Source: a virus. From it: a stretch of 64,000 bases of DNA. Under the pieces are notes generated by a model. The model did not search any database and had not been told where the DNA came from. It saw only the letters and a program-made list of their open reading frames with translations. A program made the position numbers and the translations under genes. Of the stretch, positions 1-64,000 are shown in pieces (the first letter of the stretch is position 1; each line of letters opens with the position of its first letter). The stretch is taken from IMG/VR virus record IMGVR_UViG_3300026484_000065, positions 9,471-73,470 of that record. One strand, given 5' to 3'.

Positions 1-1324
1 ACCAACTAATAAGCTTGCTATCTAAAATTACTTTATCAGCTGTTAAGCCTTTACTTGAATGAGCCGTAGATAGAACATATCTATGCTTTTCTTTTGTCTT
101 GAAAGCCTCAGACGCAATATCTTTCAGTATTACAAAATCTTCTATCTTTCTAGAGAAAGCTTGCTTTTTAAATATTGCATATTCTTCACTTTTTTCATAT
201 ACCTCATCAAGATAATCATAACAACTTTTATAATCCATTTTTAATAGTTGGGAGTTGTGGTACTCTTTAATATCTTCATTAAGATAAGACATGTCGCCAA
301 TAAGCTTGTTTGCTTTAGCACCAATTCCTCTAAAAGAGATATAGTCTTGAAATACAGCATCTAAATTTCTAGTGAGATTGAACTTTTTCCCTTCGCTTGT
401 CATACTTAGAACATAATTTGCTAGCTCATTATTTGTTCTTGTCAGTATTAATGTTGTATCTATAGAAGTATCTTCATGCTTAGTACCAACAAATACAAAG
501 TCGTCATCAAAGAAGTCCTTGCCAAAATCTTGAACAACAGTAGCTATTGCTTCGTTGCATCTGTATGACTTAGTTAGCTTTAAATGTGTACCAACATCAC
601 TATAAAATTTAAACATTGATTCTGTATGCATAAATCCAAATATCTCTTGGTTTTTATCTCCAACTACAATCTTCTGTTTTGCTTTTACATTTTCAAACAA
701 TATAGCTGTTGAACCAATAGCATCGTTAGCCTCATCAATAGCAAGAACATCTACTTCGTAATTAACTTGATTGCTTTGTACCAACAATGAAGCCCATTTA
801 AGATATCCATTATGACTAAAGGCCTTGTTGTCTAGCATGAAGTACATAATCTTTTTTAATGCATTTGAGTAATTACTTTTATTAGCTAGATTTTCAAACG
901 TATCAACAAAATCTTCAACTTTTTGTATAGATGATGCACAATATCTATCTAGCAAATCAATAAGAATATCTGTGTCTGTTTTTTTGCTATACACTTTTGA
1001 TAGATATATTATTTGCCTATTTGATTTAATCTCAATAGTACCAACAAATGCTCTAACTATTTCATAAGCCAATGAGTGAATTGTTCTTGGATCAACATTT
1101 GATGGCATTGCTTCAATTGCTTCTTTTTGTTGCATCTTACTAAAGACAATATATTTAAATGTTCTGTTTGGATTATCATTTGCAATCATTTTTAATGTCG
1201 TTGATTTAGCTGAACCAGCAACAGAATCAATAATAATTAACTCATCCCCACTTTTAAATGTATTTAAGATTGTTTGTTGTTCTTGTGATGGTACAAGTTT
1301 TATAGAATTTAACAGCTCATCCAT
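1..1324 (-). CDS. UvrD/Rep-like SF1 helicase (3' end runs off the window; not in ORF track)
   Basis: Hand translation from ATG 1324 (GGAG RBS): MDELLNSIKLVPSQEQQTIL...IDSVAGSAKST (Walker A), VLAIDEAND (Walker B), IVVGDKNQEIFGF, LTKSYRC. Confidence 0.88.
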   Translation of the reverse strand, partial: MDELLNSIKLVPSQEQQTILNTFKSGDELIIIDSVAGSAKSTTLKMIANDNPNRTFKYIVFSKMQQKEAIEAMPSNVDPRTIHSLAYEIVRAFVGTIEIKSNRQIIYLSKVYSKKTDTDILIDLLDRYCASSIQKVEDFVDTFENLANKSNYSNALKKIMYFMLDNKAFSHNGYLKWASLLVQSNQVNYEVDVLAIDEANDAIGSTAILFENVKAKQKIVVGDKNQEIFGFMHTESMFKFYSDVGTHLKLTKSYRCNEAIATVVQDFGKDFFDDDFVFVGTKHEDTSIDTTLILTRTNNELANYVLSMTSEGKKFNLTRNLDAVFQDYISFRGIGAKANKLIGDMSYLNEDIKEYHNSQLLKMDYKSCYDYLDEVYEKSEEYAIFKKQAFSRKIEDFVILKDIASEAFKTKEKHRYVLSTAHSSKGLTADKVILDSKLISW

Positions 1325-1388
1325 TAGCTTATTCTCCTGTGTTATATTTGACGTATATGGACTTTTAATCCATATACTATATTTGGTA

Positions 1389-2042
1389 CTACATTAAAGC
1401 TTTTGCAGCTTCAGCAGCAGCTGGTGATGCAGCAGTAGCAGTTGTAGTAGCTGATGCTTTATTGCCTTTTGCTTTCTTAACAAGTCTAGGTGTTTTCTCA
1501 AGTTTCTCTTTCCATTTAGCTAATGGTTCATCTGAATAGTTTCCATCTTTGTCTTTGATTTTGCCTTCAACATCAGCAAACCCTTCAATGTCATTGTATA
1601 CTTGGAATTGTTCTTTGTTTGGATCTTCAATTTCACGCACTAATACAAGAACAGGACGTCCCTCAAGACTTAATTTAGTTCCTTGTACTTTTTTACCATA
1701 CGCTTCAAATTCAGCTTGTGCAGTAGTGATTTGAGCTGGTTCCATATGTAATGCATCAACAAGTGCTTTGAAAGCTTTTGTACCACTCTTGTTCTCAGTT
1801 ACTTCATTAGTTTTTTTATCTACATACGATGTATTGAAATAGAATACTCTATCTTTCTTAGATGTTTCATCTGTAAGTTCAATTTTAAGCATCTTAGCTT
1901 TCTTCTCTGTTTCAAATACAGCAACTTCTTTGATAACCATTTTATAAGCACCTGACTCTAATACGCTTGATTCTCCTGCTGGTGCAGCAACTGTTTCTGT
2001 ATATGTCTCTTGGCTAATGCCCATTAAATTTAAAATATCCAT
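1389..2042 (-). CDS. ssb: single-stranded DNA-binding protein (N4 gp45-like)
   Basis: LESGAY N-terminal motif, OB-fold-like size, Ala/Thr-rich flexible C-tail, downstream of primase and Sak4 as in N4-like phages. Confidence 0.7.
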   Translation of the reverse strand: MDILNLMGISQETYTETVAAPAGESSVLESGAYKMVIKEVAVFETEKKAKMLKIELTDETSKKDRVFYFNTSYVDKKTNEVTENKSGTKAFKALVDALHMEPAQITTAQAEFEAYGKKVQGTKLSLEGRPVLVLVREIEDPNKEQFQVYNDIEGFADVEGKIKDKDGNYSDEPLAKWKEKLEKTPRLVKKAKGNKASATTTATAASPAAAEAAKALM

Positions 2043-2189
2043 TGGATTTCCTTTGTTTTTATGTTTTTATTTTTTGATTGGATTTACATTGGTTGTGTAC
2101 CAAATACCAAAATTGGGGTACAAATTGTACCAACTCTATACTTTAATCTGTATCAGATTTTTGGCACTTCTTGAAAAGAAGGAGTACCA

Positions 2190-2351
2190 CTACTTCTTTC
2201 TTTCGTGAGGTTTCGTTTTTGGTTCTTTATCAGCAACTAGATGAGCAATATACGCAGCCATCGACATTCCAGCTTCATGAGCCAGAATCTTAATTTTCTT
2301 ATGAATATGTTCACGTACCAACATTGTTTTTAATTTTGCTTTCTTTTCCAT
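2190..2351 (-). CDS. small ribbon-helix-helix-like DNA-binding protein, 53 aa (not in ORF track)
   Basis: MEKKAKLKTMLVREHIHRKLRILAHEAGMSMAAYIAHLVADK...; strand-helix-G-x-S-helix pattern; GGAG RBS at the end of the ParB gene. Confidence 0.7.
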   Translation of the reverse strand: MEKKAKLKTMLVREHIHKKIKILAHEAGMSMAAYIAHLVADKEPKTKPHERKK

Positions 2352-2353
2352 TT

Positions 2354-3208
2354 CTATGCTCCCTTTTTAAATTGACAGATTTTTGATAATTCCTCAACAG
2401 TAACGTCAACATCAAAATCAAATTCCGATGGGTACGCTTCTGATAACAGATAATGCATAATCTTTATTTTCTCATTGAATGATGCTTTGTCTACGATATT
2501 TACAATTCCCCAGAATGTGTCGGCAACATAATCATTAATGTCATATAGTGCCAAAGCGCTATTGTAATCAACAATATACTCCACATTTGGACCTTCTTTT
2601 GGTTCACCACCATTTGCTATATATTCATCATATTTATCAAGCGTTGTTTTGATTGTTAACAAACCTGTTGAATATTTTACTTTATCAGTAACTTCTTCTG
2701 GAAGTCTCACAGCTTTTCTTTCTGATAATGTCTCTATATAATTATGAGTTATCGCATACTTGTTTTCACTTATTGTTTTTGCATAGCTTATATAATGTCT
2801 TTTAACTCCACTTTTAACTGCTGCCTGAGCAATGCTTAAATTGTGTCCAGCAACATATCTTCTGTAAGCTATAATTGCTTTCTGTGTTGTTGTTAGATCT
2901 TTGTTGATCATTTCTTTTGATGTTACAATGTCTTCAATGTCTTCTCTTGAATACACTGTCTTATCATATACATTTGCTTTTACTTTTAATCCCAATGCTA
3001 AACAAGCTTTACAGCGATGTCTTCCATCCATCAGTTTGCCATTATAGACTATTATATTTTCGAGTTGTCCATTTTCTTTTATTGAATTTGCTAATGCACG
3101 TATTGCGTCCTCGTTAATCGGAGTTATTTCAGCAACAGATTCATCTATATTTTCTAGCAGCAGCCTTGGGTCCAACTCTTCAACTACAATATTTGAGTTT
3201 TTTATCAT
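2354..3208 (-). CDS. ParB N-terminal domain protein (copy 1)
   Basis: LANSIKENGQLENIIVYNGKLMDGRHRCKAC = ParB/Srx arginine patch; DLTTTQKA followed by an HTH-like segment. Confidence 0.85.
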   Translation of the reverse strand: MIKNSNIVVEELDPRLLLENIDESVAEITPINEDAIRALANSIKENGQLENIIVYNGKLMDGRHRCKACLALGLKVKANVYDKTVYSREDIEDIVTSKEMINKDLTTTQKAIIAYRRYVAGHNLSIAQAAVKSGVKRHYISYAKTISENKYAITHNYIETLSERKAVRLPEEVTDKVKYSTGLLTIKTTLDKYDEYIANGGEPKEGPNVEYIVDYNSALALYDINDYVADTFWGIVNIVDKASFNEKIKIMHYLLSEAYPSEFDFDVDVTVEELSKICQFKKGA

Positions 3209-3316
3209 TTTTTTGATCCTTTTTTTTTATTATTAATATGGACAGTTTACACTGTTTAAATTTAAAATTGGCTTAATTATGTATCTTTCATTTCTTAAAA
3301 GATATCATGAAACCTC

Positions 3317-3415
3317 AGTTGGCCCAGTGGGCCAGTTGGCCCAGTTGGCCAGTTTTCCCAAACAAGCTAGTTGGCCCAGTGGGCCAGTTTATTGAGTTGG
3401 CCCACTGGGCCAGTT
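3317..3415. repeat. array of four 15-bp palindromes TGGCCCA-N-TGGGCCA upstream of ParB copy 1
   Basis: Copies at 3320-3334, 3337-3351 (one mismatch), 3372-3386, 3398-3412; GC-rich in an AT-rich context. Confidence 0.9.
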
Positions 3416-3535
3416 TTTCTATTTAACTCTTTTTATTATTGCGCCCCCTTTATTTATATAATAAAGGAGACACTACTTAAAACGTTTTATTAAAATTAAA
3501 CTAACCTTAAACCATTCCTTCTTTACCCCTACCCC

Positions 3536-3686
3536 CTTTAGAGAGAAAGGCCAGAGTAAAATATCAGGATTTGAATAGCGAAAGTTTACCTGCGAAGCAG
3601 GGCAGCGTTAACGAAGCGTTAGCGGAGAGCTGCTTTCGATGTTCAAACCTTCCTGACTATTTTACGGCAGGTTTTTCTCTCTAAAA
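3536..3686 (+). other. branched fold-back structure with a GCGAAGC hairpin
   Basis: Nested pairs tttagagagaaa/tttctctctaaa, gtaaaata/tattttac, tcagga/tcctga, tttgaa/ttcaaa, cgaaag/ctttcg; apical cctgc-GAA-gcagg. Confidence 0.8.
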
Positions 3687-3716
3687 AGAAGCCTAGTGCT
3701 AACGATAAATATTCAC

Positions 3717-3787
3717 TCTCCCTTAATTAGTACCAAACATAAAAGTTGTTTAATTATTATTGTAGTGTTTGGTACTAATTAAGAGAG
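3717..3787. repeat. inverted repeat built on AGTACCAAACA/TGTTTGGTACT
   Basis: ctcccttaattagtaccaaaca ... tgtttggtactaattaagagag. Confidence 0.8.
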
Positions 3788-3820
3788 ATAAAAAGTTTTT
3801 CAAATCTAAAGTCATTTTTG

Positions 3821-3956
3821 TTGTAACTGCTCTGCCGTCACTCAGTTCTTAATTTTTCAACAAGCAACTCTCCATCCATCCAAGGCTAACGCCTTGTATG
3901 TATGCAGCGACCCTTATTTAAAAACCAGCGAGCCTCGCTAGTCACGCAGTTACAAA
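3821..3956. other. second branched fold-back structure
   Basis: ttgtaactgc/gcagttacaa closing stem; inner caaggc-taac-gccttg and agcgag/ctcgct hairpins. Confidence 0.65.
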
Positions 3957-4094
3957 AAGGGGTAGTGGGAAAGAGGGGGTTGTTAGTTTGGTACTCAATC
4001 AACCTATATCTTCCCTAGAATTAATTTTTTATCTAAAACGATAAATCTATCGAGAAGATATTTATCTTTCTTTCTAGGTACATTAGAATTAATC

Positions 4095-4544
4095 CTATAG
4101 AGTTTCTAAATCCACACCTTTGTATTCAAGGTACCCAATAACATATGGAGATGTTTTTAGAAACATAGGAGTGTTTGCACCAATGGCAAATACACCGTTA
4201 TACACAAATGCTTTCCAAGAAACATAAGTACCCCAACTAAAGAGCTTGTGTAGCTCTCTAGCTGCTGTAGATTTGTTTTCTTCTTCGAACGCAAGTTCAG
4301 CAGCTTTATTAAACATTTTTGTTCTTAGCTTTATCATCTCCACAAAGAAACTTTTGTCTACATGCAACTTATTATCTTTTTTAATAACTATGTCTTCAAA
4401 GTCATAGTGTTGTCTTTGTATGTAGAACGATTGTCTTTTGATTCCAAAGTAATTCACAAATGTCTTAACATTGACAAAATCTCTTTTGCTTTTTTTTATG
4501 CAGACATCATAAATTTTTGGATGTATTCTTTTTTTCTTCTTCAT
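4095..4544 (-). CDS. hypothetical basic protein, possibly DNA-binding
   Basis: 149-aa ORF starting 5 nt after the Sak4-like gene; weak HTH-like FVNYFGIKRQSFY. Confidence 0.6.
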   Translation of the reverse strand: MKKKKRIHPKIYDVCIKKSKRDFVNVKTFVNYFGIKRQSFYIQRQHYDFEDIVIKKDNKLHVDKSFFVEMIKLRTKMFNKAAELAFEEENKSTAARELHKLFSWGTYVSWKAFVYNGVFAIGANTPMFLKTSPYVIGYLEYKGVDLETL

Positions 4545-4548
4545 TTCT

Positions 4549-5277
4549 CTATGCTAAACCAAACTTCTTAGCAAGTTCTTTATCTTTAGCAAACAAAACA
4601 TCTTTATCTTCCCAATCAATCTTATTACCATTTAATCTATCAAAGATGAGAGATAAGTCATTGTTTGGTACTTTGTGAGGAAATAGCCCAAGAGGACTTC
4701 TTGCATTTGTATTTCTATTCTCTTGCCCTGGCTTTGTAACGAATCCGTACCCAACATAACTGCCAAATGGATTTGGTTCTGCTAAATCATATGTATATGT
4801 CTCTAATACAGTACCAAAGAAAGATTCTAATCCAAGCTTAGAAAGTGAACCTTTAACCATTCCTTTTTTCTTTCCACCTGTTTCATCATTTGTATGGATA
4901 AAGAAGATCCAATTCTTTTTACTTTTCAATCTTGCAAAATTCAATAGTTCTTTTCCCCATTGAGCATACAGCCCCCATGCAGCTCTAGTATCATCAGCTG
5001 TTAATACATGCATGCTCTCTAGCTGCTCAAACCAAAAGCTAAGGCTATCGATTACAATTGTTTGGTACTCACTCTCTTCAAACGCTTGTAGTGACTGAAT
5101 CACCTGAATGGGGTCCATCGGAATTATAAATTTCCCAAATTCATCTTGCATATTAAAATCCATCTCATTCTTCCCATCCGTAGAAATATAAATGATTGAT
5201 TTTAAATCCATATTTCTTAAACTCGCACTCTTCCCTGTTGAAGGCAAACCAGATACCATAATACAGTTCTTATTCAT
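4549..5277 (-). CDS. Sak4-like/AAA_24 ATPase (N4 gp44-like); start probably ATG 5277
   Basis: IMVSGLPSTGKSASLRN Walker A, TIVIDSLSF, LGLESFFGTVL, ARSPLGLF; AAGGAAG RBS before 5277. Confidence 0.85.
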   Translation of the reverse strand: MNKNCIMVSGLPSTGKSASLRNMDLKSIIYISTDGKNEMDFNMQDEFGKFIIPMDPIQVIQSLQAFEESEYQTIVIDSLSFWFEQLESMHVLTADDTRAAWGLYAQWGKELLNFARLKSKKNWIFFIHTNDETGGKKKGMVKGSLSKLGLESFFGTVLETYTYDLAEPNPFGSYVGYGFVTKPGQENRNTNARSPLGLFPHKVPNNDLSLIFDRLNGNKIDWEDKDVLFAKDKELAKKFGLA

Positions 5278-5389
5278 CTTTTTCTTCCTTTTACTAATTC
5301 TCTGTTTGTTTTGGTACATATTTTACATATACCATTTTCATTAACATCCTTTGTTGATGTACATATTTTGCAATTAACTTCTTTGTCCA

Positions 5390-7591
5390 TTAGTTCCTCC
5401 TAGCTATTGAAGTTACTTCTTTATCGCTCAACGGCTCAGAAAGTAGGTTATTTAGCTCAAACAGTACCAACTCAACATTATGTACTCCTATCTCCTCAAG
5501 AAGCTTCTTCGCAGAATATAGGTTACTATTTCTTGAACCTGTTGCTGTATTAACAACAAACCATTTCTTGATTCCTGCAACACGTCTTTCTACCTCATCT
5601 TCATAATCAACTCCAGAATCCATTAGTTTGTTAAGGATCTCTAATGCATGATTACCTTGTTCTGTTTCAGGTATAAACGCTTGAGCATTTAATTTTGTAC
5701 CAACATTAGTAAATACCTCAGCTTCTGGATTCGTGAACCAAAGTCTTGATATGTTGGTTGTAGCTTGGTCATATACCTTGAACCCAAAGAATTCAGCTAT
5801 ATTCTTATACATCTTCTTATGTTGTTCAGGATCTACATAATACTTATTTGTTGTTGGTACTAAAATACGAAATCTATCACCTTGCATTTCACCATTTTTT
5901 TCTTTTCTATGAGACCTTGTTGTGTAGATGATGTATGTATAGTCTTTTAAAAGCTCTCTAGCTTCTTTAAGGGTCATTCCATCATCTATATCGAATCCAA
6001 TTAGATTTTGTCCCTTAATAGCATTATCTGCCCTTCTATGACCTGCTCCCTGAGTAGTTGCAAGTTTCTCAGACATAGCTGTTGGTTCATACCATGATGT
6101 AGTAAAGCTTTTTGCTTTATTGGAACGTACCAAAGCTTCTATAGATGGAGCTTCTCCAAAGAAATTAACTTCCAATGGAAGAAAAGATGCAGATGCTTGA
6201 GGCTCTATCTTCTTTTGCTCATAATCATGAACATCGATTGAACAAATAATCTTATCCATCTCTGTTTTAGATGGTTCTTCCATATAGAAATATCTTGTAT
6301 TCTTTCCTGTAACATTAGGAACATAGCCTTTGTAATAAGCATAGTCTTTAAATAGCTCTATTGTCTCTTCACGTATTTGTTTGGTACTCCCCAGGTTAAC
6401 ACCATAAGAATCAAGCTCGTGTATAGACAATTTTCTCTTAGCCAATTTCAGAACATTGAATAAATCTTTATGAATACTTATTGGATTGATTATATTTGAG
6501 ATAGTCTCTCTTGACTCTTTAAAGATTGAATATGCAGATTCTAAATGCTCTAAAGTTAATGTCATTGAGCTATCAAGAATGCATAATAAGTGAGCTATAT
6601 TATCAATCATGTCAATTGAAGACACATCTATTGTTAACCACTTATCAGCAAGATTGTCATTTGCCTTGTCTATTAGTTCGTCTTGTATTGAAACAAGTCT
6701 TTCTTTATAATCTTGTTGGTGCCCAAACTCTAAAGCTTCTTTGTAGTTCTTTGTGTTTGATTTGATAATAGCTTTTATTGAATCTATATAGCTAAATAGC
6801 TCATTAAGTTCTTCTTCTTGCATCTCAACATTTTCACTGCTTTGACGTTCAATAGGTTTTGGCTCAAAGTTGAAGATTACAGATCTTCTGTATAGACCAG
6901 ATTCAAGAAGCTTGAGTAATTGTTCTTTATCTTTCTTTGATACACCAGCTTCAGAACCAAACAATAGTATATTTGTTGTAAGATTATCTACTTGAGGAGT
7001 GTTCTCAGATTTTGTTACTTTAGCTTTAATGGTACCATCATATGCTTCTTTCAGCTTATTCAAAGCTTCTGCTGAATTTGTAACAATATCACCAAGTTCA
7101 CTAACAGAAACATTGATGCTTGAAAATTGAGCAGCAGCAACTGCATATGATGTAGCAACAAAACCCTCTTTTGTACCCTCAATAGATACAGTTATATCTC
7201 TTGGAATATAATTCAACAAGGCATCTAAACCTTTCTTTTCTCCAAGAACAAAACTATTCTCAACTTCATGTTTTAATCTTTCATCACCTTCAACATTCGC
7301 AATCAATTCTTGTTTCATAGCTTCATGATATACAGTTCTGTTAAAGTTAAACACATCAGCAACAGTACCAAAACTAAAGTCCTTACCAAATCCACTTCCA
7401 GCAAGAGTTACACCAAAAAACTTTATATTCTTACCATTACTATTAAGTACCAAACCTGATGTTAAGTTTGCCAATATTGATGTATAAAACAATAATGGGT
7501 TTAGATAGATGTACCTATCTGATTTAAATTTACCTTGTATCTCAAGCTTATCAAGTATGTATTTTAAAGATTCTGTTTCTTTAATTTTCAT
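5390..7591 (-). CDS. DNA primase (N4 gp43-like; P-loop N-terminal domain plus C-terminal AEP/PriCT)
   Basis: LAGSGFGKD, HRRADN, FDIDDG, YTTRSH, DRFRILVP, GSRNSNL, PLSDKEV. Confidence 0.85.
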   Translation of the reverse strand: MKIKETESLKYILDKLEIQGKFKSDRYIYLNPLLFYTSILANLTSGLVLNSNGKNIKFFGVTLAGSGFGKDFSFGTVADVFNFNRTVYHEAMKQELIANVEGDERLKHEVENSFVLGEKKGLDALLNYIPRDITVSIEGTKEGFVATSYAVAAAQFSSINVSVSELGDIVTNSAEALNKLKEAYDGTIKAKVTKSENTPQVDNLTTNILLFGSEAGVSKKDKEQLLKLLESGLYRRSVIFNFEPKPIERQSSENVEMQEEELNELFSYIDSIKAIIKSNTKNYKEALEFGHQQDYKERLVSIQDELIDKANDNLADKWLTIDVSSIDMIDNIAHLLCILDSSMTLTLEHLESAYSIFKESRETISNIINPISIHKDLFNVLKLAKRKLSIHELDSYGVNLGSTKQIREETIELFKDYAYYKGYVPNVTGKNTRYFYMEEPSKTEMDKIICSIDVHDYEQKKIEPQASASFLPLEVNFFGEAPSIEALVRSNKAKSFTTSWYEPTAMSEKLATTQGAGHRRADNAIKGQNLIGFDIDDGMTLKEARELLKDYTYIIYTTRSHRKEKNGEMQGDRFRILVPTTNKYYVDPEQHKKMYKNIAEFFGFKVYDQATTNISRLWFTNPEAEVFTNVGTKLNAQAFIPETEQGNHALEILNKLMDSGVDYEDEVERRVAGIKKWFVVNTATGSRNSNLYSAKKLLEEIGVHNVELVLFELNNLLSEPLSDKEVTSIARRN

Positions 7592-7635
7592 ACGTATCTC
7601 CTTTATGTTTTGGTACTATATAGTTTATTATATAG

Positions 7636-7851
7636 TTAATCTTTTAATTCAATTGTCATTGAATCTGCCTTAAAAAGCTTAGTTGCTTTTCTTACAAAAT
7701 CAAGTTCTTTTTTATCTGGATGAAGCTTGTTCATCATATCAGCAATCTCTTTTCCTTCAAGGTATTTCTCCTTGAAGTTATCTTTTGCATGAAACATTGG
7801 TTTACCATTTATATCTTCAGATATCAAATCAATCTTTATCTTATAGCTCAT
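7636..7851 (-). CDS. hypothetical protein
   Basis: 71-aa ORF with GAGG RBS, in operon. Confidence 0.6.
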   Translation of the reverse strand: MSYKIKIDLISEDINGKPMFHAKDNFKEKYLEGKEIADMMNKLHPDKKELDFVRKATKLFKADSMTIELKD

Positions 7852-8067
7852 AATCTAATCCTCATGTTTTTCTTGATGACAGCTTTTATATAATGTAATA
7901 AGATCATCAAGTTCTTCATTGTATAAAAAGTGTGACAATTGATGCTATAGCAAACAGTACCAATATATGCCATGTTTAAAAAGTGCTTTGAAGTACCATT
8001 GTTAGGAGCCAAAAAAGGCTTTGTTGCAATATTCTCTTTATACAAAAGAAGCAAATTCTTATTTATT

Positions 8068-8436
8068 TTAATAAATAGTATCCCATTCAATTTGGACAGC
8101 AGTAATATCTTTTGATTCCATTGTAGATGGAATATATACATATGGATTTAACTTATATACTAAAATATCTTCAACCTCTTTAACCTTTTTAATATAGTCC
8201 AATTCTTGGAATTTATCTAAAGTTTTAGATATTGTTTGATGGTTAACTTTTATATCTTTTGCAATCTCTGTTGGGTTCAGTGAAATAATTAGCTTATCCC
8301 TTGTAGCCATATCCATTAAAGCAAAAAATAATATTCTCTCATTCTTATTGTTCAGAGCCATTACTAATTTCTCTAAAGCATCTATGTTTGCAAAATCCCA
8401 ACCATCTTTAATAGTTGACTTAGTTTTCTTGTTCAT
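8068..8436 (-). CDS. RepL-like winged-HTH protein
   Basis: NPTEIAKDIKVNHQTISKTLDKFQELDYIKK...YKLNPYV resembles the plasmid RepL HTH and YxLNP motif. Confidence 0.65.
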   Translation of the reverse strand: MNKKTKSTIKDGWDFANIDALEKLVMALNNKNERILFFALMDMATRDKLIISLNPTEIAKDIKVNHQTISKTLDKFQELDYIKKVKEVEDILVYKLNPYVYIPSTMESKDITAVQIEWDTIY

Positions 8437-8490
8437 TATTTATCCTTTTTATCAATTGTTTTTATTGTTGGTACTATTTAGAATAACTCC

Positions 8491-10302
8491 TTAAAATGGA
8501 ATATCTTCATCTTCTATGTCATCGTTGTCACTATTGTCTATAACACCCATATATCTTTTTTGTTCTTCAAGTTCATCAAGATATCTTTCTTCCAAGAACT
8601 CCAAAAAGAATGCCCATCCAAACATATTCTTGCCTTCCTTGATGATATTTGTGCCTCTTGTTTTTAAAGCCTTGAACCATCTTCTGTGTTGTCCATGGTA
8701 CTTATCCCAAATAGGCATCATTTTCTTAAAGAAGAAATTTGATGAAGGTTTATATTCATATCCATCTTTGTTCTTAGGCAATCCATTGATATACACATGA
8801 ATATCTATAAAAGCTTCAACAAGCACTTCTATATTTACTGTAGTTTTGTATACCTTAATAATATCAGCTATACGTTCTTGAGGATTCTTGATTCGTACAA
8901 TAGTATCATCTGTTTTTCTTTTTACAGTACCAACATGAACTTGTTCAACTTCTTCTTTCTTTTTGTATAACTCTTTCTCAAGCTCTTCAAGTCTAGCTAT
9001 GCGTTCATTGTACCAATCTCTACTTATCTCTTGTACCACAACATCTTTATCAATAAGTTCATCAAGATTGAGTAATGCTAATCTATCAACCTCTTTGGCA
9101 AGGTTTATTATGTTTTGTTCTCTATCTTCTGTTTTTGGTACTGGATTAAAGTCATCATAATAAAATCCAAATCTTGCAAAATTAGAACCACAATCAAGAA
9201 ATCTCTTAGTTTCGACCTTATCTGTTCTACGGAGATTTCTTCCCAAAATCTGTAGTTCTTTTGGTCTTGACCCTATTGATGTTGCAATAACTAAATCTTC
9301 AATCTCTGTGTCTGAGAAACCTGTTGATAATGCATTTACATTGACCAAGCATTTTACAGTGAATACATTATTTTCAAATTCAGGTAGTGCTTGCTGTGCT
9401 GAATTTGGATCAATATACTTTTCTTGATTGATAAATGATTTTAAAATTGCATCACGTTGTTTGTTTGGTACTTTTGAATGATATACCATAGAACTAAAAC
9501 CATTTGCTTGAAGTACCTCATTCAGTACCTCTGCTGTATGAATTGATGATGTAAACAATAATACTTTTCTGTCTTGCATATTCATATGCTTCATCGTATT
9601 AACAACATTGTTTATATATGTATCTTTTTCAATTATATTATTTAACTGGTATTTGTCAAAGTCTCCTGATGAAGTCACTTTGATATTATCAAAATCTAAT
9701 TTTTCAGCGAATGAAGCTACATATGTTTCAATGTTTGGATGCCAAACTGATTTAGCCATTTCTGCATTAGTCATTGTTTGAATTGTTTTGTAAACATTGT
9801 CTAATTGATAGCCAAATGCATTGTAGGGAGTACCTGTCATACCTATTCTAATGCTATATCCGAATTGCTTCTTAAGTTTATTGATAGTACCACCACTTGA
9901 GAACTTATGTATTTCATCTTGAATTATGATTGTTGGTACAAAATTCAAAGTACCCTTTTCAAGTCTTGATACAACAGATTGGAACATTCCTATTTGAATA
10001 TTGCAATTTTCACATTGGTTATCATACCCAGAAGCAATAACGCCTACTTCAAGGTTTATCAGTTTTGCTGTGTCAACAAATTGTTCTATCAAAGCTCTGA
10101 TTGGAAATACGATAAGCACTGTTTCAAACTCAGATAGCTTCTTTGCTATTTCAAGAATTGCTATGCTTTTCCCCCAGCTCACCTGAGCATCAAGGACAAT
10201 AGTGTCTCTCTTTTCCCCTTCAAGGTCTTGGGCAAACATTAAATCGTTGACTGCTTCAAGTACTTTGTCGACAGCTTCTTGTTGATATGGACGTAACTTC
10301 AT
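8491..10302 (-). CDS. SF2 (DExH, ResIII-like) helicase
   Basis: LRPYQQEA Q-motif, AQVSWGKS, IQDEIH, GMTGTP, LSTGFS, QILGRNLR. Confidence 0.92.
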   Translation of the reverse strand: MKLRPYQQEAVDKVLEAVNDLMFAQDLEGEKRDTIVLDAQVSWGKSIAILEIAKKLSEFETVLIVFPIRALIEQFVDTAKLINLEVGVIASGYDNQCENCNIQIGMFQSVVSRLEKGTLNFVPTIIIQDEIHKFSSGGTINKLKKQFGYSIRIGMTGTPYNAFGYQLDNVYKTIQTMTNAEMAKSVWHPNIETYVASFAEKLDFDNIKVTSSGDFDKYQLNNIIEKDTYINNVVNTMKHMNMQDRKVLLFTSSIHTAEVLNEVLQANGFSSMVYHSKVPNKQRDAILKSFINQEKYIDPNSAQQALPEFENNVFTVKCLVNVNALSTGFSDTEIEDLVIATSIGSRPKELQILGRNLRRTDKVETKRFLDCGSNFARFGFYYDDFNPVPKTEDREQNIINLAKEVDRLALLNLDELIDKDVVVQEISRDWYNERIARLEELEKELYKKKEEVEQVHVGTVKRKTDDTIVRIKNPQERIADIIKVYKTTVNIEVLVEAFIDIHVYINGLPKNKDGYEYKPSSNFFFKKMMPIWDKYHGQHRRWFKALKTRGTNIIKEGKNMFGWAFFLEFLEERYLDELEEQKRYMGVIDNSDNDDIEDEDIPF

Positions 10303-10345
10303 TCACTACTCCTTAATATATATTTTATTGATGCAGAAGATATCT

Positions 10346-11086
10346 CTACATCAATAAGTTTTTAGTTGCAAAGTGATTGTTGGTACTATTTCTCTTTTTC
10401 CAGTACCCACACTTATCTCTCCAACCACAATAATATGCACATCTGTTTGGTTGCTTTTCTTTGTTTTTACCAAACTTCCAGATATCGCATTCTAATACTT
10501 CATCAGGATGCTCTATTAAATATTCAATCTCATTTGTTTTATCAATAATCATATCTTCAACCAAATCGAAATCATATGTTTCAATATCTACAAATGTATA
10601 TATATTCTTTAATACAGCAGAACCACCTTTGTTTAAAGCAAGTAGTTTGATTTGGTACTCTTCTCCAAGTTCTTTAAAAAGGAGATATCTATAGATATTT
10701 AATTGTGTTTCATAAGTACCAACATCACCAGATGCTACTTTTTTATAGCCTCCAGCAGACAATAACTTATAGTCATAGATAATCTTATCTTCGTGGTCAA
10801 TTAAATCAACTGTGCCCGTTATTGTCCAATTATTTACTTTGTGGCTGAGTGGTTTTTCTACCTCAAAACCATCCTTGCTTTTAAATATTTCCTCAAAGCC
10901 TTTATGAATAACAGAACCTAAAGTATTGTTACCAAATTCATCATCATCTGATGGGTCTCCATTCTTCCATCTCAATAAGAGCTGTTGATTTTCAAGGCCA
11001 AAAGATGATGCAGATAAAGACTTTGTGTGTTTTGGTACTCCATTATATTTAGTACCCTCTATAACTGCTTTGATTATTCGTTCCAT
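10346..11086 (-). CDS. PD-(D/E)XK Cas4-like exonuclease
   Basis: LSASS, GSVIHKGFE, TGTVDLID, YDYK, QLNIY, C-terminal RCAYYCGWRDKC. Confidence 0.85.
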   Translation of the reverse strand: MERIIKAVIEGTKYNGVPKHTKSLSASSFGLENQQLLLRWKNGDPSDDDEFGNNTLGSVIHKGFEEIFKSKDGFEVEKPLSHKVNNWTITGTVDLIDHEDKIIYDYKLLSAGGYKKVASGDVGTYETQLNIYRYLLFKELGEEYQIKLLALNKGGSAVLKNIYTFVDIETYDFDLVEDMIIDKTNEIEYLIEHPDEVLECDIWKFGKNKEKQPNRCAYYCGWRDKCGYWKKRNSTNNHFATKNLLM

Positions 11087-11095
11087 TCATTTCTC

Positions 11096-11629
11096 CTATC
11101 TATGTCTTTTCCTATATACTTGTCCCCTATAGCATTTATAAATATCATTAAACCAAATGCTTCTGACAAACGATCTCTGTTCATTAACAAAGCATTTATG
11201 TGTTTGATAATACTCAACCTGTTGTTGGATATCAATAGATAGTATAGACTTTGCATCTTCTTTTGTCTGCGTATCTATTGTTTTGGTACTACAATAGTTA
11301 TCTATATCTTTTAATTGTAAAGCTAATACTTTTAATTCATCTTCATAAGAAAATGATAACTTTGAATGATAGTGATGATAATCGTGCCATACTCTAGCTT
11401 TTATATTCACAGCTTGATTCTCATAGATTGATGATAGTGTACCGTCTCTACTGATAGTGAAGTACCCATCTTTATTTATTTCTTCTATAAACTCATTATA
11501 GTTATCTGTTGTTGTATCTTCTATCTCAAATTTAATGTATCTTGTAATATCAAATACAACATCTATAAGTAAGTCTATAGCCTTATTCCATCTGTGATCT
11601 AATTGTTTATAGATTTCATTATGTGTCAT
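11096..11629 (-). CDS. conserved phage hypothetical protein with a RxWHDxxH motif
   Basis: NIKARVWHDYHHY...SFSYEDE putative metal-binding motif. Confidence 0.6.
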   Translation of the reverse strand: MTHNEIYKQLDHRWNKAIDLLIDVVFDITRYIKFEIEDTTTDNYNEFIEEINKDGYFTISRDGTLSSIYENQAVNIKARVWHDYHHYHSKLSFSYEDELKVLALQLKDIDNYCSTKTIDTQTKEDAKSILSIDIQQQVEYYQTHKCFVNEQRSFVRSIWFNDIYKCYRGQVYRKRHR

Positions 11630-12245
11630 TTTCTTTCTCCTTTAAATAGTTGTACCCAATCAAAAAAGACTCAGCTAATCCATCTTCTGATGATTTAAAC
11701 TCTATGTTGTCTTTGGTACTATTTTTTTTATCAAATATGTTGATAATCCAACCATCGTTTCTAAACTCATTTAAGAGCTCTATAGCAAGTTTTATTGCTT
11801 CAGACTTATCTTTGGATAGGTTAAGGTTTTTCTTCCATTTATTGGCAGGTATAGGTTGTATATCAACATTATTCAATTCTGCTACAGCTAATAACTTTCC
11901 ATAGTTTCTAGCTACCGTAGAGCTGCTTCTACTGCTGTTGCCAGTTGTAATGCCTGGTTGTTCTATCTGCAAAACATCTATGCCCTTAAATAAGTCATTT
12001 ATACTGTGAACATCTAACTCATTATGAGACTTCTCAGGTGTTTTGATTATCTTTTTATATGAACCTTTGTTGGGTCCTGACTTAATCATAATCTTATTGT
12101 TTTTGCCATCCTTGGCAAACACAGTTATAGCTTCCTTGTCTATAATTTTACGAATAGGCATTGGGACAACATTTATAATCTTCCTTGATTCATTTATGAT
12201 TGTTATCCCTCCACTCAAACCAATATCGCATCCTGCTACAATCAT
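11619..12245 (-). CDS. RuvC-like Holliday junction resolvase
   Basis: IVAGCDIGLSGGI, QIEQ, PANKWKK, DGLAESFLIG. Confidence 0.85.
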   Translation of the reverse strand: MIVAGCDIGLSGGITIINESRKIINVVPMPIRKIIDKEAITVFAKDGKNNKIMIKSGPNKGSYKKIIKTPEKSHNELDVHSINDLFKGIDVLQIEQPGITTGNSSRSSSTVARNYGKLLAVAELNNVDIQPIPANKWKKNLNLSKDKSEAIKLAIELLNEFRNDGWIINIFDKKNSTKDNIEFKSSEDGLAESFLIGYNYLKEKENDT

Positions 12246-12763
12246 TTTAATTCCTTGCCTTTTGTAAAGAATAATTTGAGTATTTCTAGTTTCGTTTCGT
12301 CATGTTTTTGTCCTTCATTTGGTTGTGACCAAATATCTGAAAATTCCAGACAATCATATAGTTTTTTTAGTTCTTCTAATATTTTATTTATAGTATTTTC
12401 ATCTCTTTCTCTTTTGAGCTTCTTTTGAATAATACCCTCTTTTAAGTTCAATATTGTTTTGTAGTCCAAAAACAATACTTTTGTTTTTGGTACTTGCTGA
12501 AGAAATAAATGTCTATGTTTGTTAGATACATGGGACCTGTTTGCAGTTCGTTGGTTTACTACATACTTATCGTGTTCAATATTGTATTCAACAAGGGTAT
12601 TTTTGTATGTTCTTAATACTATAGAGTCACCAGTGAAATATATGGATAGATTTGAATACTTGTTTTCGTACACAATATTTATATCGTCAACATTGTCAAT
12701 TGTTGCATCTTCGCATGTATTTATATACAAAGATACTACTTTCTCATTTGTTAGCCTAGACAT
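12242..12763 (-). CDS. hypothetical protein
   Basis: 173-aa ORF overlapping the next gene by ATGA. Confidence 0.65.
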   Translation of the reverse strand: MSRLTNEKVVSLYINTCEDATIDNVDDINIVYENKYSNLSIYFTGDSIVLRTYKNTLVEYNIEHDKYVVNQRTANRSHVSNKHRHLFLQQVPKTKVLFLDYKTILNLKEGIIQKKLKRERDENTINKILEELKKLYDCLEFSDIWSQPNEGQKHDETKLEILKLFFTKGKELK

Positions 12764-12767
12764 GGTG

Positions 12768-13166
12768 CTAATCCCATAGCTTTAGCTTAGTAGCTAATTC
12801 TTTGCACTCTTCCTGTTTAACAAGCAACATATCTTCATTTGTTTCATAGAAGCAATTGCGTATCTTTTCTTTGTACCCCAGTTGATTTAATACTTGCTCA
12901 ACAATTTCATCAGGTGTTGCTTCAGTAAGCAGTCTATCGATTGCATAATGTACTGTCTTCTTTTTCTCTCTTAAAGAATTCGTACCGCTATGTCTTGAAC
13001 CGATATTTGTTGTAAGAGATTTTGCCAGATTTCCTTCGCTGAAGCTCCATTTCATATAGCGTGCTAAGGAGTCAATATCATCTACCCACTCTGGAAACTT
13101 GTAAAAATTGTTTTTACCGCCGTCTGATTTAATTTCTTTATTCATCTTATTTTCCTTTGCATTCAT
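12768..13166 (-). CDS. DUF3310-like protein
   Basis: SDGG..FY, FSEGNLAK, REKKKTVHYA pattern. Confidence 0.6.
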   Translation of the reverse strand: MNAKENKMNKEIKSDGGKNNFYKFPEWVDDIDSLARYMKWSFSEGNLAKSLTTNIGSRHSGTNSLREKKKTVHYAIDRLLTEATPDEIVEQVLNQLGYKEKIRNCFYETNEDMLLVKQEECKELATKLKLWD

Positions 13167-13169
13167 GTT

Positions 13170-13790
13170 CTATACAAGTCTATATTCGTTTTCTAGTTTT
13201 TGGTACAGTTCGATTTCAAAACTATCTAATGAGCATTCGTCAGCTAATTTGAACGCAGACACGTTATCTTCTTCGCCGTTCCAAATCTTAATATATTCCC
13301 CTTCTTTATACCCATGTTCTTGTCTAAATCTATTTAATACATGTTTAGACATATAAGCTTTGTAGATATCTTCCACATCCATATCTAGCTTCTTGAATAA
13401 AACTCCTATTGCTTCGGTACTATTTGATTTAACAATATCATTAATAACAATAGTGCCAATATCAAAAACATTGACTAGTTGACTACCAATGCCATCAAAG
13501 ATGTTATATCCAAATTCTTTATAGTTTGTACCGCTTGCAATAGCATGGCTGATTGCAAAAAATAGAATATCAATAGCTTCTACTTTAACATTGAACCAAT
13601 CTGCTTCATTCTTCTTCCAATGGTAGCAATTAGGTAAACTTTCTAACAGTTCACATGCTTCAATAATTTTATATTTTTCCCATCTCTCTGGTGATACAAA
13701 GTTCTCATTGAACGATTTATCCCATCCAATACCAGCTGTTTGATTATTTAGTTCCATTTGTTTGTTAAACATTTTTTTAATTAAATTCAT
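13170..13790 (-). CDS. dut: dimeric all-alpha dUTPase (Campylobacter type)
   Basis: QMELN, EACELLES, HWKK, VEAIDILFF, KHVLNRFRQEHGYKEGEYIKIWNGEEDN. Confidence 0.92.
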   Translation of the reverse strand: MNLIKKMFNKQMELNNQTAGIGWDKSFNENFVSPERWEKYKIIEACELLESLPNCYHWKKNEADWFNVKVEAIDILFFAISHAIASGTNYKEFGYNIFDGIGSQLVNVFDIGTIVINDIVKSNSTEAIGVLFKKLDMDVEDIYKAYMSKHVLNRFRQEHGYKEGEYIKIWNGEEDNVSAFKLADECSLDSFEIELYQKLENEYRLV

Positions 13791-13808
13791 TTTGTTTTTT
13801 CTCCAATA

Positions 13809-14627
13809 TTATAATTTCAGTTTATTTTTAAACTCTATATTCTCTACAACGCTGTCAGATAACTTTCCACCATTAATAAAGTATTGCGTGACAAGAGAAC
13901 TAATTAATCTTGCACCAATTTGATTTTCTTTATATGTATTTTTTATTGCTTCTTGGATGTCGCATACTGCTTTAGCATGCTCAGTGTTATATAGTTCACA
14001 GTACATTTTTAGCTCGTTTGAATCATTTACCATTTCTAGCATTGCTTCAAGTGACAGCTTTTCTATGTTAAACACCAATCCAACTCTACCAAGGAATTCT
14101 GTTTTGAGTCCAATATCCTGAAGCCTTTGTAAGTTTATATTATCTTCATTGTTAAACGCACCAGCAAACACGAATAATACTTTTGAGGTTTTGACTGTTA
14201 CATACTTTCCGTAATCACCAAAAACTTGAGTACTGTCTCCTTCGAGAACTTTTAGGAATTCATTCTGAACTCCTGTCGTAGATTCGTGGGCCTTTGAATC
14301 GTTGGAATTTCCACTAATGAAAAGTTTATCGAACTCATCAACAAAAACAACCGTCAATCTATTTCCAGCTTCATTTAGTGGAGACAATGCCTTTGATAAA
14401 CTGTTGCCAGCCATTCCTTCTTTTGTTAATGCTGCTGCATTAATTTCAATGTAATTTAATTTCTTAATTTTACATATTTGTTTTATGGTATAAGATTTGC
14501 CACTTCCGCTTGGACCAGTTAGAATAAAGTGTGGACGCAGTAATCCTTCACTAGCTTTGAATATGTCAAATATTTTCACCATTTTATCACTAGTTGCCTG
14601 ATATTTGTTTATTTTGTTTTGTTCCAT
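13809..14627 (-). CDS. ClpX/HslU-like AAA+ ATPase (short)
   Basis: GPSGSGKS, VFVDEFDKL, GVQNEFLKVLEG, VLFVFAGAF, GLKTEFLGRV, IGAR. Confidence 0.88.
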   Translation of the reverse strand: MEQNKINKYQATSDKMVKIFDIFKASEGLLRPHFILTGPSGSGKSYTIKQICKIKKLNYIEINAAALTKEGMAGNSLSKALSPLNEAGNRLTVVFVDEFDKLFISGNSNDSKAHESTTGVQNEFLKVLEGDSTQVFGDYGKYVTVKTSKVLFVFAGAFNNEDNINLQRLQDIGLKTEFLGRVGLVFNIEKLSLEAMLEMVNDSNELKMYCELYNTEHAKAVCDIQEAIKNTYKENQIGARLISSLVTQYFINGGKLSDSVVENIEFKNKLKL

Positions 14628-14660
14628 TGCTTTGTTCCTTTTTTTTATTGTTTTTTTTCA

Positions 14661-15077
14661 CTATTGAATATCGTTCAATAATTCTTCTATATATTTAGTA
14701 CCAAGTATCTCTTTCCCTAGTGCGCTGTCTAAAACATTATTTTCATATCCTATTCTGATACCATTTTTATATTCAATGTATTGAATATAATTATCGCCTT
14801 CCTCATATTCCATAAACTCCATGTTTAGTGTTGGTACTAATTTGAGTAAATCATTTATTAGTGGTTCTTCTTCACAAGACCACCTTCCATCACAATCAAT
14901 CTTTATGTCATATTTAATATCGTCATCACTAACTAACTTTATGTTATTGACAACAATTTTATATCTGTGTATGAAAGTTGTATCATCTTGTTGTTCCACA
15001 AACAGTTTCTTCACATTGAGGGCATCAAACACATTTAAGTCATATATATCTATCTGCGCCGTTGACCAGTTCGCCAT
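14661..15077 (-). CDS. hypothetical protein
   Basis: 138-aa ORF with AAGGA RBS; MANW start. Confidence 0.65.
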   Translation of the reverse strand: MANWSTAQIDIYDLNVFDALNVKKLFVEQQDDTTFIHRYKIVVNNIKLVSDDDIKYDIKIDCDGRWSCEEEPLINDLLKLVPTLNMEFMEYEEGDNYIQYIEYKNGIRIGYENNVLDSALGKEILGTKYIEELLNDIQ

Positions 15078-15089
15078 TATCCATCCTTT

Positions 15090-15698
15090 TTACCACCATG
15101 CAGAATATTCATATACTCTATCATCATTCCATCTAGCAAGCAGAGATTTTAAATCGTTAATATTTTCTTTCCTATCAAATTCATCTTGATACTCTTCGCA
15201 ATACTCTATAGCTTTAGCAAGAACTTCTTTTGAAAAGAATACAGGTGATAGACTTTCTGCACCCAGTTCGTCACACATATAATTATTAAAGGTATGATGT
15301 TTTCTAAAGTAAAATTCTTCGTGTCGTTCACCTTTCTTATGTCCAATATTCCTGTTTGTATCTCTTAGTTTTAACACTAACTCTTTTACTTTTTCTGCAT
15401 ATGGATTTTTTGTATTTGACAACAGCAATTGTGTAATTGCATAGTACCTATCTCTTCTTATCTCATTTTCCTCTAGATACGTAAATGGTAATCTAATATG
15501 ATAAATCAATTCCTTTTTTGAAAATTCTTTAAATAGTTCTCTATTCTTTAGTGCAATAAGAGCAATCTCTTCTCTAAACTTATCAGTGTTGAACCACTCA
15601 CTAAGAATAGATTCCAATTCGCCATCTAGCTTTGATTGCTCATCTTTAAGTTCTTTGTATGTTTTTGGGTACGAATAGATATTTTGATCTAGTTCCAT
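15090..15698 (-). CDS. hypothetical protein
   Basis: 202-aa ORF with AAGGAG RBS. Confidence 0.7.
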   Translation of the reverse strand: MELDQNIYSYPKTYKELKDEQSKLDGELESILSEWFNTDKFREEIALIALKNRELFKEFSKKELIYHIRLPFTYLEENEIRRDRYYAITQLLLSNTKNPYAEKVKELVLKLRDTNRNIGHKKGERHEEFYFRKHHTFNNYMCDELGAESLSPVFFSKEVLAKAIEYCEEYQDEFDRKENINDLKSLLARWNDDRVYEYSAWW

Positions 15699-15762
15699 TT
15701 TTACTCCTTAATATTCAGTTGTTTATTTGTTGGCACTAGATAAATAGTGCCAACAAGTATAT

Positions 15763-17178
15763 CTACGGTAAAGTAATTTGCTTACCACCTACAATTTTTG
15801 GATTCATCTCTCTACCATCATTTGTTACCAGCCAGATAGGATGAGATTTTTTCAATGTTGGATAATTTCCAATTAAAGATTCAATATCACTATACATATC
15901 TGATAAACTAATGAAGATTAATTCATCTTTTGAATTCTTCATAATCTGTTCCGCTCTATCAAACACAGCTTTATGAGAAGTGCCACCACTACCATGTCTT
16001 GTAGAAAAAGCTTCTCTAAACATAGAGTCGTTTTTAATATCATACTCATCATTTAGGTGGTACTCTTTAATAATATCTGTTGTATGAATTAACACATGCA
16101 CTTCATTAATCTTTTTAGATTTCTTTTTCATAACATATAGAAGTTTCTGCAAGTCTTCTGTATGAAATGAGCCTGATTGGTCAATGGCAATAATGAGCTT
16201 TAATTTTGTGTCTGCATTAATCTCAGTAGGAGCTTTATAGATATGTCTTAATTCGCTATCAATATTTTCCCATGATTGATAAGACTCATGAGTCTTGTGA
16301 TTAACTTGTACTTCAAAAGTACGTTTAAAATCTTTAAACCAATCTACATTAATTTTTACTTCATCAAATACTTGTTGAAATAAAGTACCAATACTTGTAC
16401 CTTTCGTTGCTGTAGAAATACTCTCTTCAATGCGTTCAGCTAATGCAGCCAACGTTCTATCTCTATCATCTTTTTTGATAGATTGAGCACCTTTAAAAGA
16501 ACCATTATCAATAGCTTTATCTTTCTGTTTCGTAACATAAGTTAAATCTGTATGTGTTACTTTTGCAAACTTACCTTTGAACTTTTTGATCTTTAGTTTG
16601 GTGCTATCTAATTGTGTAATGATAGTTTCTGCAGGTTCTAATTTGCCCCACGAATTAACAATGTAATCGATTGTCTTCCATTTATCTAACCCACTTGATT
16701 GACTAAGTAGCTCTTTAACAAATGTATTGATAGCTAATGTATTTGCTAATTCAATAAGATAGAATGGTTCCTCCCTATCTTGTACCAATCTAAACATTTT
16801 AGCTTCATGCGCATAAGAAAAGTACCCTCTAACAATCCACTGAATAGATTTTAAATATTGATATGTAAAATAAATAGTATGCTTCTTGGAAACTTTTAAA
16901 ATATGTTTTAGATGCTTATCATCTGCATATAGAATTGTAAGCTCTACTGCTTCATCTGTTACTTCTACAGATATTAATTCATCTAATTGTTGCACATCAA
17001 GTTTTTTGGTACTCTCTACTTCATCCGACTCTTCAAGAATAATCTTGATTGGTAGCTCAAGAAACAAACCTGTAGACAAGAAAGCTGTTTTGCTTTGTCC
17101 CATAACTTGATTTAAATCTACTACAACTTCTTTAAGAACTTCTCTTCTAAACTCTTTGATAAACTTTTCTTTAGTCAT
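15763..17178 (-). CDS. vWA-domain protein (DUF2201/N4 gp25-like)
   Basis: IAIDQSGS MIDAS motif, GGTS, SLSDMY; directly downstream of the MoxR-like ATPase. Confidence 0.8.
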   Translation of the reverse strand: MTKEKFIKEFRREVLKEVVVDLNQVMGQSKTAFLSTGLFLELPIKIILEESDEVESTKKLDVQQLDELISVEVTDEAVELTILYADDKHLKHILKVSKKHTIYFTYQYLKSIQWIVRGYFSYAHEAKMFRLVQDREEPFYLIELANTLAINTFVKELLSQSSGLDKWKTIDYIVNSWGKLEPAETIITQLDSTKLKIKKFKGKFAKVTHTDLTYVTKQKDKAIDNGSFKGAQSIKKDDRDRTLAALAERIEESISTATKGTSIGTLFQQVFDEVKINVDWFKDFKRTFEVQVNHKTHESYQSWENIDSELRHIYKAPTEINADTKLKLIIAIDQSGSFHTEDLQKLLYVMKKKSKKINEVHVLIHTTDIIKEYHLNDEYDIKNDSMFREAFSTRHGSGGTSHKAVFDRAEQIMKNSKDELIFISLSDMYSDIESLIGNYPTLKKSHPIWLVTNDGREMNPKIVGGKQITLP

Positions 17179-17255
17179 TTTTTTCTCCTGTTTTATTTAA
17201 TAGAAAGTTTATAATAAACTCCCTATTTTTAGCGTTAAATATAGTGTCTAGTGCC

Positions 17256-18440
17256 CTACAGAATATAATTACTTATTTTTTGAAGGAATGTCTTTTTGTC
17301 TTTGAAATCAACTTTCTCTAAAGCTTTCTCATCTTTCTTAGATAACTTGTATTTGGTACTATCAAATGTACCCATTAATTTCTCAAGCACAATTTGTTGC
17401 CCTTTGGTAATCTCTTCACCATTGACATTTTGAGAATATTTACTAGCCATTTCAGCAGACAAGAATCCAATAAACGTATCATTCTCATCTAATGCAGTAT
17501 TGATAAGATCAAGCATATATTTTGCATCTATAGGCTTAACTATATGATTAAAGATATATGAATATAAGATCTCATCAATAAAGTCCATGTCTTTGAAGTT
17601 TGGTACTATTTGTTTATTTACCTTTTCTTCAAAGTTGATAGAGTTAACATATTGCACATGTTTATTGAATTCTCTTGCAACATCATTAGACACAAAGCCT
17701 TTAGCAACCATATAAGCATTTTCACTAATAAATGCATTATCTAATGAATCTAGCATATTTGAAAAATATTCCCAGCTTCTTGGTGATGCTGAAGATTCAA
17801 GATCTTCTGTTTCTTCTTCGCTAATATAGCTTGGATTCTTTCTCACGAAAGATGAAACATACATATTTAGTTTGGCACCAAAATTATCAATCCAGTATTC
17901 GCTGTTTAACTCAACTTCAACTAGCTGCATTCTATCTTTAACTGGTGTATCCATTAACTGCATACCAGCAGCTTCACTATCATTCATAGTTAGTACAATA
18001 GCTACTTTATCGTGCAGCCTATATTGTCCCATACGTCTATCTAATAATAATTCGTATAGAACTGCTTGGGTAGATCTATTTACCTTATGAACATCATCTA
18101 GTAGTACCACACATCCACCATGCTTTTCAGCTTCAAGGTTAGCTCTAACAACTAATTCAGGAGCTGTCCACTCTGTAACCTTTGATTGTGTTAGTCCATC
18201 AATTTTGTATTTATTCAGTTCTTCTGCATCTACAAAATCTGGTAATCCTAAATAATATTGAATTCCTCGTGATGGCATAGATACTTCTACTGTTGGTACT
18301 CCTAATTCCTTAGCAATTGTTTTCACACTGCTTGATTTACCTAGTCCTGGCTTACTTTTTAAACAAATAGGCAGAACCTGTTTGTTATCTAATTGTGCTT
18401 TTACATTAGCTCTTAATAATTGCATTACCGTGTTATTCAT
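17256..18440 (-). CDS. MoxR-like AAA+ ATPase (N4 gp24-like)
   Basis: SKPGLGKSS, LLDDV, TQAVLYELLLDRRMG, SPRSWE. Confidence 0.88.
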   Translation of the reverse strand: MNNTVMQLLRANVKAQLDNKQVLPICLKSKPGLGKSSSVKTIAKELGVPTVEVSMPSRGIQYYLGLPDFVDAEELNKYKIDGLTQSKVTEWTAPELVVRANLEAEKHGGCVVLLDDVHKVNRSTQAVLYELLLDRRMGQYRLHDKVAIVLTMNDSEAAGMQLMDTPVKDRMQLVEVELNSEYWIDNFGAKLNMYVSSFVRKNPSYISEEETEDLESSASPRSWEYFSNMLDSLDNAFISENAYMVAKGFVSNDVAREFNKHVQYVNSINFEEKVNKQIVPNFKDMDFIDEILYSYIFNHIVKPIDAKYMLDLINTALDENDTFIGFLSAEMASKYSQNVNGEEITKGQQIVLEKLMGTFDSTKYKLSKKDEKALEKVDFKDKKTFLQKISNYIL

Positions 18441-18879
18441 TTGTTTCTCCTTGATTGTATAGTTTTAATAGCTCTTCAGCTTCTTTTGTTTCTTTATGAA
18501 AAATTAATTTCATCACATATGATTTGAATGTTTTATCTACTGTTGCGTAGTCTTTGTAGCTTACATTATCAAATGACTTCATTTTATTGATGTAAACAAT
18601 CATTAGTCTTAATGGGTACTTCAAGTAGGCTACGGCTTTAACTTTGTCTTTTACAAAATCAATTGTTTTATAGTTGTTGGTAAATATATTTTCTCTTGTA
18701 AAACCAAGTGACATATCAAATGAAGGACTATAAACTTTGTCTACTTTGTCAAATACGACTCTTTTTGTTTTATGTAATTTTGGATGTTTTGATAATTGTG
18801 TTTTTGAAGTTGTATTAAGGATGACTTCTTTTAGAGTTGCATACTCTAGTCCCGTCATAACTATTTGCTCATTATTCAT
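18433..18879 (-). CDS. hypothetical protein
   Basis: 148-aa ORF, translationally coupled on both sides. Confidence 0.7.
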   Translation of the reverse strand: MNNEQIVMTGLEYATLKEVILNTTSKTQLSKHPKLHKTKRVVFDKVDKVYSPSFDMSLGFTRENIFTNNYKTIDFVKDKVKAVAYLKYPLRLMIVYINKMKSFDNVSYKDYATVDKTFKSYVMKLIFHKETKEAEELLKLYNQGETNE

Positions 18880-19771
18880 TTGTTTCTCCTTTTAATTCTC
18901 TTTGTAATCTTTTACCTAATTTGCCCAATACATTTAAAGATTCTATAGCCTTGTCTAAATCTTCCAAAGTTATCTGTTTGTTTGATATATCTTCTAAATG
19001 CTCATTGATTTGATTGTGTATATTTTTAAATTGCATATGGTTCTCTCCCAAGTAGAGTCTGAATACCAATAGCATAGCTATCTGTCCATTTCTGAACGAT
19101 GTCTTTTTAAAGTCTAAGGTGTCTACTGTTAGATCTAAGGCTGCATGCACTTTGTTTGCAAATGTTTTATTTGCATCGCTAGTACAAAGTTTTAAATTCC
19201 ACGTAAACCACAAGGCACTTCTATATCCGCTATGGTAAAAAACCTTTTTATCCACTTTGCTCAACACTTTACTAATGTAATTGAATTGATCATATCTGTT
19301 TCTATGTTCTGTTTCAAGCTGGATATTGATGTTTCTATAGTACGTGCTTTTAAAATTAGTTAATCGAAGAATCAAAATACCTTTATTTACTGCATTTAAA
19401 AGAATATAGCTTTTATCATCTGTCAAATGTATACTTTTTACAAATTCTGCAATATCATCCAGCATACTAGCAAATTGATTGCGCATTACATGAGTTAAAA
19501 ATACTGTTTCTATTGTAAACGCATACTCATCTAATTGTCTTTTACTTAAAACATCAAAAGACATAATCTTTTTAGATATGGTATATTTATGCAAAGCATT
19601 GGCCATCAATTTATTCAATAATGTTGCTTTGTATAGAAGAGGTATTTCTTTGTCGTTATATTCATGTATTTCATTAAACAAAGATTTAACTTTGGGCCTA
19701 GTCAAAGGTTCATTGATTTTGTTCTCTAAAACTAAATAAACTAATCTATTAACTCTAAATTTCTTTTCCAT
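18872..19771 (-). CDS. hypothetical protein
   Basis: 299-aa ORF with AAGGAG RBS. Confidence 0.75.
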   Translation of the reverse strand: MEKKFRVNRLVYLVLENKINEPLTRPKVKSLFNEIHEYNDKEIPLLYKATLLNKLMANALHKYTISKKIMSFDVLSKRQLDEYAFTIETVFLTHVMRNQFASMLDDIAEFVKSIHLTDDKSYILLNAVNKGILILRLTNFKSTYYRNINIQLETEHRNRYDQFNYISKVLSKVDKKVFYHSGYRSALWFTWNLKLCTSDANKTFANKVHAALDLTVDTLDFKKTSFRNGQIAMLLVFRLYLGENHMQFKNIHNQINEHLEDISNKQITLEDLDKAIESLNVLGKLGKRLQRELKGETNE

Positions 19772-19878
19772 TTGTTTCTCCTTAAAATTTTTATTGTCTT
19801 ACATAGGACTCCAGCTAATACATCTGTATTGCTTTGCTTCAGCTTTTAACGTTAATCCAGCTTGGACGTATGATTAAG

Positions 19879-20469
19879 CTACATCAGCTTATTGAGCTTC
19901 TTCAGTGCCCTAAATATTTCAACTCTCGTTTTTTTATCACGTAATTCTTTTTTGTCCATAGACTTCATTGCTATCACAATGTTTTGATATCTATGTATAA
20001 TATCTTTGTCTTTATGGGTATCAAATATAAATAAGTTAATCTTTCTGTTGCTTACATCATAATAAATTAACAATTCTATGATATTGCGCCATTCTTTTCC
20101 TATTTTATCGTTGTTAATATTTTCATCTTTTGAATTAATTAAATCCACTATCAATATCTCTGATGGCACATTAGCAATAGTTACAGACTTTTTTAAACTA
20201 TGTGAAATAGCAGCAATTGAACCATAGGTATCCTTGTGTTGAACAGTATGATTTAAAATCTTGTTTTCTTTAGCATACTCTTTTATTATTGCTCTGCCAT
20301 TGTTTAGAAAGTCATATTTGGTTACATTATTAGACAATAATTTGCTAACATCATCACGACTTATTACAATATCGTAACCACTACTTTCAATCTCAACGCC
20401 AAGCGCTCTGCTTCCTATTAGTTCTCCACCGTTTGATAATAATTTTTCTACTGTCATCCTAGCTCCCAT
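19879..20469 (-). CDS. possible degenerate nucleotidyltransferase-like protein
   Basis: LIGSRALGVEIESSGYDIVI resembles the GS..DxD motif, with one Asp missing. Confidence 0.45.
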   Translation of the reverse strand: MGARMTVEKLLSNGGELIGSRALGVEIESSGYDIVISRDDVSKLLSNNVTKYDFLNNGRAIIKEYAKENKILNHTVQHKDTYGSIAAISHSLKKSVTIANVPSEILIVDLINSKDENINNDKIGKEWRNIIELLIYYDVSNRKINLFIFDTHKDKDIIHRYQNIVIAMKSMDKKELRDKKTRVEIFRALKKLNKLM

Positions 20470-20660
20470 AATGCTTCACACAATTCACTTGGTTCAAAGT
20501 ACCAACCATATGCATTTAATTGTTTATGCAATCTCTTAATATCTTCAACTACAGTTAAAGCATTAAGCTCTTCCAGAGCAAATCCAAGTTCACCACGAAG
20601 ACGTTTCTCGTAATCATATTCTTGTTTTACTTGGTACTCTTTTTCTTCTTTACAATCCAT
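20454..20660 (-). CDS. hypothetical protein
   Basis: 68-aa ORF with GGAG RBS. Confidence 0.6.
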   Translation of the reverse strand: MDCKEEKEYQVKQEYDYEKRLRGELGFALEELNALTVVEDIKRLHKQLNAYGWYFEPSELCEALWELG

Positions 20661-21021
20661 TTGAATTCTCCTTGTCTGCTACATTTAATAGAAATAACAA
20701 CTTGTTTCTATCCATACCACTTAGTTTGTCAGCAATGTCTTTAGCATCTTGTCTATTTGCACTTTCTCGGACATTAAGTAGGCAAAGAAAACATCTACTA
20801 TCTTCGCAAGTAGCATTAAAGCATGATACTCTATCGTCTATAAACAATGAAGCAATTCCGATTTCTACCTTACTATTTTTCATTGGAACAAGCAATCTGT
20901 TTTGTGCTTCCTCTGTAAACCTTAGATGAAGATGTCTATTATTCTTCTGCAACAAAATGCCGTTTATTAGACCATTATTATTTTTTACTGGTTTTATATC
21001 AAACCCATCCACTTGCAACAT
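20650..21021 (-). CDS. hypothetical Cys-motif protein
   Basis: 123 aa, AAGGAG RBS, SCFNATCEDSRCFLC. Confidence 0.65.
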   Translation of the reverse strand: MLQVDGFDIKPVKNNNGLINGILLQKNNRHLHLRFTEEAQNRLLVPMKNSKVEIGIASLFIDDRVSCFNATCEDSRCFLCLLNVRESANRQDAKDIADKLSGMDRNKLLFLLNVADKENSNGL

Positions 21022-21049
21022 TCTTTACTCCTTAATATTGTGTTGACAC

Positions 21050-21357
21050 AAGATGCCTTACTAGAGAAGTATAAGCTACTAATATAAATTATCTTAGTTG
21101 TAAATTATGAAAATAATTACATTTATATTCAGCAAGAGTGTTCATCATATAGGATTTTGGTTGAATAAATAGTTGCCTCAAAAACTTTTAAGAAAGGAGC
21201 TTTGTTTTCTAAGACCGTACACATAACAAAATTGAAAAGGTAAAAAAATTATATGATTATTTTAATTACCTATATGATTACTAACCCAAATGAAAACTCT
21301 TTTTATTCTTATTAGGAATATTATATTTTCACTTATACTTCTCAAATAAGACATCTT
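21050..21357 (-). ncRNA. putative ~310-nt structured RNA / fold-back element
   Basis: 26-nt terminal inverted repeat (21050-21075/21332-21357, 23/26 match, two mismatches are G-U on the minus strand); inner pairs aagagt.ttcat/atgaa.actctt and catatagg/cctatatg. Confidence 0.5.
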
Positions 21358-21365
21358 TATATGTC

Positions 21366-21605
21366 TCACATGTGTTTTAAAACTATTTTAGGTAATACTT
21401 TAGCTTCAGCTTTAAATTTGCACGCCATTATGTCTTTGTACTTTGAGCACGCAAGTATATTTAGTACCAACCTATGTATAGTTGTATCTGATAGAAAACC
21501 AAACTTTAACTCAGTAAAAAACAAATTGTTGTAATACTTTATTAATTTTTTGTATTTTCTATATGTCATATACTTTACGTATAAACGCTTTAACTTGTTA
21601 AACAT
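21366..21605 (-). CDS. hypothetical protein
   Basis: 79-aa ORF with AAGGA RBS. Confidence 0.55.
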   Translation of the reverse strand: MFNKLKRLYVKYMTYRKYKKLIKYYNNLFFTELKFGFLSDTTIHRLVLNILACSKYKDIMACKFKAEAKVLPKIVLKHM

Positions 21606-21893
21606 ATAAATTCCTTTGTAGATTTAATTAATGCCTTCTGTGGTACTTATAATGTCATATGCAATAGCTCGTCAATACTGCACATGTAAAAGATTATACT
21701 GTCAAAAATAAGGAAAATACTATGTCAAAAAAATTCACATCTAAAGGTCGCATGAAAAAAAAATGTAAATATAAAGCAACACAGAAGGACTTACATAACC
21801 AAGCTATAAGCTATAGGGAAATATAGTGGCAACAAATAAAAACTATAGCTTTGTAACTCTTAAGCAGTTTAATGACGTACTTAGGTCAAACAT

Positions 21894-22337
21894 CTATGAA
21901 ACTAATTCATCTACAGCTTTATCTATATTAGATATTAGGTTTTTAGCTACAAGTCTTGTATCTTCAATAGCTTGTTTTGGTACTGCCTCATTATGAAGCT
22001 TAGTTGATGCAGCTAGAAATATATCTATCTCTTTTTGATTGAATATATCTTCTGTATCGAGTGCCAAACATTCAATCAATTCACCTGCAGCTAACATTAA
22101 AGATTCATCTTTCTCTTTAAAACTAACACTATCTTTCCATAATCTATTAGTTAATTCTTGCAACTCTTTATATTCTGTACCTAGCACATTAACAATATCA
22201 TTATCATTCATGCTTGTTGTAAGCTGTTTAGCTTTGATATATGAACCTTTTGTTTTATATTTCTTGCTTACCATATCATCTAATATAAATAGTATATAGG
22301 TTGAATATAGTACTCTCTTTAACTGCTTACTTCTCAT
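21894..22337 (-). CDS. hypothetical protein
   Basis: 147-aa ORF with GGAG RBS. Confidence 0.7.
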   Translation of the reverse strand: MRSKQLKRVLYSTYILFILDDMVSKKYKTKGSYIKAKQLTTSMNDNDIVNVLGTEYKELQELTNRLWKDSVSFKEKDESLMLAAGELIECLALDTEDIFNQKEIDIFLAASTKLHNEAVPKQAIEDTRLVAKNLISNIDKAVDELVS

Positions 22338-22341
22338 CTCC

Positions 22342-22749
22342 TTACTCCTTAATACTTTTCTCTGCTTTTAATATGAAATAATATTTATTTAATGGAATTG
22401 TATTTAGTATGTCTCTTAGCTCTCTCACGTTTTGTTCTTCTTTGTAAATAGCACTACTGAGAAGACACACATCTCTAACTACTCCTGCACATACCATATT
22501 GACGCATTCTAGTTTATTGCTCAATTTGTCTTTAATGATTATATCTGAGTACCTTGTATCTAAAAGTCTTTTAATCTTAAAAGGATTATATTCTTCAGCG
22601 ATTGGTATTCCTATATAATTTAAGTCTTTTCTATTCCCTAACCAAAGTATTATCACCTCTACCCCATCCACTTCTTCTAAAACAATATTTATATTATCTT
22701 TCAGCAACATCTCCTTGCCCATCATAAATTCCTTTTGAATCCTTGACAT
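22342..22749 (-). CDS. hypothetical Cys-motif protein (start probably at MMGKEM, ~22725)
   Basis: LECVNMVCAGVVRDVC; AAGGA RBS within the upstream gene. Confidence 0.6.
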   Translation of the reverse strand: MSRIQKEFMMGKEMLLKDNINIVLEEVDGVEVIILWLGNRKDLNYIGIPIAEEYNPFKIKRLLDTRYSDIIIKDKLSNKLECVNMVCAGVVRDVCLLSSAIYKEEQNVRELRDILNTIPLNKYYFILKAEKSIKE

Positions 22750-23060
22750 CCAATAACAGCACCATCTTTATCTCTAATAACATTGCCTGGACATACAATA
22801 TCATCTCTTTTGTCTTGTAGGTACTTCATTACCAATGCAGAGACTATATAAATGGTTCCTTCTTCTTTTTCAGGCATATTCACTATTAATTTTAATTTAG
22901 ATTCATATACCCCTATGCCTAGATTATTTAATGGATGTTCTACTATTTCATTAGATTCCATGATTGCTCTTGCAACCTTTCCAGATTGCTGGAATCTAAG
23001 TCCTGTATTTACATCATGTACTTCATGAGGTGTTACATTTACTATTTTAACTTTACCCAT
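22722..23060 (-). CDS. conserved phage protein of the N[LV]TPH family
   Basis: IVNVTPHEV, MPEKEEGTIYIVSALV, RDDIVCPG, IRDKDGAVIGC. Confidence 0.75.
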   Translation of the reverse strand: MGKVKIVNVTPHEVHDVNTGLRFQQSGKVARAIMESNEIVEHPLNNLGIGVYESKLKLIVNMPEKEEGTIYIVSALVMKYLQDKRDDIVCPGNVIRDKDGAVIGCQGFKRNL

Positions 23061-23062
23061 AT

Positions 23063-23416
23063 CTACTCCTTTAATCTATAGATATACTTTATGGCTTCTT
23101 CTAGATTATCAAATGATTTCTTTGCTTTAACTAGTAAAGTACCCTTAATGCCTTTAACTCTATAACCGACACTATCTTTATTTAGTACCACATCTAATCT
23201 AACCCCATGATTAAAGTAAGCATATCCATCAATAACAATATTAACTGTCTTAGCTTTCTTTACTAATGTTGATTGTTTGGTACTATGTAGTTCACCTTTA
23301 ATCTTCTTGATGAGATTATATTGTTGCATTCCAACGACTGTTTGAACAACTACCTTACCTTTGTTATCAAGTAAATCATATATCTCATAAACTTTCTCTT
23401 CTCCTATCTTGAACAT
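23063..23416 (-). CDS. hypothetical protein
   Basis: 117-aa ORF with AAGGAG RBS. Confidence 0.7.
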   Translation of the reverse strand: MFKIGEEKVYEIYDLLDNKGKVVVQTVVGMQQYNLIKKIKGELHSTKQSTLVKKAKTVNIVIDGYAYFNHGVRLDVVLNKDSVGYRVKGIKGTLLVKAKKSFDNLEEAIKYIYRLKE

Positions 23417-23431
23417 ATTTACTCCTTAATA

Positions 23432-23581
23432 TTATTTAGCTAGTCTCTTTTTTAATCTTCTAAATTCTCTACTTAATAAGAATAACTTTGTATTGGTACT
23501 CTCTAATTTATATTTAGTTAGTACCCAACCTAATAATGTAACCAAATTAGTTACAACTAATACCTCATCTATTAATGTCAT
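23432..23581 (-). CDS. small membrane-anchored protein, 49 aa (not in ORF track)
   Basis: MTLIDEVLVVTNLVTLLGWVLTKYKLE...RLKKRLAK; GGAG RBS; fills the gap exactly. Confidence 0.6.
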   Translation of the reverse strand: MTLIDEVLVVTNLVTLLGWVLTKYKLESTNTKLFLLSREFRRLKKRLAK

Positions 23582-24025
23582 CTATTTCTCCTTTTGTGCA
23601 TATAATTTAATCATAAACAATAGCTTGCCTATTAATTCATCTGTAGCCCAGCTACGGTTGTTTTTATTATCTCCTATACACATTTCGCACGTAATGCCGC
23701 TACATGCTAAATAAACATCCGACACCTCATAAGATATATTGCATAACGGAATGTCTTTGTATATTTTTTCAATCTTGTCAATGGCTGTATAGATATCTTC
23801 AGAAACATATAGAATGGGTGCTTTCTTTTTAAAATTACTGCTTTCCGCTAACAATCGCATTATTGCATTTTCTATATCTTTTGCTTCGGAAAAAAAATCA
23901 TCTTTTGGAATTTCATCTGCTTCTACCTGAACAACAATAAGACCATAATCATTTAATATTTCTATAGTATAGATTTTTTCCACTTTGTCTATGTCTATAT
24001 CACTTGCGTCTATTTCTTCAATCAT
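23582..24025 (-). CDS. hypothetical Cys-motif protein
   Basis: 147 aa; LACSGITCEMC. Confidence 0.65.
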   Translation of the reverse strand: MIEEIDASDIDIDKVEKIYTIEILNDYGLIVVQVEADEIPKDDFFSEAKDIENAIMRLLAESSNFKKKAPILYVSEDIYTAIDKIEKIYKDIPLCNISYEVSDVYLACSGITCEMCIGDNKNNRSWATDELIGKLLFMIKLYAQKEK

Positions 24026-24331
24026 CTAGTTCCCCTTTAGTTTTTCCTCTATAACATCTAATTCTTTTAATGTCTTATTGAATAGATTAATTCTATGGAC
24101 AACACTTCCACTTCTATCTGATTTATATAATTTGTCAAGATAGAACTCCACAGCTTCTCTTATAAGCTTTGTGTCCAATATTCTTAAGGCTCTTGTGTAC
24201 CCATTTTTATCTACAATTGTTTTGTATTTTGGTTCTAAATGATTAAGATAGTTATAGTCATATCTAAGCAACTTATTAAATAGAACTTCCTTTAACCCTT
24301 TATCTCTAAAATCCTGTCTTGTGAATTCCAT
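24026..24331 (-). CDS. hypothetical protein
   Basis: 101-aa ORF with AAGGAG RBS. Confidence 0.7.
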   Translation of the reverse strand: MEFTRQDFRDKGLKEVLFNKLLRYDYNYLNHLEPKYKTIVDKNGYTRALRILDTKLIREAVEFYLDKLYKSDRSGSVVHRINLFNKTLKELDVIEEKLKGN

Positions 24332-24423
24332 TCTCTACTCCTTAAAATTTGTACCAACATATACATAAAGATATATAAGTTATATTGGTACTGTTTGACT
24401 TTATTAAACCATCTCTTTACTCA

Positions 24424-25158
24424 TCATCTTCGACGGAATTTAAAATTGGCCAGATCGCCAAGCATATTTAATAATAAAAGATCATTTGTTAAACCAAGTG
24501 ATTTTCTTGTATTTAACTGTTCGTAGAACCAATCTTTTCCTGCTTGTGTTTTTATCTTTGCATTTACATCGTATCCATATTCTTCTTTTGGCTTCTTGAC
24601 TTTCTCTTCCAGTCTTTTAAGATGTGCATATACAGCAGATACTTTAGAAGATGCAACCTCTTTTCCATCTTTGTTCACTATCTCTACAGCCATACCGTCA
24701 AATAAAGCCTGTGCAATGAATTTATCATGTTCCCAGATATATTTAGCATTTTTAAACAAGCCTTCGCTTATGGACCAGCTAGCAGCTATATCAGATGCTT
24801 TTCTGTTATCTATCTTGTCTATTTTTGATTTTGCACCAGACATTGCTTTTTGAGTTATAGTAAGATTTCTTCTTGTGTTTACTGATTTAACAAAAGCAAT
24901 AACTTCTTTTTCTGTTAAGTCCTCATCTAATTCCTTATAATCTATTGACCATCCAAGAGATTCGAGTGCTTTTAATCTACATCTACCATCTACGACTTTC
25001 CCTCTCCACAGAACTATAGGTTCTCTTTGTTGGTTCAATCTTATATCTTCTGTTAATGCAGCCTGTTCTTCTGGTGTAGCCATAGGAACTAATCCTGCAA
25101 GTTCGTGGTTTATAATGAACTTTTCTTCATTTGGCAATCTCTTTTTTATAATATTCAT
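24424..25158 (-). CDS. ParB N-terminal domain protein (copy 2)
   Basis: HELAGLVPM, LTEDIRLNQQREPIVLWRGKVVDGRCRLKAL, NTRRNLTITQKAM. Confidence 0.88.
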   Translation of the reverse strand: MNIIKKRLPNEEKFIINHELAGLVPMATPEEQAALTEDIRLNQQREPIVLWRGKVVDGRCRLKALESLGWSIDYKELDEDLTEKEVIAFVKSVNTRRNLTITQKAMSGAKSKIDKIDNRKASDIAASWSISEGLFKNAKYIWEHDKFIAQALFDGMAVEIVNKDGKEVASSKVSAVYAHLKRLEEKVKKPKEEYGYDVNAKIKTQAGKDWFYEQLNTRKSLGLTNDLLLLNMLGDLANFKFRRR

Positions 25159-25207
25159 TAAAAAGATCCTTTTTTGTTTGTTTTTATAACAAAAACTATA
25201 TAGTTTT

Positions 25208-25367
25208 ATGTCTTAACATCATCTTAATCTCCAGAAAAACTAGACATTTTTAAGATATACGTAAGTCTAATTAGACAAAAATGTCTAATTTTTTTAATAT
25301 TTTTTTTGATTTCTAAGTATGTCAGACAAAACATACTTTATATATTTCTATTATGTTTTGTCCGATT
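25208..25367. repeat. cluster of TAGACA/TGTCTA-type half sites and palindromes upstream of ParB copy 2
   Basis: gtctaattagac (25265-25276), aattagacaaaaatgtctaatt (25269-25290), ctagacat, tgtcagacaaaa, ttttgtccga. Confidence 0.55.
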
Positions 25368-25423
25368 TAGTATTTCTTAATCAAAACTTAAACCATCTCT
25401 CTCTTCTTCTCTACCCCTCTTCG

Positions 25424-25563
25424 TGGAGCTGGTTCCAGTGCGAGCGCACGGAAGAAACAAAGACAAGTCACAAGCCTTGTCTGCGTAGCAGAAAAAATCC
25501 GTAGGATTTTTGGTTGGGAGCTTGTCTTTTTTCTGAGTACGATTGCTCTGGATAAAGTTCCAC
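25424..25563 (+). other. Y-shaped fold-back with two GTA triloops
   Basis: gtggagct/agttccac, tccag/ctgga, aaagacaag/cttgtcttt; arms tctgc-GTA-gcaga and aaaaatcc-GTA-ggattttt. Confidence 0.8.
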
Positions 25564-25595
25564 AGAAAGAAATGACTTTAGATTGAAAAACCTTT

Positions 25596-25784
25596 TTATT
25601 CCTCGCTTGAAATAGAACCTAAATAAAACAACATTAAATCAGCTCCTAAATTTATATGCACAAGAAAAATACGGATAGCATTATCTCTGTGATACATAAG
25701 AGTATCTATTGCAAATAAATGAGCTAATATAAAAAATGTTGCAAGAACAACAAATATCCATATGGAGTAGCTTTCCATTTTCAT
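25596..25784 (-). CDS. small two-TM membrane protein
   Basis: 62 aa, two hydrophobic stretches, GGGG RBS. Confidence 0.55.
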   Translation of the reverse strand: MKMESYSIWIFVVLATFFILAHLFAIDTLMYHRDNAIRIFLVHINLGADLMLFYLGSISSEE

Positions 25785-25942
25785 TTTATTTCCCCTATAT
25801 AAATTTTTATCTCCAATACATCTAAATGTACCAATAAAGATATATCTTCATGATTTGATACCTTAGAATTAATTCTATAACCTATCAATTAGTACCAACA
25901 ATATCATTCTATAAAGAGTAGTTATGTTTGGTACTCAATCAA

Positions 25943-26728
25943 TTATAATTTAGTTCTGGTATCATCAAGTCTAGTTCTTATTAAATCCATAAGCCAATCA
26001 ATATCATCAACAAACATTTTTACGAATTTATTGTCAAATCCATGTTTGTGAAATATGTACCCAGCAAGAAGTTTGTAGGTATATCTATATAGCTCTTTCT
26101 TTTCAATTTGTTTTGCTTGAACCAAATCTCGAACATAATAGAAGATTATTTCATTTACAATAACTATATTGCTAATTTCATCACCTGTATTATAAAACAT
26201 CAATTTATCGTGATACTCTTTATGAGGACTATAATACATATCATAAATTATTTGCGGTTCTTTTATCTTATTGCTAAATACCAATAAATCTTCTATAGCT
26301 TTAGTTTCCCATCTATCAATCAAATTTGTAATATTATCTATGCCAATATTATCTATGCTCTGTAGAGTACTAGTATCAAACTCATAGTCAAGTAGTTTTA
26401 AATAAATATCATACAGAACATCTCTTGGCACATAATTCTCTCTCAGGAGCTTTATTTGGTCATCTGAAAGACTTTTATAATTCAATATAAATTTGTTATA
26501 CAAAACTATAAAATATCTAAAAAACTTTTTAGTTAAGAAATTTGTTTTCTTTATTTCATTTGTTCTTTTAAAAAGAGAATATATCCCTATAAATACATTA
26601 GCTTGGATTTTATAATCTCCATATTTGTATCTAAAAGAATATAATTCATCCGCCATAATCTCAAAATCTTTTATCGCTTCCATCTCATCAACTTTTGCTA
26701 CAAAAGATAATAACTGTATTCCATTCAT
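25943..26728 (-). CDS. hypothetical protein, tandem paralog A
   Basis: Shares DLLVFSNKIKEPQIIYDMYY and YTYKLLAGY with 26934..27698. Confidence 0.8.
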   Translation of the reverse strand: MNGIQLLSFVAKVDEMEAIKDFEIMADELYSFRYKYGDYKIQANVFIGIYSLFKRTNEIKKTNFLTKKFFRYFIVLYNKFILNYKSLSDDQIKLLRENYVPRDVLYDIYLKLLDYEFDTSTLQSIDNIGIDNITNLIDRWETKAIEDLLVFSNKIKEPQIIYDMYYSPHKEYHDKLMFYNTGDEISNIVIVNEIIFYYVRDLVQAKQIEKKELYRYTYKLLAGYIFHKHGFDNKFVKMFVDDIDWLMDLIRTRLDDTRTKL

Positions 26729-26933
26729 AATCTACTCCTTTGGATTGTTTGTTTGGTACTTAATTAGAATAACCCATATCTTCTCTACAAGAGAACTTTG
26801 TACCAATACAATAAAAACATATGTATAGAGATATATCTTTGCTGTTTTGATACTTAAGAATTAATTTAATAAGGTATAGATAATCTAGTACCAAACAATA
26901 CAGATAGGTTAGTTTTGTTTGGTACTAGATTAA

Positions 26934-27698
26934 TTATAATTTATTTTTGATTTCTTCAAAAGCACTTTTGATTAGATTCATAAGCTCATTAATATCGCCA
27001 ACAAACATTTTTACAAGCTCATTATCAAACTTATATTTGTAAAATACATATCCTGCAAGAAGCTTGTAGGTATATTCATAGAATTCTGGCTCTCTTAATT
27101 GATTGGTTTTAATTAGGTTTGAAGCATAATTGAATATTATTTCATTTACAATAACTACATTCATAAACTCATTTGTTGTATCGTAAAACACTCCTTTGCA
27201 ATGTCTTTTATTTTTGCCGTAGTACATATCATAAATAATTTGCGGTTCTTTTATTTTGTTACTAAATACCAATAAATCTTTTATGTTTCCGCCTTCTCTC
27301 TTGTCGATTAACTTTACAACATCATTTAAATTCTGCACAGCATACATATTAAGTTCGTGCCCAAGTTCTAAATAAATATCATATATAATATCTCTTGATA
27401 CATAATTCTCTTTTAAGAGCTTTATTTGTTCATCTGTAATGTTTTTATAATTCATTAAGAACACATCATACAAGACTGTAAAAGTTGTAGAGAATTCTTC
27501 ATTTAAAAGCTCTATTTCTTTTATCTCTTTTGATTTTTTGATGACAGAATATATTCCTATAAGTATATTGAATTTAGCATGTTCATCATAATTTTGATAC
27601 TTGGAGTAATTTAACTTTTTCAAGATGTGCCCTAATTCTACTCTTGTTCTGGTGTGACGAACGCCTTCCAGGAAAGACATTAGCTGTAGTTCATTCAT
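26934..27698 (-). CDS. hypothetical protein, tandem paralog B
   Basis: Paralog of 25943..26728; AAGGA RBS. Confidence 0.8.
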   Translation of the reverse strand: MNELQLMSFLEGVRHTRTRVELGHILKKLNYSKYQNYDEHAKFNILIGIYSVIKKSKEIKEIELLNEEFSTTFTVLYDVFLMNYKNITDEQIKLLKENYVSRDIIYDIYLELGHELNMYAVQNLNDVVKLIDKREGGNIKDLLVFSNKIKEPQIIYDMYYGKNKRHCKGVFYDTTNEFMNVVIVNEIIFNYASNLIKTNQLREPEFYEYTYKLLAGYVFYKYKFDNELVKMFVGDINELMNLIKSAFEEIKNKL

Positions 27699-27758
27699 TG
27701 CATAGTCCTTGTGTATTTTTTTTAAAAGAATTAATAAGATAATTTTTCTTTTTTTTTG

Positions 27759-27900
27759 TTGTTATAGCTTTTCACCGCCATTCGCTCCGTTGCGTTTGGT
27801 ACTCTTTTGATGGCTATTCGCTTCGCTCATTAAACGCCACCCTTCGGGCAGGTCAAAAAGTACCAATCCCCGACTCACTCATTTGTGAACGCTATAACAA
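27759..27900 (-). other. branched fold-back structure, opposite orientation to those at 3536 and 25424
   Basis: ttgttatagc/gctataacaa, ttcac/gtgaa, ttggtact..ttttga/tcaaaa.agtaccaa; cttcg/gctccg on + (CGAAG/CGGAGC on -). Confidence 0.6.
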
Positions 27901-27927
27901 AAAAGGGAGTAAGAGAGAGCAGAGAGA

Positions 27928-29886
27928 TTAATTCAGCTTAGGTAGCTTTGATTTCAAATAATCCCAATATCTATCATAGAAATCAGCACCATGATTAAAC
28001 AGAGTGTTAAAATTATCTCTGGTTAAGCTCTTCCATTCATTCCATGTTTTTTTTGCATATCCTATCCTTAGGTATTCATCTAGCTCTGTAACTAATATTC
28101 CATTATATAGATATTCACTAAAGTATGTTTTATCTTGTCTGCATATGTCATCTATGTATGCAGGAGTTACAAAATAAGCACCATCAGAAAGAAAAGCATT
28201 ACCAGTTACTTTTATGTACGCACTATTATTTTCTAGCTGATTGTATACACCCACGTTGTCTCTTAATATTGCATTGCCATCAACTATAGAATTTCTGTAT
28301 ACATAAACTTTATTATGTAGTTCTGCATTACCTAAGACAATTCCGTTGTATCTAATTGTTGGGTAATTTGCTCCATCACCAGTAACTATTGCATTCCCAC
28401 CTATCAAGGCATTGTCTTGCAGATAACAACTTCCCTCCAAGTATGCGTGCTCTGAAACTGTTGCATTGTCCAATATATTTATTTTAAACCACTTTATGTT
28501 TCCGTTTATTCTTGCTAAATCTTTGACTGTTGAGCTTCCAGATATATAAAATCTTCCATTTAATATGACTTCGTCTTTTATTTTTGCATATTTGTTCACA
28601 ACAGAATATGTTTTATCAACACCTCTTATTCTAACTTTGTCTAGCACCATTGCATTGTCCTTCACTGAACAATAAGCTATATCTATGTATCTTCCTATGT
28701 GTGTTTTGGTACTGAGATAACATTTGTATACAGAGCCTTTAAAGTTGTTAAAGTACATACCTGCTTTACGATAAGAATAAACGCTATACAAGACGCGAAC
28801 ATTGGAATCTGATACATTATATCCTGTTACAGAATCTTCAAGCTCAGAGTCGTCTATTGTTGTGTCTCTTATATTTATAATGTTATCTATATAGTCACTT
28901 TCGAGTGTGACAAATGACTTAAACTTGTTGTTTGAATTAACACGCAATGTGCACTCTTTAAAGACGCCGCTGGATATCTCAACTGTGTCATTGTTGATTG
29001 AATTGAATTGATACATATAAATTGGTTTATTAATATTGAATTCATCATCATCAATATTTTTATTTGTAACATTTTTCAATGTTGAACGTATTACTTGTAT
29101 AGCACATGTATCTATTGAGTCATTATCCATTAGTTTGAATTCTACATTGTCCAATGTTGAATTATCTATAGTACTTGTTGATAAACTACTATAAGAATTA
29201 TGAAACAACCAATAGCTACCAGAATTGTATTCTTTTGATGTATCTTCTTTTGAATAAACATGAAGTCTATTTGTTAATAGCTTACTATTTCTAATAGAAG
29301 AAGAATGTACGTATGAACTTGTTATTTTTGAATCAACTATTGTATCAGTTCTAAAGCATTCTATTCTTGTATCGCCATAAGCTTTTATGTTTTGGTACAC
29401 AACATTTTCTTCAATATTGTGAAAAAATAGTCCATTATCTCTTGAATATTTACCATCATCAAATGAATCGCTTATCAATTGTATATCTGTATCGTCACCA
29501 GATATTGTTACTTCATGTTCTCCGCTAAGTGTTACAATATAGCCATATCCATCATATTTGCCGTTGTCTTTGATTATTAATTTACAGTCACTATTGTTAC
29601 CATATAATTTTATATTGCCTGAGATAGCTGGAGCATCATCTATTTGGACATGATTGCCAATTATTGCATTATCAGATATTCTAGCATCTGAGTTTTTTAC
29701 TAAGCCATCAGGCCATACCCAACAAGTTCCATTATCTAAATCATTATCTAAACAGTCCTCTGATGCTATTAATCCACCGTCATCCCCTTCGTTTATTTGT
29801 GTGCCATCAATTAGTGTGAAATCAGTAGAAGCTGTTATTCTTAAATAATCACCCTCTTCCGATGTTGTATATTTTGTTGTAGCCAT
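27928..29886 (-). CDS. left-handed beta-helix (hexapeptide repeat, YdcK-like) protein
   Basis: N-terminal RITASTDF...GDDGGLIASEDCL...CWV; repeated DNAxI/GNAxL hexapeptides. Confidence 0.8.
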   Translation of the reverse strand: MATTKYTTSEEGDYLRITASTDFTLIDGTQINEGDDGGLIASEDCLDNDLDNGTCWVWPDGLVKNSDARISDNAIIGNHVQIDDAPAISGNIKLYGNNSDCKLIIKDNGKYDGYGYIVTLSGEHEVTISGDDTDIQLISDSFDDGKYSRDNGLFFHNIEENVVYQNIKAYGDTRIECFRTDTIVDSKITSSYVHSSSIRNSKLLTNRLHVYSKEDTSKEYNSGSYWLFHNSYSSLSTSTIDNSTLDNVEFKLMDNDSIDTCAIQVIRSTLKNVTNKNIDDDEFNINKPIYMYQFNSINNDTVEISSGVFKECTLRVNSNNKFKSFVTLESDYIDNIINIRDTTIDDSELEDSVTGYNVSDSNVRVLYSVYSYRKAGMYFNNFKGSVYKCYLSTKTHIGRYIDIAYCSVKDNAMVLDKVRIRGVDKTYSVVNKYAKIKDEVILNGRFYISGSSTVKDLARINGNIKWFKINILDNATVSEHAYLEGSCYLQDNALIGGNAIVTGDGANYPTIRYNGIVLGNAELHNKVYVYRNSIVDGNAILRDNVGVYNQLENNSAYIKVTGNAFLSDGAYFVTPAYIDDICRQDKTYFSEYLYNGILVTELDEYLRIGYAKKTWNEWKSLTRDNFNTLFNHGADFYDRYWDYLKSKLPKLN

Positions 29887-29931
29887 ACCTATGCCTTTGT
29901 TTGTATTTTATTTGGTACTGCAATTATAAGA

Positions 29932-30008
29932 TAAAAAAAAATAAGATCAGAGCGTAAGCTCTGATATACCTTTAAAAAAAAATAAAACCCCACCCGTAGG
30001 TGGAGTTA
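29932..30008 (-). terminator. tandem intrinsic terminators after the RNAP gene
   Basis: Minus strand: ctccaccc-tac-gggtgggg then a T-run; atcagagc-ttac-gctctgat then a T-run. Confidence 0.75.
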
Positions 30009-30009
30009 T

Positions 30010-31755
30010 TTACTTCATACACTTTCCAGATATCACATCATCGTCATTAAGCATTTGTACATTATGCTCAATAAATTCTTTAGATTTTGTATCTGAAATA
30101 CCTATAGATGTGAAATAGTTGTGCAATATCTCTTTTCTATTATCATAGATATACTCCATGAAGTTAACAGCTTTTTGCTTAGCTTCTTCAACTTGATTAC
30201 CAGATAGCACAATAGCATCATGAATAGATATGCCATTAACATGTTTCATGATATAGTTAATCAATTGACTATCTAGATTATGTATTAATGCAGTTATGAA
30301 GAATCTTTTGAACTGTTTAAGATTTGGTACTTTCTTAATGCTAGTATTGCAGAAAGACACAATCTCTTTATCTGAAGTATATGTATAGTATTTGATAGTA
30401 TGTTCACCAACAATATCAAACCTATTACAATCTACAGTAATAGTTTCTCTACCTATTTTCAGTTCCATAGTTTCTTTTGGTACTACATTATCAAGAATGA
30501 AGTCTCCAAAATTCATAGCGTTTTTAAACACACCGTTTTTGGCCTCAAACTTAATTTTGGCAACATCCAAAGAGTTGAACTCAAGTTTGTTCTTTCTCCA
30601 GAGTTCCTGTGGAGAAGCTTGAGAGCCATACAGATGAGGAGTAAAGTATTTCTTCACTTGTTCACGTTCTAGGCCATCGATAGTCCAAACATCAGATAGA
30701 GTGTCTCCAATAACGTTTGTAGATTCAAGCATATCCCTATCACCAAGCAATAGACCTTCAACAACAAGCATAGATGCTGTAAAGTCTATTTCTACTGGTG
30801 TAGTAAATAGATGATTGTTATCTAAGTACCAACCGTCTAACTCTGCATATAGTCTTTCCAACCAGATATCTTCGTGTATATGTTTGGTACTTGAAGAGTT
30901 GTTGAATAGTCTCTGCTTGTAAGCCTTGAATCCAGCTTTTTGTTTACTGAATTCAGTTTCAGCCTTAATACCTAGTAATTCAGCAATAAATAGGTGCATA
31001 TACTTAATGTTTTCAGTATTCATCTTGTAAGGCTCAACAACCATCAATGCTCTTGCATCTTTATTGGATACAGGATTGAATACCTTCTTTAACATGTCAT
31101 AGACTTGACGGCCTCTTGAGTCAACAAGAGAGTCTCCTGCATAGTACCAACTGTTACCTTGAATAATAGCTTTTATAATCATAGAGCTTATCTCTGTATA
31201 ATGAAGTTCATCTCTTAGAGATTTATATTTCTTCATCATCTCGATAAGGTCATTATTCAGATTAGATTCTATTTGAGAATAGTATTTCTTAATCATTTCA
31301 GTATCAAATCTGAATTTGAATTCAGCATTACGTTTAAAACCATCTCTTTCATTGTTGAAAGATTTGATTCCAGATGGTCTTTTACACAATACCTTGTTAT
31401 TGATGTTTGGTACTGTATCGGATAACATATATTGCTGACCTTTGAGCTTGATTCTTAGGTCGCTCAAAGCCTTATCATCAAGCCAAATAGCTTCACGTTT
31501 TAATATCATTGTTGCGTAGTCACCACGAACTTCGCTGTTAATGATATTATTGTCAACTAAATACTTTTGAGCTTTCAGAAAGTCTTTAGTAGATTTAAAC
31601 TTGTTATGCCAATGAGGCACAGATACACTGTCCATTTTAAGTAAATACTTATAGACAATAGCCTCTGCCATTTCAATGAAAGTTTCTACAGACTCTTTAT
31701 GTTTAAAATTAACTTTAGTTTCAAATTCCTCTTCAATGTTTATATAAAATAACAT
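30010..31755 (-). CDS. T7-like single-subunit RNA polymerase (N4 RNAPII equivalent, unsplit)
   Basis: DSRGRQVY, PVEIDFTAS (motif A), REQVKKYFTPHLYGS (motif B), IHNLDS, SIHDAI (motif C). Confidence 0.92.
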   Translation of the reverse strand: MLFYINIEEEFETKVNFKHKESVETFIEMAEAIVYKYLLKMDSVSVPHWHNKFKSTKDFLKAQKYLVDNNIINSEVRGDYATMILKREAIWLDDKALSDLRIKLKGQQYMLSDTVPNINNKVLCKRPSGIKSFNNERDGFKRNAEFKFRFDTEMIKKYYSQIESNLNNDLIEMMKKYKSLRDELHYTEISSMIIKAIIQGNSWYYAGDSLVDSRGRQVYDMLKKVFNPVSNKDARALMVVEPYKMNTENIKYMHLFIAELLGIKAETEFSKQKAGFKAYKQRLFNNSSSTKHIHEDIWLERLYAELDGWYLDNNHLFTTPVEIDFTASMLVVEGLLLGDRDMLESTNVIGDTLSDVWTIDGLEREQVKKYFTPHLYGSQASPQELWRKNKLEFNSLDVAKIKFEAKNGVFKNAMNFGDFILDNVVPKETMELKIGRETITVDCNRFDIVGEHTIKYYTYTSDKEIVSFCNTSIKKVPNLKQFKRFFITALIHNLDSQLINYIMKHVNGISIHDAIVLSGNQVEEAKQKAVNFMEYIYDNRKEILHNYFTSIGISDTKSKEFIEHNVQMLNDDDVISGKCMK

Positions 31756-31779
31756 TGTGTACTCCTTAAAATTAAAAAA

Positions 31780-31809
31780 TAGGTAAGTTTATAGACATTA
31801 CCTAGGTCT
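31780..31809 (-). ncRNA. putative H-type pseudoknot 1
   Basis: Minus strand: AGAC-c-TAGGTAA-t-GTCT-ataaac-TTACCTA-T-run. Confidence 0.6.
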
Positions 31810-31825
31810 TTTGATGTTTGGTACT

Positions 31826-32407
31826 CTAGTCTTCTAAGTCAAACGCTTCTTGGTCGTCGAAGCGTTTTTGTGCTCTCTCTAGAGCTTTAGAGTTTAGAAC
31901 TTTCCATTGTTCGAGAGTACCAGTCTCGATTAATTCTGGATTTAAACCAAGACTAATCGATGCCTCTTTGATTAGAGGTTCTAATGCTTCGAAACTTGAT
32001 TCAACTCCATTAATAACTACATGGTTGTTCTTGCTGTAATAAGCAAGGTTACCAGCGTTATCAATGATGTCCTCAGCTAAGTCTTCAGATATATTGATAG
32101 CACTAAGGGCAAGCTCTCTGTCTTCAATTTTAGAGAAGTATGCAGATTTTAAAAGTCCTACGATTTTATTTGCGTAACGAGACAGTCCTTGATGAAACTG
32201 TAGTTTTCCAACAGTTGCTTCAACGATAGCTTCTAACTCTTTTAATCTATCGTTAAGAAGAGCATACTGTTCTCTTTTAGCAAATGCTTCAGTTCCAATT
32301 GTATTAAGTTCAGCAGTAAGAACTGCAACTTCATATTGTTCTTTCGCTTGTTCTTTAAAAGCCTTTTTCTTGGCTTCCAACTCTTTTAATAGTTGTTCTT
32401 TAGTCAT
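31826..32407 (-). CDS. hypothetical early protein (start ATG 32407)
   Basis: AAGGAG RBS before MTKEQ; lies directly upstream of the RNAP gene. Confidence 0.8.
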   Translation of the reverse strand: MTKEQLLKELEAKKKAFKEQAKEQYEVAVLTAELNTIGTEAFAKREQYALLNDRLKELEAIVEATVGKLQFHQGLSRYANKIVGLLKSAYFSKIEDRELALSAINISEDLAEDIIDNAGNLAYYSKNNHVVINGVESSFEALEPLIKEASISLGLNPELIETGTLEQWKVLNSKALERAQKRFDDQEAFDLED

Positions 32408-32455
32408 TTGGTACTCCTTAAAATTTATTTGTTGTAGGTCGACTAAAACCTCAGT

Positions 32456-32468
32456 AGATCCATGTCTT
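32456..32468 (-). promoter_or_regulatory. candidate phage early promoter AAGACATGGATCT
   Basis: Same motif occurs at 33213, 33229 and 34087, each shortly upstream of an RBS. Confidence 0.6.
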
Positions 32469-32518
32469 AAAAAAAAAGACACTGTTGTGTGTTGGATATT
32501 GTTGTGTTAAAAAAAAGT

Positions 32519-32561
32519 GCAGTAGTAGTCATTTATATACCGTGCCCTACTGCTGACACGG
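32519..32561 (-). ncRNA. putative H-type pseudoknot 2
   Basis: Minus strand: CCGTG-tca-GCAGTAG-gg-CACGG-tatataaatgacta-CTACTGC-ac-T8. Confidence 0.65.
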
Positions 32562-32568
32562 TTGAAGC

Positions 32569-32925
32569 TTATTGCTTCTTTTCAATGTTGATTGTAAAAC
32601 TACAATCAACATCCTCTTCAAAAGCCTCAATTAGCTTTTGAATGCTTTCAAAAGCATCGAGAACGTCGTTCTCAGTTATACTATTTGGGTGGTTCGAATA
32701 CTTGAACCCCCCAATATATTTGATGCCTTTGTGTTTATGGAGACGCACAGTCCCCAATTGTATGCGCTCAGGAGCATAATAGTCTCCTGGTATATTCGCC
32801 TGGAGCTTTACAGCCCCAGAATATAACGCTTCGAAGTTTTCTACAACGAATTTGTTTAATTTCTCATACTGATTATATATTTTGTTAGCACCGCCTTTAC
32901 TAATTGTTAATTCTAATGTTTTCAT
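32569..32925 (-). CDS. hypothetical early protein
   Basis: 118-aa ORF with AAGGA RBS. Confidence 0.75.
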   Translation of the reverse strand: MKTLELTISKGGANKIYNQYEKLNKFVVENFEALYSGAVKLQANIPGDYYAPERIQLGTVRLHKHKGIKYIGGFKYSNHPNSITENDVLDAFESIQKLIEAFEEDVDCSFTINIEKKQ

Positions 32926-32952
32926 AATTTATTTCCTTGTTTAGTTTTATTT

Positions 32953-32995
32953 GGTACTGCAATCATTTATATACCGCACCCAGTACCTGTTGCGG
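32953..32995 (-). ncRNA. putative H-type pseudoknot 3
   Basis: Minus strand: CCGCA-aca-GGTACTG-gg-TGCGG-tatataaatgattg-CAGTACC. Confidence 0.65.
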
Positions 32996-33005
32996 CTGGA
33001 GAGGT

Positions 33006-33170
33006 CTAGTACCAGTCGGCGTAGACCTTTTCATTTAACAACTCTCTAATTGAGAGTCTATCAGCAAAGTCTAACTTACTGATAGACTTCTCTGCTTCTT
33101 CTCTCGAAGAGAAGAATTTGTTGGACGCGATTGCGCCCTTGTTATCGATGATGATGAAAATTGAGTTCAT
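33006..33170 (-). CDS. hypothetical early protein (start ATG 33170)
   Basis: AAGGAG RBS before MNSIFIIIDNKG. Confidence 0.7.
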   Translation of the reverse strand: MNSIFIIIDNKGAIASNKFFSSREEAEKSISKLDFADRLSIRELLNEKVYADWY

Positions 33171-33212
33171 CTCTTTCTCCTTAAAATTAGTGTGGCTTTG
33201 AACCACTTCAAG

Positions 33213-33239
33213 AGATCCATGTCTTTTAATCCATGTCTT
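33213..33239 (-). promoter_or_regulatory. tandem candidate early promoters AAGACATGGAT
   Basis: Two copies, 33213-33225 and 33229-33239. Confidence 0.6.
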
Positions 33240-33258
33240 AAAAAAAAATGTGAATACC

Positions 33259-33336
33259 CTAATTGAAGGGTATCCACATTGGTGAACTCACCAGCACCAT
33301 GAACCATAGTGCTGGTGATAAAATAAATCTAATCAT
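33259..33336 (-). CDS. 25-aa hydrophobic peptide (not in ORF track)
   Basis: MIRFILSPALWFMVLVSSPMWIPFN; GAGGTG RBS, overlaps the upstream stop. Confidence 0.45.
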   Translation of the reverse strand: MIRFILSPALWFMVLVSSPMWIPFN

Positions 33337-33499
33337 TTTCAATCACCTCTATTATATAATCGTAGAGGTGATCTATCCAGTCGAGCATGTCCCGCTCGAC
33401 CTCGTCCATTCTTCCATTTCTAGCCTCTTCAAGAGTGCAAAAATCCCATTCCCCTAATATTCTTTCAGTCTTTTTATTTATCTTAATTAATTTATACAT
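33329..33499 (-). CDS. 56-aa acidic early protein (not in ORF track)
   Basis: MYKLIKINKKTERILGEWDF...IIEVIEND; AAGGAG RBS. Confidence 0.65.
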   Translation of the reverse strand: MYKLIKINKKTERILGEWDFCTLEEARNGRMDEVERDMLDWIDHLYDYIIEVIEND

Positions 33500-33554
33500 A
33501 ATGAACTCCTTAATATTTACATAGGCTGTGGTACTCCACTTATGAAGACCTATG

Positions 33555-33582
33555 GTAATCTTTATAGCTAGATTACAAAGCT
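33555..33582 (-). ncRNA. putative H-type pseudoknot 4
   Basis: Minus strand: AGCT-tt-GTAATCT-AGCT-ataa-AGATTAC. Confidence 0.55.
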
Positions 33583-33946
33583 GTTAAATGTACCCTTTGA
33601 GTGTATAGCTTCTTGTGTATGGTAAAGAAGTATACTTTAGGGTACAACTAATGGGTTATGTTGTGCACTATAGTTGGGTGAGTGTACTGCTAAGTGTCCT
33701 GCAAAGGACTTTGGGAAGAGCTGGGGAAAAAGCCAGACCTCTCTAGCAAGACCTCTATAGTTCCCTGTTTTAGGGGCTTTCAAGCAACTCCAGAACTAAC
33801 CCAACCAATTGACTAAACCTCCATAAACCTCAATCACCCCGTGTGGTACTATCTCAATAACCTTATAGAGTATTAACGCTCTATGTTAATTATTGTTGTT
33901 AGATAGTACCAACAGGATTATTGTTGTGGTGGTAAACGAATGGGGA

Positions 33947-34060
33947 CTACTTTTCGTCCCCATCCATTAGACCTTTAAAGGTCTCTACGTAGGCGCTTAA
34001 CGCCTTGTTAACGATTTTATAGAACACTACACTAAACCCGAATATAATTGCTAATTCCAT
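33947..34060 (-). CDS. 37-aa first early gene product with a hydrophobic N-terminus (not in ORF track)
   Basis: MELAIIFGFSVVFYKIVNKALSAYVETFKGLMDGDEK; AAGGAG RBS. Confidence 0.6.
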   Translation of the reverse strand: MELAIIFGFSVVFYKIVNKALSAYVETFKGLMDGDEK

Positions 34061-34086
34061 ATTAGCTCCTTTATTTTTATTTCAAT

Positions 34087-34099
34087 AGATCCTTGTCTT
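34087..34099 (-). promoter_or_regulatory. candidate early promoter AAGACAAGGATCT
   Basis: One-base variant of the 32456/33213 motif, upstream of the first early ORF. Confidence 0.55.
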
Positions 34100-34151
34100 A
34101 TTGTTGGGGGGGGGAGTGAAAGATGAGGAATGTGTATATAGTGTATAATGC

Positions 34152-34344
34152 CTCTAGACTTAATTATTAAATTTCCTGTCAAAACCGTTTTATGATCGCT
34201 TCATCGACTTGCTCTTAGACTTAATTTTTAAAATTTACGTATATAGCTTTTAACTTACTTCTAGACCTAATTATTAGTTTTCTTGCTATATAGTTTTCTG
34301 TTTTACCTCTAGACCTAATTATTGAATTTTACGTACATAGCTTT
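34152..34344. repeat. four direct repeats, core TAGACYTAATT, at the early/late junction
   Basis: Cores at 34155, 34216, 34262, 34310, with extended similarity (tttacgtaYatagcttt); G9 run at 34106-34114. Confidence 0.8.
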
Positions 34345-34404
34345 ATGGCTTAACCCTTCTTAGTACCACGATGCTTTATTTGGATTTATTGGTACAAGTT
34401 GATA

Positions 34405-34413
34405 TGATATAAT
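34405..34413 (+). promoter_or_regulatory. sigma70-type extended -10 late promoter
   Basis: TGATATAAT about 28 nt upstream of the gp69-like start; identical box at 53214. Confidence 0.65.
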
Positions 34414-34440
34414 ATTTCAAATTACACACAGGAGACAGCA

Positions 34441-35157
34441 ATGGGGTTAAAGATGCCACAGAAAGAAAGAAGCTATAGCAAAAGAGCTTTTGTCAAGAAT
34501 ATGCCTTATAAGAGTGGTACTCGCAAGAAGAAGAATGTATCACAGAAGGCATATGATAAAGTTATGGAGATGTTGCAAGATGGAGATATGGACTTCAGAA
34601 ATGACTTTATGACATTTAGCAAAGTATTCTCTGAGAAGAAGATATCTCTTCAACATTATGCAGAGGCTGTTAAGTTTGTTGGGTACAGATTGTTAGGGTA
34701 CAAGAATGTAGAAGCATTTAGAAGGGTTTTTCCAGAAAGAGCTGAAGCATTAGAAGAGGTTAGTTTCGAGAACTTATCTTTCGTTGCAACAAGATATGGG
34801 AACAATAAGACAGTTACTGAACTAATGTCAATGGCTATGGTGCCAACATGGATAGCAAATATGGATTATTATCAAGAGGCTATTAATGTTAATGTTATGC
34901 TTATGCGTAATGCTAAGAGTGAGATGGTTAAACATCAAGCAGCTAAGACACTAATGGAAGAATTAAGACCTCCTGAACCTGTTAAGGAGATACAGGAAGA
35001 TACAATCACAATAACAAAAGAGGATACACTTCAAGCCTTAGAAAATGCAATATTTAATCTTGCAGAAAAACAAGTTCAAGGTATAGAGGATGGGATTATT
35101 TCAACAGCTGATGCAATAGATGTTCAATTGGTTGGTACTAAAAATGAAGAAGATTAG
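34441..35157 (+). CDS. N4 gp69-like protein (candidate terminase small subunit)
   Basis: YAEAVKFVGYRLLG, VPTWIAN, YQEAINVNVMLMRNAKSEMVKHQAAKTLMEELRPPE; precedes TerL. Confidence 0.8.
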   Translation: MGLKMPQKERSYSKRAFVKNMPYKSGTRKKKNVSQKAYDKVMEMLQDGDMDFRNDFMTFSKVFSEKKISLQHYAEAVKFVGYRLLGYKNVEAFRRVFPERAEALEEVSFENLSFVATRYGNNKTVTELMSMAMVPTWIANMDYYQEAINVNVMLMRNAKSEMVKHQAAKTLMEELRPPEPVKEIQEDTITITKEDTLQALENAIFNLAEKQVQGIEDGIISTADAIDVQLVGTKNEED

Positions 35158-36712
35158 TGTAGATGAGCATTTAGACAACATAGATTATACATCGCAGTAT
35201 AGTCCAACAGTTAGTAGTGTTTATTTCACAAACTTCATAAAGCTTGTTGAAGATGGAGAGCCTGAAAATAAAACACCAGTTGTTCACCTGAGGATACTTG
35301 ATAGTATTTTTACTAGGCATCAAAGTACCGCAATCATGAGCCACAGGGGTATTGCAAAGTCAACATTGATGGAATATATATTGTGGCATTGTGCAGTGTT
35401 TGGATATATACCTGATGGTGTTGGAAAGTTTAAAGTTGATTTCGCTTTATATATTTCAGATGCAATAGACAATGGTGTTAAGACAATGAGGAAATCTATT
35501 GATAGTAGATTTGAGAGAAGCAACTTCTTAAGAAAGCATATCAAGGAAATTAAAACAACAGAGACAAGGCTAGAGTTCACAAGGATTAATGGTACAAAGT
35601 TTATAGTTAGAATGTATGGTGCTGCAACTGGTGTTCGTGGTGCCAGAGAACTAGGGCAAAGACCAACATTGGCAATACTGGATGACTTGGTGCAAAAGGA
35701 AGAACTAGCTAGAAGTAAGCCATTTATAGAAAGTATTAATTCAACAGTATATTCTGATGTTGAAGATGCAATGCACCCTACTAAAAGAAAGGTTATTTGG
35801 CTTGGTACTCCCTTTAATCAAGGGGATCCTTTATACGAGGCAATTGAGTCTGGCGCATGGAAAACAAGTGTGTACCCAATAGCAGAGAGATTCCCATGCA
35901 CAAGAGAAGAATTTAAAGGCTCTTGGGAAGAAAGATTTACGTATGATGCGGTAATGACAACATACAAGAAACGTCTTGCTGCTGGGCTTGTAGATAAGTT
36001 CTATAGGGAACTTATGCTTAAGGTAAGTTCAGAAGATGAACAGGTATTGGATGTTAATGATATTATAGAGGTAAGCGAACTAGATATTTCTAGTTGCAAT
36101 ATATATATAACAACAGATTTTGCAACAAGTGAAAAAGAGAAAGCGGATTATAGCGTTATAAGTGTTTGGGCGCTAACACAGGATAAAGAATATGTCTTGA
36201 TAGATGGTATATGCAAAAGACAATTGATGGATGCAAACGTAGAAGACCTTATGGAATTTATAGCTAGATACAGACCATTTGGAGTAAGTATAGAAAGAAG
36301 TGGTGCTCAAAAAGGGTTTATAGAATGGATAAAAGGAAAGATGATTGAGAGAGGATTATACACTCAAATATTAGGAAATATAGGTTCTAATCAAGAAGGC
36401 GTGTACCCAAGCAAGGATAAGTTAAGTAGGTTTATGGAGGTTGTTCCTTTGTTTAGATCTGGAAAAGTAAAGTATCTAAGTTCATTGGATAGCTCTTATA
36501 AATCTGAATTACTCAACGAGCTAAAGAACGTAACAATATCTGGAATAAAGTCAAAGCATGATGATGTTTTAGATACAATATCTATGCTAATTCTTTCAGA
36601 GTTGATTTTTCCAGATAGTGGTGGAAACTATTCGGAGGACCAAACAGTTCACAGGTATGATGAAATAGGTATAGAAAGCAACAATGAATTAATAAGTTTA
36701 TTTGAGGATTAA
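35144..36712 (+). CDS. terL: terminase large subunit (N4 gp68-like)
   Basis: ENKTPVVH, HRGIAKSTL, RPTLAILDD, WLGTPFN, TTDFATSEKEKADYS, SKHDDVLD. Confidence 0.95.
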   Translation: MKKISVDEHLDNIDYTSQYSPTVSSVYFTNFIKLVEDGEPENKTPVVHLRILDSIFTRHQSTAIMSHRGIAKSTLMEYILWHCAVFGYIPDGVGKFKVDFALYISDAIDNGVKTMRKSIDSRFERSNFLRKHIKEIKTTETRLEFTRINGTKFIVRMYGAATGVRGARELGQRPTLAILDDLVQKEELARSKPFIESINSTVYSDVEDAMHPTKRKVIWLGTPFNQGDPLYEAIESGAWKTSVYPIAERFPCTREEFKGSWEERFTYDAVMTTYKKRLAAGLVDKFYRELMLKVSSEDEQVLDVNDIIEVSELDISSCNIYITTDFATSEKEKADYSVISVWALTQDKEYVLIDGICKRQLMDANVEDLMEFIARYRPFGVSIERSGAQKGFIEWIKGKMIERGLYTQILGNIGSNQEGVYPSKDKLSRFMEVVPLFRSGKVKYLSSLDSSYKSELLNELKNVTISGIKSKHDDVLDTISMLILSELIFPDSGGNYSEDQTVHRYDEIGIESNNELISLFED

Positions 36713-36715
36713 AAA

Positions 36716-37393
36716 ATGGACATAACTAAATATAGAGTTTTTGTAAAAGATTATGGGTTGACTGATGATGAGTTTGAAACTATTGCTTCTGTTGTTCTAG
36801 GTGATATATTTGTTGGTACTGAGACAAACTATACAGGTATTAGTTCGACACTAAAGCATGATGAAAAAGAGATTGATTTGATGAAGAAAATAGATTCAAG
36901 TTCAGATACTGAATTAGTCTATAGTCTTGGAAAAAGTATTCCTGTTACAACAACTTCCACAACAGATATTCAGATTATCTCAATCATAGATGCAACTGTA
37001 ACTTATGAGAACAATAATGTTAAAGAAGAGATCTCTTTAATATATGATGGATTCTTAGTGAATGAAAGTGGAAATAAATATATTGTAAATACTGATGCAT
37101 TAAAATCTTTATTTGGTACTGAATACAATATAGATATAAAAATAATTGCCACAGTAAGTATTGCGCATGGCTTGATTGATGAAACGATGGAAGAGAAGAT
37201 AAGAAATGCTTTTATTGCTGGTATTCAATATTATGCTAGTACCACAATGCAATCAGCGCAAGATACGCAAACTGAACAGTTTAACTCACAAGTCTACTAC
37301 AGAGCAAAACAAGCTCTTATGTATAGATATGGAAATCAATATAGTGTTGTTGACCATAGAACAGTAGAAAACTCATGGAAACTTAGAGGATAA
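36716..37393 (+). CDS. virion structural protein (N4 gp67-like adaptor)
   Basis: Position after TerL and ~225-aa size as in N4-like phages. Confidence 0.55.
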   Translation: MDITKYRVFVKDYGLTDDEFETIASVVLGDIFVGTETNYTGISSTLKHDEKEIDLMKKIDSSSDTELVYSLGKSIPVTTTSTTDIQIISIIDATVTYENNNVKEEISLIYDGFLVNESGNKYIVNTDALKSLFGTEYNIDIKIIATVSIAHGLIDETMEEKIRNAFIAGIQYYASTTMQSAQDTQTEQFNSQVYYRAKQALMYRYGNQYSVVDHRTVENSWKLRG

Positions 37394-37396
37394 AGT

Positions 37397-39988
37397 ATGA
37401 GAGTTCATATTTTCAATAAATTCTCTGACAAGAGAAAAAAGATTTATGAGTGGGACAATAATGATTCGATATTCTATATTCATTATTTATTAGCTAAGTA
37501 TCTCATTGATGGTAGTGAATCATATGTATCGAAACTGTACAAGAAGATAGATTTAAGTGTTGGTACTCTTGATAATATGTATATTAAGAAGTTTATCAAC
37601 GCATTAACTATGTCTGATAGCTCACTTGAAGTTACAGCAACTAGCAAATGCTTATCACAGGAACAAGCTCTGGATACTAATGGTTTATATTCTTTACCTG
37701 AAACAACAGTTCAAAAAGGAACAAATACATTGACTCAATTATTTGGTGGTGTTAGTTTTAGAGGGTACTCAAATAATGGTGGAAGCAGATTGATACTTGG
37801 TACTAAAGATGATGATAAATTTGTTTACAGAGATATTGATTGTAGAAAGCAAGTTGATGTTGGATTTGATGTTGATATTTCAACTCTTCCTGCAGGTGTA
37901 GTATATGCTCTGTATTTGGTACCAATGAAGTTCTATGATGAAGACACTATAAAAGATACAATAAAAAATAATGCTGTAGGAGATATTGTCCTTGATGATG
38001 ATGGGCACTTCAATGGTCTTGAGGATGAATGGGGAATAGGTTATGGGGATGCACAGTATATCCAAGATATGGGAACTATAGAGATAGATATACTTGAATG
38101 CTCTACAACTGGTATGCAAGCTACTTTACATGGGTACATAAGAAATGATGGCGATGACATAATAGAAGATGATGATGGCGTACCGCAATTGGATAGAGCT
38201 GGTATATGGAAGTCTATTCACGGAATGTGCCAAACAGACCAAAATAGATTTGAAGACAATGCTGTTATTTATACTGATTCTTATGGTGACTATAATGCAA
38301 TGACTTTTGGTCCAGGAGAAAGCTTTAAAATAAATTCACTAAAGCCTTTTAGAGTTGAATGTTCGATTTATGGAGGCGAACACCCTCATCATGGAAAAGA
38401 TGATGTCATTAAGATGCAGGTATCAATAATGCAAGGTTCTGAATGTTTCATAATTGAGGTTGAATCAAAAGGATTTCCAGTTGATGCACTAGAAAAAATG
38501 CATCTTGTTAGTGCTATATGGGCTACTGAACATCAGGATTCGATAGGGCAAGATGAAATATTTAAGACATCATGGTGGCTTGATGGTTTTAGATGGGACA
38601 AGGAACCACCAAGAGATTTTAGAGGATGGTGTACCACAAATAGTTCTCATTCAAACATCAAGATAGTACCACATCTAACAAGTGAGGAGAGGTATAGATT
38701 TTATTCATATGCAAATAAATCAATGTTTTTAATAGAGCACAATGATACAAACAGCTATGATAGCTTATTGCCTGTGTATTCTCAGATGTCAAACCTTTCA
38801 ATAGTATGTGATACAGATAATGATGTTATAGATAACGATGATGTTTGGGTACTAGATTATATGTATAGAGGACTCTCTAGCCAGAGCAGTCTGAATAATT
38901 GGCATGGAACATATGGTTCAACATATGGCGTATTTTTTAATAATAAAGATTTAATTTCTGGTGGTAAGAATTATCTATCAAAATATATGGTTAATGTTGA
39001 TGCTGGTACAAGCAAAAAGGCTTATATTGATAAATTAAATACAAATTGGAACGTAGAAGATTCTTTCACTAAGTCACTAAGAAAAACATTGTCTACTGAT
39101 GGTGTAGCTCCAGCAAATGAAAACATTGAGACAACTTTCGATGAAGGAAGTTCTGATGCAAATGTAATAAAAACAACTTTTAAATCAATAGAAGTAAAAA
39201 CAATACGTGATGCAGATTTGTGTATAAACTATGACGATACAGTTCTCGATGTGAAAGTAGAGGATGAGGAGAACGGAAAAGATTTTTATGAGTGGTACTT
39301 TGATTTTGAAGATGAAACAAAAAGCTCAACTTCAATGCATCCATTATGGGATGAACCTTATAGTACCAAAATATGTACTTTTACAACACCAGAGTTTATT
39401 GATTCAAGTGAGCCAAATGCAAGAAAATGGTATATGAAGAAAAATGGAGATGATAACCATTACTCATTCAGTATAAACGATACAGATTATCTTGAAGATG
39501 TTGGTACTCTATCTTTTGAGATACTTTCAGTTGATATGTCTGCATCAACAATTGAGGAACGAGCTGAATCTGCTGAAAATAATTGGCTAAGCGGAAACGG
39601 ATATGGTGAATACAGTCTCAGAGTTGATAGTTATGGAAGAATTGTTATTAATTATCTTAAATGGAATGGTTCTAGCTTTTCTGGAACATCATGGCATAGC
39701 AGGGAATATACAATACTTGTAAACACAAAATATATAGTAACGTTTGTTTTTACGGACAATAAAGAAAAGTTGAATCTGTATTTAAATGGTGTACCTATCG
39801 TTGTATTGGACAGAGGAACTCCTGGAGCTATATTTAAAAATACATCTATGAAATTTGGTCCTGCTGCTGATAGTGGAAAAGTAAACATAACTGCCAGCAT
39901 AGATAAAATCTATATCTCAAACAAGATTCTTGATAAAAATGAAGTTTTTGAGCTGGCAAACAATAAATACAAAATCAAATCGTATTGA
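37397..39988 (+). CDS. tail-region glycoside hydrolase with a GH7-like catalytic domain and C-terminal LamG/ConA-like domain
   Basis: GSRLIL, FDVDISTLPAG..ALYLVPM, GIGYGDAQ, EIDILE, FGPG.SF.I...KPFRV, MHLVSAIW, WLD, RGWC; C-terminal LNLYLNG...IDKIYISNKILD. Confidence 0.8.
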   Translation: MRVHIFNKFSDKRKKIYEWDNNDSIFYIHYLLAKYLIDGSESYVSKLYKKIDLSVGTLDNMYIKKFINALTMSDSSLEVTATSKCLSQEQALDTNGLYSLPETTVQKGTNTLTQLFGGVSFRGYSNNGGSRLILGTKDDDKFVYRDIDCRKQVDVGFDVDISTLPAGVVYALYLVPMKFYDEDTIKDTIKNNAVGDIVLDDDGHFNGLEDEWGIGYGDAQYIQDMGTIEIDILECSTTGMQATLHGYIRNDGDDIIEDDDGVPQLDRAGIWKSIHGMCQTDQNRFEDNAVIYTDSYGDYNAMTFGPGESFKINSLKPFRVECSIYGGEHPHHGKDDVIKMQVSIMQGSECFIIEVESKGFPVDALEKMHLVSAIWATEHQDSIGQDEIFKTSWWLDGFRWDKEPPRDFRGWCTTNSSHSNIKIVPHLTSEERYRFYSYANKSMFLIEHNDTNSYDSLLPVYSQMSNLSIVCDTDNDVIDNDDVWVLDYMYRGLSSQSSLNNWHGTYGSTYGVFFNNKDLISGGKNYLSKYMVNVDAGTSKKAYIDKLNTNWNVEDSFTKSLRKTLSTDGVAPANENIETTFDEGSSDANVIKTTFKSIEVKTIRDADLCINYDDTVLDVKVEDEENGKDFYEWYFDFEDETKSSTSMHPLWDEPYSTKICTFTTPEFIDSSEPNARKWYMKKNGDDNHYSFSINDTDYLEDVGTLSFEILSVDMSASTIEERAESAENNWLSGNGYGEYSLRVDSYGRIVINYLKWNGSSFSGTSWHSREYTILVNTKYIVTFVFTDNKEKLNLYLNGVPIVVLDRGTPGAIFKNTSMKFGPAADSGKVNITASIDKIYISNKILDKNEVFELANNKYKIKSY

Positions 39989-40044
39989 TTTATGTATAAT
40001 TACAGAATTGCTGTATGCAATAAAACAAACACAAAGGAACACAT

Positions 40045-40287
40045 ATGAGAAGTGTTAAGTTAAAATACAAACAATGGGTACAGGTGAGTGATGATAAATG
40101 CTCGTACCAAAACAGAGCAAAGCATGAAGTTCTTATGAGCACAAGTGTTGATGAGCCAGTAAGCACAGAAGAAGCTTTTACTTTCAAGGCAGGAGAGTTT
40201 GGGTCTTTTGAGTCGTCAAATAGTTCAAAGCTATGGGCATATAGCGATGTGTTAAGCAATGGATATATTTCCGTAGAGGATGAATAA
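40045..40287 (+). CDS. hypothetical protein
   Basis: 80 aa, AAGGA RBS, upstream TATAAT box. Confidence 0.7.
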   Translation: MRSVKLKYKQWVQVSDDKCSYQNRAKHEVLMSTSVDEPVSTEEAFTFKAGEFGSFESSNSSKLWAYSDVLSNGYISVEDE

Positions 40288-43200
40288 ATGATTGCTAAAG
40301 GATTTGATAATAAAACAGGAATCACGCTAGGTAGCGGGTCTGATGTTTCTAAAGATAAAGCAATTTATGATGCTTCAGATTCAATAGATGGCATACTGGA
40401 TATTTCGTATAATGCTTATGGGTACACAAAAGAACTGAAGAAAAGTGAAAGGTTTGAGGAGACAAATACTCCTTATATTATTCAAGAAAAGGGTGGAGAC
40501 GCCATTAGATTTAGTAAAGGATTAGTAAAAAGAAATAATGCAGAAAACATTCATTTGCCCTTAGCTCCTTTTGCTGATGGTTCAACAGATGAGTTGCTGA
40601 GCCATAGTGACAATGGTTTTGAAACACAGGTGGACCACAAAGCTGGAGACATTATTCATTGTGGAGATGGTGCAGAGTTGGTTAGTAATGGTACGTTTGA
40701 CAGTGATGTAGATGGATGGGAGGCACATAATGCAGATATTAGCTCAGAAAGTGGAAAGCTAAAGGTTGATGACAGTGCAGATAGTGGAGGCAATAGTTGT
40801 GCTTCGCAAAGCTTAAGCCTAGTTGCTGGTGTTAAATATTTAATACGAGTAGATTTAATTGATGCTACTGATACTACATATGTTCAAATAGGCTCATCAT
40901 CATCAAAATATGAAACGTTAGAGAGAGTGCTTTCGCTTGGAGACAACTCGTTTGAGTTTACCGCAGATGATAAATCTACAAACATAAACTTAGTGGTTGC
41001 AAACGACAAGATAGCTTACTTTGACAACATCTCAGTAAAACCAGTTGAACAAACATATCAATCATTAGTACCAACAACTAGCGGAGATTTAGTCACAGAT
41101 GGTACAAGGTTCTCAAAGATTGATTTTGTTTCAAGACAAGATGTAATCTTCATTGGAGAAGATGGTAAATATAAAACAATCAAAGGTTATCATAACTTCC
41201 CAGCTGGCTTTAGTGCAGATGATGTAGCTAATGCTTATGGGTTTACTAAAAAAGGTAAAGGTTTATTTGAAGTAAATGATTTAGAATGTGTTGGAGATGA
41301 TGGAGTTGCAACTACTTATACTGGAGAGATTACAAGCATTAGTTTAGTTAGCAGATTGAATGCAGGTGCTTATCATCCTGCTCACAACGCATTTGGTACT
41401 TCAGCAACTTCCGAAACTGATGACCCTGGCAGTATTTCCGCAAGAAGCTGGTATTCTCGTGACGCCTACAACATTACAAGCACTTACGAAACATTTGAGA
41501 CCTGTGAGCTTGAAGATGATGTAGCAAAAGGCAGTAGAAATTACCGAAACTACATAAATGAGTCTGAAGATAACTCATATAGACCTGATAAGAAACATTG
41601 TGATAAAGTTTATTTTGAGGGACTTGGTGGATTAATTTTCAGAAATACGTTGGCTATTAAACCAAATAAAAAAGATTTATTGGAAGATGAAACTAACGAG
41701 CTAGTTGATGTTGATGAGATGAATGAAGAGTGTGGTGTTAGGTGTAAAATGATTAAAGGTAACTCGGCTTACCTGTGGGGTTCAAATAATGGAAAAACAA
41801 ATGAGGTTAGATTTACAGGATTAGTAGATACTTCTACAATAAGCATTGGAACTGGTTTGAGTGGATACTACTTAGTATCAGGCACAGTACACGCAGTTAG
41901 AGGAACTGTTACATCTATGCTAGATAATAGTTGGGTTACAATAACAGTAGATAGTGGTTTGACCAATGGAAATACTGGTGCATCAGATAGATATGGTGTT
42001 GATGCAGTGCTGACAACACCATTGAATCAGCTCCTTCAACAGGGCAAAGTATTAACTATTGATGTTGTAGGTAATCCAGCTAAATATTCTATTTCAGATA
42101 GCCCAGATGAATTACATTCAGACTCAACAGATAGTGGAGAGTTATTGAGACACGGTGCATTGTGTTGGAATGTAGACACAAATAAAATGTATATTTACCT
42201 AGATACAGATGACAGAGACAATGTGGATATGACAGCTGAAGACTTTAATGATGTAGCCAAATATAAGTATGTTATTGGACGCTATCCTGATAGTTGGCAC
42301 AATAGATTAGATAGTGGTCTGAGTTTGCCTTTTAATCCGTTACTAGTTGGGCAAGAGGGTAAGAATTACATACCTAGAGATATATCGAATCTCACAATAC
42401 TTAGTAAAAAATCAAAACAATACTATTTGCTTTCGTGGAATGTAAAGGATAGTGATAAAACATTTTTTAATCGAGGAATTTATCCCCCACACCTAGAATC
42501 TAGCAAGGTGAATCACGTTTTACAACGCGGCACTTTTAAAACAAATATGGTTAGTGCCATTTTTTATCATTCTCTACCAACTCCAACAACACAATCAGAC
42601 CCTAAACAGGTATTGATGGTAAGTGATAAAGTATTGGCATCGAATTCACTTTCTTGGTATCAAGGTGGGGGCATTGTTAATGCTGTAACTGGCAAGGTAA
42701 GTGTAGGAAACAACGAAATTACAGAAGTGAATAGTCTAAATGGTTCCGTATGCGCAGATGGCTCAATAAAAGGAAAACTAGGGCACTCAACAATAAACCT
42801 AGACAATAGCAACTCTCCAGCTGCTAAAGCATTTACAACTTTGTGTGTAGATGATAATGATGAGTTGCTTATAGGTCTTGTTGGTGAGGAGATAGTATGG
42901 GATTTTGAAGATGGTACACCGCATACATTTATTAGCTGGGACAAGGATGATGATGAAGAAATAACATTGGTTAAAAATAGCATATATGTGTTCATACCAG
43001 AAAATCCAAATGGTACAAATAAAAATAGGATTGATAATATATTCGCTAACAGAGTATATAGATATATTGGCGATGGGATGACAATAAACAGAAATGATGT
43101 TTATAGCTTAAAATTTAAGCTAGACAACGGTGGAGGTTCAAACTTTGGAAACATGATGATTCTTCCAGACGGAACACTTATGTACACTGGTGGAGCAAAA

Positions 43201-43344
43201 TGTATTAACTTTGAGCTGTGGGGCGGCAATGGCTTTGGAGATAATCGAAAATTCAATCAGTTGGCAAATGGAACTGTGACCGACCTAAATGGAAATGCAG
43301 TTAGAACATACAATGGTTTTAAAAGAACTGGTTACTATATTTAA
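40288..43344 (+). CDS. tail fiber / receptor-binding protein with a CBM-like domain
   Basis: 1018 aa, Gly/Asp/Ser-rich; ELVSNGTFDSDVDGW...YFDNISVK jelly-roll motif; followed by a chaperone-like gene. Confidence 0.75.
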   Translation: MIAKGFDNKTGITLGSGSDVSKDKAIYDASDSIDGILDISYNAYGYTKELKKSERFEETNTPYIIQEKGGDAIRFSKGLVKRNNAENIHLPLAPFADGSTDELLSHSDNGFETQVDHKAGDIIHCGDGAELVSNGTFDSDVDGWEAHNADISSESGKLKVDDSADSGGNSCASQSLSLVAGVKYLIRVDLIDATDTTYVQIGSSSSKYETLERVLSLGDNSFEFTADDKSTNINLVVANDKIAYFDNISVKPVEQTYQSLVPTTSGDLVTDGTRFSKIDFVSRQDVIFIGEDGKYKTIKGYHNFPAGFSADDVANAYGFTKKGKGLFEVNDLECVGDDGVATTYTGEITSISLVSRLNAGAYHPAHNAFGTSATSETDDPGSISARSWYSRDAYNITSTYETFETCELEDDVAKGSRNYRNYINESEDNSYRPDKKHCDKVYFEGLGGLIFRNTLAIKPNKKDLLEDETNELVDVDEMNEECGVRCKMIKGNSAYLWGSNNGKTNEVRFTGLVDTSTISIGTGLSGYYLVSGTVHAVRGTVTSMLDNSWVTITVDSGLTNGNTGASDRYGVDAVLTTPLNQLLQQGKVLTIDVVGNPAKYSISDSPDELHSDSTDSGELLRHGALCWNVDTNKMYIYLDTDDRDNVDMTAEDFNDVAKYKYVIGRYPDSWHNRLDSGLSLPFNPLLVGQEGKNYIPRDISNLTILSKKSKQYYLLSWNVKDSDKTFFNRGIYPPHLESSKVNHVLQRGTFKTNMVSAIFYHSLPTPTTQSDPKQVLMVSDKVLASNSLSWYQGGGIVNAVTGKVSVGNNEITEVNSLNGSVCADGSIKGKLGHSTINLDNSNSPAAKAFTTLCVDDNDELLIGLVGEEIVWDFEDGTPHTFISWDKDDDEEITLVKNSIYVFIPENPNGTNKNRIDNIFANRVYRYIGDGMTINRNDVYSLKFKLDNGGGSNFGNMMILPDGTLMYTGGAKCINFELWGGNGFGDNRKFNQLANGTVTDLNGNAVRTYNGFKRTGYYI

Positions 43345-43351
43345 AGGGTGA

Positions 43352-43966
43352 ATGATGCTAGATAGAATTAAATTAGCTTTAGAACAAAATAAAGAAAAAG
43401 GTGCAAAGGTTCTCATTAGAGAATACTTTGCCAACCAGCATAAAGATAAATGGCTAGAAGATAAACGTAAAAACTATGAAGAGCTTAAATTAGATATTAC
43501 ATTTGATGAATGGTTAAACGAAGAAGTTGTGGTACAAGAAGCTACGGAAGATGAGCCAGAGATTACTGAATTAGTCAGAGAATATATGCTGCCGACCGAT
43601 GAAGAATTTGAAGAATATTTAAATAACTCTTATTTATGGAAAGAGTACCAAACAAAGAAAGCTAAAGAAGCAAAAGCTAATTTACTAGCTACTATGAAAG
43701 TAGAGTTAGACAACTTAGAACTACAAGCTGATAGTACTTCATTAGTATATATGAATAGTGTTGGTACTATTGCAAGTAAATATTTTAACAAATTGCTTGC
43801 TAGCGGAGCAAATGCAGAAGATGCTTATAGAACTATTTATATAGAGACAACTATCGACTGGAAAGATGCAAATAACACAGTCAATCCAGTTAGCGTAGAA
43901 ACTATTATTGATGGACTAGAATTAGCTGTTAGAAAGGTAGGCGAAATTGTTAAACAAAATTCTTAG
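43352..43966 (+). CDS. tail fiber assembly protein (DUF4376-like)
   Basis: LQADSTS..M, IDWKDANN motif. Confidence 0.65.
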   Translation: MMLDRIKLALEQNKEKGAKVLIREYFANQHKDKWLEDKRKNYEELKLDITFDEWLNEEVVVQEATEDEPEITELVREYMLPTDEEFEEYLNNSYLWKEYQTKKAKEAKANLLATMKVELDNLELQADSTSLVYMNSVGTIASKYFNKLLASGANAEDAYRTIYIETTIDWKDANNTVNPVSVETIIDGLELAVRKVGEIVKQNS

Positions 43967-44231
43967 ATACCCAGAAAAAATCCCATCGGATAAAAGACTT
44001 CACGCCTTAATCGGCGTTGTCTTGTCATCTATATTGCTAAGCCTCAATATTAATCTGTATATTTTTATTGCAGTTTTATTTATTGTAGCTTGGGGAATTG
44101 AGTATTACCAACTCGCTACAAAGAGTGGAAACTTTGACCACTATGATGCAATAGCAGTGGTTGTTGGAGGATTGTTGGTGCTAGCTCCATATCTATTGAA
44201 GGGCTATAATGAAGTTAATTTTTTATGGTAA
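43947..44231 (+). CDS. small membrane protein (VanZ-like)
   Basis: DKRLHALIG, GIEYYQ, DAIAVVVGG; three hydrophobic segments. Confidence 0.6.
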   Translation: MLNKILRYPEKIPSDKRLHALIGVVLSSILLSLNINLYIFIAVLFIVAWGIEYYQLATKSGNFDHYDAIAVVVGGLLVLAPYLLKGYNEVNFLW

Positions 44232-44739
44232 TCAAAAAGGGAACTGGATAGATAAACTAATTAGATGGTGGACTTCTCCACTATCTTGGAAGCTTAACGG
44301 TGATTGGAAGTATGCTCCTAGTCACGTAGAGATACTTTTCAGCGATGGGTTAATGTTTTCTGCTAGTGGAAGAGAAAATAAAGCAAGATTTAAAAAGCAT
44401 AATCCAAAAGGTAAAGCTTGGATAAGAGTTCCTAGCGAAACAGACAGAGCTAGTGAAGCAATTGTAAGATTGTTTTGTACTAGTTTGGCTGGAAGAAGTT
44501 ACGATTATGCTGGTGTATCTGGCTTTGCATTGCCGATTAAGCAAGATAAACGAAAATGGTTTTGTAGTGAAATAACTACAAGAGCATTACAGCAACTAGA
44601 TATTAGTGAACTAAAGTGCTTGGTACCACACAAAACAAGCCCGTTAGATTTATTATTGGCTACTGGAGCCGAATTTGATAGTAAATTTAAAGAGTGGAAA
44701 ATCAAGCCATTAAAGGTTTTAAATGAACTTGGAAGTTAG
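44209..44739 (+). CDS. permuted papain-like (YiiX/NlpC-P60) amidase
   Basis: SHVEI (His), GRSYDYAG, KWFCSE (Cys), SPLDL. Confidence 0.8.
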   Translation: MKLIFYGNQKGNWIDKLIRWWTSPLSWKLNGDWKYAPSHVEILFSDGLMFSASGRENKARFKKHNPKGKAWIRVPSETDRASEAIVRLFCTSLAGRSYDYAGVSGFALPIKQDKRKWFCSEITTRALQQLDISELKCLVPHKTSPLDLLLATGAEFDSKFKEWKIKPLKVLNELGS

Positions 44740-45121
44740 TACATTAATAGAGATAGTTGGGGTTATATTTGCTATATACGGTAGCTTTGTTGTATCTAAA
44801 TTTAAAGTGTCGGCACTTGAGGAAAGAATGGAAAAAATGAACGCCCAAATAGATATTGCAAACGACTTTATGACGAGTAATGTTAGAAGACTTGAGCATT
44901 ATGACAAAATAGAAGATGCTATGTTTAGAAAATTAGATAGGTACGGCACGGATATAACAACGTTAAAAGAAGCTGTAAATCAGAGTGTAACAATAAAAGA
45001 CGTAAGTGACCAATTTACACATATATCTGAATATTTAGCACAAAAAGAGTGTATGAACTCAGATATAAAGAAGTTGGAACATAGAATTCATAGACTAGAA
45101 GAAAGAATATATCATAGCTAG
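44723..45121 (+). CDS. N-terminal TM plus coiled-coil protein (lysis module)
   Basis: Single N-terminal hydrophobic helix followed by heptad-like sequence. Confidence 0.6.
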   Translation: MNLEVSTLIEIVGVIFAIYGSFVVSKFKVSALEERMEKMNAQIDIANDFMTSNVRRLEHYDKIEDAMFRKLDRYGTDITTLKEAVNQSVTIKDVSDQFTHISEYLAQKECMNSDIKKLEHRIHRLEERIYHS

Positions 45122-45142
45122 AGTTCAATTAAAGGATAAATA

Positions 45143-46069
45143 ATGTTTGGATTAAGTATTTTAGAGACCGTAGTAGATGGAGTAAAAGACCACTTTAAAG
45201 GCAAGCAAGAATTGAAGAAGCTAGAGGCAGAAGCCAAAAAGAAAATCTTAGAAGTTGAAACACAAGCTAAGGTTGCAACACAACAAGCTAAGATTGACAT
45301 GTTGAGAGCTTCACAAGACAATGATTTTAAGCTAGATATGATAGCTATGCAGTCTATGAACAAGTCTTGGAAAGATGAATTTATACTAGCAGTATTCACA
45401 GCGCCATTAGTTTTAGCATTTGTACCATCAGCACAAGGCTATATAATGGGAGGGTTTCAACTAATGGAGTTTATACCCGAATGGTGGATTTATCTAGTTA
45501 TAGGCATGGTTGTGAGTATTATGGGACTTAGAGGACTACTTCACGAGTTTATGAAGAATAAGCCTAAACTTAGTTTTGGTGGCAAATCAGTACCAAAAAA
45601 AGAAGTGTTTCATTCTCCAGCTAATCCAAAGGAATTAGTTAGCAACTACAAGTCTAAGTACTTTAAGATTGAAGAGTTGGTACCAAAAGAGTTATATGAG
45701 AAACACAGTGAAAATGAATTATGGAGCATGTTAGATGATAGGTTGTTAAAAGATTTAGACAAGCTAAAAGAAGTATTTGACAAAGGAACAATGACTATTA
45801 ATAATTGGAAATGGGGCGGTAATCGTAACTGGTCTGGGATAAGAACAGAAGGCAGTCCTTACTATAGTTCAGGAAGTATGCACTCATTTGGCAAAGCCTT
45901 TGATATCATATTTAGTGATTATGGGGCAGAGGAAGTTAGAAAGCACATAAAGGAACATAAAGAAGAATTTCCGGCTATTAAAGGTTTGGAACACAAAAAG
46001 AATGGCGAGCCGATTAGTTGGGTACACTTAGATACTAAAGACAGAGGACATCTGTTTTTTAATGTTTAA
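45143..46069 (+). CDS. holin-like domain fused to an M15-type peptidase endolysin
   Basis: SWKDEFILAVFTAPLVLAFVP...WWIYLVIG holin pattern; YFKIEELV, SGIR, SMHSFGKAFD, WVHLD zinc-peptidase motifs. Confidence 0.85.
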   Translation: MFGLSILETVVDGVKDHFKGKQELKKLEAEAKKKILEVETQAKVATQQAKIDMLRASQDNDFKLDMIAMQSMNKSWKDEFILAVFTAPLVLAFVPSAQGYIMGGFQLMEFIPEWWIYLVIGMVVSIMGLRGLLHEFMKNKPKLSFGGKSVPKKEVFHSPANPKELVSNYKSKYFKIEELVPKELYEKHSENELWSMLDDRLLKDLDKLKEVFDKGTMTINNWKWGGNRNWSGIRTEGSPYYSSGSMHSFGKAFDIIFSDYGAEEVRKHIKEHKEEFPAIKGLEHKKNGEPISWVHLDTKDRGHLFFNV

Positions 46070-46085
46070 CACAAAAGGATAAAAA

Positions 46086-46682
46086 ATGAGTTATTATGAA
46101 ACAATACAAGAGACATATGATGCTCTTAAAGACAAAGTTATATCAGATCTTAATGATCAGTTTACAGCTGGTAGAATAAGAGGTACTGAGTATGCAGACG
46201 TGTATGCTCAGCTAATGCAGATAATTATACAAGAATCATCTAGAGCTCCAGAGGCTGTATACAATGCTGAAAATATTCTTCCTGCACAAAAACTAAAAAT
46301 TGATTCAGAGATAAAGAATATGGAAACTGCAACTTCTAAGGTTAATCTTGAGATGACTACATTGGTACCAGCTCAAGAAGCTAAATATAGATCAGACATT
46401 GCGTACCAAAACAAGATGACAGATAAAACAGCATATGAATTATCTTTTATACTTCCTAAGCAAAGAGATCAATTGGAAGCTAGTTCAATGGCTAATAATG
46501 CTCAAGCTGCATTAACAACAAGACAGACAAAAGCTTTTGATGACAATGTAAAGCAGAAGGCTCTTGAGACTGTTATTGGTGTATGGGGTGTTGCTTATTC
46601 AGCTGGAAAAACAGAAACTATGCTAAGCATAGCATCTGATGCAAATGTGTCTGACCTGTATAATTCATTAATAAATACATAG
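46086..46682 (+). CDS. virion structural protein (N4 gp54-like)
   Basis: AGRIRGTEYADVY motif, Gln/Ala-rich helical sequence. Confidence 0.6.
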   Translation: MSYYETIQETYDALKDKVISDLNDQFTAGRIRGTEYADVYAQLMQIIIQESSRAPEAVYNAENILPAQKLKIDSEIKNMETATSKVNLEMTTLVPAQEAKYRSDIAYQNKMTDKTAYELSFILPKQRDQLEASSMANNAQAALTTRQTKAFDDNVKQKALETVIGVWGVAYSAGKTETMLSIASDANVSDLYNSLINT

Positions 46683-46692
46683 GTACAAAACA

Positions 46693-48555
46693 ATGAATAT
46701 CAGTGGAGGATGGAAGGCTTTCAATAAGAAGTTTGGATTGTTTCAAAATAAAAAGAAAACAATCCTTGCTTCTTCTTTTGTACCACTCTTTGATGAGTCA
46801 GCGACAGCAGGCAAGATGCTGTCAAATAAGATTATTGAAGGTGATGATAGCACGAAAGTGCTAGTTGGTACTTTTATGCAGGAGGCGTCAAACAATAATC
46901 CAAAAAGGATTGACTCTTTGAAACCTATATACACTTGGGACAATGCCACTAGTCAAGCAAACAAAGGGTTTTACACGTTAAGAAAAGATAATCAATACTT
47001 GGATGTGTTTGAGAAAATGTACTATAGAGCATATGTCAAGAAGGCTACAAATGTCTATAGAGATATAGAAGATACAGAAGAGGTTGAAGAGCATCAACTT
47101 AGAGTAAAATTTATTCTTTCTATGCTTGAATCAAATAACTCAAACGAGCAGAGTGTAAAGATAAAATCATCGCTAAAAGAATACAATTACAATGTGTACC
47201 AATACAAATGTAAATGTGATGATGATACATTTTATAGTCCAATACTAGATGGTGATTATATAAAGACAAGAAATGGTGACTATTATGCATCAATAGAGAT
47301 AGCATTTGATATTGATGGCAATGAAGAATATATCCTATTTAAAGATGGTGATTGCTTTTTTGATATTGGTACTATCCCAACTAAATTTTCAAATTACCAT
47401 GTAGAATTCGACGGATTGGTACATGAATATAGTATTAGTACTGCTGCACATAGAGATCTTGCTTCTAACTACTTCATCCAGCCAACAAGTCTTTTTCTTC
47501 CAGTAAAAGTTGAATCAACTGATTTTATTATAAAACCTGGTACGCAATATTCAGCGTATTTAAAATCGCTTGGTATAGATATCAACAACATGGCTGGTAT
47601 CCTTGAAGATGACAAAATTAAATATGCATTTATTACATATGCAGCGAAGAAAGATGATCCGTTAATTGAAAAGACTCTTGGTGCAACATATGATAATTTA
47701 ATTGGGTACACAGAACTATTCAATCTTGTTGGCAAGCCAGAAAATTTTGAAAGCTACTTTGCTGCAAGGTTTTATGTTGACGATGGTGATGTTAAGTGTA
47801 AAGTTCACAACTTGTTTTTGCCAGGTTCTGGTCCTGCGGAGGTTATTGTCGATAGAGTACCAATTCCAGTACCAACATATAACTCTGGGTTTTACAAAAT
47901 ATCATCATCTGTATATGGCAATGAAAATACAGTACCAAACAATACATTTTCGTTAACAGATTTTAGACTTAAGAATTTATGTTTGTATGTAGTTACAGAA
48001 GAGGAAGTTGATATATCTTTTATGGCAACAGCTGATGGTAGAGCGTTCCAGTTTGCACTTTCAAGCGTTGGTACTATTGCCGCATTAGCATCTGGAAATC
48101 CATATTTAGCGGCAATGGCCCTAACAGGAATGATGGCCAACCAATACAGAACTGAGATGCATAGTAATGATTACAGTAATTTACAGATAGGGCTAACTAT
48201 AGCCTCGCTTGGTGCAGGTGGATACTCTATATATAAGCAAGGCTTTAATATGTCATCAGCCATACATGCGGGAAACATGGCGGTAGATGTGTACAGTATT
48301 TATACAGAACAAATGTTTAACGATAAGTTTAAAAAACAGCTAACTGAAAAAAAAGAAATAGAAAAGGAAGACAGAGACCTTCAAAGAGAACTCGATGAAC
48401 TGCTAAATCCTTTTATGTTAAGCCCATTTAAAAAAATAGATACTTATTTCGACACTGTATTTGAGCTGCCTTCCATTACGACATCTATTCCTGATATAAT
48501 GTTGCAATTACCTAAAGCGGAGATAAATGATGAGCAAGTTAAAAAACTCTATTGA
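46693..48555 (+). CDS. virion structural/tail protein (possibly N4 gp53-like)
   Basis: 620 aa, follows the gp54-like gene, C-terminal hydrophobic Gly/Ala helices. Confidence 0.5.
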   Translation: MNISGGWKAFNKKFGLFQNKKKTILASSFVPLFDESATAGKMLSNKIIEGDDSTKVLVGTFMQEASNNNPKRIDSLKPIYTWDNATSQANKGFYTLRKDNQYLDVFEKMYYRAYVKKATNVYRDIEDTEEVEEHQLRVKFILSMLESNNSNEQSVKIKSSLKEYNYNVYQYKCKCDDDTFYSPILDGDYIKTRNGDYYASIEIAFDIDGNEEYILFKDGDCFFDIGTIPTKFSNYHVEFDGLVHEYSISTAAHRDLASNYFIQPTSLFLPVKVESTDFIIKPGTQYSAYLKSLGIDINNMAGILEDDKIKYAFITYAAKKDDPLIEKTLGATYDNLIGYTELFNLVGKPENFESYFAARFYVDDGDVKCKVHNLFLPGSGPAEVIVDRVPIPVPTYNSGFYKISSSVYGNENTVPNNTFSLTDFRLKNLCLYVVTEEEVDISFMATADGRAFQFALSSVGTIAALASGNPYLAAMALTGMMANQYRTEMHSNDYSNLQIGLTIASLGAGGYSIYKQGFNMSSAIHAGNMAVDVYSIYTEQMFNDKFKKQLTEKKEIEKEDRDLQRELDELLNPFMLSPFKKIDTYFDTVFELPSITTSIPDIMLQLPKAEINDEQVKKLY

Positions 48556-50467
48556 AAATATGAGTCACGAAGAACAACTAAAAATAGTTGACACTCTCTC
48601 TAAGGATTTGAGAGATTGTCTTCCAGTAAAAACTGAGATTGATAAATATGTGTCAGATATGAGAGACATTTATGAAGGAAGATTAGATACCAAAACAGGT
48701 GTATCTAACTATATAAGCAGAGATGTGTTTAAGCAGATTGAATGGGCAAAAGCTCAATATAAAAATCCTTTTATTTCTAATGATACAATCGTTAGATTGC
48801 AGCCAAATGCTATGTCAAAAAGAGACCAAACTGTTCAAACAGAAAAGTTAGTTAACCACTTCTATATTAAAAAGTTTGATAGATATAACTTTATGACAGA
48901 CTATCTTGACGCTCTACTCATTGATGGTACTACAGTGATAAGAACTGGTTGGGATTACGAGAGCGAAACAAAGATTGTTCAAGAGGAAGTTAAAGACCCA
49001 TTGACAAATCAAGTGATAGATATAGCCGAAACAGAAGTTGAAGTACCAATAGTGAATGTACCAACATCAGAACTATATAAAATAGAAAACTGTTTTATAG
49101 ATCCAACAGCAACAAAAAATAGTGAGATAACTTTTATTGGTACTAAGAAAGAAGTATCAATTAATGAATTGGAAAAAGATGGAATCTATTTCAACCTAGA
49201 TAAAATAAACAAAGACCATAACGATTTGATATCTCAGACAGCAACAACATCTGTGTTTGATTTGGAATTCAATAGAGATAATCTAATTTCAAACTTTGAA
49301 GATGACAAACGTAAAAAGTTATCTATGTATGAATATTGGGGTACTGTTGAACTAGATGGTGAGCTTCATAATATTGTTGCTTGCTTTATTGGTACTACAT
49401 TAATAAGGCTAGATGAAAATCCATATCCAGATGGAAAGATACCTTTTATAATCAATCAATGCTACAGACAGCCGCACACGTTATATGGTAAAAGTATGGT
49501 AGATATGCTTAGTGATTATCAATATGTGAAGACTGCCCTGTATAGGGGAATCTTTGACAATATCGCTTTATCCAATAGCACACAAATAGGAATCCCAAAA
49601 GGCATGCTATCTCCTAAAGAAGAAGAGAGATATATTGATGGAAAAGTGTTTCATTTTAATGGAAGCAACTTTACTCCATACAAAGGGCAATACAACAGAA
49701 TTCCAAACGAAGTATTTGGAATGCTTGATAAGATAGATACTGAATCAAACTTAACTTCAGGTGTGGTACCAGCTCAAGGAGGGCAAGGCTCACAAGGAAT
49801 CTATGGTTCTCAAGCAGGAAAAGCTGGACAGCTAAATTCCTTAGCATTAAGAGAATTAGACATGGTCATTAATATATCCGACAATCTAATCAAGCCAATG
49901 TTCAGAAAATGGATTGGGTACATGTATGAGTATATGGACAGAAACCAAATAGAGGATATTACAGGTGTTGATTATGTTGATGTTGAGAAAGATTATTCTG
50001 AGCACAGAAACGACTTCATGATTGATATTAGTACCCAACATACAGATGAAGTTAAAGCGAGCGAATTGTCATTCCTTCTTCAAACACTTGGACAATCAAT
50101 GCCTGAAGAACTAACTAGATTGATTATGAGTGAAATAGTTAGACTTAAAAAGATGCCTGATTTTGCTGAGACTATTAAGCAGTATCAACCAGAGCCTGAT
50201 CCTTTTGAGCAGCAAATGAAACAACTTGAACTTCAAAAGCTTCAAGCTGAAATACAAGCAATAGGTTCTTCTATTCAGTCTGGACAAGCAGATGCTAATC
50301 TTAAAGCAGCTAAAGCTAGAGAGGCAGAAGCAAAAGCAATTGATACAAATATATCTGCGGTTAGAAAGAAATATGGTATTGATGCAAAAGAACAAAGAGA
50401 GGTTATAACAGCTAAAGCAAATGCTGATAGAGATAACCTAATCACTAAAGCTGCCTATTCAGGTTAG
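48527..50467 (+). CDS. portal protein (N4 gp59-like)
   Basis: KQIEW, DGTTVIRTGW, YEYWG, IRLDENPYPDGKIPF, ELSFLLQTLG, YQPEPDP. Confidence 0.93.
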   Translation: MMSKLKNSIENMSHEEQLKIVDTLSKDLRDCLPVKTEIDKYVSDMRDIYEGRLDTKTGVSNYISRDVFKQIEWAKAQYKNPFISNDTIVRLQPNAMSKRDQTVQTEKLVNHFYIKKFDRYNFMTDYLDALLIDGTTVIRTGWDYESETKIVQEEVKDPLTNQVIDIAETEVEVPIVNVPTSELYKIENCFIDPTATKNSEITFIGTKKEVSINELEKDGIYFNLDKINKDHNDLISQTATTSVFDLEFNRDNLISNFEDDKRKKLSMYEYWGTVELDGELHNIVACFIGTTLIRLDENPYPDGKIPFIINQCYRQPHTLYGKSMVDMLSDYQYVKTALYRGIFDNIALSNSTQIGIPKGMLSPKEEERYIDGKVFHFNGSNFTPYKGQYNRIPNEVFGMLDKIDTESNLTSGVVPAQGGQGSQGIYGSQAGKAGQLNSLALRELDMVINISDNLIKPMFRKWIGYMYEYMDRNQIEDITGVDYVDVEKDYSEHRNDFMIDISTQHTDEVKASELSFLLQTLGQSMPEELTRLIMSEIVRLKKMPDFAETIKQYQPEPDPFEQQMKQLELQKLQAEIQAIGSSIQSGQADANLKAAKAREAEAKAIDTNISAVRKKYGIDAKEQREVITAKANADRDNLITKAAYSG

Positions 50468-50526
50468 CTTTAATTTATTTTTTATGGTACTATTTTAGAC
50501 GAACATTAAAACACAGGAGAAGAAAA

Positions 50527-50799
50527 ATGAATAATGTTAACGAGATCAATGAGTTTAAAGCTGCGATAGGTGAAGCTGAGTACAATGAACAAGAGAAGTT
50601 ATTAGCTGAGGCGTTAGTGCGTTTAGACGACAATGAAGATTTTAAATTATTAGTTGATACATACACTAAAGACTTAGTAATGGATTCTGCACAGTTGGCT
50701 TCTTTAGCTCCAGATCAAAGACCTCAACACTTTGAGACAATCCTAAATGCAATGGCATTCAAAAACTATCTTGAAAATATTAGATACGTTTTAAGATAG
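50527..50799 (+). CDS. N4 gp58-like protein
   Basis: ALVRLDDNEDFKLL motif, between portal and gp57-like gene. Confidence 0.7.
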   Translation: MNNVNEINEFKAAIGEAEYNEQEKLLAEALVRLDDNEDFKLLVDTYTKDLVMDSAQLASLAPDQRPQHFETILNAMAFKNYLENIRYVLR

Positions 50800-50812
50800 G
50801 CAGGGTTCTACA

Positions 50813-51844
50813 ATGTCTAAACCAATTAAGCTTGATAGTATTGATGATAACGCTTTATCTAGTGAAGAAGCTTCACTAGATAGAATGGATGACATAGGTG
50901 ATTCTGAATATGAAGATGACTCTATTGAGTACCAACAAGAAGAAACTACTGAAGATGAAGAAGAGTTTGGTACTGAAGATGAAAGCGAATATGAAGATGA
51001 AGAATCTGAAGAGGAACCTGAAAAAGAGGAAGAGTCTACTGAAGAATTAGAACCTGAATCTGACGATGAGCCTGATACTGAAGTGGTACCAAAAAGAACT
51101 ATCATTGTAGACGGTAAAGAGATTGAGATTGATTCAGAAGAAGAGCTTGTTAAATTGGCTGAAACTGGATTAAAGACAAAGTCTAAATATGACAAAAGCA
51201 AAGAAGACATAGCTATCCTTGAGGGGATTAGAGAACAGGGATTATCTGAGCAAGACTTATATTTACTTGTTGAAGCTAAAAAAGGAAATCCAAAAGCATT
51301 AGCCAAGCTGCTAAAAGATTCAGAAGTATCATTAGATGATATAGAAGATGTGGATCCAGAGGATTATGTTCCAAACGAATATAAAGCTGATCAAAATGTG
51401 ATTGAAGTAAAATCAATCCTAAGTGATATTGAAAAGTCTAAAAACTACGATACTTTCGAAGGTCTAATCAAACAAGATTTTGACTCTGAATCAAAAAGAA
51501 AACTATTTGAAAACCCAGATGCATTAAAATATGTTGCAGATATGGTTGATACTGGTATCTTTGACAAGATCTCTGGACAGTACACAAAGAATAAACTTCT
51601 TGGTGCTAACAGCCTTGATGCATTAGTTAGTGCTTATGATGCTTATAGAGAAGAGTACCAAAGCACACAAAAGAAGCAAATCAGCAAGAAGAAGAAAGCT
51701 TCTGATGATAAAGCTATTAAACGCAAAAAAGCTTCTGTTGGTACCAAAGGCAGAAAACCAGCAAGTACCAAAGTAAAGTCTGTTGAAGAGATGACAGATG
51801 AAGAATTTGAAGCATATTATAAAAATGTAACAGAACAATTTTAG
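50813..51844 (+). CDS. N4 gp57-like scaffold protein
   Basis: Very acidic N-terminus, KKGNPKALAKLLKDS, C-terminal MTDEEFE. Confidence 0.8.
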   Translation: MSKPIKLDSIDDNALSSEEASLDRMDDIGDSEYEDDSIEYQQEETTEDEEEFGTEDESEYEDEESEEEPEKEEESTEELEPESDDEPDTEVVPKRTIIVDGKEIEIDSEEELVKLAETGLKTKSKYDKSKEDIAILEGIREQGLSEQDLYLLVEAKKGNPKALAKLLKDSEVSLDDIEDVDPEDYVPNEYKADQNVIEVKSILSDIEKSKNYDTFEGLIKQDFDSESKRKLFENPDALKYVADMVDTGIFDKISGQYTKNKLLGANSLDALVSAYDAYREEYQSTQKKQISKKKKASDDKAIKRKKASVGTKGRKPASTKVKSVEEMTDEEFEAYYKNVTEQF

Positions 51845-51930
51845 TTTCTAGTACCATCTACGGATGGTACAATGAAGCTAAGCTTTTAGTTAAGTTTCAA
51901 AAAATAAAATAAAATTTGGAGGTAGTCACA

Positions 51931-53151
51931 ATGGCTATTTACGTATACTCAAAGGATAGTACTAGCGGTAATAGTACACAAGGTATGCAAGTACAGACTT
52001 TTTACTCAAGAATTGCTAGAAGAACAATCGATCAAGATTTTAGCTTTTCTAAATTCTGTAACTTTCAAGACATGATGAAACAAAAGTCAGGTGAGACTTT
52101 TAAAGTTTCTACTTACTATTGGTCAATCTATAGAAATGTTGTTGCTGATGATGGATCTTATGCTGGTGTAGATGGTGGTTATATTTCTGCACGTGATATG
52201 AAAGATATTGATAGCAAACTTCAAAGTATGACTGTAACTCAAGAAGGTGTTTATAACAAGTCAGACATCTACCAACTTGGTACATTCCGTAAAGTTACTT
52301 TTGAAACACGCATGAAGAAATTTGCTGGTATCGTAGAATTAACAGAAGATGCAGAAACTTACTCTGAAGATGCAGTTAGAGCTCTTACAATTGAAGATGT
52401 TACTAAGCAAATGAACCTTGCTTACAATGACTTAATTATGAAAGATATTTTATCTTCTACGTTCAAAGTTTACGGTGGGGATGCAACATCTCGTGGTGAT
52501 CTTGGTGGTACTGACGATAGCACTGCTAAAAACTATAGATTAACAGAAGCACTAACTACTAAAGTCTATGGTACTCTAATTGAGAACAAAGCTAAACCTA
52601 TGGCACGCATTATTGCTGGTCAAAACAAAATTGGAACTAAGCCAGTACCAAAATCATTCTATGTAGTTGTTGGTACACGTATGCATAATGCATTAATCAA
52701 TAAAGATTTATTCCCTGAATTCCAATCTTTTGAAGAGTACCCAGACCCTTCAGTTCGCATGGTGATGGATGGACTTGAAGAAATCGGACGTATTGGACGT
52801 TTCCGCATTTTATTCTCTGAACTACTACCTGAGTACAAGCACCAGGGACATTTAGTTAACGATGATGGTGAGAACCAATCAAACACTTGTTGGTCATCAC
52901 AAGACGAGGACGATGATGATAAATGGAAATATGATGTTGCTCCTATCGTTGTAATGTCTCAAGATGCTATTTCTACTGTTGGTTTACAAGGTAAAACAAA
53001 ACATATGATTTATACTCAATTCCCTGAGCAAATTGACGGTACAAACCCAATTGGTGAACGTGGTTATATTGCATTCAAATTCCGTTATGCATCTGTAATT
53101 ACTAAACCTGAATCTCTTGCTGTTATGGAAGTTGTAACTCCTATCGCATAA
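51931..53151 (+). CDS. major capsid protein (N4 gp56-like); start ATG 51931
   Basis: GGAGG RBS; VYGGDATS, EIGRIGRFRI, KYDVAPIVV, STVGLQG, NPIGERGY; biased codon usage. Confidence 0.93.
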   Translation: MAIYVYSKDSTSGNSTQGMQVQTFYSRIARRTIDQDFSFSKFCNFQDMMKQKSGETFKVSTYYWSIYRNVVADDGSYAGVDGGYISARDMKDIDSKLQSMTVTQEGVYNKSDIYQLGTFRKVTFETRMKKFAGIVELTEDAETYSEDAVRALTIEDVTKQMNLAYNDLIMKDILSSTFKVYGGDATSRGDLGGTDDSTAKNYRLTEALTTKVYGTLIENKAKPMARIIAGQNKIGTKPVPKSFYVVVGTRMHNALINKDLFPEFQSFEEYPDPSVRMVMDGLEEIGRIGRFRILFSELLPEYKHQGHLVNDDGENQSNTCWSSQDEDDDDKWKYDVAPIVVMSQDAISTVGLQGKTKHMIYTQFPEQIDGTNPIGERGYIAFKFRYASVITKPESLAVMEVVTPIA

Positions 53152-53165
53152 CATCTCAGAGTAAC

Positions 53166-53200
53166 TTAGTGCCTATTCATTCTCCTGTGGTAGGCACTAA
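53166..53200 (+). terminator. hairpin after the capsid gene
   Basis: ttagtgccta...taggcactaa; weak U-tract. Confidence 0.45.
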
Positions 53201-53213
53201 TGAAAAAGTTTTA

Positions 53214-53222
53214 TGATATAAT
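53214..53222 (+). promoter_or_regulatory. extended -10 late promoter
   Basis: TGATATAAT upstream of the CAGGAG RBS; related boxes at 50485 (TGGTACTAT), 51865 (TGGTACAAT), 54189 (AGATATAAT). Confidence 0.65.
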
Positions 53223-53254
53223 CTGCAAATCATAAAACAACAGGAGATCCAAAT

Positions 53255-53686
53255 ATGGAAACAAAAAAACTACAAAAACTCACACTTGGCGAACTAAGAA
53301 CAGAATGTACAAAAGAAGGTATTGAATTTACAGACAAAGATACTAGAGCTGTTTTAATTGCAAAGCTATCAGAAGACAGAAGTCACAAAGTAAAAAATGC
53401 TGGTGGAATTGCATCAGTACAGGAAAGATTCAAAAAGAAAGTAAAAATTATTGTTACAAGAATGAATCCAGAAGATTCTAGAGATTCTTACATGCATACA
53501 ATTATTAATCAGTATGGTACTTTTAGATTTCCTATTACATTTAACAAAGAAATTGAAGTTCCTGAGCCATTCGTTAAGTCTCTTGAAGAAATAACTTATC
53601 AAGGGTACAGAAAAGTTACTACAAAAATGGGTGTGTTTGATGAAGCTTTTACAGCTCCTGCGTTCATTGTAAAAGTTATGGGATAA
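53255..53686 (+). CDS. N4 gp55-like protein
   Basis: N-terminal SAP/HeH-like helices, VKIIVTRMNP; follows the capsid gene. Confidence 0.7.
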   Translation: METKKLQKLTLGELRTECTKEGIEFTDKDTRAVLIAKLSEDRSHKVKNAGGIASVQERFKKKVKIIVTRMNPEDSRDSYMHTIINQYGTFRFPITFNKEIEVPEPFVKSLEEITYQGYRKVTTKMGVFDEAFTAPAFIVKVMG

Positions 53687-53691
53687 GAGCA

Positions 53692-54189
53692 ATGAGCTTT
53701 CCAGAAGATGAAAACTTTGATTCATTATTCAATAAAGGGCTAAACAAATCAAGTCCTATTGGATTCACTGGAACAAATGGATCAGAATACACACAATTGG
53801 CAAATATAGATAATTACAATACAGAGGAATTAAGAAACCTTGTTGAAGACTATAGAAAACAAGGAATTAGTACCACAATTATAGGCAATAAGCTATATAA
53901 TAAAAAAGAATTAGGTTTCCTTGATAAATACGGACAAGGGATCAAGCTAGGCCTAGGAGCAGCAAATCTTGGATTCAATGTATTCCAAACAGGTGTTAAC
54001 ACAGCTCTTAAGAAAAGAGAGCTATCTGCAATAGAAGACGCCAATGCTCAAGGTTGGGAAAATGTAGATCTTAAAAAACAAGAGCTAAATAGACTTCATG
54101 AAGTTATTGCAAGAAACGATGCAAAGATTTCAGGAAAACCTCAACGTAAAGTTAAAAAATATAAACTTCATTCAGAAAAAACAAACTAA
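53692..54189 (+). CDS. virion protein (N4 gp52-like ejection protein)
   Basis: 165 aa, Gly-rich amphipathic helix then coiled coil; synteny. Confidence 0.55.
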   Translation: MSFPEDENFDSLFNKGLNKSSPIGFTGTNGSEYTQLANIDNYNTEELRNLVEDYRKQGISTTIIGNKLYNKKELGFLDKYGQGIKLGLGAANLGFNVFQTGVNTALKKRELSAIEDANAQGWENVDLKKQELNRLHEVIARNDAKISGKPQRKVKKYKLHSEKTN

Positions 54190-54228
54190 GATATAATAAC
54201 ACTCATATTAAACACAAAGGAAACAAAT

Positions 54229-55962
54229 ATGAGTGTTATATCATACAAAGACCTCAAACCCTCAGCAAATGTAAATTCAGCAGTAGCAAATATAATCAAT
54301 GCATTACCAGACAAGAAAGAATCAAATATTGATTCCATTAATGCAAAATATATGGCAGAACAAGAAAGGCTTATCTCCAAGAAAGCTTCACTTGAGAATA
54401 ATTTGAAATTAGATGGTACCAAAGAAGAGATTATTAAAAGTGATGGTACCTTTAGTGAAAAAAGAGACAAACTAAACAAACTGTATACATCTTATATTTC
54501 AGCTCAAGCAGCAGCAGGAAACACCTCTGATGTAGAAGGTGTAGCTAAAAACCTTAGACATATTATTGACCAAGATATATCAAGAGCTATCTATAAAGAA
54601 GCCGATTCTATGATTGTTAGCAATACAACTTCTGACCCAATTAGTACCAAGCAAAAACTAAATGAATTAAAGAAGAACATACTTATCAATAATACGTATA
54701 AGCCAAAAGAAAAACAAATGATTGTCAAGAGGATTGATGATTATATGGCTGGTACTGATACAAAAGAAATTGTTGGTACTGAATTGCAAAAACTTGGAAA
54801 TAGCTACAAAACAAATGTTCAAGATATAGCTTCAGGCAGTCTTGTTGAAAAGTTGAAGGACCAATATGGCCTAACAGAAAAAGAAGCTGTGACAGCTGCT
54901 AAATCAGCCGTAGATAACAATCCAAAACTTATGGGTGATATCCAAAAGTACCAAGTAAAAAAGGTTGATGAACTATTAAATTCAAAAGACGTAAACACAA
55001 TAAAAGATGTGAATGAATGGCTGAACAAAGAAGGAATAGTTGACAAAAGCCTTAGAGGTTCAATCGTATCTCTCTACTCTAAAACAAAGCAAGAAAAGAA
55101 AAGTATGATTAACCAATCTATTGATTCTTTGCACAAAGCAGAACTTGATGAGTCAGTTGCTGTTGTTGGCGAGGATGATGCATTTGACAAGTTTAAGACT
55201 AAATTTAGTACCAACAATACAAAGACGATGGCAGCTGGAAGCGGTGGTGCTTTCTCGTTTAGTGGAAAAACAAAAGAAATTAAAGACGAAGGAACTTATC
55301 GAAACAGAACGATTAAAGATGTACCAACACTTATGACCATTGGACCATCAGATAAAGCATCTTCGGTGTTAGATAGTTTAAATCCAAATAATAGTAATTC
55401 AATTTCATTCAAAAAGAATCAGTTTAAAAAAGTTAAGAGTGTATATACTAAAGCTATTGCTAAAGCCTCAGACATTATCTCGAATGGTATGTCGCCAACA
55501 AATATAACACCTGATGCATTTAAGAAGGCTATAGGGATAGATAGTAAATACTACAAAACTCTTAGTACCAAACAACAAAAAGAGCTTGATGCTATAGCTA
55601 AATCTTTTGCTGATGTTGCAAAAAAGAAATCAGCAATAATTCATAGTCCAATGATGGTAACAATGAAGAAGAGTGGTCCTATAGAAACAAAGCCAAGAAA
55701 AGATAGACCAAAGCTTGTTGAGTTTGTAAATCATGCAAGAAATAAAGGTATAGACCTTCCAGAGATGGATGATAGCGGCAAGCAATTGTTAAATAAAGCA
55801 ATTAGTCTGTACAATAAAAAAAGATTATCCAAAGCAGAAAAGCAATCAATAGCTTTTGGTGTAAATACTCTTGGCAAAACAGGAAACTCTTTTGAGCCAA
55901 CAGTTGAAAATCTTATGGGTATTCTTCAAGAACTAGAAAAATTAAATAAAGGCGATAAATAA
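54229..55962 (+). CDS. virion protein (N4 gp51-like ejection protein)
   Basis: 577 aa, no Cys in the translation, immediately upstream of vRNAP. Confidence 0.6.
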   Translation: MSVISYKDLKPSANVNSAVANIINALPDKKESNIDSINAKYMAEQERLISKKASLENNLKLDGTKEEIIKSDGTFSEKRDKLNKLYTSYISAQAAAGNTSDVEGVAKNLRHIIDQDISRAIYKEADSMIVSNTTSDPISTKQKLNELKKNILINNTYKPKEKQMIVKRIDDYMAGTDTKEIVGTELQKLGNSYKTNVQDIASGSLVEKLKDQYGLTEKEAVTAAKSAVDNNPKLMGDIQKYQVKKVDELLNSKDVNTIKDVNEWLNKEGIVDKSLRGSIVSLYSKTKQEKKSMINQSIDSLHKAELDESVAVVGEDDAFDKFKTKFSTNNTKTMAAGSGGAFSFSGKTKEIKDEGTYRNRTIKDVPTLMTIGPSDKASSVLDSLNPNNSNSISFKKNQFKKVKSVYTKAIAKASDIISNGMSPTNITPDAFKKAIGIDSKYYKTLSTKQQKELDAIAKSFADVAKKKSAIIHSPMMVTMKKSGPIETKPRKDRPKLVEFVNHARNKGIDLPEMDDSGKQLLNKAISLYNKKRLSKAEKQSIAFGVNTLGKTGNSFEPTVENLMGILQELEKLNKGDK

Positions 55963-55963
55963 A

Positions 55964-58900
55964 ATGTCAAGTCAAGAATTACTTTATGAATTAATGAATG
56001 CGGATAAAGTTAAAAAGCAAGCACAAGCTACTGCTCAAAGAGAATCTTATGATAAAGAACTCTTTGGGTACTTAGCTAAAGACGAAAATGCTTTCAGCAA
56101 AACAGACATTGCAGCTATAGATGGTACTGAATCAAGTGAAGCTGAATCTGTTCAAAGACATATGGATGGGTACGGTGCAAACTCTTACATATCTGAATCT
56201 GGTACTGTGTACCAAAAAGATGAAAACAACAATATAGTTGTTGATAGCGCTGGTATAGATTATGACACTGCTCAATATGCAAAAGATAAATTAAAAGCTG
56301 TTCAGGCAAAGAATCATATAGATAACGTAGACACAAAGATAGATGAGCTTATGAATAAGCAAGATTTATCAGATAGTGAAGAAATCCAGCTTATTGAATT
56401 GCAGAAAGAAAAAGAGTTAGCAACGACTCTAGATGATTCCAAAATGCTTGACAAGTCAGTAATGGATGTATCATCTTTAGTTAGCAAAACTGTTGGTACT
56501 GGAAAAACATCAAAAAAATTGCTTGAAGGCGGATATTCAACAATGGTATCTAGCGATGATGAGAAGTCACTAAGAGATGATACGTTTGGTACTATTGAAT
56601 CAATCAAAGGCTTTATGAATGTTGATGAGATAAGAAATAAATTAATTCAAAATCTCTCAAAAACAGGTGATACTACTCTACAAACAGAAGAGACTTTTGA
56701 ATCGTTTGATGCACTACTATCTTCAGTTGTTAATCTTACTGGTAAGTTTATAAAGGTTGTATCTCCTCAGGGGACATCTGTAAATAAGCTTGGGGAAAAA
56801 CTTGAAAGAAGAGCAGATGATATAGTTGGGTACAATCCAGAGGATGCAAATAAAGCATTAGCCGTATGGAATGAAGCTTGGGAGACTGGAGATACTCTAA
56901 AAATTCTTGGAGCAGGAATAGAATCAATCTATCTTGGTGGACCTCAAATGCTAGCTCAATCTGTACCGTATATGGCTGTTGCTGCTGGTGGAGTTGCAGC
57001 TGTCGGCTCTACAGTTCCAGGCGTAATCACTACAGCATTATCTATGGCCACTGTCGAACTCAATAACAGATTGGATAAAAGAGCAAACTATGCAGGAAAA
57101 GATTCGTCAGAAAGAGAGGCTTTAACATATAAAGAATTATCTGCTGCATATGCTGTTGAATTTGCAAATCAGTTAATACAATATGGTGCAATGGAGTTAA
57201 TGCTCAAAGGTGGAAGAATTGCTGGTAAAGAGATAGAGCCTACAAAGGTTATCTCTATGATAAAAAACAGTAAAAATGATATTGCTATCAGTACCAAAAC
57301 AAAAGAAGCAATGAAAACATTAACACCTGATGAGTTAACTAATGCTGTTGCTAGATCTACTGCTGGAGAATCTTTAATTAAAGTTCCAGAAGCTCTACAA
57401 AAAAGTATTGCATTTAATGTAGCTGCTACTGTAGCTAAGCACATGGCTGTTGGTGCTGAATTTGTTGGGGTACACTTCCTTCCAGAAGCTACGGCTGAGA
57501 TGCTAGACCAAGCTGTTGACATAATAGCTATTAAGTACCAAAACGGAGAAACAAAAGATAGAACATTTGTTGAACTACTTGAAGAGTCTCTTGGTGAAAT
57601 AGTATACGCTGGTGTTCAGGGTGGAGCTATGGGTGTTGGAGTCACAGCTGCTTCACGTGGAATAAGAAATGCAGTTGAGAAGAAAGATGAAGCTCTATCT
57701 GGTGATGTTGCTAAAAATACATTCGGTCATGATTTAGTGACTCCTGAGCTATTAAATGAAGACACATCAAAAGACTGGATGAATGTTCCTGAAGATGCAG
57801 ATAAAGCTCATATAGAAGAAGTTAAGAAAGCTGTTATCGATACAACTAGAGATACTATAGATGAATTCCTTAATGAAGAGTCTACAAGTGTTGATAAAAC
57901 TAATATTAGAAATAAGTTAGCTGTAAACGTTATAGATGCATTTCAATCAATAGCAGAGTCAGGGAACACTAACGAAGCTAAGAGCGTAAAAGACTATAGA
58001 CAGAGATTTACTAATATGTTAATGCAAACATTAGCTACTCATTACACTGCAAAAGAATCTTTGAAGATATTAACAGAGTTAGCAAAAGCAGAACCAAGAA
58101 CATCTGAAAGAACAGGAAAGCATCTTCAAGATTATGTTGGGTACGCAATAGCAAATACAAATATTTTTGGATTAATGAAAAAAGCTGCTGAACTTGAAGA
58201 AAAAGAAACACAAGGCTCTCTAAGTGATGGTACTAAGAAATCTTATGTTACAGCTGTAAACAATATGCTTGGAGAGTTTGCAGAGCTAACAAGTTCTGAC
58301 AACAAATCAGTAAAAGCATTAGCGACAATAGCTAAAGAAGCTAGAGACTTTATTGTTAGCAACAACAAGACTTTAACAGATAAGTCAGTAGCTGTTCTAA
58401 TGGATATGCTTAGTGGTACTGGAGAAGGTGGAAGATTATCTCTTAGCGATTATATAAAAGATGCAGCATCTGGCAAATTTGAAAATGATGAAAAGTTTGC
58501 TAACTTTATCAAATCAAGAATTGCAAAATCAGTTGATACAGTAAGCGGTACTGATTCATACAAGCCAGATTCTGAAGGGTTAAATTCTTTAACAAAAAAG
58601 AAAGGTTCTTCTAAGACAGAAGCTAATCCATACAAGACACAAGAGGAGATGCAGTCACTAGAGAATAAATTTATTCAAGAGATTGCTAAATTGTATACTG
58701 AAAACAATGGTGATTCTCCTGCACTTGTAGATTTGTATGCTGGATTGAATGATGTTAGTATGAGAACTTTAGCAAACAAAGAATTGATCAAAGAGGAATT
58801 CGGACTTAATGACGAAATAGCTGAAGAGCTCTATTCAAAAAGAGTACCAAAGCTTACGCCTAAGGAAAACAAAAATACAGATAGAACTAAAGATAGTGAA

Positions 58901-61900
58901 TCTAGTACCAAATCAAAAAGAACTCAGATTCAAGAAGAGATGAAGAAAGAGGCTGTAGATAATAAAGATAACATTAGTACCAACAATAATAAAAAAGATG
59001 TTCCTAGTAACGTAGTTCGTATTGGTGGAAATATTGCAACAAATGGAGTTAAGAAGAATGGTGAATCTGTAATCTATCAACTTGATGGCCACAACAAAAA
59101 CAAAGTTTATAAAGAGGCTACATATCAAGATGTTGTTGATACTTTAGTTGGTACTGATTATAAAGACTCAGCTGGTATGATTCTTGGCAATATCTTTAAT
59201 TTTAAAACAAAGAGCGGTAAGAATTTAAGAGAAGCAGCTTACTTTATTGATGAGTCTGGAATTGGAAGAACTTTTATTAAATTTGGCTCACACTACTATT
59301 CAATAACTGGCTTCAACAAAGATACTAAAAGATTTGAATTCCACAGATATACAAATAAAAGCGGAAAAGAACAACTCACAGACAAAAACTTTAAGTATAT
59401 AGATTTAACTAATCTGTTTAGCAAAAAGCAAAACGAAACAATTTCCGTAAGAGATGGTTCACACAAAATAGTTGATAGCTTAATGGAAGTTAAACAAGAC
59501 AAAAACGCTGAAACCAAGAAAGAGCCTAAAACAGAAACAAGACCTGAATCTGAACCTAAACCTGAAACAGATAAGTCTACGTCAAGCAAAGAATCTACTG
59601 GCAATGAAGACACTAACAAAGAAGCTAAGCAAGGAAAAGAGGAAGAAAAGAAACCTGCTCAAGAGAAACAAGATAAACAGAATGCAGAATCAGAGTCTAT
59701 CAAGGAAGAAGATGATGAAATAAAGATTGAGACAGAACCTACAAAACAAGAGTCTAAACAAGAGCCTATTGTGGTTTCAGAATCTAGTACCAACAAATAC
59801 AATAAGACGATAGAGCACATAAACAATATTATTAACAATAATACTGAAAGTGAATATGGAAAGATATCTTTCATTCAAAAATCTATTGAATCGTTAAAGG
59901 CTTTCCTGAAAAGCAAAACTAAATTTCAAGACCTTAATGCCAAAGATAAAAAATCAAATATTGATTTTAATACCCTAACAAATGGATTAAGCAAGAAAGA
60001 TGTAAACAGACTGCTTGACATTCTATATACGTTTAAAGACAACAATGTTGGTACTGCTAAAGAAGCTAAACAGTTTAACAATGAACTATATGAAGAGTTT
60101 GTGAGACTGAAAAATAAGACATCGAAGAAAAGCAGTAGGCTATCGACTTTTATAGATAGTGTTGCAAGCTCGACTACTATATCTGATTCTATGAAGGTTC
60201 TAAAAGAATCTATCGAAGAATATGTTGGGAACAAACTTCCGCAATTTGCTGGAGCTAAGCTTGGTGAAAAAGAAGTATTTGATTTGAGAGATGAACGTGC
60301 CTTTGAAGAGTTTATTAAAGAATACGTCCAATTTGATTCTATGAAACTAGAAGAAAAGCTTGAAGTATTAGCTAATTTAGATAACTTAGTTGTTATTGCT
60401 AAAATAAATTATATGATTGATAGTGGACTTATTGGTGATAAATCTTTTATTGGCTTATTATCTAAGTACCAAAACATACTAAGAGCCGAAGAAAACACTC
60501 CATATGTGTTAAAAGAAGATGGAACTGTTGAAACTGATTATCATGGAAACAAATTAGCTTTTATATCTTTTGCCAATTCTCCAAAGAATGATGATGGCAA
60601 AGTTAACTTTATGGTTAAAGCCAAAAAGATTAAAGAAAAAACTCTAAACATTTTCAATGGTCTTGTTTCTGCTGAAACAAAAGATGATGTCCTTACAGTA
60701 CCAAACATAAAAGAAAATCTAAAAACACTTGTTGATGATGACACTATTAATATAATGAAAGACACAATCAAGGACAATTTGTTCACTAGTGGAATATTTT
60801 TAGCATCAAGCAATGTTGCTCCATTGAAAACATTATTCGATGCTAGTTCTGGAAAAGGTTTTGTTATCACTGACAAAAACCCACTACATAAAATCATTAA
60901 CAATATGAGTTTGGAATTATTATCGAATATGTCATCTAGTACCAAACAAGATGAAAATAGCTTAGCTAGAATTCTAGGTCTTGATGGGTTTGAAGAAGTT
61001 GATTCTGCTAAATACAATGAATTCTATTCAGACTTATATAGGTTCAATAAAGAAGAAAGAACATTTGTTGGTACTGAGGAAATTAAAAGAATTGGCTCAA
61101 TGGTTGCAGATGTTGCAGGTATAGAATTAAATCTTAAAAATGCAACAAACATTGAATCTGAGAATATTTTTCATACGTCATTAGGTATGTTGGTACTAGA
61201 TAGATTAATTAGTACTGGAATAGTTAAGGCTGAGAATGTCGTATCAAATTATAGTGGTCAGTCGTACAGAACAATTATTATTCAAAATAGTATTTTTAAA
61301 GAAAATACAAAAGTTGTGTCTGCTATTGCAAAAACAGCAAATAGATATGCTGAGGTAAAAGAGCCTATTTTTGAACAAAATGAACAAGAACATGAAATTT
61401 TAGAACCAAAGCAAAAAGGAATGACTAAATTTCCTAAGAATTCATCAACTTATAAAGATGCAAAGAGAAAGTCAAATAAGCCTTACTATGCAAATAAGTT
61501 TTTTACTAGACTATTCACAAAAGGTGGAGATAGTGTTAATGAGGAGGCAAAAGAGAATCTTATGATAGCATCTGGCGCATATACTGATGAAGAAATAGAT
61601 GATATCGATAACCTAAGAATAGAACAATATATTCAGAAAAAAGGAAAATCTGATACTGTAGCTGAATTCTTCAATGTGATAGATGAATATGCATCTGAAC
61701 TAAATGAAGCATCAATGTCAGTGCCAGAAGCACAAAGACTAAAGATTTTCCTTAGACATGTAATAACTTCAACAGGAAGATTGTATGTTGACAGCAAACT
61801 TGATATTTATTCAAATAAAGTTCATAGATCAATATTAGCAGCCGAAGACGATCTTGAGTTCACATTAACTAAAGATAATTTTGAAACAATGATGCTTGGT

Positions 61901-64000
61901 ATTGCTCAACAAATAGGAATCGATATAGATAAGAAGAGCGATGGAAAAGCTTTAGAGGAATTAATCTCTAATTATATCTATTTTAACAAAGATGCAAAAA
62001 CGCTTAAAGAACTAGTTTCATCAATCAATATAATTGACATGGACCTAAAAGATGCATTTGATGGTATCTCTATATCAGATGATGGTACTATTGACATAGA
62101 TAAAGATACTGCAACATTCTCAAGAGACAATGAGGGATTATCAACGTTAAGAGCACTAACAACATTGTTTGACGTTATTGAACACAACAAGCAAAATGAA
62201 TCATATGAAGAAATAAGTGGCCTAGAGCCAATCCTAGAGCTTGACGGTATTACTTCTGGTGTTTCTATTCAGATGACATCAAACGGATTTGTTCATAATT
62301 ATACTGGCGTTCTGTCAAAAGAAGATGATGCTGTTAAAAAAGTGATGGAAGAAACTGGCAAAGATTTTGAAGAAGTGACTCATGGAGATATTAAGGATAG
62401 TGGGATAGATGATGCATATGAGCAGGTTGCAGAGCTATTGAAAAAATCAGTAACTCTTCTGTTTGACACAAAACAAGATATGTTTAAGAAGATTAAGGAA
62501 AAAGCTCCTAAGACAATAAGCAAGCATTTTGATAGTATCTTTGTACCACTATTTGATTCTGTAATAAATAATGATTTAGCAAATTACCTAAAAAGATCAA
62601 CTGTGAAGACCCCAACAACAGGAGCTGGATATGGAGCAGGTTCTGCCTCTGCGTTAAATTCATTCAATATAAACATAGTTAAAGAGATGCTGTATAAAAA
62701 AGCAGATATTGAAGCTAATGGAATAGAAGAAGTTGGGAAAACTATCGAGCAAATAGCTATAGGTTCAAAATTATTATCTATTAAAAATCAGATTGCAAGA
62801 GAGATAAAAAAACTAGGACATGAGCCTTCAAGTCAAGAGGTAGCCGAGATTTCCAAAAAGGCTTATACTTCTAGTACCAAAACTCAAACATCTGTGGCTA
62901 TCCCTATATTTGGTACAGAAGAAGAGGATGCAAGAATTATTAATGTTCCTGTAGAAGTTAACTTTAATAACGGAGTGCCTGAAGCCTATATTGTTTTAAA
63001 TGAGTACCAAACAACTCAATTCAATAAAGCATTTAATATCACAAAAAAAGGTTATGCAGTAGGAAGCAAGGTGAAGCTATCAACTTGGTTTAAAGGGCTT
63101 CAAAAAATTAAAGACAACAGAGATGAATATAATTTCTACAATAATCCTTTAGTGATTACTGAACAAACAATGCTTCAGCTTACTAAACTTTATAAAGATG
63201 TGTACTCTATAGATAAGAGCTTAACGAAAGTCTATGACGATGTATTGAAGTTCAGAATGAACAATAAAATTTCAATGAAATTAATTGGTGATGTTTTTGC
63301 TATTAGAGAATTTTTTATTGATACTGTCAAAGCATCAAACATTCCTGTATCTGACAAAATAAGACTAATAGCTAATATTGAAAAATTTGGCATCTCTTAT
63401 GGTTCTATGAATTCAACTGGAGAATATGAACTTAAATATGGAGAGTATGAAGCAAACGAGAAGTCAACAGTAGTTGGTGTTAATAGGAAGTTTGCAAATG
63501 CCTCTGAAACAAAAATAAGTGAAGCTGGCTCTCAAGTTGCACCATTAAACACTATTAATATTGATGCTAACGCAATAGCTAATCTAAATGATGTATTAGT
63601 AACAGCGTTTGATGCATTTAAAGTTGTTAATCCAGAGAGAGGTCATTCAGCTGCACATCAGGCAAATGAGAGATTTTCTGAGTCAACAAGAAAATTCAAC
63701 ACAATGATTTCTATGTTGAAAAAAAATATAGACTCAAGACAATTTGTACTAGAAAATGGTCTGGATAAAGAACTAAATACGTATGCGATTAAAGAGGGGC
63801 TTGAACTTGGAGGACTATTTGAAACAACTAATAAAAAATCAGAGAACCTACAATATGATACTAATTCATTAAATAAGCTACTGATTAACAAATATAGAAT
63901 GTTTAAAAATAAAATCAATTTTGGAAACTATTATTCTGTAGATACAATAGACGGAAAGCAAATATCGTATACGACAGATGGGTTTGAATTCAATGATATT
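55964..64000 (+). CDS. giant virion-encapsidated RNA polymerase (N4 gp50-like), >2670 aa, runs off the window (not in ORF track)
   Basis: ATG 55964; in-frame motifs TSTGRLY (61766), ELDGITSG (62237, motif A), KRSTVKTPTTGAGYGAG (62591, motif B), TAFDAF (63602, motif C). Confidence 0.92.
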   Translation, partial: MSSQELLYELMNADKVKKQAQATAQRESYDKELFGYLAKDENAFSKTDIAAIDGTESSEAESVQRHMDGYGANSYISESGTVYQKDENNNIVVDSAGIDYDTAQYAKDKLKAVQAKNHIDNVDTKIDELMNKQDLSDSEEIQLIELQKEKELATTLDDSKMLDKSVMDVSSLVSKTVGTGKTSKKLLEGGYSTMVSSDDEKSLRDDTFGTIESIKGFMNVDEIRNKLIQNLSKTGDTTLQTEETFESFDALLSSVVNLTGKFIKVVSPQGTSVNKLGEKLERRADDIVGYNPEDANKALAVWNEAWETGDTLKILGAGIESIYLGGPQMLAQSVPYMAVAAGGVAAVGSTVPGVITTALSMATVELNNRLDKRANYAGKDSSEREALTYKELSAAYAVEFANQLIQYGAMELMLKGGRIAGKEIEPTKVISMIKNSKNDIAISTKTKEAMKTLTPDELTNAVARSTAGESLIKVPEALQKSIAFNVAATVAKHMAVGAEFVGVHFLPEATAEMLDQAVDIIAIKYQNGETKDRTFVELLEESLGEIVYAGVQGGAMGVGVTAASRGIRNAVEKKDEALSGDVAKNTFGHDLVTPELLNEDTSKDWMNVPEDADKAHIEEVKKAVIDTTRDTIDEFLNEESTSVDKTNIRNKLAVNVIDAFQSIAESGNTNEAKSVKDYRQRFTNMLMQTLATHYTAKESLKILTELAKAEPRTSERTGKHLQDYVGYAIANTNIFGLMKKAAELEEKETQGSLSDGTKKSYVTAVNNMLGEFAELTSSDNKSVKALATIAKEARDFIVSNNKTLTDKSVAVLMDMLSGTGEGGRLSLSDYIKDAASGKFENDEKFANFIKSRIAKSVDTVSGTDSYKPDSEGLNSLTKKKGSSKTEANPYKTQEEMQSLENKFIQEIAKLYTENNGDSPALVDLYAGLNDVSMRTLANKELIKEEFGLNDEIAEELYSKRVPKLTPKENKNTDRTKDSESSTKSKRTQIQEEMKKEAVDNKDNISTNNNKKDVPSNVVRIGGNIATNGVKKNGESVIYQLDGHNKNKVYKEATYQDVVDTLVGTDYKDSAGMILGNIFNFKTKSGKNLREAAYFIDESGIGRTFIKFGSHYYSITGFNKDTKRFEFHRYTNKSGKEQLTDKNFKYIDLTNLFSKKQNETISVRDGSHKIVDSLMEVKQDKNAETKKEPKTETRPESEPKPETDKSTSSKESTGNEDTNKEAKQGKEEEKKPAQEKQDKQNAESESIKEEDDEIKIETEPTKQESKQEPIVVSESSTNKYNKTIEHINNIINNNTESEYGKISFIQKSIESLKAFLKSKTKFQDLNAKDKKSNIDFNTLTNGLSKKDVNRLLDILYTFKDNNVGTAKEAKQFNNELYEEFVRLKNKTSKKSSRLSTFIDSVASSTTISDSMKVLKESIEEYVGNKLPQFAGAKLGEKEVFDLRDERAFEEFIKEYVQFDSMKLEEKLEVLANLDNLVVIAKINYMIDSGLIGDKSFIGLLSKYQNILRAEENTPYVLKEDGTVETDYHGNKLAFISFANSPKNDDGKVNFMVKAKKIKEKTLNIFNGLVSAETKDDVLTVPNIKENLKTLVDDDTINIMKDTIKDNLFTSGIFLASSNVAPLKTLFDASSGKGFVITDKNPLHKIINNMSLELLSNMSSSTKQDENSLARILGLDGFEEVDSAKYNEFYSDLYRFNKEERTFVGTEEIKRIGSMVADVAGIELNLKNATNIESENIFHTSLGMLVLDRLISTGIVKAENVVSNYSGQSYRTIIIQNSIFKENTKVVSAIAKTANRYAEVKEPIFEQNEQEHEILEPKQKGMTKFPKNSSTYKDAKRKSNKPYYANKFFTRLFTKGGDSVNEEAKENLMIASGAYTDEEIDDIDNLRIEQYIQKKGKSDTVAEFFNVIDEYASELNEASMSVPEAQRLKIFLRHVITSTGRLYVDSKLDIYSNKVHRSILAAEDDLEFTLTKDNFETMMLGIAQQIGIDIDKKSDGKALEELISNYIYFNKDAKTLKELVSSINIIDMDLKDAFDGISISDDGTIDIDKDTATFSRDNEGLSTLRALTTLFDVIEHNKQNESYEEISGLEPILELDGITSGVSIQMTSNGFVHNYTGVLSKEDDAVKKVMEETGKDFEEVTHGDIKDSGIDDAYEQVAELLKKSVTLLFDTKQDMFKKIKEKAPKTISKHFDSIFVPLFDSVINNDLANYLKRSTVKTPTTGAGYGAGSASALNSFNINIVKEMLYKKADIEANGIEEVGKTIEQIAIGSKLLSIKNQIAREIKKLGHEPSSQEVAEISKKAYTSSTKTQTSVAIPIFGTEEEDARIINVPVEVNFNNGVPEAYIVLNEYQTTQFNKAFNITKKGYAVGSKVKLSTWFKGLQKIKDNRDEYNFYNNPLVITEQTMLQLTKLYKDVYSIDKSLTKVYDDVLKFRMNNKISMKLIGDVFAIREFFIDTVKASNIPVSDKIRLIANIEKFGISYGSMNSTGEYELKYGEYEANEKSTVVGVNRKFANASETKISEAGSQVAPLNTINIDANAIANLNDVLVTAFDAFKVVNPERGHSAAHQANERFSESTRKFNTMISMLKKNIDSRQFVLENGLDKELNTYAIKEGLELGGLFETTNKKSENLQYDTNSLNKLLINKYRMFKNKINFGNYYSVDTIDGKQISYTTDGFEFNDI

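Follow-up and report, generated by a model that had tools for sequence, protein, structure and literature searches.

Why does one short word recur so often in the genome of a vent phage, and what reads it? The window, meaning the whole stretch of DNA analysed, comprises 64 kb of a 73.5-kb (73,470-base) record of an N4-like podovirus from a hydrothermal-vent metagenome. An earlier, sequence-only reading had described it as rich in the heptamer TGGTACT/AGTACCA and had taken this word for a selected dispersed signal of the Chi, DUS or HIP1 type. Our analysis upholds that view, since the enrichment survives codon shuffling, the density of the word is kept while its sites turn over, and the word belongs to a conserved family. 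The results suggest that the phage itself encodes a reader not yet described, in all likelihood the enzyme that starts new DNA strands.

Abundance and form of the word

The heptamer was present in 140 copies in the window, 81 on the plus strand and 59 on the minus strand, compared with 5.92 expected from 100 dinucleotide-preserving shuffles (standard deviation 2.39, maximum 12), none of which reached 140. The ten positions listed for the first 5 kb by the sequence-only reading were all exact matches, and its estimate of roughly 0.5 expected copies per 5 kb agrees with our computed value of about 0.46. Over the whole record the heptamer occurred 160 times and the same word reversed (read backwards) 4 times. 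The word, two intergenic inverted repeats and the longest stretch free of the core TGGTAC were located as follows:

1..64000, both strands: dispersed word TGGTACT/AGTACCA, 140 sites by exact-match count
258..264, plus strand: TGGTACT site, exact match
482..488, minus strand: TGGTACT site, exact match
1037..1043, minus strand: TGGTACT site, exact match
1384..1390, plus strand: TGGTACT site, exact match
2183..2189, minus strand: TGGTACT site, exact match
3729..3735, minus strand: TGGTACT site, exact match, left arm of the long intergenic hairpin 3716..3790
3770..3776, plus strand: TGGTACT site, exact match, right arm of the same hairpin
3989..3995, plus strand: TGGTACT site, exact match
4666..4672, plus strand: TGGTACT site, exact match
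4810..4816, minus strand: TGGTACT site, exact match
3716..3790, minus strand: intergenic inverted repeat, each arm containing the word, stem of 23 bp, -31.2 kcal/mol, z -9.4
26874..26940, minus strand: intergenic inverted repeat, each arm containing the word, stem of 18 bp, -27.6 kcal/mol, z -8.2
18294..20499, no strand: longest TGGTAC-free stretch, 2,205 bases without the core

The core TGGTAC had 202 sites in the window, a density of roughly three per kb, and TTGGTACT had 109. Longer forms were frequent, as had been suspected, with 58 copies of TTTGGTACT and 35 of GTTGGTACT, and 260 of the 315 GTAC sites window-wide were GGTAC or GTACC, in line with the earlier remark that most are. The fuller word reads K-T-TGGTAC-T; its T-rich 5' flank is an asymmetric T/G-rich one at coding and non-coding sites alike, and in the whole genome TGGTACT (160) far outnumbers TGGTACC (22).

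Per-ORF synonymous-codon shuffling, which preserves protein sequence and codon usage, left 21.1 ± 4.0 copies (maximum 31 in 100 shuffles) against the 131 observed in ORFs. Because the enrichment survives these shuffles, it is not a by-product of codon usage, and the sequence-only reading's concern that it might disappear once amino-acid sequence and codon or dinucleotide usage were preserved falls away. The several reading frames and intergenic gaps mentioned earlier proved to be all six frames (sense 6/11/47, antisense 24/16/27), with 30 of the 160 sites in the record lying outside ORFs or only partly within them. Non-coding DNA totals 6,596 bases, and the density of the word between genes was 2.3 times that elsewhere.

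A word family that follows the phage lineage

By its gene content the phage is N4-like (Schitoviridae in the wide sense): it has a predicted virion RNA polymerase (phrog_2206, E 2.2e-68), a portal of N4 type (phrog_1216), a capsid protein 27–29% identical to N4-like capsids, and gp43-type primase and gp44-type Sak4 replication genes, as in N4-like phages. It stands outside every named genus, because all matches to phage records were below 60% identity. Single-protein scans with the primase (viral contigs) or NrdA (genomes) returned no close relatives; the relatives used here were recovered by alignment-based searches. The isolate set comprised eight phages, N4 as a whole genome and the seven others as 41-kb stretches.

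In the complete N4 genome TGGTTC occurred 220 times against 35.9 expected, and codon shuffling gave 72.6 ± 7.3 against 211 observed; a T-rich flank also surrounds the N4 word. A TGG-type word was present in six of the eight isolates, so the count in related phages, which had been proposed as a check, speaks for a selected word. The words of distant relatives were TTGGTTCT, TGGATC(C/T), CTGGTACT or GTGGTTCC. The same core was present in phages of E. coli, Pseudomonas, Vibrio, Achromobacter and Ruegeria and in uncultured phages, and the family spans 26–57% G+C and different hosts. Across the N4-like lineage the word can be written roughly as TGG-W-W-C, with lineage-specific spellings (TAC, TTC, ATC, CTT). 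Genome G030 contains a palindromic TGGATCCA (62 copies against 1.8 expected), and the enriched words of Acinetobacter phage Presley, which carries a gp43-type primase, are palindromic as well (CTGCAG, 108 against 18; CACGTG, 54 against 10.5). Pseudoalteromonas phage pYD6-A encodes the primase, and its 41-kb stretch had no strong word.

The bias was not shared by cellular genomes, which the sequence-only reading had named as a way in which its claim could fail. In a 50-kb piece of E. coli K-12, TGGTTC was found 17 times against 25 expected, and Chi 14 times against 1.7. The closest cellular NrdA sequences came from Sulfurimonas and Campylobacterota genomes, and in two of these TTGGTAC and its control occurred 194 and 174 times and 406 and 390 times, respectively; they represent a candidate host lineage only. 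The word separates phage from host about 9-fold for N4 against E. coli and about 20-fold for the window phage. It is phage-specific, with no host signal seen in the genomes examined (the E. coli piece and the two Campylobacterota), and by these comparisons it is a trait of the phage lineage that follows the phages across hosts.

Strand-by-strand reading and turnover

Sense and antisense sites numbered 102 and 102 in this phage and 117 and 94 in N4, and no positional switch of orientation was seen in six genomes, records with terminal repeats included. This balance excludes an RNA-level or transcription-direction signal, such as a terminator or pause site for the T7-like phage RNA polymerases. 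In all 10 genomes compared, same-strand sites were spaced more evenly than after shuffling of strand labels (Fisher p 5.6e-6 after removal of close pairs), so that the proposed check by spacing and strand statistics also came out in favour of a signal. Orientation switched more often than expected in nine of the ten, and positions pooled from both strands were near Poisson (mean z 0.04). The mean per-strand gap ranged from 540 to 1,786 bases and the density from 1.5 to 3.4 strand-sites per kb in the 10 genomes, the densities being similar despite differing spellings. Whole N4 sites were conserved in 36 of 101 cases, about twice as often as controls (17–19%), and per-base identity within them was 0.70–0.77, barely above that of the flanks. 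The word is thus read strand by strand and under selection, and individual sites turn over while their density is kept.

Candidate reader genes

The window encodes several proteins that could read the word:

2354..3208, minus strand: ParB-like protein, paralog 1 (DGRHR motif)
4549..5319, minus strand: Sak4-like single-stranded-DNA-annealing protein of N4 gp44 type, homologs in 8 of 8 isolates by tblastn
5390..7591, minus strand: primase-helicase of N4 gp43 (dns) type, phrog_2135, E 1.6e-56
8491..10302, minus strand: SF2 (ResIII/DEAD, RadD-like) helicase by PHROG and Pfam, with a PDB sequence match to RadD
10346..11086, minus strand: Cas4/RecB-like PD-(D/E)XK nuclease with C-terminal cysteines
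24424..25158, minus strand: ParB-like protein, paralog 2

Of six replication and DNA-binding proteins compared by tblastn, just two had homologs in all eight isolates, the gp43-type primase and the gp44-type Sak4; in all-against-all BLAST the primase was found in five of five, and Sak4 in four of five, word-rich uncultured genomes. The primase-helicase matched 469 phage records by tblastn, the matches listed being N4-like. A PriCT_1 domain was detected in three of six aligned homologs, the window's own member scoring only E 0.18. A PDB sequence search with the primase returned only chance matches near E 1, and an AlphaFold2 model built from the six-sequence alignment was too poor for use (mean pLDDT 49.9).

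The SF2 helicase was present in all five strongly word-rich uncultured genomes and in one of four word-poor ones, and the Cas4/RecB-like nuclease in five of five and none of four, respectively; L163, a sixth genome with the nuclease, is likewise word-rich. Neither protein had a tblastn match in the eight isolates (N4 whole, 41-kb stretches of the seven others). ParB-like paralog 1 was the best-conserved non-structural protein between genomes G000 and G001 (39% over 281 residues), and G026 and G030 have additional ParB-like copies. No Pfam ParB model matched these proteins at E 0.01, and the PDB profile match to ParB was weak (E 0.05).

Three further enzymes were considered as readers. According to the available text of PMC4496689, the N4 virion RNA polymerase acting on denatured N4 DNA initiates solely at three hairpin promoters, a limitation that removes it from consideration. 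N4 RNAPII is unlikely, blastp having returned no gp15/gp16 homolog in G000, G001, G026 and G030. DNA gyrase was rejected because its E. coli motif, as mapped in the available text of PMC6379681, is degenerate and stretches over about 130 bp, compared with a sharp hexamer here.

The phage primase as putative reader

We rank first the reading in which the phage's gp43-type primase-helicase recognizes the word on its template, a role absent from the candidates of the sequence-only reading; we give it a probability of roughly 0.4. The protein, of N4 gp43/dns type, would combine an AEP primase core with a PriCT-1 helical domain; acting on a single-stranded template, it would start RNA primers solely opposite the word. 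In a genome as AT-rich as this, chance alone would place a 6–8-base word only about once in every 8 kb of a strand; selection would therefore have multiplied it to an even coverage of about one per 600 bases on either strand. Such coverage would make either strand usable as a lagging-strand template in recombination-dependent replication and, as a side effect, would restrict priming to phage DNA. More tentative is a wider proposal, a "priming code" private to N4-like phages, from N4 to the vent phages: lagging strands would start only at a 6–8-base word of the TGG-W-W-C type, genomes would have been recoded in every frame to carry it, its spelling would co-evolve with the primase, and priming would be blind to host DNA, a form of self/non-self discrimination.

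Several observations agree with a primase site. The word is short and asymmetric and lies on both strands, at spacings that would make plausible Okazaki fragment lengths. A gp43-type primase was found in every word-bearing genome tested, and a word family kept over 26–57% G+C and many hosts fits a conserved phage-encoded reader with drifting specificity. However, gp43-family primases are also encoded by the word-poor relatives G003, G028, G031 and G033; having the gene is thus no predictor of having the word, and the model has to suppose that the enzymes differ in specificity. The apparent link between gp43 and the word is one of co-occurrence, the literature search having found no biochemical report on gp43-type priming at the word. 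Since all core genes of the lineage occur together with the word, shared ancestry confounds this link. The palindromes of Presley would suit a dimeric duplex binder better, and the sites lack the strand bias expected from a fixed origin.

The length of the word also argues against a primase, 6–8 bases being long for a primase recognition word. The AEP primase of pRN1 uses a template triplet, and the T7 gene 4 protein reportedly recognizes TGGTC, GGGTC and GTGTC. These T7 words resemble the present one in being short and asymmetric, read on a single-stranded template and needed on both strands, and they share TGGT with it. Their enrichment in the T7 genome is just 1.4- to 1.7-fold, compared with 6- to 50-fold here, so strong enrichment is no general property of primase words. 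In addition, T7 has a DnaG-type zinc-finger primase, whereas the candidate here is a putative AEP/PriCT-1 protein. G/T-rich flanks raise T7 primase binding in the available text of PMC6136900, a preference that resembles the flank bias of the word.

Alternative explanations

The word may instead be a directional signal for recombination or for control of a nuclease, a counterpart of Chi (RecBCD/AddAB) that would belong to the phage alone and be read by a helicase-nuclease or recombinase travelling along one strand. Its readers would be the SF2 helicase and Cas4/RecB-like nuclease in this clade and the gp42 exonuclease, gp37 helicase and gp44 Sak4-type protein in N4; frequent words would halt degradation and load recombinase onto phage DNA. 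This is unlikely, if the most serious of the rivals. Like Chi, the word is dispersed, over-represented, G/T-rich together with its flank, and strand-specific with both orientations evenly covered, and density rather than position is maintained through turnover. The association of the nuclease and helicase with word-rich genomes, L163 included, and the presence of a Sak4-type protein in all eight isolates add to its appeal. Yet that association rests on nine phylogenetically clustered genomes, and both proteins are absent from N4 and the seven other isolates by tblastn, six of the eight being word-bearing. Unlike Chi, the word belongs to one lineage of viruses and not to a bacterial species, is not enriched in the host and candidate-host genomes examined, and shows neither replication-linked skew nor any orientation pattern relative to genome ends in six genomes, including records with terminal repeats. 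At about one site per 300 bases it would have some 15 times the density that Chi is said to have in E. coli.

Somewhat less probable is a binding site at which a protein of the phage would attach to duplex DNA and so mark, coat or organize the genome, by ParB-like spreading here and through another protein in N4. As in parS/ParB and Noc-type systems, ParB-like genes occur alongside the word, here as two paralogs with a well-conserved first member, and some full forms are palindromic (TGGTACCA, nine copies in the window; TGGATCCA in G030; the Presley words); the greater density of the word between genes would also suit such a protein. The sequence-only reading had named ParB among its candidates. 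As a general reader it is not supported: neither paralog was matched by tblastn in the eight isolates, six of them word-bearing, a strong TGG-type word was lacking at 20 of the 26 loci that have a ParB-like gene, and all four word-poor genomes carry such a gene. G030 and Presley aside, the sites are mostly asymmetric, TGGTTC and TGGCTT included, and strand labels are not exchangeable, as they should be for an orientation-blind binder. The weak Pfam and PDB profile scores also tell against ParB.

We give little credence to a target at which a sequence-specific enzyme would modify or nick phage DNA and so label it as self. The word does separate phage from host, and its G-W-W-C core resembles some phosphorothioate motifs in shape. 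However, no methyltransferase, Dnd/Ssp-type, deazaguanine or hydroxymethylase gene was detected (50 ORFs with PHROGs, 20 with Pfam), the N4 annotation lists no such modification gene, and a target alone does not explain an advantage of having more sites. The thymidylate-synthase-like gene of the phage is ThyX. Still a shade less credible is a functionless drive, through biased mismatch repair or gene conversion (as in very-short-patch repair) or a polymerase error hotspot. Several one-base neighbours of the word are depleted (TGGGACT 0.2x, TCGTACT 0.4x, TGCTACT 0.5x), as such a drive might produce, and base-by-base identity in N4 sites hardly exceeds that of the flanks. Against it, whole N4 sites are conserved beyond controls, and even per-strand spacing and similar density across spellings and base compositions would be unexpected. 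A shared polymerase bias is unlikely, because the word-rich uncultured genomes have no match to the N4 gp39 polymerase.

That the word comes from the host, whether as the host's own Chi, as an uptake sequence, as a chromosome-architecture word or as a decoy for a GTAC-specific host enzyme, is largely refuted, and we regard it as very improbable. The distribution is formally uptake-like: as with DUS/USS and HIP1, the word occurs in both orientations and all frames, in inverted pairs between genes with AT-rich flanks, and in lineage dialects. Those words follow the cellular host, whereas this one stays with the phage lineage as hosts change, and the pattern of an uptake sequence, enriched in a competent host and passive in its phages, was not found: E. 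coli lacks enrichment of N4's word, the two Campylobacterota genomes lack that of the window phage, and the same core recurs in phages of five bacterial hosts and in uncultured phages over a wide range of G+C. The decoy put forward by the sequence-only reading does not hold, nor does a restriction-modification target, since the GTAC palindrome is replaced by non-palindromic GTTC or GCTT (TGGTTC or TGGCTT) at the same position in relatives, and PHROGs detected no methyltransferase in 50 ORFs.

Significance of a virus-owned word

Cellular genomes are known to carry dispersed words under selection, Chi, uptake sequences, KOPS and HIP1 among them, and each revealed a DNA-reading machine. The signal described here is of the same kind and is owned by a virus lineage, not by its hosts, with a spelling that drifts across phages of unrelated bacteria. 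If the primase is the reader, a long primase word would, for the first time, have driven the recoding of a whole genome, and replication would have a new means of self/non-self discrimination; with any other reader, the word would still point to a DNA-reading system hitherto unknown in this widespread family of phages. The word is not described in the literature searched, N4-family papers included, although an earlier mention elsewhere is possible. N4, whose isolation was reported in 1967 according to the source text available, has been a model phage for about 60 years. With 220 copies of the word in an easily manipulated phage of E. coli K-12, the question is directly testable. The word is also a constraint to respect in recoding N4-like phages, and together with its lineage spelling it offers a simple signature for recognizing and sub-typing N4-like contigs in metagenomes.

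Enrichment and form of the word

The heptamer TGGTACT (complement AGTACCA) was present in 140 copies in the window (81 on the plus and 59 on the minus strand), compared with 5.9 ± 2.4 (largest 12) in 100 dinucleotide-preserving shuffles, none of which reached 140. The sequence-only reading had listed ten copies and claimed an over-representation throughout the window; every one of the ten coordinates was exact, and the effect is genuine, indeed stronger than was supposed there. In the whole 73,470-base record, of which the window is bases 9471–73470, the word was counted 160 times and its letters in reversed order 4 times. Maximal-order Markov scores placed the excess on GTAC, next on GGTAC, and next on GGTACT. 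A T lies directly 5′ of the heptamer at 128 of the 160 sites, the two positions further 5′ are T or G, and the T-rich 5′ flank of about nine bases occurs at coding and non-coding sites alike. One-base variants were mostly at or below expectation, except at the first and last positions (GGGTACT, 7-fold; TGGTACA, TGGTACC, and TGGTACG, 6- to 8.5-fold).

Longer forms of the word in the whole record (observed; first-order expectation)
TGGTAC: 237; 17.7
TTGGTAC: 177; 6.1
TTGGTACT: 128; 2.4
TTTGGTACT: 68; 0.8

Synonymous codons were shuffled 100 times within each of 72 ORFs, which make up 91% of the record. The excess persisted, with 131 heptamers observed in the ORFs compared with 21.1 ± 4.0 (largest 31) after shuffling; the word is not a by-product of coding. 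The core TGGTAC occurred 102 times in sense and 102 times in antisense orientation. The word had also been said to fall in several reading frames and in intergenic gaps, and it was found in all six frames, with 30 of 160 sites at least partly outside ORFs; since non-ORF DNA amounts to only 6.6 kb, word density is 2.3-fold higher there.

Identity and gene content of the phage

The source record is rated 95% complete. One public run, labelled hydrothermal vent metagenome, contains the window; the record probably derives from it. Among cultured phages, the closest are N4-like (Schitoviridae); protein identity to them is only 23–29%. The following genes were identified:

Portal, large terminase, and capsid protein
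gp43-type primase (window 5390–7591) and Sak4-type annealing protein
SSB-like protein and two helicases (the second at genome 9352–10794)
Cas4/RecB-like nuclease and Holliday-junction resolvase
Ribonucleotide reductase and ThyX
AAA ATPase with vWA protein, the same pair as N4 gp24/25
Two ParB-like paralogs

A giant ORF matching the virion RNA polymerase family phrog_2206 leaves the window at its end (55964–64000) and resumes at the record start (stretch L009, 24–3554). Because the contig ends fall within this gene, the record is permuted or broken inside it rather than at a natural end. The ribonucleotide reductase small subunit is split into two ORFs (L009 3998–4405 and 4721–5401, about 315 bases apart) that cover successive portions of the family profile, and may be interrupted by an intron, a different insertion, or a frame break. 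A search of the window found no tRNA genes, and PHROG scans of 50 ORFs found no DNA polymerase gene. In blastp, N4 gp39 matched only the uncultured relatives G003, G028, and, weakly, G031, and nothing in the present record (G000) or in G001, G026, G030, and G035; the word-rich uncultured clade may rely on a host polymerase. A candidate DnaD-like loader lies at window 8068–8436.

The word in relatives, isolates, and hosts

Portal alignment yielded 80 related IMG/VR loci, 47 of them 8 kb or longer; when these 47 were put through an unbiased k-mer screen, the two nearest long contigs stood out. Whole records were read next, and loci from ParB-like and nuclease alignments were screened. Besides N4, stretches of 41–48 kb were examined in the isolates.

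Enriched words in uncultured relatives and cultured isolates (observed vs. expected)
G001, 71.8 kb: TTGGTTCT 96 vs. 3.3; TTGGTACT 53 vs. 2.0
G002, 37.5 kb: TTGGTTCT 85 vs. 1.7
G026, 113 kb: TTGGTTC 167 vs. 11
G030, 91 kb: TGGATC 184 vs. 31, among them palindromic TGGATCCA 62 vs. 1.8; also TTGGTTCT
G035, 100 kb: CTGGTACT 106 vs. 1.2
L110, fragment of 57% G+C: GTGGTTC 40 vs. 1.7
L163, 19.5 kb read of a 73.7-kb contig: CTGGTTCT 11 vs. 0.4
N4, complete: TGGTTC 220 vs. 35.9
Pseudomonas phage Zuri: TTGGTTC 63 vs. 6.7
Pseudomonas phage LIT1: TTGGCTT 60 vs. 4.5
Vibrio phage phi50-12: TTGGTTA 59 vs. 8.7
Achromobacter phage Axy22: TGGTTC 95 vs. 26
Ruegeria phage V21: TGGTTC 90 vs. 30
Escherichia phage ShWW44: TGGTTC 137 in 47.8 kb
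Acinetobacter phage Presley, 41 kb: CTGCAG 108 vs. 18; CACGTG 54 vs. 10.5

In G003, G016, G028, G031, and G033, GATGGT(A) or TTGGTA was only 3- to 7-fold in excess. Protein identity between these relatives and the phage of the window is 22–64%; the word has thus outlived nearly all sequence similarity, and is a trait of the lineage. Among the nine isolates, seven carry a TGG-type word, one (Presley) other words, and one (Pseudoalteromonas phage pYD6-A) no enriched word in the stretch examined. The palindromes of Presley reflect either a changed reader or an economical placement of sites on both strands at once. In N4, half of the TGGTTC sites (110 of 220) have C directly 5′, sites are on average 316 bases apart, close to the figure in the window's phage, and 211 copies were observed compared with 72.6 ± 7.3 after codon shuffling. 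TGGATC was absent from N4 (0 vs. 33.6 expected) while its sister TGGTTC was 6-fold enriched, which suggests strong avoidance of GATC. In T7, an outside control, no hexamer exceeded about 3-fold, and the known primase words of T7 were enriched only 1.4- to 1.7-fold. In the literature searched, with supplements and many subscription papers outside reach, no description of the word was found.

A bias shared with the host chromosome had been raised as an alternative. In 50 kb of E. coli K-12 sequence, TGGTTC was not enriched (17 vs. 25 expected), with Chi as positive control (14 vs. 1.7). The nearest cellular relatives of the phage NrdA, at 46–47% identity, are in one Sulfurimonas and one Campylobacterota genome, a match that agrees with the vent habitat and low G+C but hints only weakly at the host. 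In these two genomes TTGGTAC was likewise unenriched (194 vs. 174 control in 1.7 Mb; 406 vs. 390 in 2.0 Mb), at about 0.1 per kb compared with 2.4 per kb in the phage. The word is not a host signal, a reading to which these counts leave almost no weight.

Spacing, strand reading, and turnover

Pooled over both strands, spacing in the record is near exponential (mean 306, CV 1.03), and orientation shows neither a relation to transcription nor a positional switch. Sites of the same orientation, however, repel one another: the mean per-strand gap CV was below that of strand-label shuffles at the same positions in 10 of 10 genomes, and remained so after removal of sites within 12 bases of another (Fisher combined p 5.6e-6), while orientation switches between neighbours exceeded expectation in 9 of 10. 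Positions pooled over both strands showed no regularity (mean z 0.04). A signal used separately on each strand would give this pattern; the word is read strand by strand.

N4 and ShWW44 are 72% identical across 31.5 kb of alignment. Of 101 aligned N4 sites, 36 were intact in ShWW44; for control hexamers the share was 18.6% (all), 19.2% (matched for composition), and 16.7% (local, same frame). About two thirds of the N4 sites have moved at unchanged density; selection acts on number above place. Across ten genomes with different spellings and 28–56% G+C, density stays at 1.5–3.4 strand-sites per kb. The word is a phage-lineage-specific, selected, strand-read, dispersed signal.

A global strand bias of about 60:40, uniform along the genome and unrelated to gene orientation, was seen in N4 (90 vs. 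130), G026 (96 vs. 143), and G035 (90 vs. 56), and might stem from a preferred replication direction. The longest stretch free of the core word (window 18294–20499, 2.2 kb) may be recently acquired DNA, as its three ORFs (18433–18879, 18872–19771, and 19879–20469) are without PHROG match. In G030, spacing is over-dispersed, with word-free gaps of 5.6–6.2 kb.

Candidate readers

Gene content was contrasted by all-against-all ORF BLAST between five word-rich and four word-poor uncultured genomes. The Cas4-like nuclease was present in 5/5 word-rich and 0/4 word-poor genomes, the SF2 helicase in 5/5 and 1/4, and the SSB-like and Sak4-like proteins in 4/5 and 0/4. By tblastn in eight isolates (N4 complete, the other seven about 41 kb each), the nuclease, both helicases, the SSB-like protein, and both ParB-like paralogs had no match in any, and the gp43-type primase and Sak4-type protein matched in all eight.

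We tentatively favour the word as a template word for the primase (probability roughly 0.4). Catalytic motifs read by eye suggest an AEP-like core for this family; in PHROG it matches families of primases and primase-helicases, PriCT_1 matched three of six aligned members (best E 9.7e-5; the window's member only E 0.18), and DUF3987 matched one. The primase is also present in pYD6-A and word-poor relatives, so gene presence alone does not predict the word, and the primase reading must assume a difference in specificity. A phage-private Chi-like recombination signal is a less likely reading. The site of a duplex-binding protein is somewhat unlikely too, and an orientation-blind binder would leave no same-strand repulsion. 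A modification or nicking target seems improbable, drive without function slightly more so, a host signal ranks last, and the remaining probability falls to something not thought of. Because N4 has 220 copies, the question is open to ordinary experiments in E. coli K-12 and can be settled there.

The primase homolog of G030 (L134 7451–10069; 873 residues) has Hint/intein-splicing matches and probably contains an intein.

Inverted repeats

Intergenic inverted repeats whose arms are each centred on the word were seen in the minus-strand early/middle region (window positions):

3716–3790: long, perfect; 23-bp stem, z −9.4
26874–26940: long, perfect; 18-bp stem, z −8.2
25880–25946 and 24340–24403: weaker

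These are candidate terminators, operators, or cruciforms. Pairs of complement then word 26–47 bases apart numbered 11, compared with about 3.6 expected by a rough estimate.

What the first reader, a model, noticed from the sequence alone, without database searches (positions are those of the whole stretch)
37640..38810. GH7-like (eukaryote-type cellulase fold) domain in a phage tail-region protein
Seen: the 863-aa ORF carries these motifs in order: GGSRLIL / FDVDISTLPAGVVYALYLVPM / WGIGYGDAQY / EIDILECS...ATLH / FGPGESFKINSLKPFRV / ALEKMHLVSAIW / WWLDG / RGWC / MSNLSI. Established: fungal GH7 enzymes (e.g. Trichoderma Cel7A/Cel7B) read approximately GSRLYL / FDVDVSxLPCGLNGALYFVSM / YGTGYCDSQC / EMDIWEAN...TPH / YGPGSSFTLDTTK / GMVLVMSLW / MLWLDS / RGSC / FSNIK, and GH7 is considered essentially eukaryotic. 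The catalytic ExDxxE is intact (38081-38098). Several disulfide cysteines are replaced (LPAG, YGDAQY), which fits cytoplasmic folding. Inference: a virion-borne beta-glucan/cellulose depolymerase with a LamG binding module, either acquired from a eukaryote or an unrecognised prokaryotic-viral GH7 branch bridging GH16 and GH7.
Basis: partly seen in the sequence, partly recalled or inferred. Interest (0 to 1): 0.92.

Follow-up and report, generated by a model that had tools for sequence, protein, structure and literature searches.

The report
Divergent GH7-type glycanase in a phage
An uncultured N4-like bacteriophage carries, in its late structural gene block, a large protein whose core is a real but very distant relative of the GH7 cellulases, a family described as absent from bacteria; its sugar target and place in the virion are untested.

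Summary
ORF 37397-39988 (863 aa) carries all ten quoted motifs in order, including E229-x-D231-x-x-E234 and H245.

The GH7 reading holds too. Pfam GH7 is the only relevant hit but is below threshold (20.7 bits against a cut-off of 27). A profile of the 21 best relatives matches 39 PDB sequences, all GH7, best E 8.8e-11. An AlphaFold model (pLDDT 84.9) gives Z 22-23 to three GH7 structures and at most 11.8 to GH16.

The C-terminus is a borderline Laminin_G_3 domain.

The gene lies between the terminase and portal genes of an N4-like phage, where N4 has its appendage gene gp66. There is no sequence similarity to gp66.

The protein belongs to an unannotated family of about 40 metagenomic proteins. 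Two members could be placed: one on a contig labelled a giant-virus MAG, one on a 393-kb viral contig. None was found in catalogued phages, in 23 related phage loci or in the bacterial genomes searched.

Virion association and substrate are inferred. "Bridging GH16 and GH7" is not supported.

This scan has already noted GH7-like lipoproteins in other phages; this architecture differs.

The parts
37385..37390 (+). Shine-Dalgarno-like AGAGGA, 6 nt before the ATG at 37397
   Evidence: Read directly. The upstream ORF stops at 37393.
37397..39988 (+). 863-aa ORF: the multidomain GH7-like protein (end includes the TGA stop)
   Evidence: The identical protein P0001 is on record from two assemblies, contigs of 73,621 and 73,470 bp.
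37397..37708 (+). N-terminal region, aa 1-104. No known family and not shared with relatives. Candidate virion-attachment part (inference only).
   Evidence: Pfam gives only chance-level hits at E<=10. It lies outside the family module, which starts at aa 105. Model residues before about aa 110 have pLDDT below 50.
37709..38806 (+). GH7-type catalytic beta-sandwich, aa about 105-470
   Evidence: PF00840 E 1.9e-4. Profile against the PDB matches GH7 only, best E 8.8e-11. AF2 model pLDDT 84.9, pTM 0.87. Z 22.8 to 8pof_A. Foldseek ranks 1-49 are GH7.
38081..38098 (+). Catalytic motif E229-I-D231-I-L-E234
   Evidence: aligned to the E-x-D-x-x-E of 8pof. Family conservation: E229 in 38 of 42, D231 in 37 of 42, E234 in 39 of 42.
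38129..38131 (+). H245, 11 residues after E234; aligns with the His of GH7 'T-P-H'
   Evidence: H in 40 of 42 family rows.
38807..39157 (+). Family-specific C-terminal extension of the module, aa about 471-587 (VWVLDYMYRG...NWHGTYGSTYGV); not part of canonical GH7
   Evidence: The local HMM of alignment A2 matches P0001 over aa 105-587. Conserved in A3.
39158..39574 (+). aa 588-726: linker or domain of unknown fold, absent from the relatives
   Evidence: No family at E<=10 apart from chance-level hits. The single-sequence model failed, pLDDT 32.
39575..39946 (+). Laminin_G_3 (concanavalin-like lectin) domain, aa 727-850; borderline
   Evidence: PF13385 E 3e-6, 27.9 bits against a cut-off of 27.6 on fragment aa 690-863, and 27.0 bits on aa 588-863. 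Atlas features score 0.94, with 20 of 30 hits in Laminin_G_3 clusters.
35120..36712 (+). Context: large terminase subunit (N4 gp68 type)
   Evidence: phrog_38 E 1.1e-68. 488 phage records match, and the 25 listed are N4-like phages of several hosts, at most 49% identical.
36716..37393 (+). Context: 225-aa ORF at the position of N4 gp67, with no detectable homology to it
40288..43344 (+). Context: 1018-aa ORF at the position of N4 gp65 (sheath and receptor-binding protein), with no similarity to it
   Evidence: phrog_14489, unknown function, E 2.8e-17..
48527..50467 (+). Context: portal protein, closing the variable block between terminase and portal
   Evidence: phrog_1216 E 9.4e-130. Homologues in 8 of 23 related loci.

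Best explanation
The 863-aa product of 37397-39988 is a late-expressed, multidomain glycanase of an uncultured N4-like podophage. Its core (aa about 105-470) is a highly diverged homologue of glycoside hydrolase family 7. It has the same beta-jelly-roll sandwich, the same Glu-x-Asp-x-x-Glu plus His catalytic constellation, and the same conserved Arg, Tyr, Asp, Gln, Trp and Arg positions around it. The compact form resembles the small GH7 endoglucanase RsSymEG1. This much is shown. By analogy with GH7 it should cleave a beta-linked, gluco-configured polysaccharide by a retaining double-displacement mechanism, with E229 as nucleophile and E234 as acid/base, probably in an open cleft and therefore endo-acting. 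This is inferred. The C-terminal Laminin_G_3-type lectin domain would hold the enzyme on the glycan (inferred). The gene sits in the hypervariable cassette between terminase and portal, where N4 encodes its tail appendage and receptor-binding proteins. The most likely role is therefore a virion-borne depolymerase that clears a host capsule, exopolysaccharide or LPS glycan so the phage can reach the outer membrane. This is inferred from position only. The domain belongs to an unannotated family of about 40 metagenomic proteins without signal peptides. The two members that could be placed lie on large eukaryote-virus-like contigs. My odds are about 0.95 for GH7 homology, about 0.8 for catalytic competence, and about 0.5-0.6 for a virion-borne depolymerase.
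For: Homology. PF00840 is the only relevant Pfam hit (E 1.9e-4 on the protein, 4e-5 on the domain). phmmer against the PDB returns two sequences at E<=10, both GH7. A profile of 21 sequences, of which the 11 scanned individually (the domain and P0002-P0011) all fall below Pfam's GH7 cut-off, matches 39 PDB sequences at E<=10. All 39 are GH7, with best E 8.8e-11 covering residues 81-416 of a 434-residue chain. The 42-row profile reaches 5.9e-19.

Fold. The AF2 model has pLDDT 84.9 and pTM 0.87. Foldseek ranks 1-49 are all GH7, with E from 9.6e-12 to 1.2e-8; the next hit is a lectin at 7e-5. VIA-align against 48,161 chains gives 8pof_A Z 22.8 (rmsd 3.2, 248 aligned, 25% identity), 2rfw_A Z 22.1 and 6su8_A Z 21.9, while the best GH16 is Z 11.8.

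Active site. E229, D231, E234 and H245 are present and are conserved in 38, 37, 39 and 40 of 42 rows. R131 (38 of 42), Y173 (39), Y216 (40), D218 (41), Q220 (37), W394 (37) and R409 (33) are also conserved, and they align with the GSR, ALY, GYxDxQ, WLD and RG motifs of GH7 chains.

Compact form. There are 8 residues between GYGDAQ and EIDILE, the same as in 8pof. The cellobiohydrolase aligned has 36.

Context. The terminase matches N4-like phages at no more than 49% identity. The gene order 238 aa, TerL, 225 aa, 863 aa, 1018 aa ... portal ... major capsid protein mirrors N4 gp69, gp68, gp67, gp66 (appendage), gp65 (sheath and receptor-binding protein) ... gp59 ... gp56. In 23 terminase-related viral loci, gp69-like, TerL and portal are found in 12, 23 and 8 loci, but none of the five cassette genes tested has a BLASTP match.

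LamG..

Genuineness. G+C of the 2-kb windows over the gene is 0.317-0.337, against 0.28-0.37 across the window. There is an RBS and tight gene packing. One 49,937-bp contig of run X1 covers 35500-40467 with 0 differences, and small contigs of a second study (X2) lie inside the gene with 0-11 differences.
Against: The protein itself does not reach Pfam's GH7 gathering score (20.7 bits for the whole protein and 23.0 for the domain, against 27). On that criterion it is GH7-like and not a curated member.

There is no sequence or profile similarity to N4 gp65, gp66 or gp67. The virion claim rests on gene order alone, and N4 also has lysis genes in the terminase-portal interval.

The fold is a globular jelly roll, not the trimeric beta-helix usual for tailspike depolymerases.

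The substrate is unknown. The only host lead, two Thiomicrorhabdus MAGs, is weak, and those genomes gave no BcsB (cellulose synthase subunit) match.

Three of 42 family rows have Q at the nucleophile position, so some relatives may be non-catalytic binders.

Model residues 201-220 have pLDDT 52-59, so the shape of the cleft is not settled.

The genomic context of the nearest relatives (P0002-P0004) could not be fetched.
Confidence: 0.6

Rival explanations
1. The same GH7-type enzyme, but not part of the virion. It would be a soluble late protein released at lysis that degrades biofilm matrix or exopolysaccharide around the burst cell, or removes receptors, so that progeny are not trapped.
For: There is no similarity to any N4 tail protein. 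In N4 the terminase-portal interval also holds lysis genes, and in the window an endolysin-type gene lies in the same block at 45143-46069. GH7 enzymes are monomeric soluble enzymes (recalled).
Against: There is no signal peptide or lipobox at the N-terminus (sequence, by eye), so export would depend on lysis. The gene is flanked by large ORFs at the gp67 and gp65 positions. Its 863-aa multidomain build, with a private 104-aa N-terminus and a lectin-type C-terminus, resembles adsorption proteins more than lysis enzymes (inference).
Confidence: 0.22
2. A receptor-binding protein in which the GH7-type sandwich has become a non-catalytic carbohydrate-binding domain.
For: Concanavalin-like sandwiches often serve as lectins. 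Lectins follow GH7 in the Foldseek list (rank 50) and appear in the VIA list at Z about 10. Three of 42 family rows carry Q at the nucleophile position and three carry N at the Asp position.
Against: This protein keeps E229, D231, E234 and H245, together with the surrounding R, Y, D, Q, W and R positions, all of which are conserved in about 80-98% of rows. That pattern is expected of an enzyme under selection.
Confidence: 0.1
3. An ordinary bacterial or phage GH16-type glucanase (laminarinase or lichenase) mistaken for GH7.
For: GH16 shares the clan GH-B jelly roll and an ExDxxE-like motif (recalled). GH16 structures are found at Z 10-11.8. The best BFVD viral matches are weak and include some GH16-named proteins, with best E 1.2e-5 and TM about 0.25.
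Against: PF00722 is not reported at E<=1 and is not among the 10 families matched by any of the 42 members. All 39 PDB sequences hit by each profile are GH7. The GH7 Z-scores are about twice the GH16 Z-scores and come with 22-25% identity against 6-18%.
Confidence: 0.02
4. An artefact: a eukaryotic GH7 fragment joined to a phage contig by misassembly.
For: None beyond the family's eukaryotic reputation.
Against: One 49,937-bp contig of X1, at even depth 12.4, spans the terminase gene through the whole ORF into the next gene with 0 differences; X1 may be the source sample, so this is a second assembly and not second data. A second study, X2, holds pieces of the gene. Two assemblies give the identical protein. 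G+C, the RBS and gene packing are phage-like. The protein is only 25% identical to its nearest solved GH7. There is no signal peptide and there are few cysteines.
Confidence: 0.01

Closest known systems
RsSymEG1 (PDB 8POF), the 321-aa 'smaller GH7 endoglucanase' of a termite-gut protist symbiont (entry title as listed)
   Same: Best structural match: Z 22.8, rmsd 3.2 A, 248 residues aligned, 25% identity, covering chain residues 12-321. It has the same E-x-D-x-x-E...H motif and the same 8-residue spacing between GYxDAQ and the catalytic motif. The A2 profile hits it at E 8.9e-10.
   Different: It is a single-domain protein of a eukaryote (entry title); that it is secreted is recalled, not tested. 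It keeps cysteines where the phage protein has Ala or Gly. The phage protein adds a 104-aa N-terminus, a roughly 117-aa family-specific extension, a roughly 139-aa unknown region and a LamG-type domain. The phage protein is below Pfam's GH7 cut-off.
Fungal GH7 cellobiohydrolases and endoglucanases (Cel7A and Cel7B; e.g. PDB 5oa5, 2rfw, 6su8, 1cel)
   Same: Same fold, with Z 22.1 and 21.9 and Foldseek E about 1e-11. The profile alignment spans residues 81-416 of the 434-residue chain 5oa5_A, through GSR, ALY, GYxDxQ, ExDxxE, TxH, YGPG, SxW, WLD and RG.
   Different: The phage protein lacks the long insert between GYxDxQ and ExDxxE (36 residues in the chain, 8 here), which in cellobiohydrolases contributes to the tunnel roof (recalled). 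It also lacks a signal peptide, has few cysteines, and shows only 14-18% identity in Foldseek alignments.
GH16 laminarinases, lichenases, agarases and carrageenases (the other family of clan GH-B)
   Same: Concanavalin-like jelly roll, with Z up to 11.8. The shared catalytic Glu-Asp-Glu logic is recalled.
   Different: The Z-scores are half those of GH7, with 6-18% identity. There is no Pfam or PDB sequence hit.
Tail appendage and receptor-binding genes of N4-like phages (N4 gp66 'appendage' and gp65 'tail sheath and receptor binding protein'). The enzymatic tailspikes of the N4-like phage G7C are recalled and were not looked up.
   Same: Same place in the genome: after gp69-like, the terminase and a roughly 230-aa gene, and before the portal. 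The cassette is variable between relatives.
   Different: BLASTP finds no similarity (best E 0.46), and a gp67 profile does not match the 225-aa neighbour. No GH7-type domain occurs in 23 terminase-related loci or in 50,697 phage records by tblastn.
GH7-like lipoproteins of uncultured aquatic phages noted earlier in this scan (unpublished AI notes, e.g. e1-5410599, e1-6077469)
   Same: These are phage-encoded distant GH7 relatives, with 8POF named as the closest structure.
   Different: Those are described as small lipid-anchored proteins, several lying inside ribonucleotide-reductase operons. This protein has no lipobox, is 863 aa long, lies in the structural block and carries a LamG-type domain. 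Sequence look-up in the scan found no look-alike window. I did not test whether the two families are directly related.

Membership tests
GH7 (Pfam PF00840, Glyco_hydro_7) | Score at or above the curated Pfam gathering threshold (27 bits) | tested here: not met
   20.7 bits for the whole protein and 23.0 bits for the domain alone. Of the ten nearest relatives, three have sub-threshold hits and none passes. Five more distant family members do pass, at 36-44 bits (P0023, P0029, P0030, P0032, P0042).
GH7 | Profile-level sequence homology to solved GH7 catalytic domains across most of their length | tested here: met
   The A2 profile matches 39 of 39 sequences as GH7, best E 8.8e-11 over chain residues 81-416 of 434. 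The A1 profile reaches 5.9e-19.
GH7 | GH7 beta-sandwich fold, closer to GH7 than to other concanavalin-like folds | tested here: met
   Z 22.8, 22.1 and 21.9 for GH7 against at most 11.8 for all others. Foldseek ranks 1-49 are GH7. This rests on a predicted model with pLDDT 84.9.
GH7 | Catalytic E-x-D-x-x-E with a His 11 residues after the second Glu | tested here: met
   E229, D231, E234 and H245 are present, align with the motif in 8pof and are conserved in the family. Their roles as nucleophile and acid/base are recalled from Cel7A.
GH7 | Hydrolysis of beta-1,4-glucan with retention of configuration | not testable with these tools
   This needs an enzyme assay.
GH7 | Secreted, disulfide-rich eukaryotic protein (typical of the family, not defining) | tested here: not met
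   The N-terminus is polar with no signal peptide (by eye). There are 6 Cys in aa 105-470. LPCG is replaced by LPAG and GYCD by GYGD.
GH16 (Pfam PF00722) | Sequence profile match | tested here: not met
   It is not reported at E<=1 for the protein, and it is not among the families matched by any of the 42 members at E<=0.01.
GH16 | Closest structural neighbours are GH16 | tested here: not met
   The best GH16 Z is 11.8, about half the GH7 values.
Laminin_G_3 (Pfam PF13385), C-terminal domain | Score at or above the gathering threshold (27.6 bits) | tested here: inconclusive
   27.9 bits on fragment aa 690-863, but 27.0 on aa 588-863, and no hit reported for the whole protein at E<=1. Atlas features agree, at 0.94 with 20 of 30 hits. 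The single-sequence model was unusable, pLDDT 32.
Phage tail appendage or tailspike depolymerase | Encoded in the tail or adsorption gene cassette | tested here: inconclusive
   It is at the position of N4 gp66 by gene order and inside a cassette with no homologues in 23 relatives. There is no homology to any known tail protein.
Phage tail appendage or tailspike depolymerase | Physical presence in the virion | not testable with these tools
   The phage is uncultured. This needs virion proteomics or cryo-EM.
N4-like phages (Schitoviridae type), for the genome | N4-type terminase and gene order | tested here: met
   The terminase matches 488 phage records, and the 25 listed are N4-like phages of several hosts at 44-49% identity. 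The order matches N4 gp69, gp68 ... gp59 ... gp56. The ORF of more than 2679 aa at 55964-64000 was not tested as a virion RNA polymerase.

The most novel reading that the evidence does not exclude
GH7-type glycanases are not a eukaryote-only invention. They would have a deep, so far unannotated viral lineage that has crossed between large DNA viruses of eukaryotes (a contig labelled a giant-virus MAG, and a 393-kb viral contig with a PIF gene) and tailed bacteriophages. On this reading the N4-like phage mounts the enzyme on its tail, with a lectin domain, to cut a cellulose-like beta-glucan coat of a hydrothermal-vent bacterium. Such a viral reservoir could also help to explain the patchy distribution of GH7 among fungi, amoebae, oomycetes, termite protists and crustaceans.
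Probability: 0.25. Interest if true: 0.85.

Novelty: new variant of a known kind. Interest (0 to 1): 0.7.

Why it matters
[quoted passage not shown] This finding would matter in three ways.

- **Family range.** A catalytically intact GH7-type domain in a bacteriophage, within a family whose other placeable members sit on large eukaryote-virus-like contigs, extends the family's known range. It also raises virus-mediated transfer as a way to explain the family's patchy distribution.
- **Phage biology.** It would add a new fold to the repertoire of phage polysaccharide depolymerases. It also points to a beta-glucan-type surface polymer on an unknown vent bacterium.
- **Enzymology.** A cytoplasmically folded, cysteine-poor, compact GH7 could be expressed in bacteria, which has been difficult for fungal GH7 (recalled).

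Tried and rejected
- **Word-indexed protein searches** with the whole protein, its C-terminal 344 aa and the 42-row alignment found only the protein itself, plus P0038 and P0050. This reflects the limit of the word index and is not evidence of absence; the exhaustive HMMER search found 42.
- **P0038** was dropped as a false hit. It matched through five short stretches, carries unrelated Pfam families, and is not matched by the A2 HMM.
- **tblastn against 50,697 phage records** with the window protein, P0003 and P0032 gave no match.
- **Locus scans.** Alignment A2 was too diverse to search with. A3 found one contig in viral contigs (L001) and the same contig again in metagenome contigs (L002), and nothing in genome contigs. 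P0046, P0002, P0048, P0017 and P0055 found nothing in viral contigs. P0030 found L006.
- **Bacterial genomes.** 401 genomes of one phylum were searched with A2 and none matched. This means 'not found in those searched', not 'absent'.
- **Hallmark-gene searches** of the records behind L001 and L006 were not possible because the records are not held. That these are eukaryotic viruses therefore rests on the contig label, the absence of PHROG hits other than a glycosyltransferase, and a PIF domain.
- **C-terminal model.** The single-sequence AlphaFold model of aa 521-863 was unusable, pLDDT 32. phmmer of aa 588-863 against the PDB gave nothing.
- **BFVD viral structure library.** There was no close match; the best was E 1.2e-5 with TM about 0.25.
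- **N4 tail proteins.** BLASTP against gp66, gp67 and gp65 gave nothing. A gp67 profile from 20 sequences did not match the 225-aa neighbour.
- **Host lead.** The N-terminal part of the 308-aa lysis-block protein is 39% identical to proteins of two Thiomicrorhabdus MAGs. Neither genome gave a BcsB match. This is too weak to name a host or a substrate.
- **Sequencing runs.** No RNA holder is listed. Run X2 covers only parts of the stretch, and uncovered parts mean nothing.
- **Promoter and terminator scan.** There were fewer promoter-like sites than in shuffles, so it was uninformative.
- **Literature.** Searches found no paper describing a GH7 in a phage or giant virus. 'GH7' with 'giant virus' as whole words gave 0 papers. 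'GH7' with 'phage' gave 29 papers; I saw 25 titles, none on the topic, and checked passages of two, both irrelevant. The paper behind 8POF is not in the library; I saw only its PDB title. Supplements were not consulted.

Full report
**What is there.** The window has one open frame at 37397-39988 on the + strand, encoding 863 aa. The ATG is preceded by AGAGGA at a 6-nt spacing, and the upstream gene stops 3 nt before it. EIDILE lies at aa 229-234 (nt 38081-38098) and the following His at aa 245.

**Is it GH7, GH16 or chance?** With the single protein, Pfam reports PF00840 (GH7) at E 1.9e-4. That is 20.7 bits, below the curated cut-off of 27, and no GH16 family appears at E<=1. phmmer against all PDB sequences returns two sequences at E<=10, both GH7: 2xsp_A (E 0.0021) and 8pof_A (E 0.0064). 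These alignments place LPAG opposite LPCG and GYGDAQ...EIDILE...H opposite GYCDAQ...ELDIWE...H.

An exhaustive HMMER search of 1.84 billion representatives with aa 75-490 found 42 proteins at E<=0.001 (21 at E<=1e-10), including the query itself. A profile of the best 21 matches 39 PDB sequences at E<=10, and every one is GH7. The best hit has E 8.8e-11 and is aligned over residues 81-416 of a 434-residue chain. Of those 21 rows, the 11 scanned one by one (the domain and P0002-P0011) all fall below Pfam's GH7 cut-off; the other ten were not scanned individually. The 42-row profile reaches 5.9e-19. When all 42 members were scanned individually, 16 hit PF00840 at E<=0.01 and none hit GH16.

An AlphaFold2 model of aa 75-490 built on the 42-row alignment has mean pLDDT 84.9 and pTM 0.87. 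Foldseek against the PDB lists GH7 entries at ranks 1-49, with E from 9.6e-12 to 1.2e-8, and then a legume lectin at 7e-5. VIA-align against 48,161 representative chains gives the following:
- 8pof_A: Z 22.8, rmsd 3.2 A, 248 residues aligned, 25% identity
- 2rfw_A: Z 22.1
- 6su8_A: Z 21.9
- the best GH16 enzymes: Z 11.8 or lower

**Active site and form.** The catalytic and nearby positions are conserved across the 42 aligned rows:

| Residue | Rows with that residue (of 42) |
|---|---|
| E229 | 38 |
| D231 | 37 |
| E234 | 39 |
| H245 | 40 |
| R131 | 38 |
| Y173 | 39 |
| Y216 | 40 |
| D218 | 41 |
| Q220 | 37 |
| W394 | 37 |
| R409 | 33 |

These columns align with the GSR, ALY, GYxDxQ, ExDxxE, TxH, WLD and RG motifs of solved GH7 chains. 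The assignment of E229 as nucleophile and E234 as acid/base is by analogy with Cel7A, recalled from memory. Only 8 residues separate GYGDAQ from EIDILE, as in the small endoglucanase 8pof. The cellobiohydrolase aligned has 36 residues there. In cellobiohydrolases that segment helps to roof the tunnel (recalled), so an open cleft and endo action are inferred. The three best Z-scores are tied and cannot separate endo from exo types. Part of the model (residues 201-220) has pLDDT 52-59.

**Domain plan.** A local HMM of the 21-row alignment matches the window protein over aa 105-587. The family module is therefore the GH7-type sandwich (to about aa 470) plus a conserved extension of about 117 aa (VWVLDYMYRG...NWxGxYxxxYGV) that canonical GH7 lacks. 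Most relatives consist of this module with a variable N-terminus.

The window protein alone adds about 275 C-terminal residues. Scanned as a fragment, aa 727-850 match Laminin_G_3 (PF13385) at E 3e-6. The score is 27.9 bits against a cut-off of 27.6, and 27.0 bits on a longer fragment. The protein-language-model search puts the region with Laminin_G_3 clusters (score 0.94, 20 of 30 hits). A single-sequence model of this part failed with pLDDT 32. The LamG reading is therefore supported but borderline. The first 104 residues match nothing.

**Genomic setting.** The record is a 73,470-base virus record estimated 95% complete. Gene strand and GC skew switch at about 34 kb. The + strand block begins as follows:
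- a gp69-like gene (phrog_2109)
- the large terminase (phrog_38, E 1.1e-68)
- a 225-aa gene
- the 863-aa gene
- a 1018-aa gene (phrog_14489, unknown function)
- an endolysin-type gene
- the portal (phrog_1216)
- the major head protein (phrog_1357)
- an ORF of more than 2679 aa

The terminase matches 488 phage records. The 25 listed are N4-like phages of Acinetobacter, Vibrio, Erwinia, Pseudomonas, Klebsiella and Shigella, and none is more than 49% identical. In phage N4 the annotated order is gp69, gp68, gp67 (virion structural protein), gp66 (appendage), gp65 (tail sheath and receptor binding protein), gp64, lysis genes, and portal gp59. The 863-aa gene therefore sits where N4 has its appendage gene.

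This is positional only. BLASTP of the three window proteins against gp66, gp67 and gp65 finds nothing. A profile of 20 gp67-type sequences does not match the 225-aa gene.

Among 23 viral contigs fetched through the terminase, gp69-like, terminase and portal homologues occur in 12, 23 and 8 loci. N4 gp67 homologues occur in 19. None of the five window genes tested between terminase and portal has any match, and no locus has a GH7-like ORF. The gene thus lies in a lineage-specific, fast-changing cassette, which is the pattern expected of adsorption genes (inference).

**Is it real DNA of this phage?** The G+C of the two 2-kb windows over the gene (0.317-0.337) matches the rest of the window. 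The identical protein is on record from two assemblies. In run X1, labelled a hydrothermal vent metagenome and possibly the source sample, one 49,937-bp contig at even depth covers 35500-40467 with no difference. In run X2, from another study, contigs of 151-271 bp lie inside the gene with 0-11 differences. A chimera is very unlikely.

**The family and where it lives.** After dropping P0038, 41 proteins including the query form the family. None that I inspected starts with a signal peptide (by eye). Where a source gives a name, it is 'hypothetical protein'.

A maximum-likelihood tree of 39 rows puts the window protein in a 4-row clade with P0002, P0003 and P0004 (SH-aLRT 99). Six fragments, near-duplicates, P0038 and P0050 were left out. 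The sister clade (support 94) contains P0005 and the group of P0010, P0016 and P0036. On the other side of the midpoint lies a group in which five members pass Pfam's GH7 cut-off at 36-44 bits.

Only two members could be placed on DNA:
- A 748-aa protein, 63% identical to P0010, lies on a 33,978-bp contig named as a giant-virus MAG. It has 24-31% G+C, a GT2/GT25 neighbour, and a PHROG match (a glucosyltransferase family) for only one of ten ORFs.
- P0030 lies on a 393,203-bp viral contig beside an SNF2-type helicase, a thioredoxin, a NADAR protein and a PIF (per os infectivity) domain protein.

Other members come from contigs of 107, 213 and 368 kb.

The family was not found in the following searches:
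- 50,697 phage records, by tblastn with three members
- the BFVD viral structure library, beyond weak generic matches
- 185,579 species genomes scanned with patterns from the six closest members
- 401 bacterial genomes searched with the profile

**Mechanism proposed.** GH7 homology and an intact active site are shown. The following steps are inferred. The module hydrolyses a beta-linked gluco-type polysaccharide with retention. The LamG-type domain binds the polymer. The protein is carried on the tail and clears a capsule, exopolysaccharide or LPS glycan during adsorption. I put this at about 0.5-0.6.

The main rival, at about 0.2, is the same enzyme acting as a soluble late protein released at lysis. 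A non-catalytic binder is less likely, at about 0.1, because the catalytic set is intact here, although three of the 42 rows carry Gln at the nucleophile position. GH16 and assembly artefact are effectively excluded.

No substrate can be named. The only host lead is 39% identity between part of a lysis-block protein and proteins of two Thiomicrorhabdus MAGs. It is weak, and those genomes gave no BcsB match.

**Comparison with what is known.** The domain works like a GH7 and is homologous to GH7. By Pfam's curated threshold, however, this protein is not a member (20.7-23.0 bits against 27). It is best called a divergent GH7-type lineage within clan GH-B; whether CAZy would file it as GH7 or as a new family is open. 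It does not bridge GH7 and GH16.

[quoted passage not shown] My searches found no paper on a GH7 in a phage or giant virus. The library does not cover subscription journals, and the paper behind 8POF was not available.

Within this scan, earlier notes report GH7-like lipoproteins in phages of at least 20 other genomes, also with 8POF as the closest structure. The present protein differs in architecture and location, and it shares no detectable word-level similarity with any noted window. I did not test how the two families relate.

**Verdict.** This is a real, well-supported and unusual feature: a catalytically intact, cysteine-poor, compact GH7-type glycanase fused to a lectin-type domain in the variable adsorption cassette of a deep-branching N4-like phage. 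It belongs to an unannotated, apparently virus-borne family. I rate it a new variant of a known kind, interest 0.7. Function in the virion and the substrate remain to be tested.

Noticed in passing
window 39986-40063: A JGI/IMG gene call of the same gene (P0043, 888 aa) reads the TGA stop as Trp and runs 25 residues further. Under table 11 the window's ORFs are long and tightly packed, so recoding seems unnecessary, but I did not examine TGA usage in this phage.
   Followed up: partly
window 40324-41328 (N-terminal third of the 1018-aa ORF) and 36907-37308: In run X1 these stretches have 2-4 times the depth of the main contig (24-47 against 12.4). Several short variant contigs are present, and one contig skips 401 nt (40672 to 41074) with 35 other letters in between. 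This suggests that co-occurring related phages share, or vary in, these segments of the adsorption cassette.
   Followed up: no
window 40288-43344: The 1018-aa neighbour has no Pfam family at E<=1 and matches only phrog_14489, of unknown function. By eye its aa about 130-250 look like a CenC/CBM4_9-type sugar-binding module (NGxFxxxxxGW); this was not tested. It could be the partner receptor-binding protein.
   Followed up: no
window 45143-46069: The 308-aa ORF combines phrog_2524 (unknown function, aa 5-140) with an endolysin family (aa 169-301). Its N-terminal part is 39% identical to proteins of two Thiomicrorhabdus MAGs. This is the only host lead, and it is weak.
   Followed up: partly
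window 35120-36712 and loci L007-L029: The terminase is at most 49% identical to any catalogued or IMG/VR relative found. Even the gp67-type gene present in 19 of 23 relatives is undetectable here. This is a deep-branching N4-like lineage.
   Followed up: partly
L006 20607-21353 and 10001-11356: A 393-kb viral contig carries a PIF (per os infectivity factor, PF05092, E 4e-13) domain gene about 9 kb from a GH7-like gene that passes Pfam's GH7 cut-off (P0030, 39.6 bits) and has no signal peptide. The kind of virus was not established.
   Followed up: partly
alignment A1, columns of aa 229, 231 and 234: A few family members carry Q at the nucleophile position (3 of 42), N at the Asp position (3 of 42), or D or Q at the acid/base position (3 of 42). 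These are possible non-catalytic, lectin-like derivatives.
   Followed up: no
window 55964-64000: An ORF of more than 2679 aa runs off the window end, at the position where N4-like phages encode the virion RNA polymerase. Not tested here.
   Followed up: no
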